A stretch of DNA of 64,000 bases from Lama glama (lineage: Eukaryota): assembly GCA_028534125.1 (NCBI GenBank), contig CM052816.1:52454001-52518000 (forward strand), given 5' to 3'. The position numbers and the translations under genes were made by a program. Below the pieces are notes generated by a model that saw nothing but the letters and a program-made list of their open reading frames with translations, was not told the origin of the DNA and made no database searches. Shown here one piece after another: positions 1-64,000 of this stretch. Positions within the stretch are counted from its first letter, which is position 1, and each line of letters begins with the position of its first letter.

Positions 1-1877
1 CTTAGCTAGTTACAGCTTTGTCTTTATCTCTTCCAATAACAGCCTTAGAGAATAGATCCTTTATTTTTTGATCAGGAGCTCCCTACTTTGCTTATGGTAC
101 CTGATTTTTACTATTCTCAAAGTCTTAGATCAGAAGGGGGAATGAAAGGACAGTGCTGAGTCGAAGGGAGGAGGGGGCGTCTCCCTGAAATCTGGGATAC
201 AGTCAGACTCACAAGGAGGGCAAACGGAATAAGCCTCAGCCTCTTCCACACTCTGCCTGCGCCCTGCTTTCTCTCTGCCACGCCACAGCAGGAAGATGAA
301 GTCAGAGATTCAGCTCTGCTAGACCTCTTGCTTCCAAAAAAATATAATTCCACAACAACCCTCCCCCGCATCGTAAGGAAATAATTTACTGCTTCATGCT
401 TTTCAAAGCCTGCACGCAGCCAGGAGCCACTGCTGAGCATAGCAATTTGCATAGAGCACCTCATTGGTTAGGCTTCTGTATCTAAATGGCCTAATACCCC
501 TCACTCAGCAACCTGCAACTTTCACAAACTACATCGCTTGGTGAGAAATAAGAAAGCACATTCTTAAAAACTGCTTCCTATTAAATCCTGTGACCCACAG
601 ATAGAGCAGAGCTTCCTGTAAAAAAAATTCAAACAACTGCCTAGGAGTTTAAGAGAAGAGAGAGGACAAAAGATTTAAACTGATTTTATTACAGCAAAAT
701 ACAGTGTGAAAAAAAACCAATGTGAGATTTCAATCATATGTTTTATGTTTAAAATCTATAGCCCTTTGTTGAACTGCTCTGCAAAGACAGCAGTTGCCTT
801 CAGAAAGTGCCCAATATTCAGCCATTCTCTTACTTGTCAGTTACCAAACGTCTCCCGCGTACTGGGCACGGGGGCGTAGCAAAGGCCAGGAGGCAGCCTT
901 GCTGCACACTGATTAGCTGTGTGAACTTGGAAGAGGGGCTGAGCTCTGAGGATCTGCCTCTTCCTCAATAACATGAGAGGGTGGACATGCCACTCCCTTA
1001 AGAATTCACTTAGCTCCCGAAGATGACCATGTGACTAACCAGATTCTCCCAGCCCACAAAGTATCTGAGAATGGTAACCCACCACCAGCAGCGACAGGCA
1101 TCACTCCCATCAGAAACCTCACGGCCAGCAGCGAGACCTTCTCTAGCTTGCTGCCAACCTGAGACTTCCCAAAATGGGTCTAATTTCAAACTGTCTGACC
1201 ATTAGCCTTAAAAACTATTTGGATGTGCTAGAAGTTTCAATAATTTGGCTTCCAACTGAAACTTCTCATACCCAGAGGTACAATTCCCCTTTGTCAGCAT
1301 GTCCCAATTTTCAGTTTATGGTTTGGGTAGACACTAAGGATTCTCACAACCAGGAGCAGCTGCATCAACCCAATTGTGGTCCTTTATGCCCCAGAGCCAG
1401 AGCCCACTTCCACCTTCGACGCTGCCTCTTCCACTATACAAAATGATCGTATCCCTCTCTAAGATCCAGGCCAGTAAGTCATTTCAGCTTTGGAAGGCTG
1501 ACAGGAAGACAACTTTAAACCACAGCTCCCTAATGAAGGAGAGCTGTTTTCGAAGATAGGAAGTTGCTGTCTGTGGCGTTGTTCACTTACTACACAGGAC
1601 AATAAATCAGAGCACAATTGGGTAGGAGAGCAGAAGACCCTTCTGGCCACTTCCGGCCACTTCAAGCACCAACTCTCTGGGAGCTGGTCCAAAGAGCAGT
1701 GGGGCAATGGGGGGTGGTGGGGCAGCTCCTCCTTCACACAGCTAACAGGCACGTGAATTGGTCAGCCTTTCTGAAGGAGGTCTGCCCTGTCTACAGCTTC
1801 TGAGTTATGCATTTGACAGTTGGTTCCGCTATACTTGCTCTGAAAATACAGATTTGTTCCACCAACAGGATTGATAC

Positions 1878-2368
1878 TGAAGGAGTTCAAAGCATCTCAC
1901 CCCAAAATATCCCACTTTGGCCTATGGATTATTTTTTTGAGTTATGTGCACTTGAGAAACAACAGGTGTAAGAACACTCTGACCTTCAGTTTTCTTTCTG
2001 AAAGCAGGAGATAAAACTCCCACAGGAGAGTGCCTTCCCTGAGGCAGGAGGAAAACAATTTTATCAAGGACAAGAAGCTGAGATTGAGAGATTTCTATAC
2101 AAACAGACCTTGTGAAAATAATTCTTATCTTCCTTTCCCCTCCCCACATAGTTTAGTGACTTTTCCACTACCTCTCTCTGTTCAATCTAATATAAAAGCA
2201 AGTAGTTTTCACCATTTCTTGGATCTTCATTTCCTTATGAAGACTCCCAAGTCACATAAAACTTATATTAAATAAATGTATGCTGTTAATCTGTGTTTGT
2301 CAGTTTAATTTTCAGACCCAGCCAGAAACCCTAAGAGGGTCAAGGAAAACTTTCTCCCCGCCTACCAA
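1878..2368 (+). mobile_element. Solo ERV1 LTR, MER34-like
   Basis: Begins TGAAGGAGTTCA...CACCCCAAAATAT...CACTTTGGC. Has a TATAAAA box and an AATAAA signal, and ends ...CCTACCA. Confidence 0.7.
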
Positions 2369-3419
2369 GTTAGGGAACAATATGAGCATAACAGGACATG
2401 CAATTTTGTGTGTGAGAAACATTAACTGAAGGCAGAACACTGTGCCCAAGAACTGAGCCGCAGCGAAACACATGAAATGCACACTCCCCCGATCCACGTG
2501 CAGTATGAGTCACTCCCAAAGCACATCTGATGTTACAACTTCCTACCCAGTTTCAGATAACACTCCATCCACCACTTCACAACAACTCACAAGCTGGAAC
2601 TATTACAACACCTGCTTCTACAAGCAAATTTCAGGTCTTTTTAAAGGTCAAGTGCTAAATATTTCATAGTAATAATGCATCTCCTAACTATTTAACATTT
2701 CTAAAACTGTAATACTATTTTTACTGGGTTCCCTCCGCTTTGTCAATGTGTCCTGGTCAAAAGTTTTGAAAGCTGTGCCCCAACCTCATTTTTTACTGTG
2801 TGATTTTTAAAAATACGTATTCACATTGTGTTATAGTAGGACTATTTGTAGGACGCTAGCCTTAAGTAAGAGGCATAGGCATAAAAAAAATTATATAAGA
2901 GTTACTTACAATACTTTTGTGTGTGTGTGTGTGTTTTAAGAAATATGCTAAACATCTAATAAAAAGAAAATAGTGAAATAAATGTTGATATGATCAATTA
3001 AATACAATATTGCTATTAAAATGTTCTCATTCTTATGTGAAAATTCTCATGTTATGTGAAAGTAACTTAGGATATAAAACAGTACATAAAGCATGATCTA
3101 TTTCATTTTAATATTAGAATGAAATAAAACAAAATACTAACAGGGCTTGTTCTATCTGGGATTACAAATGATATTTATTTTCTTCTTTATACTTTTCTGT
3201 ATTTCCTAAATTTTCCATAACTATATTATTTTTATAAAGCAGTAAATACTGTTATAAAATTGGCTTTCATATAATGTTATTTATTTCATCATTTGCGATG
3301 AAGACTGAATCAGCGTCTAGTAGATGATCTACCCATAAGAGTTTCCATTACTAATGGTGCAATTCTGATTCTTATCCTTCTTCAAGGTGCTATATCTTAA
3401 AATCTTTACAACATTTTAA

Positions 3420-4560
3420 GGAATAAAAAGACAATCAAGAAGTTAGAAAACTGGAAAATATTCAATTAATGCCCCCCCCACAAAAAAAAGGTAGGAAAGA
3501 ACAAAGAATAGATGGGGAAATGGAAATGACCAACAATATATAGCCTGAAATTCAAACATGAATAATCACATTAAATGTAAATGATTTAAACTACCAATTA
3601 AAAGACAGAGATTGTTAGGTTAAATGAAAAAGCAGGTCTCAACGATATGCTGTTTATGAGACACATTTGTAAATATAAGACACAAATGGGTTGAAAGTTA
3701 AAAGGGTAGTATATCCAAAGACTTGAAGACAGTGTTACCAGAGATAGAGGATCATTTTATAAAAGGATCAATTCATTAAGGAGGCATAACAATCCCAAAT
3801 GTGTACACACCTAATAGAGTTTAAAAATATATTAAACAAAAATTGACAGAACAGGAGAAAGATAAAAACACAATCATTTTTGAAAAATTTAACATCCTTC
3901 TCCCAGTAAATGAATTAGACCCCTCCTCTCCCTGCAAAAATCAGTAAAGATAGAGATTTGCACACTAGCAACCAACCTGAACACCATACCCAATAAATGT
4001 GGAATATATGTTCTTCTCAAGAGAACACGGAACAGTCATCAAGATATATCACATTCTGGGCCATAAAACAATAAGTTAAAAAGGAATGAATATATACAGA
4101 ATGTGTTTTCTGATCATCACAAGATGGTATTTCTGAATAAATACCAAAAATACTCCTGGAAATCCTCAAATATTTGGAAAATATTTAGAACACGCTTCTA
4201 AGTAACCCATAGGTCATGGAAGAAATGACAAGAGAAATGAGAAAATATTTTGAAATTAATGATAACGAAAACAGTATATCAAAATGTGCAACATAAAATA
4301 TGACTTTAAATATTTACTTTAGAGAAACAAAAAGATTTAAAATTATAATCTAAGTTTTTGCCTTAAGAAAAAAAATCAGTGAAAAGGTAGATTAAATTCA
4401 GAGGAAAATAAAGAGCAGAAATCAATGTAACAGAAAACAAATAACTGACAAAACATTATTTCTTTCCCAAGAGTAATCAAATTGATAAATTCTTAGCTAG
4501 AGTCATGGAAAAAAGAACACAAATTACTAATATGAGGAATAACTGAGGAGACATGTATTA
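3420..4560 (+). mobile_element. Old L1 fragment (start of ORF2, endonuclease region), degenerate
   Basis: Recognisable L1 ORF2 5' sequences such as AATCACATTAAATGTAAATG, CCAATTAAAAGACAGAGATTG and ATTCTGGGCCATAAAACA. A-rich. Confidence 0.85.
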
Positions 4561-4879
4561 AGCACACTGTAATTCAGAATGTAAGTTACCTTGATACAAA
4601 CCACTAACAGATTTCTACGAAAGACCTGTATTTGGAAAATCTATTACATTAACCCCAATAGGGTTGAAAAATCAGGCTGTGGATGACATTATTAGGACTA
4701 CCATTTGGTAGAAGGATCAACCTGCTGGTAGTATGGGAAAATGAGCATGTGGGGAAGAGACCAGGGAAGGGAAATCAAGTTTATAAGGCACTTACATCTT
4801 CTCATCTCTAAGTCAACCCCTCAACACTCTGGCTTTACTTCTGAGGCTGCTATTTGGTCAAGCCACGATGGGCAAGAAG

Positions 4880-5665
4880 TACAGTATTCACTAGTAGAGT
4901 TTATTATACTAGTTCCTCATAGCTTATGCCCCACGTGGACAATGATCTCATTCAGCTTTCATTCCCATCTTTTTCTATGGGCCTTCCAGCACTGAAGAAT
5001 CTGGAAAATGAAACCACATTTCTCAGAGTCCTTTACTGTTGGGGAGCTGACAATTTAGCAACACTCACAATATTTGGAAGATGAAAACAAGGTAGGGGCC
5101 AGCCTCCAGCTGCAGCGTCTGCCAAGCAAGGTCCTAGGACAGGACGGGCAATCGCAGTGGCCAGACTTGGAACCTCGGGGTTAAACCACCAGCTGTGTGG
5201 CTGTCAAGAGGCAGTCATGGTGGTGGCAGCAGCCTGAGCTTCCAGATTTTTAAGATTACTGCTTCAGTGGTGTGTTCTTAAATCCAAGAGTTCAAAAGGT
5301 GGCCTCCTGATTCTTGCTCTTCTAGTTCTTTCATTTCTTAAACAACTAATTCCCTACGTTAAACCCCGTTCAGGGTGGGAAGGGATAGACCGGGATTTCA
5401 AAATTGTAAAATACATAAACAAGATTATACTGTATAGCACAGGGATATACACAAGATCTTATGGTAGCTCACAGAGAAAAAAAAAGTGACAATGAATATA
5501 TATATGTTCATGTATAACTGAAAAATTGTGCTCTACACTGGAATTTGACACATTGTAAAATGATTATAAATCAATTAAAAATGTTTAAAAAACAACAACA
5601 ACAAAAAAAGTTCAGCTTAAAAATACCTAGTGTGGTCTCAGTTTCCTGCACTGAACCCTGACACA
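4880..5665 (+). mobile_element. MLT1-type (MaLR) LTR remnant interrupted by an L1 3' end
   Basis: MLT1-like motifs CCACATTTCTCAGAGTCCTT and a 3' end AAATACCTAG...GTTTCCTG...GAACCCTGAC. Confidence 0.55.
5374..5609 (+). mobile_element. 5'-truncated young L1 3' UTR with A-rich tail
   Basis: Contains TACTGTATAGCACAGGG...TGTATAACTG...CATTGTAAA and an A-rich tail. Flanked by a GTTCAG direct repeat (5368-5373 and 5610-5615). Confidence 0.8.
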
Positions 5666-8073
5666 CCTGCATCACCAATTTACAGATAACAGAGTCCTAA
5701 TATTGTCTGTCTTCATCCCTCTCAACAATCATATAAGGAGGCAAGACACAGACTTCCCCCGTTTGATGAACAAAGAAACCAAGGCTCAGAAAACTTAAAA
5801 ACTGGGAACTTAAAAACTAGTGAACTTCCCAACAGTGGAGAGGCTCAAACATATCAGATGTACACTTAAGAGGGGCATTTTAAAAAGACATGTAAGGTTC
5901 AAATGGGGGAGTACAAGGGATGCCTTTTAAAGTCTCTTCCAAAAGTTTCTCTGATTCCACAATTTGTCTCATAAATCACCACACAAACAGCAAAACCTGG
6001 ATCTCTCCAGAACTAGACCTGCCTCTCCAGAATCTTCCAAAGAATAAAATCACAGATTTGATTCAACAAACTGAAACAGAAAAAAGAGGGGAGGTGGGGT
6101 TGAAGGAGAAGGAAGAGAAACATCAAGGGTATGGGGGTTACCTCTGCACTAAATTTTGGTAGGTCACAGCAACTTAGAGTAAAAGAACTTTAGCATCCTG
6201 CAGTTTGGAGACAGGAAGTGTCCAAGCCTCTTCTCCACCAGCCATCACAGGCCAGCTTCAAATCTGCTCAGGTATAACCTGCTCCCCCTTCACCTTGGTA
6301 ACCTGTTCAGATACCTCCCTAAAATTAACTCCAAACCATATTCCACTGAAATCCCCAGATCCCCCACTAGTTACTGGACCTCCCCTTCCATTGCCACGGT
6401 TCTTAAAACATAATAACCAACCCTTCCTGGTTTCAGTTTCTCAGCTCCCCTCTACTCCCCAACTCACAGTGCTGGAGCTTCTGCTCCCTGAAAACCAAGG
6501 CTGTCAAACCCCTCACCCTAGAATTCTTAGTTTCCCTCTTACTAACTTTAGTAAGAAGAACTTGACCAAGCCAGCAGTTTCCCCCAACTCCTAGGCCCTC
6601 CCACCCCTAGGCTCCTTCTCCTCTAGGCAGGAGGTACCCTCACTTAACCCTCACTTAATTTTCTTTCTTTCCTGTTTGCTACAGGAAATGTCTGCCTTTT
6701 AAATGTAGATGTCTCCACTGTTGGTCTTTCCCTTCTGAGGCTACATCTGGGTTTTTTCCCAGATCAGAAGATTCCTTTGAGAAGCTGAGAAATGGTAAGG
6801 ACCTTCTTCTAGGAAAAGCGTTCAGAATACACACGGACAAGTGTATGACTGCAGGGCTGCCTGGAACCCCTAGAGCCCATTCCCGGGGACCCAGCTCTCC
6901 ACATGCTCCTCTGGGTAGGCCCATCCCCCACCAAGCCCCCCCCCCCCCGCTTCCTTCCCTTTCTCAGGCATAAAAGGTCTGAAGCTGAGGTACACCAACC
7001 TCCATCTGCCCCCCGCAGAAATCTTATACTCAACGACATCCAACATCAATCCTCCAGTTGCTCCCAAGCATTAATGTCTAGCCTAGTTGCTGCCTTTGGT
7101 TTATATTACACTAGGTACTCAGTGAAGATCTATCAATTGACATATTGCTTTAAGGGTTGTTAGCTTTTCTTTTTTAAATAGCAAATGAAATAAGTCAACA
7201 ACACCCTAGGGTCCTTAGGAATAATGCTACCAAAGCCGAAAAAAATTCAGAGTCTTATTACAGAGAACAGTTTCATTACTATGGTTACAAAATACTGTCG
7301 TTTGAGATCACCACCGGAGGAGTTCAATGAGCAGGGAGTCACGAACAAAAGATTGAACTCTTCCCCAGTTTTGGTGAACTGCACATGCTAAGGATCAGAG
7401 CATTAGGTGACTCAGCCCTCTGTTAAATTACTGAGAACAGAAACTGGAAAATAAATCCCAAAAGGACCTCGTGGGCTTTGTTTCAAAGTACAGTTGGCCA
7501 GTTTATAAAAAACTATACTTAAACATTAATCTGGTTTTCCATCTCTCCCAGTTATCTTTGCATAAATAAGATTTAAGGGGTTGTGTTATGTGTTTTTCCT
7601 ACTTTTGTTTTGACTAGACAGTTTTCATGAGGGGGAAAATGCTGTCTAATCACTATATACTTTAACCTTACTTCAGACCCACAAATTGTTTCAGAATTTA
7701 TTCTGTGATAAAAACTCACCCTAAATAAATTTTTCCATAACAGCTGTTTTCCTTACACATCAGCTCAACTTTAATCTCCCAAGGCAAACTACAGAAGAAA
7801 AGCCAAAAGTGAAATCCTGTTTCCTTTAAAATTCAAACAGATGTTTGATGTAATCAAACCAACCCACTATTTGAATTTCCTACCCACACGCTACACTGAC
7901 CCCCAGATTATGTTCTAAAATCTTTTAAAATATCATTAACACACAAGTGAGAGAAGAAGAAGACATCCCCAGTGGAAAGGTTTTAAAATGCATTTTAACA
8001 AGGGTTGCAAAAGCTGGTGTACTTTGGAAAACCTGATCATTAGGGACAATCAAGGTGGTTTAGGTGAGTAACT

Positions 8074-8573
8074 NNNNNNNNNNNNNNNNNNNNNNNNNNN
8101 NNNNNNNNNNNNNNNNNNNNNNNNNNNNNNNNNNNNNNNNNNNNNNNNNNNNNNNNNNNNNNNNNNNNNNNNNNNNNNNNNNNNNNNNNNNNNNNNNNNN
8201 NNNNNNNNNNNNNNNNNNNNNNNNNNNNNNNNNNNNNNNNNNNNNNNNNNNNNNNNNNNNNNNNNNNNNNNNNNNNNNNNNNNNNNNNNNNNNNNNNNNN
8301 NNNNNNNNNNNNNNNNNNNNNNNNNNNNNNNNNNNNNNNNNNNNNNNNNNNNNNNNNNNNNNNNNNNNNNNNNNNNNNNNNNNNNNNNNNNNNNNNNNNN
8401 NNNNNNNNNNNNNNNNNNNNNNNNNNNNNNNNNNNNNNNNNNNNNNNNNNNNNNNNNNNNNNNNNNNNNNNNNNNNNNNNNNNNNNNNNNNNNNNNNNNN
8501 NNNNNNNNNNNNNNNNNNNNNNNNNNNNNNNNNNNNNNNNNNNNNNNNNNNNNNNNNNNNNNNNNNNNNNNNN
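8074..8573. other. Assembly gap (500 N)
   Basis: Run of exactly 500 N. Confidence 0.99.
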
Positions 8574-8610
8574 TAGCCCAGGAGGAGGCAGTCAGAAATA
8601 TTCACTGATT

Positions 8611-8766
8611 GGGGTGGTGGATGGTGTTTGGCTCAAGTGGTAGAGAGCATGCTTAACATACATAAGGTCTTGGGTTCAATCCTCAGTGCCTCCTCTAAAA
8701 ATAAGTAAGTAAATTTAATTACTTCCCCACCAAAAAAAATAATAAAAATTTTTAATTGAAAAAAAG
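8611..8766 (+). mobile_element. tRNA-derived SINE (camelid vic-1-like)
   Basis: A-box GCTCAAGTGG, B-box GGGTTCAATCC, AT-rich tail, TTCACTGA target-site duplication. Confidence 0.85.
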
Positions 8767-8789
8767 TTCACTGAATGGACAGCTCTGAC

Positions 8790-9310
8790 TGTTCTCCCTG
8801 CCTCCACTCTAGTCCCTGATACAGTCAAGTCAGAGCACCCAAAGTGATCTGCTGCCTGTAAGTCAAACCACAGTTTTCACCAGCTTAAAATCCTCCAACA
8901 GCCTCTCAATGAAACAGGAATAAAAACCCTAACTCCCACGGTGACTGTCAGTCCGTGGTCAAATTTCCCACTTCTCTTACCTCATCTATGACACTCTAGC
9001 CACCCTGGACTCACTTCTATTCCTCAAACACCCTGGAAAGCTCCTTACCCTACCCCTGACAGGCGCACCTCTCCTCCTAGATCAGTCTCAGTTCCACAGG
9101 CATCTTCCCAGACTTCCCCAACAACCCTATCCAAAGCGGCTGTGCCACCAGGACCTGTTACAGTACCAGTACTCACTGTTTCATTGTTTACATGCTATGA
9201 AATGCTGCCCTCCTCCACCCGCCCAACAACTAAACTGACCACTGAGGGCAGAGGAGATGCTTGTCTAGCTCACTGCCACATCTCCAGCTCTTGGCACACA
9301 GTAAGTAGGT
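8790..9310 (+). mobile_element. L2 3' fragment
   Basis: L2-like motifs CAGCTTAAAATCCTCCA and TGGCACACAGTAAGTAGGTGCT. Confidence 0.6.
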
Positions 9311-9312
9311 GC

Positions 9313-9610
9313 TGTGATATTGCAATATAATCAGAAATATATACTTGGTCTTTGTCCCAGGTATAGGAGGCCCAGGAGTCTGGTGATTGGCAGCTGAAGA
9401 CTGGGGAGTGGGGGGCCGGGGCAGTTTTGTGGGATTATATACTCAAACTGTGGGATACTAACTCCAAGCAGTGTGAGAATTAAATCAAATTGCTGTATAT
9501 CCAATTAGTATCTGGAGAGTTGGGAAATTGGTTGGTGTGAGGGGAAAAAAAACCCCAAAAAACAAAAAAACAAACCCCCATACATTTATGTCAGAAATGC
9601 TGTAAGTAAA
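9313..9610 (+). mobile_element. MER21-like LTR fragment
   Basis: Begins TGTGATATTG...AGAAATATATACTTGGTCTTTGTCCC. Later motif GGAGAGTTGG...TTGGTTGGTGTG. Confidence 0.6.
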
Positions 9611-11411
9611 AATTCACAGGTGCTGAAAAAATTTTTTTCTTAAGGGTTCCTAGACTCAGATAGCTTCTGACAGTGCTGTGTTTTTTAAATGTAAATTTCT
9701 TAACAGCCCCATCCACTTGAAAGCATATGGTCATCACCCCCTCCCTGGGTTGAGACCCACCACAGTGAAGCCTCAAGCAGTCCAGAAGAAAGCAGAAGTT
9801 AACTTTCCTGTGATGAACAGCCAGGATTTGGTTCTTTCCAAAGTCCTGAGAAGGGGATTTTAAAAACAAGTCATTAAATCCTGCCAAGATATCGACCATA
9901 CCAATAATTCTTTTACAAGACCCACTTGAGTGCTGGCAATATTTTCAGAGCTCTAAATTAGCTGCTAGGAGCCACAGAAAACCTCCAGGGGCTTTCAAGG
10001 GACTGGAGGACAGGTGCCCCGAACTATCCGTAATGTTACCACTATACAATGAAGCGTCACATCAAATTGGAACTCTCTCAAAAGAACAATAAAGGATTTG
10101 CAAAGCTTTCTTGAGATTCCTAACATTCTGAAAATAGTCTTTTCAGGTCCACCCTGGTCTCCAAAGCCTTGAGAAAGTGTTAAGCGCCCTCTCTATCGCC
10201 TTGCTTAACTCTGGGCAAGCCATTCTACCTCAAAGTTAAAAACCTCAATTTCCTCATCTCTGAAAAGGCCAGCTTGAATGTATGCCAAGTACAGTATTAG
10301 ACCTCAAAAACCAAGTAACAACTTCACATGGCCACTCAAAAGAGGACAGATTATCTGCTAGTATAATCGGCGGGTTACAGAAACGCACAGCTTAACCCCT
10401 GCATCACTTACAGACCGGCCTCGATTGTAGCAAAGCTGAAATGTATTAGGAAGCAAGAACAGCCCGGTACCTGAACGCCCTCCGGAGTTAGACTCATTTG
10501 CGAAAACGCACCATTGAAACTCAGTACAGAAATGCTGATCATTAATATGGCTAGGAAAGAGGGAGCGCGACATCCGCAAGGTTTTACCTACTTTTTTTCT
10601 AACTGTGCAGGAAGGAGTGAAATCAGCATTAAAGGGTTAAAACCTACTAATTCTGCCCTTATGCACTACTAACCAGTAGACGCCGCCTATCCAAAGCGGA
10701 CGTGTGCTTTAAAACATCAAGAGTTTAACAGGCGAGAGTTACAAAACAGGTTCAGGCAAGTTTAGGTGAAAGGAGGGACAGGAAGGCTCACGCTCTACCC
10801 AGGCAGCCACGTATCTGTCCAGCCAGGGTTGGGTCGGGAAACTCAGGAAGCGGAGCTGAGATTTCCCCGCGCCCAGACCTGAGCACTGTGATTTGGAAAA
10901 CAGGCTTCTAGACGTTTTCGAAGGAACAGAGCCAATGCTCTAGAGCCTTACGAGATGTCAAGCGCAACCTGCCTGGGCCATACGACCCGAGTTTCGTTCA
11001 GGAAGAGGAGACATTGCCCAAGCCCACGTCTTTTCCTGGGTTCATCGGGATGGCAAAGCCGGGGGGCTACGGAGCTCAGCAACGCACACTCATGCTCCGG
11101 AGGAGCCGACACGCTCCAGAAAGCAGTCGAGATCCTCTGCTCAAGCCCTGCACGCCTCTCCTTAAGTGACGTTCCTAAGACCGAACGGGAAGACCTCAGG
11201 GTCGCCTCTAGGGCTTCCCCGTGTCCCTCCGCCTGCCCGCGGCACAGGGTTTCCCCGACGGCTGAGCGCTGCGCTGGGGCCTGAGGCACTCACCCGGGCG
11301 GCCCGTAGTCACTCGCCCCAGTTTCGGCGGCGGCGCTGTGGAGCGCACCCCGGGCAGCCTGCGGCGCCTAGGCTCCTGGCCGGCTCTCCCATCTGTCTCC
11401 CCCTCGCTCAC

Positions 11412-11438
11412 CTGGCCCGCACAGCACTGCGCCGACAT
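11412..11438 (-). CDS. SERINC5: SERINC5 coding exon 1 (MSAQCCAGQ), on the opposite strand to the rest of the gene
   Basis: The reverse complement reads ATG TCG GCG CAG TGC TGT GCG GGC CAG followed by a GTGAGC donor (phase 0). It matches the recalled SERINC5 N-terminus and lies in a CpG island. Confidence 0.93.
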
Positions 11439-11790
11439 CACGACAGCCGACCACCACGAGCGCGTTCGCCTGCTCCCAGCTTCCCTCCGGCCCTCCTGGC
11501 TCCCTCCGGCCTCGAGCGTCCCTCTCCGAACTCACTCACGCCTGCACGCCGCGTAGCCCCAGCTGAGCGCGAGGCACCGCGGCCTGGGTGAAAACAACCG
11601 CGGCCAAACCCCGCCCCGCCGCGGCCCCGCCCCGCCCGCCCCCTCGAGCCGCGCCCGCCCCTTCCCGGGCGCAGCGCCTGGGAGCAGGCTCCTCCTGGGC
11701 TCTCACTTCCGCTGGCGTCAGGCGGCTGGCGGTGGTGGTAACTTCCCGGTGCTGCGCTGGACTGCGAAGTCCGCCCGTCGATGGACTGGA

Positions 11791-11820
11791 CCGGCCCGGC
11801 CCGGCCCGGCCCGGCCCGGC
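11791..11820. repeat. (CCGGC)6 pentanucleotide tandem repeat in the promoter CpG island
   Basis: Directly visible. Confidence 0.95.
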
Positions 11821-12710
11821 AGTGCCGGATTCCTGAGCCGGAGGTCCCAGGCCGAGGAGGGTGCGGCGCCCCTCATCCCCGGCTCTGGCGAAAGAGCTGG
11901 TTACCGACTCCAGTTGAAGCTTGGAGTCATTAGTGAGCTGTTCCGAGTGCCCTGCACTGAACCGGCGCAGTAGGGACCTCCGGGTGCTGGTCTGTGCTCT
12001 GCCTCTCGCCAAACTGTGGTATCCACGGGATCCCTGTTTTCCGAAATCCCTTAATCGCCCTCATTTGCCAAAAAACAAACAAACAAAAAAAAAAAACCTT
12101 AACTTTTGGAAAAATTCCCTCTGCCCACACTTCTTCGAATTCCTGGGCACTTGGGATATTCTGCCAGACATGTTCTGCCTGACGTTACCCCAGCATTTTG
12201 GGAGGTCCCGGGGAAGCCCTTTCTGTGCTTTCCTGGATATTGATCTATTTCCAACCTCTCCTCTCCAACCCTGAGGACGGATTCCGGCCCAAGGACTCAG
12301 TTTGCATTTCTGTTTCCTCTCATCCGACTCCGCTACAAAAGGGTCCCCAATATTTGTTCCATGCGGAAGGCAGAGAGGGCGCCCATAGTTTTTCTCCCTA
12401 CCCAAATCTGCTCTCATCACGGCCACTTCCCCAGTAAGCGGAATTTACGCAAGCGCAGACGTTGCTCCAGATCCTTTTACTCCTTAAAGTAAACATTCCT
12501 GTACATATTTTAGAAATGAGGCATATGAAGCCAAGACATGTTAAATAACTTGCCCAAAGCTTAACAGCAAAGCTGAAGAAGCAATACTGGGACTGACTTT
12601 ACCTTGAGCTTTTGGCAAAACAGTGTCTCTGGGAGCAGTTTAGGAGGTGGACACTAAGAGGAAAGTCACATGGGAACCAGTGCTTGGGTTATGAGCTGCA
12701 CAGAACCTCC

Positions 12711-13167
12711 TATAATCGAGACAGGCTGGCCCCTGGGATCCCTTACCACAGTGCTTGCACGTGGACAAATGGCTCCTTGAGCAACAGGATACAAAGAAAT
12801 CCTAAGTGACTAAAAGTAACTGGAAGCATGCACACACGGGGCAATTTTGAGCAACAGGATACAAAAAGGCCTCAAACTACAAGTGTTTGAAATGCCCTGA
12901 GCAAAAGCAGGGTACTGCACATGGTCCCTGTACACCAAGGGGGTGGAGAGACCACCTAAGAAATTCCTGCCAAACCCACAGATCCACCCTCATTGTTACC
13001 CCACTTAAGGACCCAGACAACTTCCCTTCAAAGCAAGCAAGGATACCTATTTCTCACCTTTGCTCCCTGGTGCTGCAGCTAAGCCCCAATAAAGCCTTGT
13101 CTGAATTCTCACCTTGCCTGTTACCAATTTCTATTGATTAAAGAGTCCAAGGGCCAGGTCGGTAACA
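12711..13167 (+). mobile_element. Solo ERV-type LTR about 1.3 kb upstream of the SERINC5 start codon
   Basis: Imperfect inverted termini (TATAATCGA...TCGGTAACA), an internal direct repeat TTGAGCAACAGGATACAAA present twice, and AATAAA near the 3' end. Confidence 0.7.
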
Positions 13168-14066
13168 AAAATCTCCTAGAATCTCAGGTGCAAGCACTTA
13201 GAGGAAGAGAAATAATGGAGCAGGCCCTACTCAAGCCATGGAAAGTAATGATAGTTGGTGCTAACTAAAATTTTTAAAATAGTAATAAAATAATAATAAA
13301 AAAACCCAGCATAAACAGTGCCAGACCACTGCAGCCACCTGCTTGGTGGCGGCCTGTGACACATCAGAAGCCGAGGATCTCACAAAGACTGTCTAGTGAG
13401 ATTCATTGTTGGCTAGAGTGGTCACTCCGGCCTCACTTCTCGCTGTGGGAGATTACTTGGGTGTCAAGAGTTTTCAACCCGCTGGGAAGAGCCAGGCAGC
13501 TTCTGGGGAAAGGGAAGATGTGAATCCTACACAAGTTTGAGCCAGGTGGGACCATGAGGTCTCCTCATCTTTTAGGGAAATTGAGGCTTAGGAAGATGAG
13601 AACCCTCACCAGGTGCCACTGGGTTACAGGCTGGTAGTAGGATCCATGTCTCCTGAAACCTGTGCTCTTTTTGCCAAATCTTTTTGTCAGTGTGGGAGGA
13701 TTCAGTGACTATATTAACATTAGCCTTGAAAAGAGAGAACATGACTTAATAACCGGAGGATTTGTAGACTTTGCCCACAGTACCCAAAAAGCCTGAGCTT
13801 CTAGAGCCATAAAGTTGTAAATTTTAACTCCACCAAGAACTGGCTGGGTGACCTCTGGGTCTCAGTTTTATCATCTGCAAAACAAGGACTAATGGTGCGT
13901 TAAACTCACTCCTACAGACCATGCAGTACAGGGACTGGCCTTCATAAGCACTGACTAAATAGTTGCCCTGAGGAGTATTAATAAACGGATTAAAAAGATG
14001 TTAAGAAATAATCTATACAGGCTGATTCCTCCTCCCTGCTGGAATAACTCAAAGGAATGTGGGGAT

Positions 14067-14508
14067 TGTCAACTGAAAGAAAAACGCACAACGTAGAAGT
14101 TGTGAACTAAGTTTTATTAGGGGACCTTACTGTGAAGCATATCCCAGGAGACAGCCTCTCAGGGAGCTCTGAGGAACTTCTGCAAAGAGATTAGGGAAGA
14201 GCCAGGATATATATGAAATTTTTACTGGAAAAAAAATGTATTCAAACATAAAAAGATTACTGCTAATCACAAAGAACAGACATCTCAAGTTACTTGTTTT
14301 AAGACTTTTCTGTGAATGGGAAGATGCAAGAATCATGAAATTATTCCTTAGATATGCATCTTAACTATCCAGGGATAAAAAGAAGAATGCTTCCTCTTTT
14401 CTTCCAGCCTGATGTCCCTTCAGGGTGCACTGTCACTGGGCTGCATCAGTGGCTGATGGCTTGTTCCCTGTAGAACTAAAATAGTTGGCAACACTCTTTT
14501 CTTTACAC
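14067..14508 (-). mobile_element. Solo ERV1-type LTR (artiodactyl-type)
   Basis: TG...CA termini (TGTCAACTGAAA...CTTTACA) and TTTATT (minus-strand polyA signal). Resembles recalled artiodactyl ERV1 LTRs. Confidence 0.65.
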
Positions 14509-15059
14509 CAGGTCTGAAGGTTTACTCCTTTCCTGGCTCTGAGGTTACTATTTAAGGTCTGGTAAGTAGCATCCCTTGCATCTGTGGTCATTAACAAGAA
14601 TAGAGTTCATGTCAGCAGACATAACATAAAACAGTGGCACCTTAATTTTATTTTAAGTACTCTGTAGGCCTTTTCAAGAAAGATAGTTGTACAAGGTATT
14701 CCTAACATGTAGGTAATTTTACAGACCATTTCTTTTGATGTGGATTTTTTAGGAACAAGCAGTAACAGACCCGTTTCAAAAAGACTGTAGCTCTTGGCAG
14801 ACCATGTGAAATATTTCCCCCACAAAAATGTTCTTAAATTAACTAAATTCACTCCTTATATACAATTTAATCATACATGTTTATATATATGACATATTAT
14901 AAATAGTCAGCTTATAATTTGCTTTTTTCCCCTCTTGAATTCGAAGATTTTTCTGGTTTTCCCTTTTTAGGAAGGAGAAGCCAATGCTGAGTTTAAAAAC
15001 ACCACTCCCTGAACTGAAAACAATAGTGATATATGTATGTTAGTAAAGAAAAAAGCATA

Positions 15060-15165
15060 GTAGGTAGGTTATAGCTCAGTGGTAGAGCACAAGCTTAGAA
15101 TGCATGAGGTTTTGGGTTCAATCTCCTGTACCTCCATTAAAAATAAATAAATAAATAGAAAAAAA
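15060..15165 (+). mobile_element. tRNA-derived SINE (vic-1-like)
   Basis: TATAGCTCAGTGGTAGAG...GGGTTCAATC...TACCTCC followed by an A-rich tail. Confidence 0.85.
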
Positions 15166-16152
15166 TTAAGTATGTATAAAGAACAAAAGCATAATCACAC
15201 ACTTGCTTTTTTTAGTCTTTGAATTTGGAAAACTTCATTGCAAATTTAATTTCCAGCTCAAGAATGGCTTAAAAACAAAAAATTAATTATTCTAATTCCA
15301 CAAAACTTTCCCAACTTTGGAAAAAAACAGTGATGTGTTCTGTAGGTTTTTAAATATAAAAGAATAAATTTCTCTAGTTGTCACTTACAAAGTCTCTAGG
15401 AACCTCAATCTAGTAGTGAAAGTTCAATTCAATGACAAGTAAACAACAAAGTATTCATTTAGAAACAAAAAACTAAAAATTTGGGGCCCAGGCCAAAAAA
15501 AAAAAAAAACTAACAAAAAAAGAACTGGAGCACTGTAGTGCCCCCCACCTTATAATAATTGCATTCTCATTTATTTCTGTGAAATTAATATATGTACAAT
15601 GTTTTTTAAATGTCACAAGTATTTCAAAACATAAAATGAAAAGTAGCATCTCCTTCTCCACATCCTACCTTTCAGTCCCCTCCCCAGAAACAACCACTTT
15701 CAACTATTTTTGCAGTTTTTCCTTATTACCTCCATATTTTAAAATAATATTCTTATGCCCTAATTTCCTGATCTGTTGACTATATTGTGTATTATCTTTT
15801 ATGTTCCATGTGATCTGAAAGCTTAACCCACTGAGCACTTCCATCTCCTATCTTGCCAATCTAATGATATCACAGTTTTCATAAAATTAATCAACGATTA
15901 TGTAATTGTGGCTAGTAAAAATTATTCATTGCATAGCCACATAGTGTATAATAATAGCATTTCTTTCTTGTCACTTGAATTTTTCAATTGCATCCCCCTT
16001 TCCTGGAGAGGCAGGATATTCTAGTAGTTAGGAGTAGAAACTTTGGAGCCAGACCCTGGGATCAATTTGCTACTTATTAGGTCTGTGATTCTGAAGAAGT
16101 GACTTCATCTCTCTGCACTTCAGTTTCTTCCTCTTTAAATGAGGAAGATTCA

Positions 16153-16340
16153 GGGGGAGGGTATAGTTCAAGTGGTAGAATGCATGCTTACTTAGCATGG
16201 CACAAGGCCCTGGGTTCAATCCCCAGCACCTCTTCTAAAAAAATAAATAAACCTAATAACCTCCTCCCCTCAAATTAAACAAAACAAAATAAAATAAAAT
16301 TTTAAAAATCCAATAATAAATAAAATACTTAAAAAATAAA
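16153..16340 (+). mobile_element. tRNA-derived SINE (vic-1-like) inserted in a MIR remnant
   Basis: GGGGGAGGGTATAGTTCAAGTGGTAGA...GGGTTCAATCCCCAG followed by an A-rich tail. MIR core motif CTTCAGTTTCTTCCTCTTTAAATG immediately upstream. Confidence 0.85.
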
Positions 16341-19300
16341 TCAGAAAAATTCATAAATGTATACACATTAAAGCACTTAAGCAGTACCTAGCATGAACCA
16401 AGTATCTGGTGTTACGTTTGACTCGCTTGATTTTTTCTCCATTTGTCCATCTGATCTGCCAGAATTGATTTTTCCCAGATAATCCACCAAGTCGGACAAT
16501 GTATCAATTTCATTTTTCCCAAGAGCGTTTTCTTTCTCTCAGAGCTCTCCAGATTACTGCAATCTGCAGCCCTCAAGGCTACCACTGCATCACTGCCACC
16601 CTGGCCCACCCCCTTCCTCCTGTCTTCTGTTGAATGTCTGGCTTTCTGGAATCCTCTTTCTTGATTTACTCCCTTGTTTTGGTGAGCACCTCAGCAGCTT
16701 TGGGACTCCAATCCATTGCTTTTAACCCTGTATTGACCTTCCGTGAGCTGCCCAACTTAAAAGTTATTCATCTTCCTTTTTAACACCAATGGTTCCATTG
16801 TACCTTCATCCTACCTTTAATTCCATTACCTCCTGTCTCCTCGATTTCTCTCATCCAGACATTTTCAGTCTTTCCTTTTTATTGAATCATTCTCAAGCTG
16901 CAAACATGGTCAGATTTCTCCCAAATCAAACAACAAACAAAAATCTCATTTTGACTCAACGACCACCCTTTCCTCTTTTTTCTGTCTTAAAGCTTCTAGA
17001 AAACAAAGTTTGGTGCTCCACTCTCCTGAACCCACTCTGCAGCTTCTAAGGTCACTGTTCCCCGCAGCCCCCTGCTCCCCCCCTCCCCAGCCTCCTGCTT
17101 GCTTGGGACAAAAGAAATAACTTCTCCTTAAGATAATTTTCTTTATATCTCTTTATCCAAAGGCAGAAAGAAAATTGAATATAATTCTGCCAATCCCACT
17201 TAGAGGAATTTTTTTTTTAAAGAAATGTGCTTTTATTTTTCCAAATTCAAGTAGTGACAACAAATAAGCTAACACTATGTTGCCTGGTCAGGATTTTTAG
17301 GGGAGATGCTTTGGAGAACCAGAGAAATCTTTTGTAGTTATCCTGTTATCTTGCATGTAGAGAAACCTAATGATTCTTCAGCACTCAAATGGGTGCTTTT
17401 GAAAAGTTTTACCTCAGTATTCGAAAGATTCTCCCCTTAATACACTTCACATTATTAATTTGCTTGCCAAGCCCTTTGGGTATAAATAATACAAAGGAAA
17501 ATACTCCTATATAACACCCCGGGGAACCCAAATTCCAAGTTAATCAAGAGGGCTGAGGGTTGTTCAACAGGTTTTTCAGAATTGCTCAACACTTCTGGGA
17601 GCAAATTAATTTTTTTTAAGTCCTCTTGGGTTAAGGGCATAGTCTTCATATCAATGGAAATTATATATATATATATATTTATATTTTCTTATTTTATATA
17701 TATATTCTTATTATATAATATGTACATATTCTTCACCCTCATCTCTGAGATGTATCATGTACACTCAGATTTTGAGTTAATCTTTCTGTTAAGAAAACTC
17801 AGTGGGAATGTTTAGATAGGCTTGGCTGTTCTAATTTAATTAAAATATGTAGTAGCCTTTAAGTAGATCTTTGAAAGTTTCCAATTACTTCTCACAGAAA
17901 TAAATATTTGGGCAAATCAGGCAAATAATCAGTACAGTCATTATTCAACTTCATTATGAACTTTAAGAAAATATTTCTGAAAACAACTCATTTATGTTCT
18001 TCTGGATACTAAGGAAAATTAGTCTTACTTCTTTGGTTTTAAAACTCAATCCAAAAAACTCCCTGAAACACATTGAGAAAAGGCTTGAGGTTGGGCTGGG
18101 AGGGTAGGGGGCAGGGGGACAAAAAAGAGAGCAGGGGTCCTCTTCAGTTTTCCTGGTTGGTCAGTTCTAATTAATTTCCTGAGAGGATGAACAAGAGGTG
18201 AGCCCATTTCTTCAAACAAGAGCACTTTGTGTCGTCTTACCTTTTTTATGCGTATTTCAAGAGACTACTCCTGCTGGTTTGTTTTAAATTCACTTTACAT
18301 GATACATCCTTTGAAGTAAGCGCTCTTTGGAGGTGATCGGTGTTAAAAGACCCACAGTCAGTTAACTGCCTGTGAAACCATAGTTTCATGAAAATCAATA
18401 AAAGGCTTTCATTGGGGGTTTCACTTGAAAGGTGTTTACATTGTTCTATGAAGACTGGAAAAGTGGAAGGAGCTTTCTGAGGTTTCACAGAAAGACAATC
18501 CAACTTATTTATTCATAATAGGATTTCAGCAAGGGAAGAGCATTTTAGATTCAACAGTAGAACTTTCAATGGCTGAGAAAGATCATAAGAAAAATTTCAA
18601 AGACCATTTCATTTTTGTTTCTCTCTTTAACACAAAAGGAAGTGGGATACACACACAAGGAAGTTAATAAGTCTGAAATCAAATGAAAAGTTAAACAAAA
18701 ACAGCTGCTTTAAGGGAAAAAAAAAAGGCTGCATTTATTGAACTGTCATCAACAATAATTTTCGATACTTTTCTGTGTCTTTTCCATGCTGATTCTAGCA
18801 GGTTGAAAGCAAGATTAAACACTCTTTTCCCTCTGTTTTACTTAAAAACAGTGGGCTTCTATTCCATAACTGGACTACATTCTCCTGAAGAAGCAAATGG
18901 AGTCGGAGGCACATTTGTTTCTGACCCACCCCTCAAAGTAGGAAACCCAAAATGGGGGCGTGTGACTTGAGCCACAGGAAACTGAGGCAAGGAACAAGCA
19001 CCAAAATTTTCTGCTGGGACGTAAGACCAATTAGTGGAAAATGCAGAGTTAAGGCCACATGATAGACTTGAGGGTGAAGGGGTAGAGACAAAGGAAGGAG
19101 GAAACAGAAGACGAACCATTTAGCAGAGAAAAGTCTCGACTAAAATCTCCCCCAAGGAAAGCCTTAGACACCAATTTGTGAAAGGCCTGTGCTGTAGGTC
19201 GTCAGTCTCCCGAGGTACTTTCTAGCCCCTGAAAGGTTAATGGTGATGACTTCACACCCTCCTCCTGAGCTAAGCTCCTGAGATTTCCCTTTGAGAAGTA

Positions 19301-22300
19301 CTAGATTTCCTGCTGCTGTTATTTTTACATTCCTTTGGAACACAGAGGCTTTTGGAAGAGTAGGAGACAGAGTAGAATGTTATAGTTTCTACCCTAAGAA
19401 TAAGTGTGAGGTTCAGCGCTTGGGAGGAAGAAACACCAGTAGATGTAAAGCCTTGTTGGGTTTTTGGTCTTTAAGAATGTCAAGTGCTGACTCTACGTGT
19501 ATATCCACTGCAACCAGATTCGGAGTGGCGAACAACCTGGGCCCTGGTCAATAGGTGATGTCTGTCTCCATCATCCCTCAGGCCCTGCTCCGTGGGAGTC
19601 CCCTAGAGAACAGTACCTTAACCTAATTCCAGTTCTCTAACTCTGGGAGTCAGTTACTCAGGAAGTGCTTGAGGGCAAACAGGTCTTGGAACAGCTGTTA
19701 GTTCAGATGGGATCAAAATATTAGAATATGAACTCCTGGGTTTCGATTTTACCGTAGTTGACACTGGGGCTCCTGGATTTCAGGGAAGAGCCTGAGCCAA
19801 GAACTACCAGCTCTTATGTGATGGGAGCTGAGGGCAAAAGGGCCCCATCATGTCCCATTGATTTCCAAACTTAAATATCTTGTCTTATTTCAGCTTTTTT
19901 GTCCAAATCAGGACAAGGGGTCATAAGGGCACCTTAGGATGAGGACAGCTCATACAGTGAAGCTTGTCTTATATTTTTGTACCAGCAAATAATTCTAAAA
20001 TAAAGAAGAAGAGGTTTGGGGTTCAGAATGGCAGATTTAGTGACTGCATTCATCTCTCTTTCTCAATATCTACCTTTAACTTTTTCTGCAAGCTCAGTTT
20101 TATTAGATGCCACATATAAATGAGATCACACAGAATTTGTCTTTTTCTGTCAGATTTATTTCATAAAAATGTAAATAGTAATTGTTTTGTAGAATATAGT
20201 TTTTTACAGAAAATTTTGTTATTTTTGCTAACAAGCAATGGGTTTATTATTTTTAAAAGTAAATTACATAAATATTTAAAATTCTCCTATTTTAATTATT
20301 GATAAAGTAAATAGCTAGAACCCAAATAAATAAATGCTATTTGATGTCCTCCACAGTCTTTAAGAGTGCAAAAGGGTCCTGAATTTGAGAACTGTTCTTG
20401 CAGAGCATGGTCTTCAATTTGGGTGCAATACTCGAGGTGTACACAAGGTACATAGTTCAAAGAGTCTATTTCCAGATCCCTAACATCCACCTGTGCTCTG
20501 TTCTAGCTTCATACAATCCTCCTTTCCTACCTCCCCCTTCACAAGTGACAGTGTTGCCATAGTTGTCTTTGCCTGACACCTTCTGGTCAAAACAAAAAAT
20601 GCCAGCCTCAAAACCCAAAGAATAGATGTCAACAACTTAAAAGAAAACCCTGTGACCAGAGAGGAATCGTTTTTTAGGAAATGCTGCTTTACCAATGCTC
20701 CTGATGCTCCTGAGACCTGTCGTATGGGACAAAAAGGACATTGACTCTGAGTGGAACAGCCACCCTGACATGGTTATTTATTTTACAAGATTAAAAAAAA
20801 ACTATTATCAATAATTTTTAAAGTTCTTTCAATTAGTATAATATTTCAATTTTATATCACTAATAATTGTAACCTGTAAGATTTAAAGCCTTATGGTCAC
20901 AAGAAATTAAACAAAAAGAAGATTTCAACTTATATACATATTTTTTCATTGCAAATAATTATCAGAGTTGATATAAAAAACTTTCAAGCATAAATATATG
21001 CTACATTAGGATAAAATTTGGAGATGGGACCTGTATTGGAAATACAAATTCAAGAAGGAGGAGTGAGATAGAATTTCCTATTGCCAAAGGGAAGCTTGTC
21101 TGTGTATTTTTAATATGAATGGTTGTGCATATCAGAATCACTATAGCATTTAGATTCTATTCAATATATTTGAAAGAATGATTAACAGTTAAATCTGTGT
21201 CAATATTTTAATATGCAGGAGTTATATCCTATGTACCTACGTGAAACGTGATGAGAAATTTTAGTTGTCAAATTAGAAATGTGTGAGGAAGTACATACTT
21301 TAAAAAACTTTTACGTGGAGTATACTAGTAAAACGATGGAGAACTGCTAATGTAGAGCACTGACAGACACACAGGTGCTCACAGGATTCAACCTAGTGAT
21401 AGGGAAATAAGGTGTAGATCTGGACCAGTTGGAATTCAGTGGGATTGGAAGATGGGGTTACGTGTATTTTATCTTTTACTTTTTGCTGAGACTGGAATAG
21501 AGTCCTCAAGTCGGCAGTTCATCCTAGATGAAAGAACTCCTTAACGTGTCCCACCCTGGTTCAGACCAGCACTGTGGCTTTAAGTCCAGGGCTCTGTGAG
21601 TGGGAACAGGGGAGGCCCAGCTTGCTCAAGGACAAGGCACTGATTTGCAGTTACTATGAAACTCCTTTGAGGGCCACAGAAAGGCAGGTTAGGACAGATG
21701 AGAAGAGGAACTGAGGAAGGCAGAAGGCTGGGTTTAGGTTGAATTCAGGTCTGTTTAAAATAAAAGCTCTGACAAGCACATCCAGGAAAAGGATCATTCA
21801 AGAAATATTTAAACTATATTGGACCTCTCTCCTAAACACACACACAAACACATACCTTTTTTTTCTCCTTTTTGAGTAACTCAACTCAAAACTCCCCCCA
21901 CTTCTAGCCCACGAAATGCCCCATATTACTTTGGAATGAAGATGAAAATAATTCATTTCATCCCCTCCACATTCCATAAGTAATTACAGCAGTTTTTCTT
22001 TTTTACGGCAGCTATTGTAGCTGAAGCTTAGAGGATCCCAGGGCTGGGATCTTCCTTGGCTGATGTGAAAATTCTGTTTCCGTGGCCCCCCTTTCCATGC
22101 CTCATTCACCTCTTACACCACGGAGGCAGACTGCTAGTTGTCTGCTCCAATACCTTTCTCCCTTTCTGAGAACTCTCAAACCAGACAAGGTCAGCATCAG
22201 AAAAGAACATTAAAAATCAGTCTCATTTATGAACATACCTGGAAAAGTCCTGAATGAAACACAAGCATCACTTGAACTTACATTCCATGGGCCGGAACAA

Positions 22301-22859
22301 CAGTCAAAAGACTACATCTAGTTGCCAAGAAGACTGGAAAATATACTCTTTACTCCAGGCAGCCTTGTGCCCAAATAATCATTGGTTTTAAATTCTCAAG
22401 ACAGTCACTTCCCCCTCTCTCCACTCAGCAACAAGATCAAGATAAGCAATTTTCTTACTGGCCCCTTCTGTGATGTGCCTTCATTTCTACTTTATCCTTA
22501 CACAAAGGGCCTAGCATTTTGCAGACCCAGCTTTATAGAGAAGTCTTCTAGTAGACTCTGAGATGGGTTTTGTCACCTATCCTCCTGTATTAGACTCAAC
22601 TGTCAAAACTGAAGTTTAAGTTTATGAGGATTTGGGGATGCCGCAAGGGAAGACTATGGTCTGTTGCTTCTAAATTCCTACTTTCCTTTCTCTTTTGATA
22701 TTTGTTTGACCATCTCAGTAATACAGTTATATAATTTTAAAAATATTTACTCCAGCAGTCATAGTTGTTTTACTGGGAAGTTCATCCAGGGTATCCAGAC
22801 ACCATCCTGCCCAAGTACAAGTTCACGCTGATATTTTTAGAGGTTTGTTTAATAAAACT

Positions 22860-23345
22860 TCAAAGGAAAGCTGATATTCATCTTATACAAGTTATTTAAG
22901 AGAACAGAAAAGAAGGAAAGTTACACACAACTTATTTTACAAGACTTGTTTATTCGTGACACCAAAGCCAGACAAAGTCAGCACAGAAAGAGAAATTTAA
23001 AAATCACTCTCACTTAGAAACACATGGAATTACCACTGGAATTTTCAGTTAAATGAGCCCATAAACTCTCTTTTGTGCTTAAAACATTGTTTATAAACAT
23101 AGATGGAAAAGTCCTAAATAAAACATAAGCAAATCCAGTCCAATAGTGTATTTTAAAAGAAAATTATTCCAAAATAATTCAAGGATGATTCAATGTTAGA
23201 AAATCTATCAGTGTAATTCACCAGATTAACAGATTTAAGGAGAAAACCACGTGATCCTTTCAGCTCATGCAGAAATCACAATTGATAAATGTCAACCCTT
23301 ATTCTTGACAGACTATAAGAATTAGAAGGAAACTTCCTTAACTGA
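22860..23345 (+). mobile_element. Old L1 ORF2 (reverse transcriptase region) fragment
   Basis: Motifs CCAAAGCCAGACAAAG, CAAGGATGATTCAATGTTAGAAAATCTATCAGTGTAATTCACC and AGAAGGAAACTTCCTTAAC. Confidence 0.75.
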
Positions 23346-24499
23346 TGCACTCTACCTAAGACCCTCAACACTCATTTGCACTGTGGTCAAAATCTGCACA
23401 ATTAGAAGCTAGAAGTGGCCCTGCCTTTGATATGAAAGAAACACCAGGAAAGTGTCAGGCTGCTTGTCCAGGTCTAGGTGGTATGACATATATATTCCTC
23501 CCAAGGAAGCAATTTCTCCCAAGTCACATCATCCCAGAAGAGCAGGGAGCCTTTTCCCAGGTTTCTCACTGTTCCTTCAGTCTGGTCACTAACCATCACC
23601 ACTGGACAGCCAAAGATTGGCAAATGTAAGAGCAGCCCTCATGATCATCTAGTTCAATTCACTGATCTTACAGTGACACCTCACAGGTCCAGAGTAAAAT
23701 GCCCAAAGTAAAATGTCAGTGGTCACCTGGCTCAGCTAAAATGGCATACCTGGAACTGGGACGTAGGCCTTGTGACACTCAGTCCCATGCTCTTTAACTT
23801 GCCTCTTAAGAGCAAAAACAAATTTTTCTTACTTTCTTATGCAGCTTAACTCTCTCCTTTAAATATTTTGGGCCCCTATGGACACTCATGTGTGATTTAC
23901 CTTCTAGCTCAAGTAGCAATAGTGTCAGGGACTGAAGGAAGGGTGGATGGCAGATGGGATTAAATGAACTGGGGACATTCCCAGGAGGAAAGCAATGCCT
24001 ACCTTTAGGATCATTCTAGCATAGAGAGTTAGCGAAGCCCGAGTGGGCTCTGGAGAAGGAGATCCCACCACAGGGGGCAAGAGGGACAGCCCACTGTGCC
24101 CACTGTGCCTGACTGTGCGGGTGTAGATGGCACCAGTCCCACCATACCCACTGTGGATTTGTGCATTCATTACCGCCATCTTCAGGCAGATGGCAGGACA
24201 GTATTCTGGAAATTGTGTCTGCTTCCAGTTCTTACATAGGTGCCACTGGGCTACCTGTACTGCTGAGGAAAGGGTCCGACTGTAGCAGGGCTAGAATAAG
24301 ATCTGGAGATGGACCAGCCTTGCCTGATTCTGGAATTGATATCTGGGTGCCAGGGAAGATGCTGTATAGCAGGAAGTCCTGAGGGGCCAATGGATCCTGA
24401 GCTCCAGCTCTTCCTGGACTTTTCTTTTCAATCACCTCTGCCAGGAATCAGCTGGACACCCACTGTCTGTTCTGCATCCAGGCTTCTATCTCTGGTGCC

Positions 24500-25861
24500 T
24501 GCTGGCCTCAGCCTTCTCTCTTCTCTGCCACATCACCGCCCCCAACTGCAGTCTCCACAGCCCGATTTTCACTAAGTGTCTTTGGAATCTATAAGCATAA
24601 CTGCCTTACTAGGAAGTAATTACTTTGGCATTTTCCAGGGGGAATGCTTCTGTCCATGAAGAAAAAAAGATATGACATGACTGGCAGCATGCTGTGCAGA
24701 AATTTAAAAGCTTCTTGGGGGAAAAAAGAAATTCTTAAAGAGTTGTCAGATTATAAACAGATCAAAGCTACAAAGAAGTTTTTGGAGGAATCCAAGATAC
24801 AAATAAGAATAAGAATCTCTTCGAAAAAATGGTCTTAAAGATGTAATCAAAGTGCTTGAAGGAACAAATCAAATGCCAGTGGTAAATCCACTTGTTATTT
24901 TAGGCCCCAAGAACAGGAATGTAAAGAACCAGGAGAAAGTATTAGATTGCAAGAACTCAGTGGAAATGTTACTAGTTTTTACAAGGACTTTAGCAAACTT
25001 TGAGTTGAAAAGAGCCTTTAATGAAGTTAATTTTAGTAAAGAGACAAAACCTGGATTCCCAAGAGTTAAAAAAGAATATCCTGGACTTAGGAAATTTGGA
25101 CACTTACATCTGGAAGCAGAAAACTGAAATGAGCTCAGTGATCTAATAAAACATACTCAGAAATTTCCAAAAGACAGAGCAAGTGCTTTTGCTCACACAC
25201 ACACACACACACACAAAGAAATTCAGGTTTTGAGTAATGACATTGTGCAGCTGAAAGCTGGCAGGTGACCAAGCTAAGAAGTTAAAAAAGATGATAGATG
25301 GCTCAAAAAAGGAATCTTTGTTAACAATAGTTGAAAAAGACAAAGGCCATTTCCAATCTAAACTAAATGCTGAGTTGCTAGCTCGGCAAGGGCTGGAAAA
25401 CAGAAAAGTTGGAACACAAAACTTGCTCACTTATTTAAGCCAAAGTGCTACTGGAAAATGTACACAAACCTTTGCATCAGAAAGCTGATATTCTTAATAA
25501 ACTCTTGGACAGAAAGGCAGTATTTTTCCAAAGAAGCTGTTTCAGGAAGAATAAGAATAAGAAGAGAAGAGCAGAAATACCAGCTGAGAGTCAGTGAAAT
25601 TTCATTAGTGGAAAATTCAAGAAGTGGAAAATGAAGTACAGAAAACAAAGATCTTGTGAAACCCAGATTTCCCTTCATGATAAGAAAGGTCACGACAGCT
25701 GGCTGACTGCACGTACTGCAGAAGGAGGTCTAGCGAGAAAAGGCAAGTTGCCAGCCCAAGACAGATGTTCTCAAAGGAGAATAATTTTTCAAAGCCAGCG
25801 AATGTCCAGCCAACTTCAGGAAGACCATAACAACAGAAACTTTCAAAGGGAAATTCACTAA
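24500..25861 (+). pseudogene. SPZ1: SPZ1-like (spermatogenic leucine zipper 1) single-exon pseudogene
   Basis: Colinear peptide blocks resemble recalled human SPZ1: PDFH*VSLESISITALLGS, AVQKFKSFL, KEILKELSDYKQIKATKKFLEESKI, NQEKVLDCKNSVEMLLVFTRTLAN, LEAEN*NELSDLIKHTQKFPKD, DQAKKL and KQRSCETQISLHDKK. In-frame stops at 24573 and 25125, plus several frame changes. Position is syntenic, divergent from SERINC5 exon 1. Confidence 0.82.
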
Positions 25862-26344
25862 TCCAAGATCAGTCTTCTGGTCCCCCTTCTGAAACCAGTG
25901 AAAGCCTCTATTTTATTGATACTGCACCCACCTGGAATTTCTTATGCTTGTCTTAATGGATAGATCTGTTAAAGTGAACCTGTGTCTGTCAGTGGTCCTA
26001 CCGCTGATCCTAGGAGGCCATTTCAGGTATCTGAAATAGAATCTTTTTATTATCTGCATCTTGGTATAGCTTCATCAGTAAATCTTACCAGGGAAACTCG
26101 CCAAGATCTCACATGTATTCATTCATTCCACAAACATTTATTAAATGTCTTTCATGAGCCAGGGATTTTATAAATGTTAGAAATACAGCAGAGAACAAGA
26201 CAAAAATCTTGTCCTTGCAGTGCTTACATTCTAACACAGAAAACAGGTGGTTAATAAAGAAATTGATAATATAATGCCAGACAGGGATACAAGCTATAAG
26301 GGACAACTAAGCAGAGTGAAGGTGTGAGTATGTGTCGAGATTTA

Positions 26345-26850
26345 TTGGTTTTTTGGCATATGAATGTCCAATTTGTCCAGCACCATTTGTTGAATTGCCT
26401 TTGTGTCTTTGAAAAAAGTCAGTTGACTATAATTGTGTGGGTTTATGTCTGAGCTTTCCATTTTGTTCCATTGATCTATCCTTTCACCAATACCACACTG
26501 TTCTGATCCATATATCTATAGAGTAAGTCTTGATATCAGGTCATGTGAGTCTTCCCACTTTTTGTTTTTCAAGAAAAAGAAAAATTCCTTTTCTGCCTAT
26601 TCTGGATTCCTTGAATTTTTGTGTGGATTTTAAGATCAGCTTATTGATTTCTGCAAAAGAGTCAGCTGGGATTTTGATAGAAATTGTCGAGTCTGTAGAT
26701 CAATTTGGGGAGTATTGCTATCTTAACAGTATCAAGTCTTCAAATCCATAAACATGAGTTGCTTTTTCACTGATTTAGTTATTTAATTTCTTTCAACAAT
26801 ACTTTGTAGTTTGCAGAGTGTAAGTTTTGCATTTTTTTGATTCAATTTTT
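26345..26850 (-). mobile_element. L1 ORF2 fragment, antisense
   Basis: Motifs CCAGCACCATTTGTTGAA, TTGTTCCATTGATCTAT and CTGTAGATCAATTTGGGGAG. Confidence 0.8.
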
Positions 26851-26864
26851 CCCTCCATACAGCC

Positions 26865-27000
26865 ACTCTCGTTATTTATAGCAGTTGTGTCCTATAAAGT
26901 TGCTGCAAATATTGAATTAGCCAATACTGAAATCCTGCTTCTAAGGGAAACGTGGACAAGGTTAGATTCTTGCGAGTCTCTGGTCATAGTTATGTTAGTC
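26865..27000. mobile_element. MER47/Tigger5-like DNA transposon fragment
   Basis: TGAATTAGCCAATACTGAA...GGTTAGATTCTTGCGAGTCTCTGGTCA resembles recalled MER47. Confidence 0.5.
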
Positions 27001-27374
27001 AAAATGCCATTTGCGTGTATAGGTTTGTTTGCCAGTGTCCTTGTAAAACAAGCCAATCTCAGCAGCTTTGAAAACCTGCTCTTCCACATAACCTTTTTCC
27101 TATATAACACTGAGGAGAAATTTTAAAATTCTTCCATAGCCAACCCTCCAGCCCAGGCAAGTGAGGTTAAGGCTTATACTCTAATTCCAGCCCTCATCAT
27201 AACCAGCTGTAACTTTGGGGAAGTCAAGTAGAATCCCCACTCTCAAACTCTAAAAAAAATTAGGCCGTGGATGAGAATATCCCCACAGTTCCACTCATTC
27301 TAGAGTTCCATAATTAAAAAAAAAAAAAAAAAGTCAGGGGGAGGGTGTGGTTGTTTAGAAATTTTAAAAGCCCA

Positions 27375-27393
27375 CAGCACCACCTGGTGGTCA
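27375..27393 (-). promoter_or_regulatory. Candidate CTCF motif (TGACCACCAGGTGGTGCTG)
   Basis: Close match to the CTCF core CCACCAGGTGGCGC. Motif only; no binding evidence. Confidence 0.45.
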
Positions 27394-27657
27394 AAGGGGA
27401 GAGGATGGCTGAGGAGAAGGGTTAATACACATGTCCAGCCACATCTGTATTTTGCTTGTTTGAATAAAATTTCACATTTCAGACAATTTCTCCTCTAAAA
27501 TGGCTACATGCAAGTGTGCTACTACCTATAAAAGCAATCCTACAGGTCATTATGTTTAAAATCACACCATGCATAGCATGCCTTGTAAATATAAAGACTC
27601 TAACCCTTGAATAGCCATCATTACTCAGCTATTACACTTTGGTTAAAAAACATTAGT

Positions 27658-27670
27658 AACAACAACAACA

Positions 27671-27719
<49 letters not shown>

Positions 27720-27720
27720 T
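27658..27720. repeat. (AAC)n(TAC)n compound trinucleotide microsatellite
   Basis: Directly visible. Confidence 0.97.
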
Positions 27721-27914
27721 CGAGCAAGTAGAACAATTACACAAAATAAAAATATACTTCATTATACCAAAAATTTCATCCTACTAAATTATTCACTTGT
27801 ATTTGAGTAAGAAAGTGATCATATTCAATTATAATCATCCCAAATGAAATAAATATCTGAGTCCATACTTATATAAACACATAGGTAAATGAATGAATGG
27901 ATAAAATTGTTAAG

Positions 27915-28234
27915 GAAAATGTCCAACAAGCGCATGAAAAGATGCTTGACGTGACTACTTGTTAGAGAAATGCAAATCAAGACTACAATGAGGTATCACC
28001 TCACACCAGTCAGAATGACCATCATTAAGTCCACAAATGATAAATGCTGGAGAAGGTGTGGAGAAAATGGAACCCTCCTACACTGCTGGTGGGAATGTAA
28101 ATTGGTGCAGCCACTGTGGAAGACAGTATGGAGGTTCCTGAAAAAACTAAAAATAAACTTACCATATGATCCAGCAATCCCACTCCTGAGCATATATCTG
28201 GAGGAAAATATAATACAAAAAGACACATGCACCC
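27915..28234 (+). mobile_element. Relatively young L1 ORF2 C-terminal segment running into the gap
   Basis: Translates to [16 protein letters not shown]...[32 protein letters not shown], the L1 ORF2 Cys-rich domain. Confidence 0.95.
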
Positions 28235-28734
28235 NNNNNNNNNNNNNNNNNNNNNNNNNNNNNNNNNNNNNNNNNNNNNNNNNNNNNNNNNNNNNNNNNN
28301 NNNNNNNNNNNNNNNNNNNNNNNNNNNNNNNNNNNNNNNNNNNNNNNNNNNNNNNNNNNNNNNNNNNNNNNNNNNNNNNNNNNNNNNNNNNNNNNNNNNN
28401 NNNNNNNNNNNNNNNNNNNNNNNNNNNNNNNNNNNNNNNNNNNNNNNNNNNNNNNNNNNNNNNNNNNNNNNNNNNNNNNNNNNNNNNNNNNNNNNNNNNN
28501 NNNNNNNNNNNNNNNNNNNNNNNNNNNNNNNNNNNNNNNNNNNNNNNNNNNNNNNNNNNNNNNNNNNNNNNNNNNNNNNNNNNNNNNNNNNNNNNNNNNN
28601 NNNNNNNNNNNNNNNNNNNNNNNNNNNNNNNNNNNNNNNNNNNNNNNNNNNNNNNNNNNNNNNNNNNNNNNNNNNNNNNNNNNNNNNNNNNNNNNNNNNN
28701 NNNNNNNNNNNNNNNNNNNNNNNNNNNNNNNNNN
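28235..28734. other. Assembly gap (500 N); probable orientation breakpoint
   Basis: Run of exactly 500 N, with an L1 ORF2 segment on its left. SERINC5 orientation differs between the two sides. Confidence 0.99.
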
Positions 28735-31700
28735 TCTCCTGAGTACACCCTGCAGTCAGTTCACAGTGATGTTTAACCGTGCTTCAGTGGTTCCTGGAGT
28801 CGCCAGAGCTTTGATCCAGTATGTTAAGAGGTGCTGAAATTTGGTAGATGAGCTACTTTACTTTTAGTTTTTAACCTTCAGTGTTAGGAATTTGAAAGCA
28901 TTAGAGTAAGTTTTGTTTTGGGGAAAGCTGTCCCATTCCTGTACTAGTCATGGGGGATTAGAAAAAAAAAAAAGAAATGATTACTACTTAAAGGATCTGG
29001 TTAAACAGATAAGAAATGGAAAAAAGGATGCAGACCCCGTTGATGATAAGTGTTCTGCCCAGTGAGGAGATGGTAGATACCGTGAGGTGTGAAGTGTTAG
29101 GCAGAGAAAATATTGCTCTCTTTTTAGAGTATAATTTGAATAAAATTATTTTAAGGGGAAGAATCTTAAGTCTAATTCTAACCAACCTACTCATTTGACA
29201 GATGAGAGGATGTGGCCCAGGGCAGTGAGGTGGCTTGTCCAAGGCCGTGACACCAGGAGGAGCTGGGACTAGGACCCAGGACTGCTGGCGCCCTGGCCAG
29301 TGGGTGCCTTTCCTGCCTGTCCGCTGGGTTTGGTTGTTGCTCAGATGTTTAGCAAAACCCTCCCTCTTGATTCCTGCTCTTTACCTGGACTAGGTGGTGA
29401 GGGAGCAGTAGTCCTTCTGGAAACAGTACCGCCTCGGGCCCTCAAGGCTTTCTTAGCTTATCTTCCTCACCTGCCTCCTTCCTGCTGCGAAAGCCAGAAG
29501 CTGGGCCCCAGGGACGGCGGTTAGTCTGAGGCAGAAAATAGGGGCAACCGCAAATTTCGTCTTTATTTATTCGGTGGTTTTGCATGTGGAATAGAACCCG
29601 CCTTCAAGTTGTGTTTGGTGTGACCATCTTTACAAAGTAAACAAATAGCAGCAACGAAAAATATTCCACTTTGATCCCAAACACCATGTAGTTCGTCCCA
29701 GCATAGACGGCAGGTATTCCTGCTGAAGCTGGAAAGTCTGGCTCTGGTTTGGATTTTGGTCTTTGCTGCTTGAATGTTAGGGGAACTGTGGACCTGAGAC
29801 CTGCCTCAGGTGTTGCTACAGGGCATTGAAGTTCTGTAGAGTAGAACTCCCCATCCTTAGCTGGCGTTGTATGTTTTTGTGTTAGAACAAGTGTCGAATT
29901 ATAAAAATTCCTGACCCAGTTCTTTGATTCTGGAGTTTTGTTTTTAATCCAGCTGAGATAGAATGCTTTTCAAAAGTTCTCTTTCTGAACAGCAGATGGT
30001 TTGTATTGTTGTTGTACGTTTTATGTGTCAGTGTATCAGTGAGCACCTCTCTGAGGTTAAAGGTGGGTCTGGGCCATTGAACTTCATGTTCTCTGTAGAA
30101 CACAGAGGGAAAAGTCTCACTGTGGCCTAATCAGAGTTTCCCTGGGGGGAGCCGGCAGTGAGATTTTACCTCTTAAATCTTCTGGGTTCCCTCCTCTCCA
30201 AGTTGGGATGACTCTGGGGACACAGGTTTCCAAACAGTTCTATCTTAGATCTAAATTTCATCCTATACTCCAGACGTAATACCATGTGGGAAAAACACAG
30301 TCCCTGCAGCTGTCCCTTGTCCCATCGCTTCTCTTCTCACTCAGGCCTCCGCTTCCTGCACACAGTGAACGCGGGGGAATATGACGGTGGGAAATACTTT
30401 TGTTCTGCAGGCAGTGATTTGAACTAATGTAAACCCTGCTGAGAGCCTTTTTGAGTCTGAACCAGAGACAAAGAGGTTTGATCCTCGTCCAGTAGTAATG
30501 AGCTTGCCAGGAGCCAGAAAACAAGAAACAATAGTTATTGTCCTGGGTCTGGAGGATCTGCGACCCAGAAGCTTTTGTGGGGCGTCAGATGTTAATGGGA
30601 TCTCCGTTTCAGAATCCCTCTGACTGTAGGGGGGGGACAGTGATAAGATGCGAGAACTGAAGTTCTCCTAACCCTTTTTTCTGTCATCATCAAAAGCGCC
30701 TGTTAAGCAACTATCCGTAGACGGGGCCTTGGAGCACTCCGCAGATAAATAGGACAGTTGGAAACAGTTCTGTCGCTGTAAAAACGGGGCAGGAGGGAAC
30801 AGACAAGTGGCACAACAACAGTAGCCTCCAATCGCTGGGAGCAGGAAACATAAATACCGTGAATAGTTGAGTCTTGATACTTGATAATAGAGTTTAAAGG
30901 GTGATCGTGATACTTGGTTAGACTGTAGTCATGTAATTTACCCCTCCCTCCTTTCCTGCCCGTGTAAGGGCCCAGCACTGTGCGAGGTGCAGGGGATGTG
31001 GATGTGAGTAACATGTGGTTGTCCTTAGAGACCCGGGCCTCAGGCAGTGAGTGGATACAGAAGGAGCCCCCAGCATTAGACTGCTGTGCTTGTGGTTGTG
31101 TTTGAAAGTTAAAAATATGCGAAGTCCATTAGCAACTCTCAGACAGTGGTGTCCGCGTAGCTTTGCCTTCTGTTAACCTTTGGGGTCACACTGGAGCTCA
31201 GGAATGCCTTCTCCCCGCCCTTATCAGAGGCCTGGGAGCTGAGGTGAGGTAGGAGGTTTGTAAGAGGAAATCTACAGCAGCGTTGAGCTTAATCACAAAG
31301 GGGCTTGGGTATTTTAGGGGTGTGGTTTTTAATTTTCAGTGTGACTGTTTCTACAGCCTTAAAATTAAGTCTAAAATTATCCCTTGACATGCTGACTTTC
31401 ATCTGTGTGGGCTTTATTTTTGGCTCTGGGGACTGTGTTTGCATAACAGATGTGAAGACTTTTCTATGATGAGGGCTTCTGACCCACAGAGAAAAGCATT
31501 GAACTCACAGACTCGTCCTTCTCCAGTCCTCTGCCACCTCCTCCGCAAAGCTTTTTTTTTTCCTTGCAGGCAGCTAAATTAAAATACTTAATCTGCAGCT
31601 CTAACACTGACATATGGGAGATGGGCGATTTAATTCACTTAAAGCACAAGTTCCATTTTGGGACAGTGCACTGGAGAAGGCAGGAAACTCAGAAGAGTCC

Positions 31701-31835
31701 ATATGAGCTGGTTGGGTCTCCATTGTCCTTTGGCTTTTGATCTGTAGAGTAGGTCATCACCAGCTGAGGCGGTTCTGCACAGCCCCCTCGGCTCTCCTTC
31801 CTGGTAGTCCTGGAGCAGGCGAACTGTCCCTTTGA

Positions 31836-32030
31836 AGCAAACTGTTCCTGTAAAGCGCCAGCTAGTAAACACTTTGCACTTTGAGGGCCGTGTTGGTCTG
31901 TAGCAGCTACTCATCTCTGCGGCCAAAACAATATGCCGACAAAAGAGTATGGCTGTGTCACAATAAAACTTTATTTACACAAACAGGAGCTAGCTGGATT
32001 TGACCCACAGGCTGTTGTTTGCTCTGCTGG
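31836..32030. mobile_element. MER58A-like hAT DNA transposon
   Basis: CAAACT...CTGTAAAG...AGTAAA...GGCTGTGT...CAATAAAACTTTATTTAC...GATTTGACCCACAGGC. Confidence 0.75.
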
Positions 32031-33319
32031 CACTTGTTAGATAGACCTCGGTGGCCCAATGCATGTCGTAGGCAGTTACCGTCCCCTTCTCTCCTCAGGG
32101 GAAACTTCGGTGGCCTAAACTTTGTGCTGAGGGTGTCGGAGCTCTTGATGGAGCTGCAGATAGCTGGACTGTGGGAGCCACAAACTGGGTTGACCAAGCA
32201 AGAACAATGGAGCAGTAAATTTAGTGTGACACCTTTAGCAGTATTATGCCTTACTCTTTCTGGCCTTTTGAAATGCGTCATAAATCATTCACAGGTAAAA
32301 ATAATTTGGATTTGCATATAATATGTCACCTCTATATTCCAAGTTCACACATTCAAGAAGTTGGCTGACTGAGGGCTCACTTAGGCCATCAACACATCTT
32401 CCCACTGTTAAGTGGTCTGACTAGAAAGCTCTGCCTGTTTAGACATTTAGGCCACTTTATAGAATCTCCAGCATCTCTGTGTTCCAGAGAGATCCACTGT
32501 GTTTCAGTGGCCCCTGTTCCTCCCAGGGCAGCATGGACTCCTCCATCGGACCTGTGTTCTGGGGAAGTGGGGGGTGTGGGGGGTTGTGGGGCAACAACCA
32601 TATTTCCCATTTGAAACAAAGTCCAGATCTCCAGAGCTGCGGTTTTTCTCTTTGGGGTTAGACATGGATTTGTTTTCTGGACTCAGAGGGCCCCCTCCCC
32701 AACCCACCCGCCTCGATTATGAGGGCCAGTATTTACCGTTTAAGACGCTCAGAAGTGGGGATGCTCACCCTGGAGGCGGGGCAGCAGAGACTTCCTGGCC
32801 TGGGTGGGTGTGTGGCAGCTCTGTTGGTACCGCTGTTCCTCTTTTCTCTCCCTGTTAACCCCAACCCTAGAGTTTTCAGAAGCTCTCCCTGTGGAGAGTC
32901 AGGCATGATATGTCTATTAAAATTGAAAACATATCAATTTTTATGACCCAATACTCCACCTTCTGGGTATCTGTTCTCCTTAATGCTCTGCATGTGGATA
33001 GATGCACAATGTGGACGCCATCCATTGCACATTGTTTATAATAATGAAAACTCAGAAACAATGTAATTGTCACTAGTGTCACAGAAACTAAGTTATGATT
33101 GGTCTGGGTTGTGGATTTCTATCTAGTAGTTAAAAAGGATGTAAACAGATTTATGTGTTGAACATACAGTAATCTGTACAACATAATGAGTGGGGAGTAA
33201 CACAGCAAAGGGTCAGGAAGGTTACACAAGAAACTGCAATGGTGGTTCCCTCTGGGAAGCAGTCAGGTTAGGGTTGAAGTAATGATGGTCAAGGGGATTC
33301 AGTTATCTGCATCTTTTTT

Positions 33320-33630
33320 TTCTTAAGTGAAGTGTAGTTGATTTACAATGTCATGTTAGTTTCTGGTGTACAGCAAAGTGTGTGTGTGTGTGTATATGTA
33401 TATACACATATACATAATACTTTTTCATATTTTCTGTTATAGTTTATTACAAAATTCAAGATATTGAATATAGTTCACTGTGCTATACAGTAGGACCTTG
33501 TTGTTTATCTATTTTATATATAGTAGTTAGTATCTACTAATCCCAAACTCCTCTAATTTATCCCTCCCAATCCCCATTTCTCCTTTGGTAACTAAGTTTG
33601 TTTTCAACATCTGTGTGTTTGTTTCTTTGT
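33320..33630 (-). mobile_element. L1 3' UTR (artiodactyl-type), antisense
   Basis: TGAAGTGTAGTTGATTTACAATG...TGTGCTATACAGTAGGACCTTGTTG. Confidence 0.85.
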
Positions 33631-33829
33631 TGTAATTTACATTTTCTTGGGTAAGAAGAATATAATTATATATTGCTTGTATAACTGTAAGTAAATACAT
33701 TTTGGAATGATCCTTGGACTCTTCTGTTTGCAGTTAGATTTCTTGCAAGTGGAGGTAAAAGGCCTGCTGGGTTCACTTCCTGCCCCATACCCAGCCCCCC
33801 TGACTGTCTCCTCTCCTCGCCTGCCTACA

Positions 33830-34120
33830 GCCATCTGTTTGGCTTCTGCCCCTAACCCTGCTCTAGAGAATATTCTGATCTCTGCCTCCAATGACTCTTT
33901 ATTGCCAAATCCAGTGTTATTTCTGAATCCTCATCACTTTGGCGGTATTTGACACTGCTGACCACACTCTGCTTCTTGAAAGCCCCCCTCAGCTCTTCTC
34001 TGGTTCTGTACCTTTTCAGTTTCTTCTTCCCCTTCCCCCTTCTTCCCAGCCCCTGGGAAGCGTCCTGGGCACCTCTGTCTCCTCCTCCCTCCTTCACCCA
34101 CATTCCTCTCCCCATGAGTT
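33830..34120 (+). mobile_element. L2 fragment
   Basis: ATTGCCAAATCCAGTG and ATTTGACACTGCTGACCAC...CTTCTTGAAA. Confidence 0.6.
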
Positions 34121-34578
34121 TATTTACTCCACTGAAAGCCTCCTTCCATCTCTGCTGGTCACTTACCTTATCTCTAGACCTGCTACCTTTCTGGAGCACC
34201 GCACCCTTGCCTGGCCATCTGCCCACACTTCCCTGTGATAATGGCAACCTACCATTAAGTGAATTACTCCCCACCCTGAAATTGCTCTCCTATGATCCCT
34301 ACCCACTGCTGGGCCGCCATCTGACCAGCTGCCAAGCTGGAAACTGGGAATCTTAGTCCTGGGTTCCTCTGCCTTTACTGATAGGCCACATCAGCACACA
34401 GGTCCTGCCTGCTCCCTGGCCCCCAAGCCCCACTGCTCTTGCCTCTTTGAAGAGTTCTATGAGTTTTTGCTGGAATTCTTATTTCTCCTTCAAGATCAGT
34501 AACTCTTGTGGTTCTTGTTTGTACGTTCTGCCTCTGTTATTACCTAATTGTCTAAGCAGATTGACGTTAGCTGGTCCT

Positions 34579-35040
34579 GTTGCCTCAAAACCATCCTCTG
34601 TACCCAGAAAACAGATTGAGGCTCGGAGGCAGAGTTTGGGGAAGGGTAGAAAAGAACAGCTTCATTGCTTTGCCAGACGAAGGGGAGTCATGGCAGACTC
34701 GTGCCTTAGAGACTGTGAGTCTGTCTTGGGGTTGAGGTCTTGAGGTTTATAGAAAGACTGGAAGGAACAGAAAAGGTGACCACAATCAGGGCCTTCTACA
34801 GGGCACTGCTACATTCCTCTGAACCTCGATGACTCGTGGAGGGTCTGTCTGCTCTTCTGAGATTATTGGCCCATTACCTCCTTCCTGGTTAAAGCTGTTG
34901 GATGTAAGGGGAAAGTTTGGCGGGGGGGGTTGGTGTTTAGCACAAAAGCAGTAAGAGAGAGAAAGCAAACTGCAGGATTTCTTAGAAGGAATCAGCAGTT
35001 CCAGCCTCAGGGAAGGTAGTTCGAGTCCTGCTCCTTCCAT
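34579..35040 (-). mobile_element. Probable solo ERV LTR
   Basis: Begins TGTTGCC and resembles recalled artiodactyl ERV LTRs in reverse orientation. Boundaries approximate. Confidence 0.5.
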
Positions 35041-36272
35041 CCCTGTTGCCTTCTGTGGAACAGCCCTTCAAACCATCATTAGTCAGTTCTCTGACAGAAT
35101 CTCAGATTGAAAGGTTATTACTTAAAGTTTGATTGGAGTTGTTTTCTAACTGTCTAATCATATTTGTGGCGGTTTGATCCTGATGAAATGCTCGTGGTGG
35201 AGGAGGAGCTGTGAGCACTAGTGTCCGAGATTCTGAGGAGTTACTATTTGGGGACATTTAGTTCCTGATTGCAGAGGTGGCGGGGTCAAATAAAACCAGG
35301 CTCGGTGGAATTTTTGTTCTCCTTAAGGCTTTTTAATAATGACACAATACAGACTTTTCTCTTAAAAATCCTTAGAAACTTGGACAAAAGGAAAGTGAAT
35401 ACTGATTGATACTGTTTTTTAAAATAGCCCCCACATCCCAAAAAGGGCCTCAAAGGTTACAATTGACTGAAAATGAGCCTTGGTTGCCTGGAGACTGATT
35501 CTAGGGTAGGATGGAACTGATTTTAGCTTTCCTTCTCCATTTCTCAGCTCCTGTCCATTGGTGGGTAACATAGACATCCCTGCCGTGGACACTGGAATTA
35601 TTCCACAGAGGAAAATAATTGTCTTAGAAAGCTTGAAAATAATTGGAATATTAGAAAAGGGAGAGGCTCTCAATTCTGAAACTGGAATTTGTTTCAAGTA
35701 AGAGGTATTAAACAGAACCTGCAGATCTGATTCTTCTAGTTTGATATTACTCATGCTGAGCTGCCCAAAGCTTTCTTGGCGGCTGGGTTTCATTCAGTGC
35801 CCTCAAAATTTGATGCAATGAAATGTAAGATTCATTATCTTTGCTAATATGCCATTTTCTCATTTCTCCCAAATAATGCTTTAATAATATAGGGGCACAA
35901 CTCTCCTTTTCCTCTTCTGCATTTATTTCTGTAAGAACCACGCCCGAAAGTCTGTACTTTATTTCTAAGTTTACAGCATCTGGGCCCCAGGCCATCTAGA
36001 CCTGTTGACTTTTCTGTAACTCTTCTGTTGTTTCTTTACATTTATTTGCCTGGGAATGAAATTATTTTGGTGGGTGGTATAGCTAGCATCTCTCTTTTAT
36101 AGGGAAAATTATATGGATTTTCTAGCTTCCACCTCTTTGAGCTTAATACTGGTGTTGATATTTTGAAATGTCTTCCCTGGTTTGGAAGTTCAGATGTATT
36201 TTCTTTCAGGTGGTGACTAGGTCTCTGAAAGACAGGTACTGGGTACTGTTTTTTTAGAACTCAGTTCTTAAA

Positions 36273-36741
36273 CAGGCATACCTGGTTTTATTGCACTTTG
36301 CAGATACTACATTTTTTACAAATTGAAGGTTTGTGATAACCCTGCACTGACCAAGTCTATCCGTACCATTTTCTGAACAGTATTTGCTTACTTCATGTCT
36401 CTTTCACATTTTGGTAATTCTTTCAATATTTCACCCTTTTTCATTCATACTGTATTTGTTATGTCATTTGTGATCAATGATCTTTGATGTCATTAACATG
36501 ACTCACTGAAGGCTCAGATGATGGTTAGAATTTTTGAGCAATACAGTATTTTTAAATTAAGGTATTTACAGTGTTTTCTACCCATAATGCTGATGCACAC
36601 TTAATAGACTGCAGTATAGTGTGAACATAAGTTTTATGTGCACTGGGAAACCAAAAAATTGGTGTGACTTGCTATACTGTTATACTTGCTTTATTGTGGT
36701 GATCTGGAACCAAACCTGCGATATCTCTGAAGTCTGCCTAT
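36273..36741. mobile_element. Tigger1 internal-deletion derivative with both ends
   Basis: Terminal inverted repeats CAGGCATACCT... and ...GAAGTCTGCCTA. Tigger1 motifs TTTTACAAATTGAAGGTTTGTG and ACTGAAGGCTCAGATGAT are joined directly. Confidence 0.85.
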
Positions 36742-36787
36742 ATGAATGTGCCAGGCAAGGATTCACCTTATTGAAAGTTACCTGGTA

Positions 36788-37094
36788 CAGTTGTCCCTTA
36801 GTATCCATGGGAGAGTGGTTCCAGGACCCTCTCAGATACCAAAATCCACCAGCGCTCAATTCCCATATATAAAATGGTGTTGTGTATAATTTACACACCT
36901 ACTCTTACATGCTTTAAATCTTCTCTAGATTACTTATACCTAATACAGTATAAATGCTATGTAAATACTTGCTGGTGCCTGGCAAGTTCAGGTTTCACTT
37001 TTTGGAACTAAATGAAAAAAATTTTTTAAATATTTTCCATCTGTGGTTGGTTAAATCTGGGAATGTGAAACTGGCAGATATGGAGGTCTGACTG
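36788..37094. mobile_element. MER2 (Tc1/mariner-Tigger type) element
   Basis: TA|CAGTTGTCCCT...GTATCCATGGG...GGTTCCAGGACCC...GATATGGAGG...ACTG|TA, with TA target-site duplication. Confidence 0.88.
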
Positions 37095-37309
37095 TATCTT
37101 TCAATATGAATCCTTTGGTAAAGTGAATAGAGCATCTACTGAATTCTAAGATGTTCATCTCTCCCCATGTTTAAACCAGAATGTATCAACCAGTCAAGGG
37201 TTCATGAAATGTGCCTGGCTTCTCCCCCAAGAGTTCTTTTTATAAACTAGATAGTACCTTAGAACTAAGGAAGCTTAATGGCTACTTTGGATTTAGGAGC
37301 TCTGATGAG

Positions 37310-37470
37310 CACTTTGTACAAGGAGTAACTGATGTAATTCTCAGGACAACTTCATGAGGTGGAAGGCAGTATTATTTCGTTGTACAGGTAGGGAAATCGA
37401 GGCTCAGAAAGGGTGTGTAATTTGCCCGAGTTGTCGGTGGAGTTAAGGTTGGAAGTCCAGTGAGCTGTTT
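37310..37470 (-). mobile_element. MIR
   Basis: TACAGGTAGGGAAATCGAGGCTCAGAAAGG...AATTTGCCC, the MIR core. Confidence 0.65.
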
Positions 37471-40400
37471 CTTCCTCCTGATAACTTGTGGCTTTGAGTT
37501 TGGTTGCGTGAGGAATGGGAGGAAACCCCTTGCCCTCAGGTCTGTACAGAACCAACAAGGATGCCGTGTCCTTGGATGCCCAGAGCCAGACTTCGAGGCA
37601 ACACCCTTAGCAAGCCCGTCCCCTTCACCCCACAGTGTGGAATCTGTGTGTGATGTCTGTTTTCTTTTTCCAAAGCTGGGATGGAGCTTGGAACAGCAAA
37701 TATTTAATCAGAGCAAATTCCCCTTGCTAAATCCTGCCAGCTTGTTCAACTCAGAGGCTCTTTGCCTAAAAATATTCACCACTTACTGAAGGTTTTAAAT
37801 GAGTAAGTCACCCACAGAGCATAAAGCAGCTCTTAGTATTTGAAGCAGGAGTTTGCCTACTTTTATTTTGACTTAAAGATGCAATGCCACCTACTCACCT
37901 TTCCATGAGCCTAAGGGCCTCTGGCAGTAGACGGGTTGGAGGGGATTTGTGGGGGTGTCGGGGGAGGGGTGCAGGCCTGCTGGCATCAGCATTCTTCCTG
38001 AGCTGGATTTGAGAAGAAGGCAGGGAGAGAAGTGGGTGTGGGGTAGGGAGGCAGAGAAGAGTCTGACCTTGAAAGATGGGCCAGTGTAGATGAAAAGGTG
38101 CTGATGTACGTGTGTTATAGTAGGGTGTTGGGGACGTTGGGGGCAATGTGCATTGTGAATTAGCTTTGCTGATAGAATGGAAGAGAGAAGAGAGGGAAGA
38201 AGAGAGTTGAATGAGTTTTATAGAGCAATAAACCCCAGGTGAACAGAACAGAGTAAGTGAGGTGGCCTGGTGCCTCCATGAATATGGCTTGGACAGTAAA
38301 GCAATATTACCTCCTTGTTTCTGGTACCACTCATACAGGTGCAGCTTTTGTTTCCCACTAGAGGCTCTGAAATGTTCACTTTGTGTGGGGTCCCTCGTTA
38401 CTTCAGTATATGAAGATTTTAACCATGTGAGTTTGTTCACTCACTGTGAAATACAGCGAAAAATTCAGACTCCTTCAGAAAGAAAGCCCTTGCTGGCTTC
38501 TCTCATTACCTGTGGCGCGGGGGTGGGGGGAGGGCGCTTCCTGTATCCTGTATCCTAATTGCTGTTCTGAAGCAATTTCCAGACCAGACATTCTCACTGG
38601 GATGCTCCGGTGCTTCCAGTCCTGTATGTTAAAAACAAGCTCCTGATCTGTTCTTTCACTTCCACCCTTTGTCCTCTGCTAGCTCTACTCCCCCTCCACC
38701 CCAAACAGCTTTTTTTAAAAGCAGTTAAGTGCAGAAGAGAACAATCCCCGCCTCCGCAGTCCTTCACTTTCTCATCGTCCCTGCAGTCCTACCAATTATG
38801 ATCTCTACCCACAGAATTTCTGTTTTTCTCTGCCACTGCTTTACCTTCTTCATCTATAATGTGGACTAATAATCCAGTAGCCTTCTAATTTATCCTTCTG
38901 CCTCAAACCTGTCCCCTTTCTGGTATGGCCTCCACTTCGCAGCCAGAGGCATTCCAACTTAAAGAGTGGTTTCCCCTTGCTTACAGGATAGGAGCCAGAC
39001 TTTAGCATGCCATACATCTGGCCCTTCCCAACAAGACCCTGCCTTCTTTTAAGCTTCATCTCTTGCCAAGGAATACTTTTTTAGCAAAAGTATGTCCCAT
39101 GCAATATTAGTGTAAGTATGTCCCAACCATTGTATGGGACATAGTTATATTAAAAAATTAGTTATTATTTATACAAAATTAAACTTTAACAAGACACTCT
39201 GTGCTTTATCTGGATTGGTATTTTATCTAGCTTGGTCAAAAAGATAGCAGTATGTCTCTTTATGCAACTACATCTTGATCTGATGTGAAAAAATGGCAGT
39301 TGCACAAACTTGCTGAGTACAAAATGTATGGTGTTTCTTTATGAAATCTTTTATACCTGTTCTTGAAAATGGAGATGTTGTAATACAGTCTCAGTATTAA
39401 TGCATTTTTGCCTGAGACACTAATTTGGAAAAACGTGTTTGAGATTCAGGTGCAGTAATCATTGCGGATCTTTTCTGAGGGAAGGAAATCCTCATCGAGG
39501 AAGATGAACTCCAATTAAATTTAGTCTTCTATGTATGGAAATCTTAACCTCAGTTATTATTGTTTCTTCAGAATCTTTTCTGGAGAAGAAACTAAATGCT
39601 TCAATTTTAACTCTAGCTTTGTGTCATTTTTCTCTAAGTGTTTTTTGTTTTTGTCTTGTAAATAATGGCTATAATACGATTTTAAACTTATTTTCTGTTC
39701 TGAAGAGTGTTCAACTTTGATACTGATAAGCAGCAAGTTTTATTTTTTTAACCACTGACTAAATCTTTATTTTTCTGACATTAATAGAAATGTGCTGTTT
39801 ATTCTCATTCTGTAAGATTTTAATTATTCTGATGATGTAAATAGGTTTTGCATTGAAACCTTCTAATTGGACTAGAATAAACCATTATCAACATTTATCA
39901 GAAAATTAAGATGCATAAATAAAGAGATCCAGTGGATCAAAAAAAAAATCCAATTAACAACCAGTTTACAGAGAAAAATAAAATGGCTGTAACTTTAAGA
40001 AAAGTTATGGACCTTACTAGTAGTTAGGAAGATGGGCATTGAAACAAGATAGGTTTTTTTTATCTTTAAATCTTGGGTGGTTCAGATTGGAAATGTGAGC
40101 TGTCTCAGATGTTACTGGTGGGATATAAACACAGCCTTTAAGAGTATAATTTAACTTTATCTCTTGAAATTTTAAAATGTAGATACTACTTTGACCCATT
40201 GATTTCATTGCTAAGGTCAGGAGTTTTTCGTATATAAATAATAGCATATGTGCAACTATTCTATATATTTATGCATTTCAAGAAAAGTATACTTGTGTAT
40301 TATAAGTATACTTTTAAAAAATTCTGATGCTGGATTTCAGAATTCATTAGGGGTAAGTGAAAGTGGAGTGTGGTATATTATGAGCACTGCATCTTTTAAA

Positions 40401-40577
40401 AAGATTCAGAAAAAATTAAGAGAAAGGTCTTTGGAAGGGAGACTTTTTTCTCAGTCTTTGTTGGCCTCTGCATGTGGTGTATTTCTCATTGGGTTTTGAC
40501 TTGTGGGCTGAAAGAACACTCCATGGCAGCCACTCTTTATCCAGTTTTAACAGATGACTTTGTCTCTTTTTCCTCAG

Positions 40578-40756
40578 ATCCCTTTCTTCGAAGACATTTG
40601 TAAAGGCATTAAAGCTGGCGACACCTGTGAGAAGCTGGTGGGGTATTCGGCAGTGTATAGAGTCTGTTTTGGGATGGCCTGTTTCTTCTTTCTCTTCTGC
40701 CTCCTGACCTTAAAAGTCAACAACAGTAAAAGTTGTAGGGCCTACATTCACAACGG
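40578..40756 (+). CDS. SERINC5: SERINC5 exon 3 (IPFFEDICKGIKAGDTCEKLVGYSAVYRVCFGMACFFFLFCLLTLKVNNSKSCRAYIHNG)
   Basis: Acceptor ttttcctcag, donor gtaagt, 179 nt. Clear SERINC5 peptide. Confidence 0.97.
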
Positions 40757-41226
40757 GTAAGTCTTCATGGGGACTGTTGCTCCTTTCCTTATGTTCAGAG
40801 CAGCATTCAAGGACCCTTTCTACTCGTCAGACCCTCTGACTGCTTCGTCTCGTTGAAAGTGTTGACCCTGATTTTAGGGAAGGTGAAACTTACACTTGTC
40901 ACTGCACAGTGGCCTGAGAACTAGAGTCCTATTTTAGCACCTGGTGCCATCATGAGAAATGCAGGGGAGATAAGAGCTTTCGTGTACCAAGACCTTTTAC
41001 CAGGTCACTTCCACCCCTGCAATGAAATAGTTTTGCACAATCAGAGGCCAGGCTGAGTCTGTCTAATTATGGGAAAAGGCAGCCTCCAGTCAGTTAATTA
41101 CTTCCCCTCCATTTGGAGAGAACAGAATCGCAGATTGGCACGCTTACCTTCTAAGAGGACTTTTGTCCTTCTTTGAATATCATTTAAATACATTTCCTCT
41201 TTTTTTTGTTTTTTCTCTCTCTCCAG

Positions 41227-41309
41227 CTTTTGGTTCTTTAAACTTCTGCTGTTGGGGGCCATGTGCTCAGGAGCCTTCTTCATTCCAGATCAGGAGACCT
41301 TTCTGAATG
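41227..41309 (+). CDS. SERINC5: SERINC5 exon 4 (FWFFKLLLLGAMCSGAFFIPDQETFLN)
   Basis: Acceptor ctctccag, donor gtacaa, 83 nt. Phase continues from exon 3. Confidence 0.96.
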
Positions 41310-42494
41310 GTACAAATTGGGTATTTGGGGGTATATCTATTTGGTTTTTACCCACTTTGTAAAAATTGTTCAAAAGTGTAGTCCAAGGTACTTTTGATAT
41401 TTAGAATTGCTGATCTTCTTGTGGCTTAAAAAAAAATATGCCTCACCTGCCCTCACTTCACCCACCCCCTCTCCTCCCTGTCCCCCTCCCCTGCCTCTAA
41501 CTCCTTCCCTCCCTGGCAAGGGGTGAGAAGACCTTTAGTTACGCTGCTGGCTGGAGAGTTGAAATGATAAAGTTAAGGTTATTGGTTTAAAGGGGAAATG
41601 CAGCACTTAAAACTTGTTTGAAAACCAGTTTAGCACATCAGTATCACCCAGGGAGACCTTATTCTTTCCAAGCTCCGCACACAAACCCAGCGACATGGAA
41701 CGCAGGGCTTCTTAGCATTTTTAAATCTACTGCAGCTCCAATGGGATCAGAAAGGCATGCTTCAGGCTATTTCTAAACTTACCTCACATCACATTTTGTA
41801 ACACTGAATTATATGCCTGTTGATAGAACCTACCAGAATTATTGGATATGAAGCATTCCATCATAGCTGAAACAAGAGGCCCTTCTTCATATGAGCTAGA
41901 GAGAAAGAAAAAGCCTGAGTTTCACAGGTTCAAAACCCTGTTCAAACCCAAATGTGTTCACTTTCCTAATCAAGGTAGTGAAAACATTCACATTGTGAGT
42001 AAGGAGCAGCCCTAGTCCTCAAACATTCACATATCAGGGTCCAGCTAGTCTCTTAGGGTCATACTGGTTTTATATACTCCTTAAGAAAGTTGTATGCAAG
42101 TTGTCTTTTTACCTAAAATACTGTTAACTAGCCTTCTATTCCCCTCAGAGTTCCTTTTATGCATTAAAATCATATATTTAGAATGGGGCAGGACCTAGCA
42201 GTCAGCCCGCCAGCACAGCCCAGGCATTTTGTAGACAGGCTGTAATCCAGAGAAGCAACGTGCTCATCCAAGGTTAGAGCATCTTTGTGGCTGAGCCAGA
42301 AGTAGAACCTGAGTCATTGGCCCCCAGTTTGAACCTCGTTTCCTCACTGGTGGGTCTCTACCCAATAAAATTTGAATCCTTGGTTTTTCTGGCAGTGTGT
42401 GTTTTTGCTTTAAAATTGTAGGTTGCTGTTGATTTTATGAATTACTGCATCTATTAAGATATCTGGCATTTATTTACAGCATGGAGGTGAAGCT

Positions 42495-42690
42495 TGGATG
42501 CTGTGGCATCAGACTACTTGTGTTCACATCCTAGCCACCCCCCTTTACTGTCTCTGGGACCTTGTCAACTTATGTAGACTCTGTTTTTCTCATCTGTAAA
42601 GTGGGTATGATAGTAGCGCCACTTTGTCTGGTTGTGTGGGGATGAAATGTGTTCCCAGTACCGTGAGCATGCGGTAATAATTACCTGTAG
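42495..42690 (+). mobile_element. MIR
   Basis: CTCTGTTTTCTCATCTGTAAAGTGGG, the MIR core. Confidence 0.65.
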
Positions 42691-42761
42691 TCATTGCTCT
42701 TTTTTGAATTAAACACTGGGAATGGTCACCTCATCTCCTTTTGAATGGTCTTCTTTTGCAG

Positions 42762-42855
42762 CCTGGCGCTATGTGGGAGCCGTCGGAGGCTTCCTCTTTC
42801 TAGGCATCCAGCTCCTCTTGCTTGTGGAGTTTGCACATAAATGGAACAAGAACTG
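42762..42855 (+). CDS. SERINC5: SERINC5 exon 5 ([32 protein letters not shown])
   Basis: Acceptor ttttgcag, donor gtatgt, 94 nt. In frame. Confidence 0.96.
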
Positions 42856-45081
42856 GTATGTGCCTTTATGGAAAGCTTCCCTGTGAACTCGCTCTCTGAC
42901 TCAGAGAAAGTGCCTGCCTCGCAGACAGAGGCTCTGCTCTGGGTTGTGCTGACAGGGGTTAGCAGCCTGCTTACACCCAAAACAATTTTGATGGCTCTCT
43001 CCCTTCATGCCTGCTCTTTGGGCCTCTGTGTTGACTCCTCTCCCATACTGTTTTTCTCTCCTTTCTGCCTTTGCTTCTTCCACTTGATTTCTTTTCACTT
43101 TTTGGCTCTTTTTCCCGCACACTCCTCACTAGGGCTCTTTGTCAACCAGGGGTGTGACTTAGCCACACTCAGCCCCCTCGCTGGCACCTCGCAGCCCCGG
43201 CTCTGTGCTTGTGTTAGTGGCTGAAAACTTGGTTAGACTTTCTCCTAAGCGCCCATCCTTAGGAGACTGAAAAAAGTGCTTTGAAGCTGAAGGTTCACTT
43301 TCTGCAGAGAATGTGTGATGGAATAGTTCTCTCTTTTCAAAAAATTTTTTATTCTTTTTCAACTGCCTAAGAGGGGAAGGACCCCTTCATTAGGAAGACC
43401 TGTTGTATTACCTTAGAAAGCCATCCAGACTTTTAGAAAAAATGTAGACTCTTTCTGAGTCTTTGAAAATAGAATTCATATCCCAGGATAAGTGGGAAAT
43501 GCCAAACTATTAGTGGCTTGTCTTATTTCTTGCTGAGCCACCTTAAGGAAATGACGACTAGACAAGGGTCCAGTCACTTCACTGCTAAGGCCAAGTTGAC
43601 TCTCTTTGTAATTCTGGGCAAAGCACTTAGCTGCTCTGTCTTACTATACTTACAAAATAGGAATGAAAATAACTGCCTGCTGTACCCAGTAAGGCTTTTG
43701 TTATTTTGTAGATCTTGTAGACATCATGTTTTTTTATACTGTCTGGGGGGAAAAATCAGAACGTTCTATATGAATATGACTCATTTATTTTGGACGAAAC
43801 AAAATATACTGTCCACATTCTCTCAAAACACTTCTCATTCTGACTACATTCCTCAGCTTGGTAGTAGTAGTTGTCTTGGTTTGGTTTTTTTAAAGATCAA
43901 AGTATAAGATACATGAGTGAAAAGATAGCATCACTCATTTTATTATTTGGTAAATATTGGAGTAAGCACCCCAATGCTTACAGCCAGTTTTTAAAATATT
44001 TACAGTACATTGAGTAGTCATACAGATAGCACTACAGGAGTGTTTTGGTGTTTTTTTTTTCAAGTCTTAATCTCTACAATAATACAGATTTCTAAATCTG
44101 AGTTGTGCTCATGTATAAGCTATGGCATGCTGTCCTGCTTTTTGAGTCGTCCTCGAAACCTAGTGATTTGTTTGGAGTTTCTACTAGATCTTGTTTTGAG
44201 GCAGCAAAGTTTTCCTAAAGATAAGCAAGATGGGTGACTGTAGTTTTATGTGACCATGTTTTCTCAGTCGTGCAGAAGAAATATGTACAATAGGTTGGAG
44301 GTGCATTTTAATTAGATATCACTTTCCATTGGCAATTCTTAATGTTCTTGCACTCTGAACTTTTACTAGACAAAAGAAATACGTCACCCTAAATCTTTTC
44401 CTAAATTTTCACAAATCAACTTTGCATAAGGAACTTCATAGTAAAATATTAATATCTTTGATAGTGAGTGCCTGATTTCCCATCAAATACTGTGTTCTCT
44501 TGAGAATGCTTGTGCTTCTTTATTCTGACCTTAATGTTTTGATTGATTCTGAAGCCATTTTCTGGGACTAATTATTGATGCCAACTTTTAACGGGCATTT
44601 TGGAAGAGTTTGGTTGCTTTAAAGACTTTCAGAAACCGCCCGCTAGGAATGACTCAAGAGCTTTGCAACAGTTGATTTTGCTGCTGTCTTGGCTTTGAGG
44701 CCAGTATCCCAACAAAATCCCTTTTGTCCACGTACTCATGGTTGTTTGGTCTGCCTAAAATTGGGACTAAGCTAGGAAATGTACTAATATTGTTATTTTC
44801 ATGTAAGTTCATCTGATTTAGTTTTTTTGATGTGTTTTGTGACAGAGATTATTACTTACAAGGTTAGTTTGAAAACACAATACTCATCTCACTCTGCACG
44901 AAGCAACCAAAGTCTTCCTTCTCTTTTCCTTTCTTTTTTTTCTTTTTGTAAAGATCTTGAGAAGGAGGAGATCTCAAAGGCAGTAGAATAGAAAGGCCAT
45001 GAGCCTGGACACCAGGAAGCTGAAAGTTTTAATGCCCCTCACTGTTTGGCTGCTGTTTTACTTTAGGCATATGATTTGGCG

Positions 45082-45427
45082 AGTTGGAGCAAAAATTAAT
45101 TCAAATTGGGTACCTTCCAATCTAGCAGATAGAAAGGAGCTCCAGGGAGCTGTGCAAAATAAAAAGACTTACAGGCAGAAGGGAGTGGGAGCAAGGAAGT
45201 TACACCACGCAAAAAGGTGGGTTGGATATTGTAAGATTACTTTCTTTTTCTTTAGTGGGTGGCAGAGGTCCATCAGTCGGATTACCTGACTAGTGCTGAT
45301 CAGGGGATTCCTGAATGACTGGTTTAAGATTCAATTTCTGGGGGAGGTGAAGCTCTGAGTTGTGTTGGTTTAGTGACATGGGGCATAAGTGACTCCGTTT
45401 TGAACCTGTTGTCTGTTTTTTTTAACA
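45082..45427 (-). mobile_element. Probable ERV1 LTR fragment
   Basis: GGAGCTCC...GGCAGAAGGGAGTGGGAGCAAGGAAGTTA...TTAACA resembles recalled laurasiatherian ERV1 LTRs. Confidence 0.5.
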
Positions 45428-45914
45428 CTTTCTAGGTCAAATTTTGTGCTTTGAAGTGTCAGTTCTGTATCAAAACTGAAATAACAAAAAGTAGGTAGTA
45501 TATTCAGGTGTTTCTAATGAAGACCCGTTTTCTAGATTTTTCTGGATTTTGCATTCCCATTGTCGTTGGGCTTTGCTTACTCCTAACCCTCACCCCAAAC
45601 CTGAGCCCAGCCGCCTCTCCTAACCTGATAACCTGGTTGCTTCTGTGTCCATACACTCCACCCTGCTGCCTGGTCGTTTTCTAATCGTTCTAATCTCCAT
45701 CCAAGTGATTCTCATTGCGCATCGATTCAGAATTTTTGGACTATTAACTGTGTGCCAGGCACGGAGAGTAGAAGGGTGAATAGTCCACAGCACTTATTTG
45801 GGATGTCTGTACAAGAAAGATGTCATCAGGAGGACCAGCTGAGTCTGGAGCAGCAGGAATAGCAGCCACTCTGCTAACACTGCTGCATCAGGTTACCTTC
45901 TTGTACAGTTGACA

Positions 45915-46800
45915 GTTCTTCTCTAGTGTTCATTAAGCACCTGTTTTTTGCCAGGCACTCAGCAGTACGAGAGCAGCAGTGAATGCAGCAATGTCCTGCC
46001 CTGTGGAGCTTACATTCTCCTGGGGAAGCGGGAGTGGGGTGGGGGATCAACTTATAATCAGGCAAGTAAGTTATAGGTTCAGTGGTGGAAAGTGCTCTGG
46101 AGAAAAAGAAAGTGGGGTGTGGGAGCTGGGGAGAGCAGGGCAGGAAAAGGCTTTCATGGTAAGGTGTGAGGGAAACAAAGGAAGCTGAGCAGAGCCCGAG
46201 GCAGGACTGTGCTGGGCTTGTTTAAGGAGCAGAGGGACATCCACTATGGCTTGACCCCAGTGGTGAGAGAAGGGCACAGAGACAAAATCAGAGATGGCCC
46301 TGGGGCCGTGTGGGATGGAGGGGTGCTAAAGGGACAGAACCTGATGTGTATTTTAAGTTGCACAAGAGATTAGAAGGGGTCAGAGGTGCAAGTAGGGAGA
46401 CCAGCGGGAGATGATCCAGTTGAGGGGCGAGGTAGCTTGGAGCCAGATGGTCACAGCGGTAAGATTCTGATATATTCTGAAGTTGGAACCAGTGGAATCC
46501 TCTGCTGGTGATAGCATGGCGGTGAGGGATGTGAGCAGGGAGAGAAACGTGGCAATCTCTGCAGTTCTTTTCTTATCTCCCCCCCCCCCAAACCCACTCC
46601 CAGTGAGAATAGAACTGCCATTTTCTGAGGTTGGGAAGATCATGGAAGAGCAGGTTTGGGGAGTGGAGGATTGACTTGGGAAGTTCACCTGGACCTGCAG
46701 AGTTTGACATGCCGATTAGACCCCCAAGTGAGGATGTTAACAGCTGGATAATATGAGCCTGGAGTTGAGGGGAGAGGTTAGGGTTGAAGATTTAACTTTG
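45915..46800 (-). mobile_element. L2, antisense
   Basis: CATTAAGCACCT...TGCCAGGCACT, CCTGCCCTGTGGAGCTTACATTCT and GGAGAGGTTAGGGTTGAAGAT. Confidence 0.8.
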
Positions 46801-48117
46801 GCAATCTAAGCATAAATTGAATGGAAGAAAGACCTTCTCATACTAACAACATGACCCAAAAGACGAGTGAAGAAACAGCTGGACCCCACCTACACACCGC
46901 TCAGCAGTGTTCACCTCTTTCTACTTAATTCATCCTCTCTCCCTGTCATCGATTACTGTCTGGCTCTTTCCTTTCTCTGTTCTCATTTTCTCTTTGTTTG
47001 TTTTCTGTACCTTCTTTGTTAGAATAACTCTGGTCATTGGAGCGTCTGGCTTGGTTTCAGGAATATGATGGTCATTATCATTTTGGCCTTTCCTCCCTGT
47101 TTTGTTTGTCTCTGGCTACAGTAGCTTTTTCATCATTGAAACATTTTAGCTGGGTTGCTTGAACACTTTCCAGCTTTGTGAAGACATTAAGCAAGTTGCT
47201 GTCTCTGTGAAAGTTTGTGAGAATGTGGTTACAAAGGACAATTTAATCCTAAGGCAGATGGTGGTGATTCAGTCCATTCACCCTGCTGTTGTTCTGTCCT
47301 CTTCATTTAGCGTCGACAAGAACTCTTTTCTTTGTTCTGAACAATTTCTATAGATTGTTAAACCACCACTTGCTTCTGCCATTCCTTTATTAATATTTAT
47401 GTAAAGCACATTAACCTCATCTTTTAGATTCTTTATTGTAAATCCCATTAAAATTTTTACTCTTTTCCTGGCTGATTTTACTCTCCACTTCTTTTTAACG
47501 TCACATTCTCCTTAATCATACTCGGCATTGTTTGGGAGACAGATTCTCCTTTTCAGTGCAGGGATAAAAGAGCTGAGGTCAGCCAGCCTTTTTCTGAGTG
47601 AAGTTCATTGGCTTCTCTCTCCCTAAAGAGAAGATGGGCATCAGCAGGAGCTCCTGGTGGTACTTGGAGAAAGAGACTGGCACCTCCAGGCCCTGTGTTT
47701 ACGGGGGCACTCCTTATATAGAGAACTCCAGCAAAGAGCCACTTTCTGATCCTGCCAAAGCCTGTCCCGGGGTAACTGACATTCAGAAAGGGGAAGCTGG
47801 AATAGTCCATGGATATTCATTTTAGTTGATGAGTACACTTAAGTCAAAAATGGAATTCTTTCAATTTTTAGAGACAATTCCAAGCTTGAGCCAAGTTTTT
47901 GGTTTTGATTTTTTGTGGGTTTTTTTTGTTTTTTGTTTTGGCATATTTATCTGTATCTCCTAATTGGTAAAATAGTGGCTCTTCTAGATAACTCAGTCAT
48001 GATGGCCTGGGGCCTGATAGCATTAGCTAGTAATGGCTGAGGGATGATAAATGTCGCCGGAGAATCAACTGACCTGTCTTCTCTCCCCTTCCTCTCGTCC
48101 ACTTCCTGGAGAAACAG

Positions 48118-48329
48118 GACTGCAGGCACAGCCAGCAACAAGCTGTGGTACGCCTCTCTGTCCCTGGTGACCCTCATCACGTACTCCATCGCCACGGGAG
48201 GCTTGATTTTGATGGCAGTGTTTTATACACAGAAAGATGGCTGCATGGATAACAAAATTCTCCTGGGGGTAAACGGAGGCCTGTGTCTGCTTATTTCGGT
48301 GGTAGCCATCTCGCCCCCTGTCCAAGATC
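48118..48329 (+). CDS. SERINC5: SERINC5 exon 6 (TAGTASNKLWYASL...VAISPPVQD)
   Basis: Acceptor aaacag, donor gtaagc, 212 nt. In frame. Confidence 0.96.
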
Positions 48330-49470
48330 GTAAGCACAGTGTTGTTTTGTTTTGTTTTCTCCTATGCTTATTTATAAGTGTCTTTGAGCAAACCCACTTT
48401 TCTTCCTCATTTTAATTGTGGTCATTCCTTAATTTACCACGGGTGGGTCAGCAATGGGAAAGTTGGGACTCCAGTGTCCTCTTCATATCACATGCCTTAT
48501 GTCAAGAAAAATTTGAATGTGATGGAGTCAGTAAATAAGGAGATAGATGCTGCCATTATTAAATAATGTACTAAATTAAATAAAGGATCCTTTAAGTGGA
48601 AAATACTCCTTAGTGGATATTTAGCTCTTCTGTAAAATCTCTGTGTAAAACTTGAATGAATGAAAAGGCTCTGGAAGGAGCTGTTTGTGGGCTCATCTTT
48701 CACTCGAGATCCCCGTGGACCAGAAATCGGGGACAGCATGGTTCCAGAGTCAGGAAGCAGGAAATCCGATCCCTGCTCGGCCAGCAGCTGGCCCCGGGAG
48801 CCAACCTTCCTCATCCCCAGTCCTTCCTTAGCAAAGCCAACAGAAACGTGCGAGCCCAACCGTGCTCACGGTTGTTTCAAAGCCAAGAGGAAGAGACGAT
48901 GGGATTTGAAAGTGCTTTAGAAAATATAGGTGTGATTTGTCTTTTATATATGATTTCTGATATCTTAAAACAGTATGCTGTCTTTGATTATAGAAAGAAA
49001 CATCCCTGGTCTAATGTCTCTTATACGTTTCTTACATACCGGTGATGAAAGTGCACTGGACATTCAGGTCTCTAGACAGGAAAAACACAATAAGGGCAAC
49101 AAATGAATAGCCTGTTGAATCCTTTCTAAAGTGGTGATTTAAAAAGGCAGCTAGTATAGGGTAAAGGTTTTCTGTACTAAAAATTTCAAGTTCATTACTG
49201 AAAATGATATTTTTATTCCCCCAGTTCCTTTAACTGCTCAGTTAAGAATTTCCTAAAACATTATTAGTATTCAGATTAAAATTGCCTTTGGATTAAATCC
49301 TACCTTTGAAATAGTTATAATATTTTGAAATATTTGGTTTAATGCCATTAGTTGGTAAGGTTCAGTCTTACTCCCATGCCAAAGAGCAACATTATAAAAG
49401 GGTCTATTTCTGTACCTATATTGGTCATTAGAATTTAATAATTATAATTCTGGAAATAAATTTAATCATG

Positions 49471-49620
49471 GGTTGAGGAGGATATAGCCCAGTGGTAGAG
49501 CTAGTGCCTAGCATGCTCAAGGTCCTGGGTTCAATCCCCATTACCTCCACTATAAGAAAATAAATAAATCTAATTACCTCCCACTCCAAAAAAAAAAAAA
49601 ACCACTTAAAAATGTTTTAA
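49471..49620 (+). mobile_element. tRNA-derived SINE (vic-1-like)
   Basis: TATAGCCCAGTGGTAGAG...GGTCCTGGGTTCAATCCCC followed by a tail. TTAATCA flanking repeat. Confidence 0.85.
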
Positions 49621-50440
49621 AACTTAATCAGAGTGGAGACCAGGTAAAATTAAATTTTTTCATGTCAGCAGGTGATTGAAAATTTCACCAAAAAAAAGGA
49701 TAGATCCCTTTTATCACATCTTGGTTACTCTCAACCATCCAAGCAGTTTAATTTAAATATTGTAACATTAAAGCCCTTCTCCCCGTGAATGATGAGTCCC
49801 CCATAGCTTTCCTCTTTGGCTTGGACCAGCTCTAGTATTTCCAACAGTTTTTGTCCGTTGACAGATAAGAGCTTTTTCCCACTGTCATGGACTGTGGGTG
49901 TCTGATGGCCTTGTAGAATGTGGAATCCAGACCCTACGGAATCCATTACTTACCCCACTAAGCTATGTGATCTCACAAATAATGATGGTAAGTTTTCTTT
50001 GGAAAGCTTGTGACTTAAGAACTAACGTTATGAACCTTAGGGAGCCCAGGCAGTATGTTTAAGTACAGTTGTAGTTTTTTTTTTTTTTATAGCTTTTATT
50101 ATGTTGAGATATGTTCCCTCTATACCCACTTCGGCGAGAGTTTTTATCATAAATGGGTGTTGAATTTCAGTTGTAGTTATTATCAAAATAAGGTGTTGGG
50201 AGAGAACTCGGCAGAACATGGCATCTCTACAGTAGCAGTTAGGCTCAGTGGATCACTCCCTTTCCCCCAGATCTTTTCCGTGTAATCTGAGAAACACATT
50301 CTGTACCTCTTCTTTCCTCTAAGAGTAGAGCTCCAAGTTGGAGGAATATCATTTGAGGGAGACCTTTTTTGGGGGGCACGTATGCATTCTTATCATTGAC
50401 ATTTAAAACAACGTCTCCAAATCTGCCCCTCGTTCTCCAG

Positions 50441-50536
50441 GACAGCCGCACTCTGGGTTACTGCAATCGGGCCTCATAAGCTGCTACGTCACATACCTCA
50501 CGTTCTCAGCTCTGTCCAGCAAACCTGTGGAAGTAG
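50441..50536 (+). CDS. SERINC5: SERINC5 exon 7 ([32 protein letters not shown])
   Basis: Acceptor ttctccag, donor gtaagc, 96 nt. Contains the conserved SERINC SGLLQS motif. Confidence 0.96.
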
Positions 50537-52818
50537 GTAAGCCGGCTTGTGCTTGCAGGATGAATATTTTCATTTGTGGAGTCAGGACTGTTGTCTCCAT
50601 GAGCTATTGTTTAAATATCAGGGATGTGATATATTAAAACAGGGAGAAGGTCCAGACTTTCTTATTAAACAAAGTCCTTAATGTGAGATAGGAACATGGA
50701 AATTCCTTCTCTCAAGTTTTCCTGCTGTGCAGGAAAGACCTGGACTGAGGATGGCTGTTGAGTTTGCTTTTATGCCAAATCTGCATTTTCCTACTCAGAA
50801 ATACTCAAATATTTAAGAAATATTTTTAAATATTCAAGAAATATTTTTGTTTTGCTCCATTTATTATTTTATTACTATGATTTTTAGATGGTTATTAATT
50901 TACTTTTCTCTGGGTGGTCATTTGTCTGTAACAGAATGTGGAAAGAGTAGGCAGCTGGAGACAGGATTGGAGCCCAGCTCAGCCCTTTCCTGGCTGTGTG
51001 ACTGAATCGTTCATCTTCAATAGCATTTATTTATAGAGACAACAGAACCTGCCTGAGCTTTGGAGCTGGACTCCCTGGTTCTGCCACTTAAGTAACTCAT
51101 GTTAAAGTTACTTACTTTTCTCTGCCTAGACACCGTGCCTTTAAAATAAGAATTTTAATTCTTTAATTTTAATTCTTATTTTAACAAGATAATTAAATAA
51201 GATTCCTCTCTTCCAGAGTGGTTTTTAAGAATTCAGTGAGTATGTGTGTATATGTAGGTATACGAACAGTTCCTGGCACATAGTAGGTGCTTAGAAAGGG
51301 TAGCTGTTAATCTTGTAGAGTAGTTGCAATGATTGTTTGAGAACTATAAAACCACTATTGTAAGTTGTTATATATGAGCCTCTGAACTTTGTCAGTAAAG
51401 GACTAGATTTTCTTATTTTGATTTCCAAACCTGTTATTTCATCACCTTTATCACTTTTGTGATATATAAATGTGTACGTAAATGTATACATCTACACCTA
51501 AGTGTATATAGACGTGTGTATGTTTGGGTACATTTGATCTCATATAAGTCAGGTTAAATACATATACTCCCTTTCTCTAGAACAGAAAATTGAAGTTGTT
51601 TTCTGTTTTCAAATTTAGAAAGCAAATGCAAAGATAATTGGAAAGTTTTAGCATACACGTGTACTATGTATGGGTCTTGCCTTTACAGCTATTTATAGTA
51701 CAATGTGGATATAATTGTAGGTCTTACGTTAAGTATAGTCTATCCTGGATATAGTTTTGTTTTTTTTTTTAAACTCTATCTTGACTCTAAGTTATTTAAA
51801 TCTGGTCTCTTTAATACATAAAAAGTCAAAACAGCCATAAAAGAAAGTCTTAATCTCTGATTTTAACTTAATGGGGTTTTTGGTTACAACATTTTTCGTT
51901 TTAATGGTAGGTATCACTTAAATACAGAAAAAAAACTTTTATTTTTAATTTCGGGTGGTACTACTTAAATAGCAAAGTTCATATTTTGGTCAATTAAAAA
52001 ATTTTTTTTCATTGGCCTAAGAATAAAGATTCCTCAAACCACAGCATAAACAGTTAAGTTTACTATTTCAAGTGTGAATACCAGTCATAATTTTAGTCCA
52101 ACTTCAAACTCTTAGAATGTGTATGTTTGTAAAGTGGTTTCTAGCCTGTTATTTCATGTTTATGTTCCTTATTTTTGGGCAGAGTTGGCAAACAGACCCA
52201 ACTTGGGTGTTTAAAATTGAAGACTCTGTGTTAGATTAAAAAGTAAACTACTTACTACTGATGGCATTGTGATAGAAATCTTTGGTATGTAGCCTCTCAA
52301 AATTTTTTAGAACTCTAGACCACTTGAAGAGGTTCCCAGGTTACAGTCTGAAAGATGTCACCAACCATCCTGTTACCGATAGTAAAGTGGTTCCTATTTG
52401 GTTGTTGAATAGTCTGGACACTTCTCCAAAGAGGATGGACACAGAGGACCCGCTCAGTTACTTGCACGCTGCCTCTGTTCAGAGGCTGCCCAGTCAACTG
52501 AAAAATGGGTCTAAGCGTACTTTTTACTATTGCTTCAATAGTACTGAAAAGAGCAAGACTCTTAGAGGCTCCTGGAACTGAGGAACCCTTTAGCACTGAG
52601 CTGGAACCCAAGGGTCATGCTCTGAGAAGCTGCCTAGGTGGCAGGGGGCGCTTTGCAGTAGCAGCCGTCTAGTCTGAGTCAGATGGTGGAGTAGAAGTTC
52701 CCGGTAATGAGGCTTCATTATTCCGAGCTACCTGAATTTTCCCAGAGTGAGTGCTTCCGTGAGGTACAGCAGGCTTTTCTAATTTGGCTGTTCCTTTTCT
52801 CTCTTCTCTCTTCACAAG

Positions 52819-52945
52819 TTCTAGACGAACACGGGAAGAATGTCACCATCTGTGTGCCTGACTTCGGTCAGGACCTGTACAGAGACAAAAACTTGGTGGC
52901 CAGACTGGGTACTGCTCTCTCGTGTGGGTGCATCTTATATTCGTG
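52819..52945 (+). CDS. SERINC5: SERINC5 exon 8 (VLDEHGKNVTICVPDFGQDLYRDKNLVARLGTALSCGCILYS)
   Basis: Pyrimidine tract plus aag acceptor, donor gtaagt, 127 nt. The NVT N-glycosylation sequon is retained. Confidence 0.95.
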
Positions 52946-54304
52946 GTAAGTTTTAGGAGCTACTTGAGGCCATCTTTAAAAGGCAGACTTTAAAAGTACA
53001 AGAGGAGAATTTAAATAAGTTTTAGCAGTGTGGGGCAGCCAAACAAGTACCATCTGAGGACAAGGGAAAATAGAGCCCAAAGGAAAAAGGAAGTATTACA
53101 GCACGAAATCTAGGTGGACTCGTTTGCCTGACTTGTATTTATATGCAGTAAATAAAATGACTCTATGGTTTGTTGCAACCCTTTAAAAGACAGTTGAATA
53201 TTACTTGCTGAAGCATTTTTGGCGGACACGGGAGCACAAAGTGAGGAAGAGATGATATGTGCCAGAATGTTTTGGCAACTTTCTAATCCAAGGGAAATAC
53301 CATTTGTTCTCCTGTTGATGGAAAGAGTACAAAGCACTACATACACAGTCATTTTGTGCCTGGGCCAGGAAAGACAAGTAATGTCCCTTTTCTTTCATGC
53401 TAAAACCCAGGGTGCTGTTAAGGAGGCGAGGTCACTCCTCACAAGTGTGATAAGTAAGCAGGCTGTGTTTCAGATGGCGGGGGTGGGGTTTAGCCCACCT
53501 TTAAAATGTGTAAAAGATGCCAGAGGGAGAAAAGCAAGGGACAGATATGATAAGTTTCTTACTCTGGGTACATATTTCACTGATGATTAAGCTTCCCTTT
53601 GACAGTAACCCTTTCATGTTTAGGTTTTACCTCCGTGTTTTACGTTATGTTTGTTATGTTTCAGTGGATAAAAATTTCAACTAATCACAGGCACATGATA
53701 GTCTTCCTCTGGCTGAAACTGAACAGCCCACGGTGGTGATAGCTTGTATAAATAGAACATCTTTCTGAGCAGGTTGGCTTTTTCTCTTGCAGTTTCTAAC
53801 TGTAATGCTTGAAAGGGACAACAGACATAGACCGGGAGAGCTGAGTTTTATAAAGCACGCGCTCACAGTCGTGCATGAAGTCATCACATGCGTGCCTGTG
53901 CTGCAGGTGGTCCCCCCAGTGAAGGTTGTGTCACAGCGACTCTCAGCCTGTCCCTGACGTAGTGACAGCCTCTACTTACAGCAGAAGGGACCATGGTGAC
54001 CACTTCCTGGCCTTTTATTTTTATTAATTCCATAATTGTTCACTGATTCAGACCCACTTCAATGAATGTTTTCAGGAAGACCGTAAAGCACCCACATTTT
54101 AATCCTGATTCTCAGCTCTTCCTTTCTTAAGTTTTTCATTCCTGAGCCTGTGATTTTATTGTTGGGCTTTGAGGAGAAATGGCAGCAACACAACTAATTT
54201 TATGATTTGTCACTCACTTTTTTCTGTATTGGCATATAAAAAATACTGGTAGGAGAGCGAGGAGAAAGTAAGTTACTAGACTATAAACAATAGAATATTC
54301 CATT

Positions 54305-54440
54305 TTTTACTTTTTAAAAAATTGGGGGAGGTGGATAATTAGGTTATTTATTTATTTTTTAATGGAGGTACCAGAGATTGAACCCAAGACCTGGTGCATG
54401 CTAAGCATGTGCTCTGCCACTGGGCTGTACCCTCCCCCAC
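54305..54440 (-). mobile_element. tRNA-derived SINE (vic-1-like)
   Basis: Reverse-complement pattern GGAGGTAC...GATTGAACCC...GCATGCTAAGCATG...CCACTGGGCTGTACCCTCCCC. Confidence 0.85.
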
Positions 54441-55664
54441 CATTTCTAAAATAAAATATAGTTGTGTTTACATAGGCAGAAAAAGCCCTGGAAGGAGATA
54501 TGCCAAGCTTGTAATAGTGGTGGTATCAGGGATAACATTTTTTTTCTCTTGCTTTCCTGTTTTTTCTAAAAAAAAGTTTTACAGTGAGCTAGTGTTTCTT
54601 CTGTTTGTATTATCAGGAAAGAAAAAAAAAAACTATGAAGATATTTAATAGAATAAAATCGTATGTTTTTTTGAGTGGCAGAATGCCTAATCCCACATGG
54701 AAAGAAAAAGGTTTGCCCCTTAGATAAAATAGAGCTTAGATTTGCTGTCAGCCCATCAATGGAAAAGATGGCAAAAATGCTATTTAGTGTGCTGATGTAA
54801 CTGCCACCAGCAGTGTTAGTTTGTAGGATGCAACTTCCACCCTATCACATTTCCACTGCCTCCCTTGAGTGAGAGATGATCATTAAAACATTGCCCCCGT
54901 TGAAATTTAGAGGCACCTTAGTGGAGGTTATAAGTTCTGGTCTAATATTCCCAAAAGATGACAACTTTCAAAGCTGTCAGCTGCTACTTAAAGTCTGTCT
55001 ACGTGCCAGTAACAGACGTTATTGGATGCTAGTGATCGGACTGCAAAACTGCAGCACCCAGTGGAACAAGGATGCAGAAAACACAGCTGCACTGAGTGGA
55101 GATGAGGAGTAACCGGGCAGCTCCGGGCTGGGGGCGTAATGGACAGGCTTCCTGGTGACGGCAGCTGATTCCTCCCAGGAGCCAGTGAAGCTGAGCACCC
55201 TGGGTCAGGGTGACTGGTGTTTGCTCTAATTACCTACTGCAGCTCCAGGCAGAGTCAGCTTCGAGGACTTGATAACCAAGTGTCTTGGAGCTCGCGAGGG
55301 AGTGAGTTCAGGCCTGGGGAAGCCTTGAAAAAGGGAATGCTGCGAGGTGTGGGAGGCACCCGATTAGGAGGGTTTCAAATCTTGATTTCCTAGACTCAGG
55401 AATGAAAGGCTGGAAGATGTTACAAATGGAGACTGCATTGCCTAGGTGAAAACCATCCTTTGAAGTTGATTGCAGGAATATCTAGAATTCTCGATAGAAA
55501 TTGTAGGAAGCCAGAAGACAGAGTGGTATATAATGAAAAGGAGAAGAAATCACCGATTTTCAGTGAAAGGCCAGGGTTGCCTGGGATTGGGGTTAACTTT
55601 TTTGGTAAGTTCTTAGAGGCTCACTGTGCTATGGTCTCACTCATCTAGAGTCTCCTCACCCCCA

Positions 55665-55735
55665 GCACACACCAACACCACACACACACACACACACACA
55701 CACACAAATACACACATATTCACATACTCACACGC
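55665..55735. repeat. (CA)n microsatellite
   Basis: Directly visible. Confidence 0.95.
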
Positions 55736-58700
55736 ATCTTTAGGGGACTCTCACAATGACCTTCAATCTCAAGTCCTGCAGAAGCAGGGGTACTCACTGT
55801 GAGCATGTTTTACTCTTGGCTGTCTTAGCTTGGAAGAAGGGCTCAGTCAAAACCCATTCCCTGGCTTTCCAACTGAGGCCATCCTTTCTCCTGAAGCCCC
55901 TTTTCTTGTACCTAGGCATTGTTGCTGTGAAGAAATGTCACAGCTTGCACCCCGTCAGGAGTTCCCTGGTGACTCTTTCTATAGGTCAATGCCCCTACTG
56001 CCTCTCAGGTCTGGGTCCTTGCTGTGATAGACCCTGGCCTCCCCCAGCTATTCCTTAAGTCCCTCCTTTGTCTCTTCATTTTGACTGAAATTGTTATTCT
56101 GTTGGCTTAAGTTAACAAACTGTCACATTGGACAGGATCATGAAGTCAGTCAGGTTCAATTCCCTTGTTGTACATAAAAGGCAACGGAAGCGTGGATCCT
56201 GCTCCTGCGAATTCTACCCCCAGTTTCAGGAAACTTACTTGAGTCTCCTTTGCCGGGAGTGTTGAGAGAGATGGGTTCATAGTCATTTTTCAGCCCCCTG
56301 GGTGGCGTGGAATGAAGTCTTCACAGAGGTAGAGTGAGCCGCTGGATGGCTTACATAACTGCATTATTAGGAGGCATTTGTGCTGTAAAATGTTCCCTGG
56401 CTGTTTCAGTTTTAGCTATGCTTAAGAAACAAAAGTGTGTATTTTTTCAGCTGTCTACGAATTTGAATACAAAATAGGAAAAACTGAGACTCTTTATTAG
56501 GGTCAAACAACTTGCTGGTTCAAAATGGGGCATTCACAGCAGTACGGCAGACCATGTGAGACAGCAAATCGAGGAGAGATATCTATTCTTTCGGTGTGTT
56601 CTGGACCTGCTACTTTTATTTAAGAAGGAGAGTATCTTTATTTTGGGAATCCTGCCACTTCCTAATCTGCCAGCTAGAAATCTTCATGTCTCTGCATCAA
56701 GGGGCACGTTGAGGGCCCCCTCCCACCAGCTCCAGTCTCCTTTGAGAACTGTGAGTCACCATTTGTATGGTACAGTGGGAACATCATTGAACCTTGATTA
56801 TGCTAAGGCTGGGGAAAGTCGTGGGATCTCTCAAGGGCCCTGTAAGTTTGTTGGGGGCAGAATCTGTGGTCTCCAATAGGAAAGTCTGGACAAGTTCTTT
56901 GGAGATTCTCTGTGACCCTGGGAAGTTTGGCCAGTTCCAAAATCACACTGAAGCAGGTGTGGAGGGGCACCTACATAGCAAATCATTCTTCCAGTATGAA
57001 AGAGGTTCTGGGCACCACAGTGACTGAGGGTAAAAGGAGGCATTTTTTTGGTTGTCACAATGATTGCAAGGTACTGCTGGCTTTTTGTGAGTGAAAGTTC
57101 GAGACAAGTAAGGTGATTAGACATTCTCTGTCCAGTGAAACATTGTCCCAACCAAGTGCTGTTGGTCTCCTCCCACCCCCACAGGAAGTACGGGGTTAAA
57201 ATCACTCAGGCCTTAGCCCTGGAAGGGAAGAGGTTATGGATAATCCGGGAATTGTTTTGTGCAGACCAGGTGGGTCTTAGTAATAGCCAGAGTATAGACA
57301 ATAAGAATTTCCTAGGCTCTTAAAGAGTTTGTAAAAACAGCATTTTCTTGATAATTCCAAAAAGAGTGTTTTGTACGTAAAGGCCATGACTGAATAAAGA
57401 CCTTATCTCACAGCAATATCTACTTGTAGAAGTCACACGTCACTAATGATGAGCTGATTACAAAGGTATTTTTAGAAGTGAGAACCAAAGCTTCCCCATT
57501 TAGTGCTGTCTGCTGTTGAAAGTGAAGTGGCAAAGGTGCTAGGATCAAAAGCTTTGCTTTTCTGAAACACATTTTGTGCCCCAGAATTTTTATTCGAACT
57601 CTTTTAAAGAAGAACCATCATCTTTCAGATGAATATTCCAGATATTGATCTCTTCCTAAAGTTTAGTCTTATTTTCCTCCATGGAAACAATGTACTGTAT
57701 TAAAGCATAATCCATATGCACAAAATGTGACACGCCCTTGAATGCAGGAGCAAGGTCTGTGTTTTCTTGGGTGCACAGCCGTTGGGAAATGTTTCTGTCA
57801 TTCCTTTGGCCAGGCTCAGGGTCAGAAAGTGGGGGTGGAGTGGGCCTCCATTAGTATCCATCTGTTCAAGGCAGAAATGAAAGCGATGCTGCTGGACTTG
57901 CGTGGACCACAAAAGAAGCAATACTCTTGGATCCCAGAGGACTTTTTTATGAGGAAAGCTTTTTATTATTTATTTGCATCTCATTGATCTTTCTCTCCTT
58001 GGAAAAGAGGATGAGAATGAGCAGAGAAGGCAGCATTGCCTCTTGAGGTCTGTTTGGCTGAAATGAGCCTGCTGGGTCCTGCCTTTTCACCAACCCCTCC
58101 CAGCCCTCCTCTTCCACACACCCCCTTGCCCCCAACCTGCTAGCGCAAGAGCTGCAGGACGGCAGGGATTGCTGTGTGTTTCGCTGAGACCCCAGTGCGT
58201 AGAACGGGGCCTGGCATGTGGCACACCTTCAGTAAATATTTGCTGAATAACTCTGTACAGTTAGCTGGAACTGTAAGTATTGTATATTTTTCTATTTGCT
58301 TAAAATGGTCCTTTCTGCCCTCCAGGAAAATTAAATACCTTTTTAACCCCTGTAAGCCAGATTTTGTAGTATTTTACCTCTATGTGGAAAGTGGCAGGAG
58401 GAATTTTTTTTTTATCACATTGATAGTTACTCTATGCTGAATTTCTAAATAAGAAAACCTTGTGTGGCAAAAGGTGTGATTATCACAGAAAATAGTGATG
58501 ACCTTTGCTTTTCATGCCCTTGCGTTTCATTGCCATTTCTGACTTCTTTCACTGGTTTTGATCCTTTCTAAGTGAGACTAATCAAAGGGAGAGGAAAGAT
58601 AAAAGTGCAGTCTGAAAATTATGTTGGCATTTGAGGGAAGAAGAGGCCAGAGCCAACAGTGAAAACCAAGCTAATAGGACCAAAAAAGTCTTTTTTTTTT

Positions 58701-58944
58701 TTCACCTGTAAGCTTGTCTTTGCATAAAATAATCTAATGCAATCGATGTGAAAAGACACCAGCTCTCAAATCGGTCAGCCAGTTTGGGAACGAAGTGGGA
58801 TGTTAAAATAGACAGCTTCCATTTAAGCAGAACGGTGGGTTAGAGTGAGCCTTGTTGGCGCCTGGCTCTGCCAGGCGTCTCTGCCCTCCTTCACTGTGAT
58901 GTAACACGTTAACACACTCTGCTGACCTTTTGCTTGTCTCTTAG

Positions 58945-59011
58945 TTTGACCTCGACGACAAGGTGGAGTTCCGATGCTCTGCAGGGGCGATACGGGGCTC
59001 CTGAACTGGAA
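58945..59011 (+). CDS. SERINC5: SERINC5 exon 9 (LTSTTRWSSDALQGRYGAPELE)
   Basis: Acceptor ctcttag, donor gtaagt, 67 nt. In frame. Confidence 0.95.
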
Positions 59012-59664
59012 GTAAGTTCGTTTCCTTTTCTTGCCCTGCTTTGTCTCAGAAGACCCTTCTTTCAGCAACGTTTTTTCTGTGTTTACTTGCATCTTTATTG
59101 ATCTGCATTCCATGATCCCATTTTTCTCCTGAGGAAGGAACTCAGTTTTTGTACAGAAGAAATGTCCTGAATATACTATGGGATTGAAAAGAAATCCTCG
59201 ATTTTCCTCCCACACATTTGGCCTCTGGTGTGGCATCCGGCTGCCCAGCTTCCACCAGCGGCTTGTCAGGCTTTGTCAGGCTGCTCTCTGTCTGCTTTTT
59301 TCCTGTCGGAACAGAAGGGAGGAGGGTGGTTTCTTAATTTCCAGTCCATTCCCCTAGTCTATACCTGTCTTTGCTCTCCATCCATGGCACGACCACGAGG
59401 TTACATGGTAGCTTTCGAAGGAGGAGAGAAAGGTGGAGAAGGGGAGGAGCGAGCCTCTGCTCTGGGCCGCACGGGGTCTGTGCAGGAGCTTGCTAACTGC
59501 ATCAGCTCCAGCCGGTGGGCATTTCACTGGGTGAAGAACTGTGAACAGTAGGCATCCAAAGAGCCAGGGTGGCAACAGATGCCTTTCAGTCAGCAAAACA
59601 TCCGTTATTTTCTTTCTTGTGCAAAAGTTTTTTGGGGGGGCCCTCAATGAAAGTCCACCAAGGT

Positions 59665-59935
59665 CAAAAAATAAACTCAGAGACATAGAAATAAGCTATG
59701 GTTACCAAAGGGGAAAGATAAATTGGGAGTTTGGGATTAACATACACACAAACAACAAGGACCTACTGTATAGCACAGGGAACTATGGTCAATGTCTTTT
59801 AATAACCTATAATGGAAAAGAATCTGAAAAAGTTTATATATATATATATAAAATGTATGTATAACTGAATCACTTTACTGTACACCGGAAACTAACACAA
59901 CATTGTAAATCAACTATACTTCAATTGAAAAAAAA
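59665..59935 (+). mobile_element. L1 3' UTR (artiodactyl-type) with polyA tail
   Basis: CAACAAGGACCTACTGTATAGCACAGGGAAC...AACATTGTAAATCAACTATACTTCAATT followed by an A tail. Confidence 0.88.
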
Positions 59936-61574
59936 GGTCTAATCACATGGAAGCAGCCAGGAGACCCAGCCCTGACCCCAAGAATGGAAAGAACAAGAGG
60001 TCCCAGGGGTGGCTGAGACTTTGAGCCCTTGATGCGTGCCAGGCACGGTTCTGAGTGCTACAGCTGTGATTTCATTTAATCCTCAAAAAAAAAAAAAAAT
60101 CCCAAACAAAAAAATCCAAGGGAGGGTTTTAATCTCCATTTTACAGAGGTAGAAAAACAGAAAAGTTAAGTCATTTAAACTTTTGATTTGCCACCATGTG
60201 AGAATCTGTGTTCCTAACCACCACTGCCCAAGAGCCCATTCTCCTATCTGGCCCTGAGTGGAGGGAGAGCCCTGTTGTCTGTCCAGTTACGGGCACTTTG
60301 TTCTGCAGCTGGGTCTCAGGGGATGGTCCTTCCTGCACCTGACCTGGAGATAGTGGGCCATTATGAGGGGCTGTCAATCTGCCAGTATCAATCGCCAGCT
60401 CTTTCTGTCACTTAAAGAAGGAGAAAACTGTGCTGAGTTCGAATAGATTACTGCCTGCTACACAGAAGAGAATGGTCTCTAGAAGGCAGGCATTTGTTCT
60501 CCCCACTGACTGGGTGACCCCCTGCTGAGATTGTACTGCTGTGGTTTCAATATCCCTATTGTGTACAGAGTTAAAGTGCAGAGAACAGCAAGTCTCCAAG
60601 TTAGGTTTAAGAGAGACGTTTTTCTTCTCATTCCAACGAAAGAGCCCCAGTGTTTCCCTCTGAACTGGAGAACACGCAGGCTGGAAGTTGGCTTGCTAAC
60701 TCCTTGCACCACGTTTCACAGGATGCACCTTTGAAAGAGAGAGCTAGTCATGCCTTGTGGTAACTTAAGCTTCAAAAGAACTGGGACCCCAGCACACTGT
60801 GTCTTGGGCCCACTGAGTGAATTAGTGACTCTTAGACTATGTCACTTGATCCAAGATTCTGTCAAGACCAGTCCCTCTAGGACAGGTTTTCTTGATACAG
60901 GAAGGAAGCAAGGGCTGGGCTTTGAGGAGTGTAAGTGGGACGAAGCCTCCAGCTCCCCAGCCCCTGCCCATGGCTCTCTGGAGTAAAAATACCGTCAGCC
61001 GGAAGGTGCCAAGGACCCAGCGCTTCCCAGACTGTAGTGTTTCTTATTCTGTTTACCAGAGTCCTTCTGTGGTAATTTTTCATAACCTGACTTTTTAAAA
61101 TTAAGTTGATTGTTTTGAGTAGGTAAGAAACGGTACAAAATTTGGAAGGTACCAAAGGGTCTTCAGAGAAAAGCATCCCATTCATCACTGTCCCCAGCAC
61201 CGCTGCCTCCAGAGGCAGCCAGTTCAGAGCCTGATTTTAAGAGGAAGTGTGGGTAGGCCTCCTGGCCCCAAATCCCTTAGTTTTACCCTTGCTAATTCTG
61301 TTGGCTCCACCATCTCTTAGATGCCGCATGCTACCTACTGCCTCTTGTGAATCACGGACCTTGGAGTCCCCATCCTGCGTACCTGTCCCAGCTCTGTTAC
61401 TAAGCTAGTTTTGTGGCTTCAGGCTGGTTACTTAACCTGCCTGACCCCTATTTCCTCAACTATAAACAGGATAATGACCCCAGCCACAGAGTTGGAAGAG
61501 GAGTTAATGAATAGCAAGGAGAATGAAGCACCAGGAGTGAGCTCCATGAGCGCAGGGACCTTGTCTGGTTCACT

Positions 61575-61980
61575 GTGTTTCAGTGAGTTTCCCAGAAGCA
61601 GCTATTGAGGCAGAGCTGATGTGCAGAATGTTTATTAGGGATCGACACATGTGGAAGGAGGGGAAGGGGGCAGAATTGGGCAGAGGGTGAAGTCCAGGGC
61701 ACTGCAGGCTGGGCAAAGCTGCTGCTCATCTCATGGGTGCTTGGAGCAGATATGACTGATCAGAGCTGTCCCCCAGGGTCAGCGGCTGCACCTTTACATC
61801 TGTGCCGTGAGCTTGCCTGTGTGGGTTGCCCAGGAAGGGCTTGCTGTAGGGCAGGGCGACTCTGCAGCTGGGGCAAAGCCTGGGAGCTGCCGTCCAGAGA
61901 CTGTCCACTCAGGGCACTCGCAGGAGCTGAGCGAGCACTAAGGGAGCGCCTTTGAAGGAGGTCTGGGTGTCTTACCTCCA
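61575..61980. mobile_element. Probable MaLR/ERVL LTR remnant
   Basis: TTCCCAGAAGCAG...TGTTTATTAGGG...GGCAGAATTGGGCAGAGGG resembles recalled old MLT1-type LTRs. Confidence 0.45.
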
Positions 61981-62193
61981 AGTCTTTGTATTTCCTGTCA
62001 CCAGTGCCCCGAGCATCTGGGAAGGACAGATACTTTGTCAGAACCTTTCGAAGGACAAAGTATGCAGTCTGGGGCTTGGGATGTAGTTTGGATGGGGAGG
62101 GGCTAGCATGTAGGTGGCCTTTAGTGCTTCACTGATGTGGAGATGGAAAAGCAGGAAGCCCGCCTCCTGACTTTGTTGGTTTTGCCCTCCCAG

Positions 62194-62233
62194 GTAGCTC
62201 GGTGTTGCTTCTGCTTCGGCCCTGGTGGAGAGG
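62194..62233 (+). CDS. SERINC5: SERINC5 exon 10 (VARCCFCFGPGGE)
   Basis: Acceptor ccctcccag, donor gtaagt, 40 nt. Encodes the Cys cluster of intracellular loop 4. Confidence 0.95.
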
Positions 62234-62901
62234 GTAAGTAGGCAGCTTCCCTCCTGTGCCTCCATGCTGCCCTGTAGACGTGCAGCTCCGGTCTGCACTG
62301 TAGGCATTTGGGATACAGACACAAGGAGCTTGAATGGTGAGGGGAAATTTTGACTCCAAAGCTTGTTTATTGTTTATATACTTTACACATTCTTCTCGGA
62401 GGGTTGCTGGGTTTTGTTTGTTTGTACTGGTATTCTGGCAGGTGAGGGTCAGTCTGTATCTTGGCTCATGTTTATACAAATTAAGTTACACAGTGAGATA
62501 CACAGGAGCAGGAAGTACATTTTTTAAAGGAATGAAAATTCGGAAAATTTCTTTTGTTCAGTTTACTTTTCTTCTTGGATTGGAGGTCCTGGGGCTTGAG
62601 AACTCTTGGTCTGTTCTCTCACTTCCTTCTGAGCTTATAAGAAATATTATGTTTTTAAGGGCTCTCTCCTGTTTTAAAAAAAAGTGTGATGTTAGGTAAC
62701 TCATCCTGTTGCAGAAGGTTCTGGGGTGAGTTGGGGGTTTGGGGCTTATGGCATAGATGACATTGCTTGAAGATACAAATGGTTGTGACATCTTTTCCAC
62801 ACACCAGTGCCTGGGATTAAAACAAGCAATGGTGGCTTTGTGAAAACGGGAAGTGTGCATGTGTTCGTTCACTGAGCTTTTGCTCATCTTGTGGTTCACA
62901 G

Positions 62902-63046
62902 ACACTGAAGGGCAGCAGAACGTCAAAGAGGGCTCGCGGGTCATTTATGATGAGAAGAAAAGCACCGTCTATAACTACGCCTACTTCCATTTTGTGTTCT
63001 TCTTGGCCTCCCTCTATGTGATGATGACCCTCACCGACTGGTTCAA
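62902..63046 (+). CDS. SERINC5: SERINC5 exon 11 (DTEGQQNVKEGSRVIYDEKKSTVYNYAYFHFVFFLASLYVMMTLTDWF); the last exon lies beyond the window
   Basis: Acceptor ttcacag, donor gtgagt, 145 nt. Contains the conserved FHFVFFLASLYVMMT motif. Confidence 0.96.
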
Positions 63047-63416
63047 GTGAGTGGTCCGTTGACTTACATGTTTTATAAGTTGTTTAAAAAAAAAAAAGTC
63101 CTATTCTTTACATCCTGGAGATCAAATCTCTTGGAGTCAACTTAATTCTTCTCCAAGTCCTGCTTTACTCATCTTCAGAGAAACATTCTGAGTTCTTGGC
63201 AGTCTGTTGGCATACTTTTAACATTGGAAACTGGTATGGTTACTGCAGCTTTAAGAAAATGGGAGGTTAACAGCATATGGGCAATCTTGAGAACGTTGTA
63301 ATAGTAATGGGGGAAGAACTTAAGCAATCATCTGCTTTTAAGAAAGAGAAAAATACCTCTTTTTCTACTTTGTCCTTTTTTTTTTTAACACTTTCACTAC
63401 AAAAGTTTGAAACATC

Positions 63417-63580
63417 TTTTTATTTTATTTTTATATATGTATATATATATTTTTTGTGGGGGGAGGTAATTAGGCTTACTTATTTATTTTTAGAGGAGGT
63501 ACTGGGGATTGAACCCAGGACCTTGTGTATGCTAAGCATGCACTCTACCACTTGAGCTATACTGCACCCCCAACCCCGCC
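63417..63580 (-). mobile_element. tRNA-derived SINE (vic-1-like)
   Basis: GGAGGTACTGGGGATTGAACCCAGGACC...CTCTACCACTTGAGCTATAC, with a TGAAACAT target-site duplication. Confidence 0.88.
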
Positions 63581-64000
63581 TCTGAAACATTTAAAAAAAA
63601 AGAACTAATGTGGAAGTATGAAAAGTAATAGTGACTCCCCCCCGCCCCCAACACCACCCTGTCCGGTAACCACTGTTGACGATATGGTGTGTATCCTTTC
63701 ATTCCTTTTCTATGCATTTCTGTGGCTATACAATTTTTTAAAACATGAATGTGATTATACATATTTTCCTCCTTGAGGTTTTTTTGGTTTTTGGTTTTTG
63801 GTTTTTTTTTTTTAAACTTGGCAATAAGTGATGGGCCCGGCTTTCCCTGTTACTGCATGGAGATTCTTTTTGGATGTCCTTTGACTGATCCAAAGTTTCT
63901 ATTGGATCATAATTTGTTATAACATAGGATATACCTGAGATAGACATTTAGGCATTAGAATAACCTAGGATAGACATTTAGGCTCATTGTGCAACAGACT

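Follow-up and report, generated by a model that had tools for sequence, protein, structure and literature searches.

True polymorphic inversions between inverted repeats arise by non-allelic recombination, and their breakpoints often lie in repeats and assembly gaps. Chromosome-scale assemblies built with Hi-C data contain a second kind of inverted block, the locally misoriented contig. 3D-DNA uses 500 N as gap filler (PMC8466942), and inversions between Hi-C-scaffolded whale assemblies are reported to account for 1.0 to 5.3% of length, to peak near 20 kb in size, and to be concentrated in small contigs (PMC10659057). We analyzed a llama locus that resembles both. In the window (C1:52454001-52518000, 64,000 nucleotides in all, from an assembly of 2.35 Gb in 1,072,352 contigs), SERINC5, described as restricting nef-defective HIV-1 (PMC8316019), appears split across opposite strands. 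As in misorientation of the 3D-DNA type, fixed 500-N gaps lie at both edges of the inverted block (compare PMC8466942), the block measures tens of kb, within the size range where PMC10659057 places the concentration of such inversions, and its position is right while its strand is wrong; we saw no difference in kind. Like true polymorphic inversions, the block is bounded by assembly gaps and a repeat, but here the repeat is present at only one junction, and the assembly graph crosses that junction colinearly. We conclude that two contigs with exons 1 and 2, together forming a block of 55.7 kb, were almost certainly set backwards in the scaffold, and that SERINC5 itself is in all likelihood an intact, colinear gene.

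Contig layout at the SERINC5 locus

The contig layout was read from the window and 200 kb on each side, a region that contains four 500-N gaps (Table 1). As the earlier note had described, exon 1 points left (11438-11412, minus strand) and exons 3 to 11 point right (40578-63046, plus strand). The note had also named a misoriented contig block as the most likely cause. The piece with exon 1 does belong to such a block, but the extent had to be corrected: the block comprises contigs B and C (C1:52426543 to 52482234) and also contains exon 2. Because it starts outside the window, the gap at 8074 lies within the block rather than at its left edge; the edges are the 500-N gaps at C1:52426043-542 and 52482235-734. 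The part of contig B that lies left of the window includes exon 2, followed by the initial 2.5 kb of intron 2. Contigs B and C are mutually consistent, with exon 1 followed by exon 2, both on the minus strand and 36.2 kb apart, and turning the two round together yields upstream DNA, exon 1, exon 2, and exons 3 to 12 in order. Comparison of the 1.5-kb ends of the five placed contigs revealed no direct end-to-end overlap or similarity, and these ends contain no inverted homologous repeats at the two breakpoints; at the 8074 gap, the ends of B and C have no exact overlap.

Table 1. Features of the SERINC5 region (window positions, unless prefixed by C1)
Feature	Position	Strand	Description
Contig A	ends C1:52426042		upstream neighbor of block
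Contig B	C1:52426543-52462073		35.5 kb, carries exon 2, almost certainly misoriented
Contig C	C1:52462574-52482234		19.7 kb, carries exon 1, almost certainly misoriented
Contig D	C1:52482735-52683330		200.6 kb, exons 3-12, orientation correct
Right part of contig B	1..8073	-	SERINC5 intron 1
Gap	8074..8573		exactly 500 N, in intron 1, inside flipped block
Contig C	8574..28234	-	first 2.8 kb of intron 1, exon 1, CpG island, 16.7 kb of upstream DNA
CpG island	11001-12000		GC 0.70, 102 CpG, CpG o/e 0.84; exon 1 at edge
SERINC5 coding exon 1	11438-11412	-	27 nt, ATG to GT donor
Decayed SPZ1-like fragment	24834..25223	+	tblastn 36% over 143 aa, one stop
Truncated L1-type repeat, 5' piece	27915..28234	+	start approximate, by eye
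Gap	28235..28734		exactly 500 N, false join of contigs C and D
Start of contig D	28735..40577	+	distal 11.8 kb of intron 2
SERINC5 exon 2	C1:52429214-52429047	-	168 nt, 25 kb left of window
SERINC5 exon 3	40578-40756	+	179 nt, AG/GT ends
SERINC5 exon 4	41227-41309	+	83 nt, AG/GT ends
SERINC5 exon 5	42762-42855	+	94 nt, AG/GT ends
SERINC5 exon 6	48118-48329	+	212 nt, AG/GT ends
SERINC5 exon 7	50441-50536	+	96 nt, AG/GT ends
SERINC5 exon 8	52825-52945	+	121 nt, AG/GT ends
SERINC5 exon 9	58945-59011	+	67 nt, AG/GT ends
SERINC5 exon 10	62194-62233	+	40 nt, AG/GT ends
SERINC5 exon 11	62902-63046	+	145 nt, AG/GT ends
SERINC5 exon 12	C1:52519117-52519264	+	148 nt, 1.1 kb past window

The junction between contig A and reversed contig C

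The last 199 bases of contig A match two tiny unplaced contigs exactly, and two exact-matching unplaced contigs were likewise found for each of the first 199 bases of B, the first 199 bases of D, and the last 199 bases of C. The unplaced contigs seem to be the edges of a graph assembled from 200-mers, with the members of a pair representing alleles. Such contig output is presumably typical of DISCOVAR/w2rap-type assemblers, and the type of assembly pipeline is suggested by the 500-N gap size together with the 199-base overlaps. Walking the edges gave an unbroken path from A into the reverse of C (A+, L042-, L066-, L076+, L080-, L081-, L096-, C-) through exact overlaps of 199, 199, 199, 199, 185, 109, and 199 bases, so that contig A runs via unplaced contigs into window base 28234 read backwards, across a true gap of 539 bp. 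This path bears out, at one of the two junctions, the earlier note's preferred explanation of a misoriented contig block.

Both ends of the path were also explored for branches, using overlaps of at least 100 bases. The end of C has two 199-base successors, alleles that lie 2 bases apart, and all of the small contigs reached from it (13 of 13) lead to A. From the end of A, which also has two successors, 13 of the 14 small contigs reached lead to the reverse of C; the remaining one, L078, is a tip of 276 bp with a single-base homopolymer difference, and it follows the same path. Since both graph successors of C lead to A and no path leads from C to D, the gap at 28235 is a false join. Among all 58 small contigs fetched, no path supports either displayed junction (A to B in its displayed orientation, or C to D), and no contig is common to the walks that start at A, B, and D. 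Both displayed junctions would have to exist in a real inversion, and the joining of the ends of A and C to each other removes both on the alleles found. It is this exact-overlap path, rather than the intact exons or strand asymmetry described below, that carries the argument for misorientation.

The weakest overlap in the path is the one of 109 bases, which lies within an L1. Each of 12 paralogous copies (12 of 12) shares at most 16 to 48 exact bases with the two bridging contigs, and the 109-base match is thus locus specific among the copies seen. The two overlaps shorter than 199 bases (185 and 109) reflect a walk in which not all intermediate edges were fetched, and the three L1 searches scored the best 40 of 2732, 3348, and 6810 candidates, respectively, so that a rare branch could be missed. 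One unplaced contig, C537035, was considered as an alternative branch, being 97% identical to the bridge over 144 bases. It was rejected because it belongs to a different locus: its 8.5 kb resemble the region solely through repeats at the ends of the contig.

An L1 segment had been noted in front of the gap of exactly 500 N at 28235-28734, and we recovered the same arrangement: bases 28000 to 28234 match a high-copy repeat, with other loci 89 to 91% identical among the best 40 of 6810 candidates scored, which we take to be the 3' part of an L1. The remainder of the element sits in unplaced contigs and finishes at contig A, so that the L1 runs without a break from 28234 through these contigs into A on both alleles found. 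The L1 beside the 28235 gap is one element across the true junction of A and reversed C and is no inversion breakpoint. A test of whether an older repeat at the end of A continues past the L1 in reversed C, against seven paralogous copies, gave one weak 72-base hit, which overlaps the A-end match. The continuity of the L1 bears on a fixed or homozygous L1-mediated inversion that would part exons 1 and 2 from exons 3 to 12 and knock out SERINC5. Such an event would explain the exons on opposite strands in the scaffold and the L1 piece abutting the gap, and the earlier note had raised an L1-associated natural knockout as a possible reading. It is contradicted by the path from A to reversed C and by the continuation of a single L1 into A on both alleles; in the sequence walked, the other junction showed no inverted partner; and all 12 exons and their splice sites are intact, although this last point would not exclude a very recent event. 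We regard a fixed inversion as vanishingly improbable; a real L1-associated inversion that yields a knockout is not supported.

The bubbles at the contig ends are dense, with 17 mismatches in 1200 bp, 5 mismatches and an 8-base indel in 1.2 kb, and 5 mismatches in 329 bp. Heterozygous sites at this density may have fragmented the graph of a diploid short-read assembly into bubbles on either side of the block, and the bubble contigs would then have remained unplaced. A Hi-C scaffolder, which would order long pieces but orient short ones poorly, could have put the block in the right place and the wrong orientation with fixed 500-N spacers. The error can be demonstrated without reads because the bubble contigs were retained in the assembly as unplaced sequences. 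Walking tiny unplaced contigs through 199-base overlaps is a reusable check, in which a suspect junction is tested on the individual's own sequence.

The intron 2 side of the block

With the block turned round, the left end of contig B would join contig D across more than 3.3 kb of intron 2. The walk from the left end of B covered 3,134 bp via 38 small contigs and that from the left end of D about 200 bp via 6 small contigs; the two did not meet, and no conflict arose. When 8 contigs of the B and D walks were compared with the placed 464 kb, matches were found only at end overlaps, and 6 contigs of the B walk tested for repeats contained none.

Two further explanations turn on this side of the block. 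The first is a real heterozygous 56-kb inversion, with the scaffold representing the inverted haplotype and one SERINC5 allele cut in intron 2; if true, the animal would carry a naturally occurring null allele of a gene that restricts retroviruses. In favor of this, heterozygosity at the locus is high, the walks from B and D did not meet, and, since the L1 searches scored the best 40 candidates, junction contigs may have been missed. However, a heterozygous inversion needs branches from C to D and from A to B, whereas the four contig ends have exactly two 199-base neighbors each, and those at the ends of A and C all lead into the colinear path. Moreover, as far as the eight walk contigs compared show, the 3.1 kb before the left end of B has no L1 partner and no match in the placed sequence beyond the end overlap. 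On balance, this explanation is very unlikely. The second keeps the block misoriented and adds a real large insertion or rearrangement in intron 2 between B and D, as might be suggested by a walk from B that is still short of D after 3.1 kb. That walk, however, advanced 0.2 to 1.2 kb per step and was still extending, and L119, the one walked contig checked for strand composition, has the T>A and G>C bias seen elsewhere in intron 2, making an added rearrangement exceedingly unlikely. A misoriented block in an otherwise ordinary locus remains our reading, and the opposite-strand split of SERINC5 is, with near certainty, a product of scaffolding and not a real feature.

Strand composition was also read in the placed contigs. 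On the plus strand, window positions 28735 to 40577 have T>A and G>C; positions 1 to 8073 have A>T and C>G, the reverse of what is seen elsewhere in the gene. The asymmetry fits a single transcription unit and does not separate an artifact from a recent inversion.

SERINC5 coding sequence and flanking genes

Joined in the corrected order, the 12 exons form 1380 nt, or 459 codons and a stop, with no frameshifts and no internal stops, and GT-AG boundaries in all 11 introns (11 of 11). The absence of decay that the earlier note observed in exons 3 to 11 extends to the whole open frame. Decay of the separated exons, which would be expected if the break were old, was not found, a result that does not address a very recent event. 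The CpG island next to exon 1 is likely the SERINC5 promoter. Searching the genome with the Serinc profile gave an exon 2 match at C1:52429038-52429211 on the minus strand, and the Serinc domain (PF03348) is present, with seven exon-sized Pfam matches at the locus; the other Serinc loci of the genome sit on other chromosomes. An exon 6 query retrieved 87 proteins, for which all informative names were SERINC5 or SERC5 and the remainder were unnamed or hypothetical. By sequence similarity, the gene is closest to SERINC5 and not to other SERINC paralogs. Of 24 public run entries listed for the 3' end of the gene, 20 contain part of it, which does not bear on the junctions.

We compared the predicted protein with 10 orthologs chosen from 129 proteins fetched. 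Nine of the 10 align end to end at 85 to 93% identity, and one isoform aligns from residue 38. The closest named proteins among the matches listed were those of pig, grey whale, and hippopotamus (92 to 93%), and neither the 87 hits nor the 45 listed cluster rows (three clusters, with 15 members shown per cluster) included a camelid protein. Like mammalian SERINC5 (Pfam PF03348, Serinc), the llama gene has 12 coding exons. Its 459-aa product is 92.8% identical end to end to the 461-aa pig protein (XP_013850400.1), with the same first nine residues. Relative to the 461-aa orthologs, the llama protein has a 2-residue gap; cattle and deer SERINC5 are also 459 aa long, but their gaps are placed differently.

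Taken together, SERINC5 here is most likely an ordinary, intact copy whose apparent break is an assembly error, and the split probably has no biological meaning. A gene model derived from the scaffold would nevertheless be expected to lack exons 1 and 2 and the promoter, and the scaffold could cause false calls of gene loss or inversion in comparative studies of restriction factors. Our searches found no publication combining SERINC5, inversion, and camel, and no title on SERINC5 loss among the matches listed for SERINC5, pseudogene, and gene loss; absence from print is not implied in either case.

The flanking genes provide a further view of the order. Contig A contains FYVE-domain and SPZ1-like ORFs on the minus strand and an ankyrin ORF on the plus strand, and contig D contains a thrombospondin-type exon or ORF (minus); we take these to be ZFYVE16, SPZ1, ANKRD34B, and THBS4. 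Their strands and the human order, which we assume to be ZFYVE16-SPZ1-SERINC5-THBS4 with the corresponding strands, fit exons 3 to 12 and place A with D, leaving B and C as the odd piece. Pfam matched two of the four flanking proteins; neither the SPZ1-like ORF nor the thrombospondin exon was assigned to a family.

The SPZ1-like ORF in contig A is uninterrupted over 428 codons from stop to stop. Contig C carries a decayed fragment, presumably also of SPZ1, that is 36% identical to this ORF in protein and 66% identical at the DNA level over 290 nt. Flipping the block would make the two same-strand neighbors separated by about 5.9 kb, which favors an old tandem duplicate rather than gene loss.

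SPZ1-like pair

Contig A, upstream of SERINC5, carries an SPZ1-like ORF for which no Pfam match was found. Once the contig order is corrected (A, reversed C, reversed B, D), the decayed copy in contig C would become its neighbor, ~5.9 kb away on the same strand. The ORF in contig A is uninterrupted, and this arrangement suggests that the decayed copy stems from an ancient tandem duplication, as opposed to SPZ1 having been lost.

Features in the llama assembly GCA_028534125.1 (G000; C1, CM052816.1; L, fetched sequences)
Feature	Location	Strand	Details
SPZ1-like ORF, uninterrupted	L017:8412-9695 (C1:52422412-52423695)	minus	contig A
Decayed SPZ1-like copy	window 24834-25223		36% aa, 66% nt identity to contig A ORF
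L1 3'-end copy	L127:8160-8303 (G000:C537035)		
Trinucleotide microsatellite	window 27660-27720		~20 units; within contig C, 500 bp from its right end
Lone Serinc match	G000:C28:6939394-6939570		E = 5.8e-6
Allelic contig pairs, SERINC5 intron 2	L119/L120, L074/L075, L093/L094		unplaced

Repeats and an isolated Serinc match

The AT-rich 3' end of the L1 bridging contigs A and C is 97% identical to a copy at the end of an unrelated, unplaced 8.5-kb contig, compared to 80-83% for the other scored copies; this copy is possibly a related insertion or a 3' transduction. L081, a bridging contig, contains a dinucleotide repeat. A profile search of the genome revealed a lone Serinc match and no further Serinc exons on that chromosome (C28), possibly reflecting a retrocopy fragment.

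Unplaced contigs and allelic divergence

The assembly comprises >1 million contigs, many of them 200- to 1,200-bp allelic pairs with a 199-base overlap to placed contigs, and walking these overlaps could check further suspected inversions in this genome. Alleles in the intron 2 contigs differ at ~1.4% of sites (17/1,200 over 1.2 kb), which is high by mammalian standards and may reflect divergent haplotypes or admixture.

Follow-up and report, generated by a model that had tools for sequence, protein, structure and literature searches.

A heavily disabled, intronless gene lies at 24390-25884 of the window, the term being used here for the whole stretch of 64,000 nucleotides that was analysed. 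The broken gene is real and, as far as sequence comparison can tell, its best-tested parent is TANGO1 (MIA3) and not SPZ1, which a preliminary description had taken as its identity while missing the short isoform, TANGO1S, as parent. The locus is probably an old, dead retrocopy of TANGO1S and a sister of SPZ1, both descending from one TANGO1S retrocopy. Intron-free collinear homology, 17 lesions and the broken state of related fragments are observed directly, whereas the mechanism, the date and the sister relation are inferred.

Homology to TANGO1

Frameshift-aware alignment gave a score of 377, far above chance, eight controls reaching 29-46. At full length the alignment placed positions 24540-25884 against residues 6-517 of a bird TANGO1, with 182 of 440 residues identical (41%). 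The aligned part opens with the membrane helix and reaches, free of introns, as far as the beginning of the proline-rich tail. When wombat TANGO1 was compared with the 64-kb window by tblastn, residues 1036-1526 were matched in three collinear blocks (E 4e-10, 6e-12 and 9e-6). One further tblastn match, located at 11.2-11.7 kb within the GC-rich island, is explained by its proline-rich composition. Moreover, a profile built from 18 TANGO1-like sequences was scored against the 2809 six-frame pieces of the window, and seven of its eight matches fell within the 24540-25884 region, in order. The last 200 residues of TANGO1 were not found downstream of 25884, where the tail scored 30.9 compared with 26.4-37.9 in eight control stretches. 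The parts of the pseudogene are as follows.

24390..24539, forward strand: apparent decayed counterpart of the first exon specific to TANGO1S (ATG 24390, PLSVL 24460; by eye against printed TANGO1S)
24540..24647, forward strand: remnant of the TANGO1 membrane helix, with stop TAA 24573 (tblastn, frameshift-aware alignment)
24648..25256, forward strand: remnant of the first coiled coil (tblastn, profile, frameshift-aware alignment)
~24648, 24695, 24727, 24815 (frameshifts) and 25125 (stop TGA), forward strand: lesions of the first coiled coil (frameshift-aware alignment)
25194..25215, forward strand: (CA)11 microsatellite grown within the old coding frame, missing from the related fragments P0003, P0004 and P0006-P0009
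25257..25350, forward strand: shortened linker between the coils, with a frameshift at ~25257 and about 32 residues deleted in comparison with bird TANGO1
25351..25780, forward strand: remnant of the second coiled coil (tblastn, profile, frameshift-aware alignment)
25436, 25552, 25558, 25585, 25606 (stops) and ~25402, 25508, 25648, 25724 (frameshifts), forward strand: lesions of the second coiled coil
25781..25884, forward strand: start of the proline-rich tail, with stop 25828, and end of the homology (frameshift-aware alignment)

The longest open piece within 24500-25900 comprises 104 codons (24813-25124). Its translation matched five proteins among 1.84 billion representatives, a library whose mammal content is unverified; all five were 48-78 residues long and none was full-length. 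A profile of these five short relatives and their cluster members returned one match among 8000 scored candidates, wombat TANGO1 at E 2.4, which is weak taken alone, and the lead was borne out by tblastn. The same 104-residue piece gave no match in the ESM Atlas, and 32 candidates, none of them scored, in a word-index search. Two metagenome scans yielded 257 and 266 pattern matches, of which none was confirmed. Pfam recognised no family, HLH included, in any of the three forward frames, each of them broken, or in the 104-residue piece. Regarding the TANGO1 proteins themselves (P0011-P0027), marsupial and bird sequences are matched around their membrane helix by the Pfam family NPIP (PF06409), some of them being named after NPIP, and several database proteins of this set carry runs of Phe resembling mis-predicted exon borders.

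The locus had been described beforehand as about 1.35 kb of intronless, A-rich, coding-like DNA with peptide blocks in order, and this is confirmed by the collinear alignment and by base composition in 500-base windows across 24500-25900 (purines 0.55-0.62, A 0.35-0.41). The blocks had been said to follow SPZ1 from N- to C-terminus. The collinear order stands, but the similarity demonstrated by tools is to TANGO1/MIA3, the comparison with SPZ1 consisting of two peptides matched by eye.

Apparent start codon and retrocopy structure

In PMC8524724, exon 7 of human MIA3 is assigned to the membrane helix and exons 9-15 to the first coil. The paper also prints the coding sequence of TANGO1S and attributes its start to exon 6a. 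At the locus, about 510 residues are packed within 1345 bases, across the counterparts of parental exon 7, exons 9-15 (as numbered in PMC8524724) and beyond, without introns. Upstream of the helix, ATG-GAT at 24390 is followed 70 bases on by the motif PLSVL, compared by eye with ATG-GAC and PLSVL 66 bases on in the printed TANGO1S (PMC8524724). It should be noted that PLSVL occurs only once across all six frames of the window. The TANGO1S start codon appears to survive at 24390, and the TANGO1S-specific first exon is joined directly to the next exon, as judged by eye without an alignment score. The ATG and PLSVL at 24460 lie in different frames, and at least two compensating frameshifts are presumably present in this exon. 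No obvious start ATG had been seen previously within 24500..25861; the ATG lies 110 bases upstream of that interval, and at its other end the homology continues to 25884.

Since TANGO1 aligns free of introns and the TANGO1S start is apparently present, the locus is regarded as a processed retrocopy. Neither a poly-A tail nor a target-site duplication was found, the nearest A runs (27252 and 27316) lying 1.4 kb past the end of the homology; the 3' part of the retrocopy has presumably been deleted or has decayed. The frame from ATG 24390 comprises 61 codons and ends at TAA 24573, before the membrane helix, and the locus therefore makes no TANGO1-like protein. At most sites where human TANGO1S departs from wombat and bird, the locus carries the wombat/bird residue (by eye, uncounted), as with EAE ahead of the Trp site, HD ahead of the WL motif and GRP at the tail junction; at a few sites it carries the human one. 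This retention suggests that the retrocopy was inserted early.

A direct parent other than MIA3, whether cTAGE5/MIA2 or a rapidly evolving, intron-bearing duplicate resembling TANGO1S, is distinctly improbable. The alignments drew on wombat and bird TANGO1, which leaves room for such a parent, but the match by eye to the TANGO1S-specific start printed in PMC8524724 argues for MIA3, as does the 41% identity to bird TANGO1 over 440 residues, tail junction included.

Lesions and age of inactivation

Frameshift-aware alignment with bird TANGO1 revealed eight in-frame stops (24573, 25125, 25436, 25552, 25558, 25585, 25606 and 25828) and nine frameshifts over 24540-25884, giving 17 lesions. The two stops recognised at first, TAA 24573 and TGA 25125, both lie in the homologous frame, while the accompanying count of two stops and about five frame changes was too low. 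The lesions had been judged too numerous for sequencing error. To assess their reality, 256 words sampled from 23800-26300 were looked up in 13 DNA runs from six studies with five organism labels, the possible source being excluded; the measure is word content. Between 0.94 and 0.96 of the words were present, compared with an expected share of at most 0.80 if all 17 lesions were errors. At 0.94, at most six lesions may be absent, and at least 11 of the 17 are therefore present. Sequencing error is rejected accordingly, and the judgement that the locus is a pseudogene is upheld by the stops, the frameshifts and the words found in other DNA runs. Gaps and a flipped block nearby might raise the suspicion of an assembly error in an otherwise intact gene; with the word shares observed and the number of lesions that must be present, this explanation is extremely improbable.

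Word shares in RNA runs were 0.05-0.23, one RNA run labelled reproductive system having 0.23, and one run of uncertain kind reached 0.41. These shares provide no evidence yet of transcription, though it may occur. Four runs that are RNA or possibly RNA (X15, X16, X17 and X19), two of them labelled reproductive system, contained 0.16-0.41 of the 23800-26300 words.

Under a neutral model, simple and with rough segment borders, eight stops are expected at about 0.2 substitutions per site, with P = 0.03 at 0.08; so many stops are unlikely below approximately 0.08 substitutions per site. Ten related fragments from other organisms, in five clusters and 47-70% identical, were also compared. They are short predicted proteins, the longest contigs being 708-7828 bases, and where one stops early this may simply be the end of its contig. 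Six of the ten (P0004, P0005, P0007, P0008, P0009 and P0010) switch frame relative to the window, P0001 stops after 48 residues, P0002 ends exactly at the TGA site of the window, and a short patch in P0003 and in P0006 is out of frame. Sharing of stops across species, proposed earlier for dating the loss, gave a divided picture at position 25125. Over 11 residues that span the TGA site, P0010 is identical to the shifted frame of the window, so that TGG is excluded at this point in P0010; six other relatives have Trp at the site, and the stop is not common to all. The ten relatives also look broken, implying that the locus died long ago, and they suggest a single old locus in decay across several lineages. 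A recent loss is rejected, given the number of stops and the broken relatives.

SERINC neighbour and orientation of the scaffold

A gene of the SERINC family starts 13 kb from the pseudogene in divergent orientation. The neighbourhood features are as follows.

11412..11438, reverse strand: first coding exon of the SERINC gene, in a CpG island, 13 kb from the pseudogene and divergent from it
28235..28734, no strand: assembly gap of 500 N, with a flip of scaffold orientation (exon strands, strand skew)
40578-40756, 50441-50536, 52821-52946, 58945-59011, ~62197-62220 and 62901-63047, forward strand: SERINC exons with open frames

The later exons establish the family: two of the four pieces scanned matched Pfam Serinc (E 1e-15 and 6e-15), and the later pieces are about half identical to SERINC3. 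The window did not yield SERINC exon 2. The neighbour had been named SERINC5, which is probably correct, and SPZ1 lies next to SERINC5 in the gene order; the divergent SERINC neighbour described earlier is confirmed at the level of the family. The first exon, on the reverse strand, and the later exons (40578-63047), on the forward strand, lie on opposite strands. AT skew is +0.09 to the left of the first exon versus -0.08 to the right of the gap at 28235-28734. The opposite exon strands and the change of skew at the gap therefore indicate that the left block is inverted relative to the right. A scaffold piece was probably mis-oriented at the gap, a true inversion being less likely. With the left block inverted, 16.8 kb of the window lie past the SERINC start and no more than 2.3 kb past the pseudogene. 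The DNA past the gap is the SERINC gene body, and a path to ZFYVE16 through the right half of the window is accordingly rejected. In human, SPZ1 and SERINC5 both lie within one interval of 5.95 Mb (PMC13488206).

Among repeats, LINE-1-like fragments were seen by eye at ~3550-4550 and 27900-28234, the second running into the gap at 28235. A weak tRNA-like Rfam match at 49478-49549 on the forward strand (32.6 bits) was the only match in 26000-64000. Five stretches similar to it (~8620-8710, 15070-15160, 16150-16250, 54330-54440 and 63460-63570) resemble, by eye, tRNA-derived SINEs of one family.

Relation to SPZ1

The comparison with SPZ1 was made by eye with two human SPZ1 peptides published in PMC6345675. 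Peptide 115-140 agrees with the first TANGO1 coil. Between two anchors in this coil there are 10 residues at the locus, 10 in the peptide (PMC6345675) and 13 in all six TANGO1 proteins, so that a derived deletion of three residues is common to the locus and to the human peptide. Peptide 226-252 opens with residues matching the last part of the first coil and closes with residues matching the beginning of the second, 14 residues apart. The corresponding spacing is 61 codons at the locus and 82-90 residues in seven TANGO1 proteins, those of the 13 tested that have both motifs. The linker part at 25257..25350 is missing from the human peptide (PMC6345675) and is kept at the locus. A few further residues are common to the locus and the two peptides of PMC6345675.

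SPZ1 looks TANGO1-derived from these similarities. A deletion shared by both, with a further one in SPZ1 that the locus does not have, makes a sister copy the simplest explanation. No SPZ1 sequence was recovered by the word-index, ESM Atlas, representative-library, profile or TANGO1-region searches. A 40-residue region of TANGO1 aimed at SPZ1 gave 17 matches among 24 candidates (14 named bird, one tuatara, one frog and one unnamed) with no SPZ1. Among the matches listed by the ESM Atlas for TANGO1 1085-1481, one was a TANGO1 cluster at 0.92 and none an SPZ1 cluster. The missing SPZ1 match is weak evidence because no named placental-mammal TANGO1 was returned either. The full SPZ1 sequence presumably agrees with derivation from TANGO1.

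The preliminary description had left two branches, lineage-specific loss of SPZ1 and an old paralog. The first would make the locus the SPZ1 orthologue lost in this lineage; SPZ1 would still have arisen as a TANGO1S retrogene, with a loss of the linker that is private to the human line. Placement next to the SERINC start, in divergent orientation, is as expected of SPZ1, the window holds no second copy of the locus (two 500-base gaps being unseen), and the three-residue deletion is shared with the human peptide of PMC6345675. SPZ1 also evolves fast, with a mouse-human figure of 48% (PMC3428356, Table 1), and Spz1-null male mice are reported to be fertile (PMC11148293), so that its loss would be tolerable. 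Against this, the locus has kept the linker, and the relatives at 47-70% identity are broken too, which would demand many separate losses. SPZ1 is reported as expressed in yak testis (PMC9559613), yet the 104-residue piece matched no full-length protein. Loss of the orthologue is thus unlikely, and a camelid loss of SPZ1 is unsupported; on the side that matters, the window continues for no more than about 2.3 kb after the pseudogene. The retained linker and the broken relatives favour the old-paralog branch instead.

An independent TANGO1S retrocopy, placed near SPZ1 by chance with no shared insertion, would agree with the fact that every similarity tested statistically is one to TANGO1. It is quite unlikely in view of the three-residue deletion and the few residues common with the SPZ1 peptides of PMC6345675 (by eye), and two insertions of one parent into one gene interval would be improbable.

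For the favoured sister relation, the following course may be proposed. Early in the history of placental mammals, a TANGO1S mRNA would have been reverse-transcribed and inserted beside the SERINC5 promoter. The retrocopy would have lost most of the proline-rich tail and then undergone local duplication. In one copy the linker between the coils would have been deleted, and this copy would survive as SPZ1. The other, the present locus, would have been inactivated long ago and have decayed neutrally in several lineages.

Significance and comparison with known systems

We lean towards reading SPZ1 as a shortened TANGO1S retrogene, and the pseudogene as its fossil sister, in which the missing links are kept. 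SPZ1 is treated as a bHLH-Zip factor in PMC5543259 and PMC6345675. If the reading is right, the "bHLH-Zip" of SPZ1 would be the coiled coils of TANGO1, and the bHLH label in these cancer papers would be called into question. On the same reading, SPZ1 in germ cells and tumours might act at ER exit sites on cTAGE5/TANGO1, instead of or besides binding DNA. cTAGE5 is described as binding TANGO1 through the second coiled coil (PMC5007089). Table 1 of a 2012 survey of intronless testis genes gives no parent for Spz1 (PMC3428356), and the pseudogene would be the fossil that links it to TANGO1S. In the literature searched, no SPZ1-TANGO1 link was found and no paper mentioned the two together, while two papers contained SPZ1 and MIA3; gene-tree databases or the supplements of PMC4772013 could record such a link. 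Among the papers listed for camelids or retrogenes none contained SPZ1, and those listed for SPZ1 with gene loss dealt with invertebrates.

Retrocopies of cTAGE5/MIA2 (the CTAGE family) are intronless copies of a coiled-coil gene of the same ER exit-site family. In contrast to these, the locus matches TANGO1S, the comparison covering TANGO1 sequences, and is old and dead. TANGO1S itself, the short MIA3 isoform and a scaffold of ER exit sites, is resembled in the order of leader, helix, two coils and start of the tail, with 182 of 440 residues identical. Unlike TANGO1S, the locus lacks introns and the last 200 residues, bears at least 17 lesions, has a linker about 32 residues shorter and lies beside a SERINC gene. 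With SPZ1, an intronless testis gene described as bHLH-Zip, it shares the absence of introns, the SERINC5 neighbourhood and, by eye against the peptide in PMC6345675, the three-residue deletion in the first coil. It differs in giving no full-length SPZ1 match, in being broken and in keeping 61 codons where the human peptide of PMC6345675 has 14 residues. The locus itself is an ordinary old processed pseudogene, of a common kind; the new part is the proposed link between SPZ1 and TANGO1, hinting that SPZ1 began as a TANGO1 copy.
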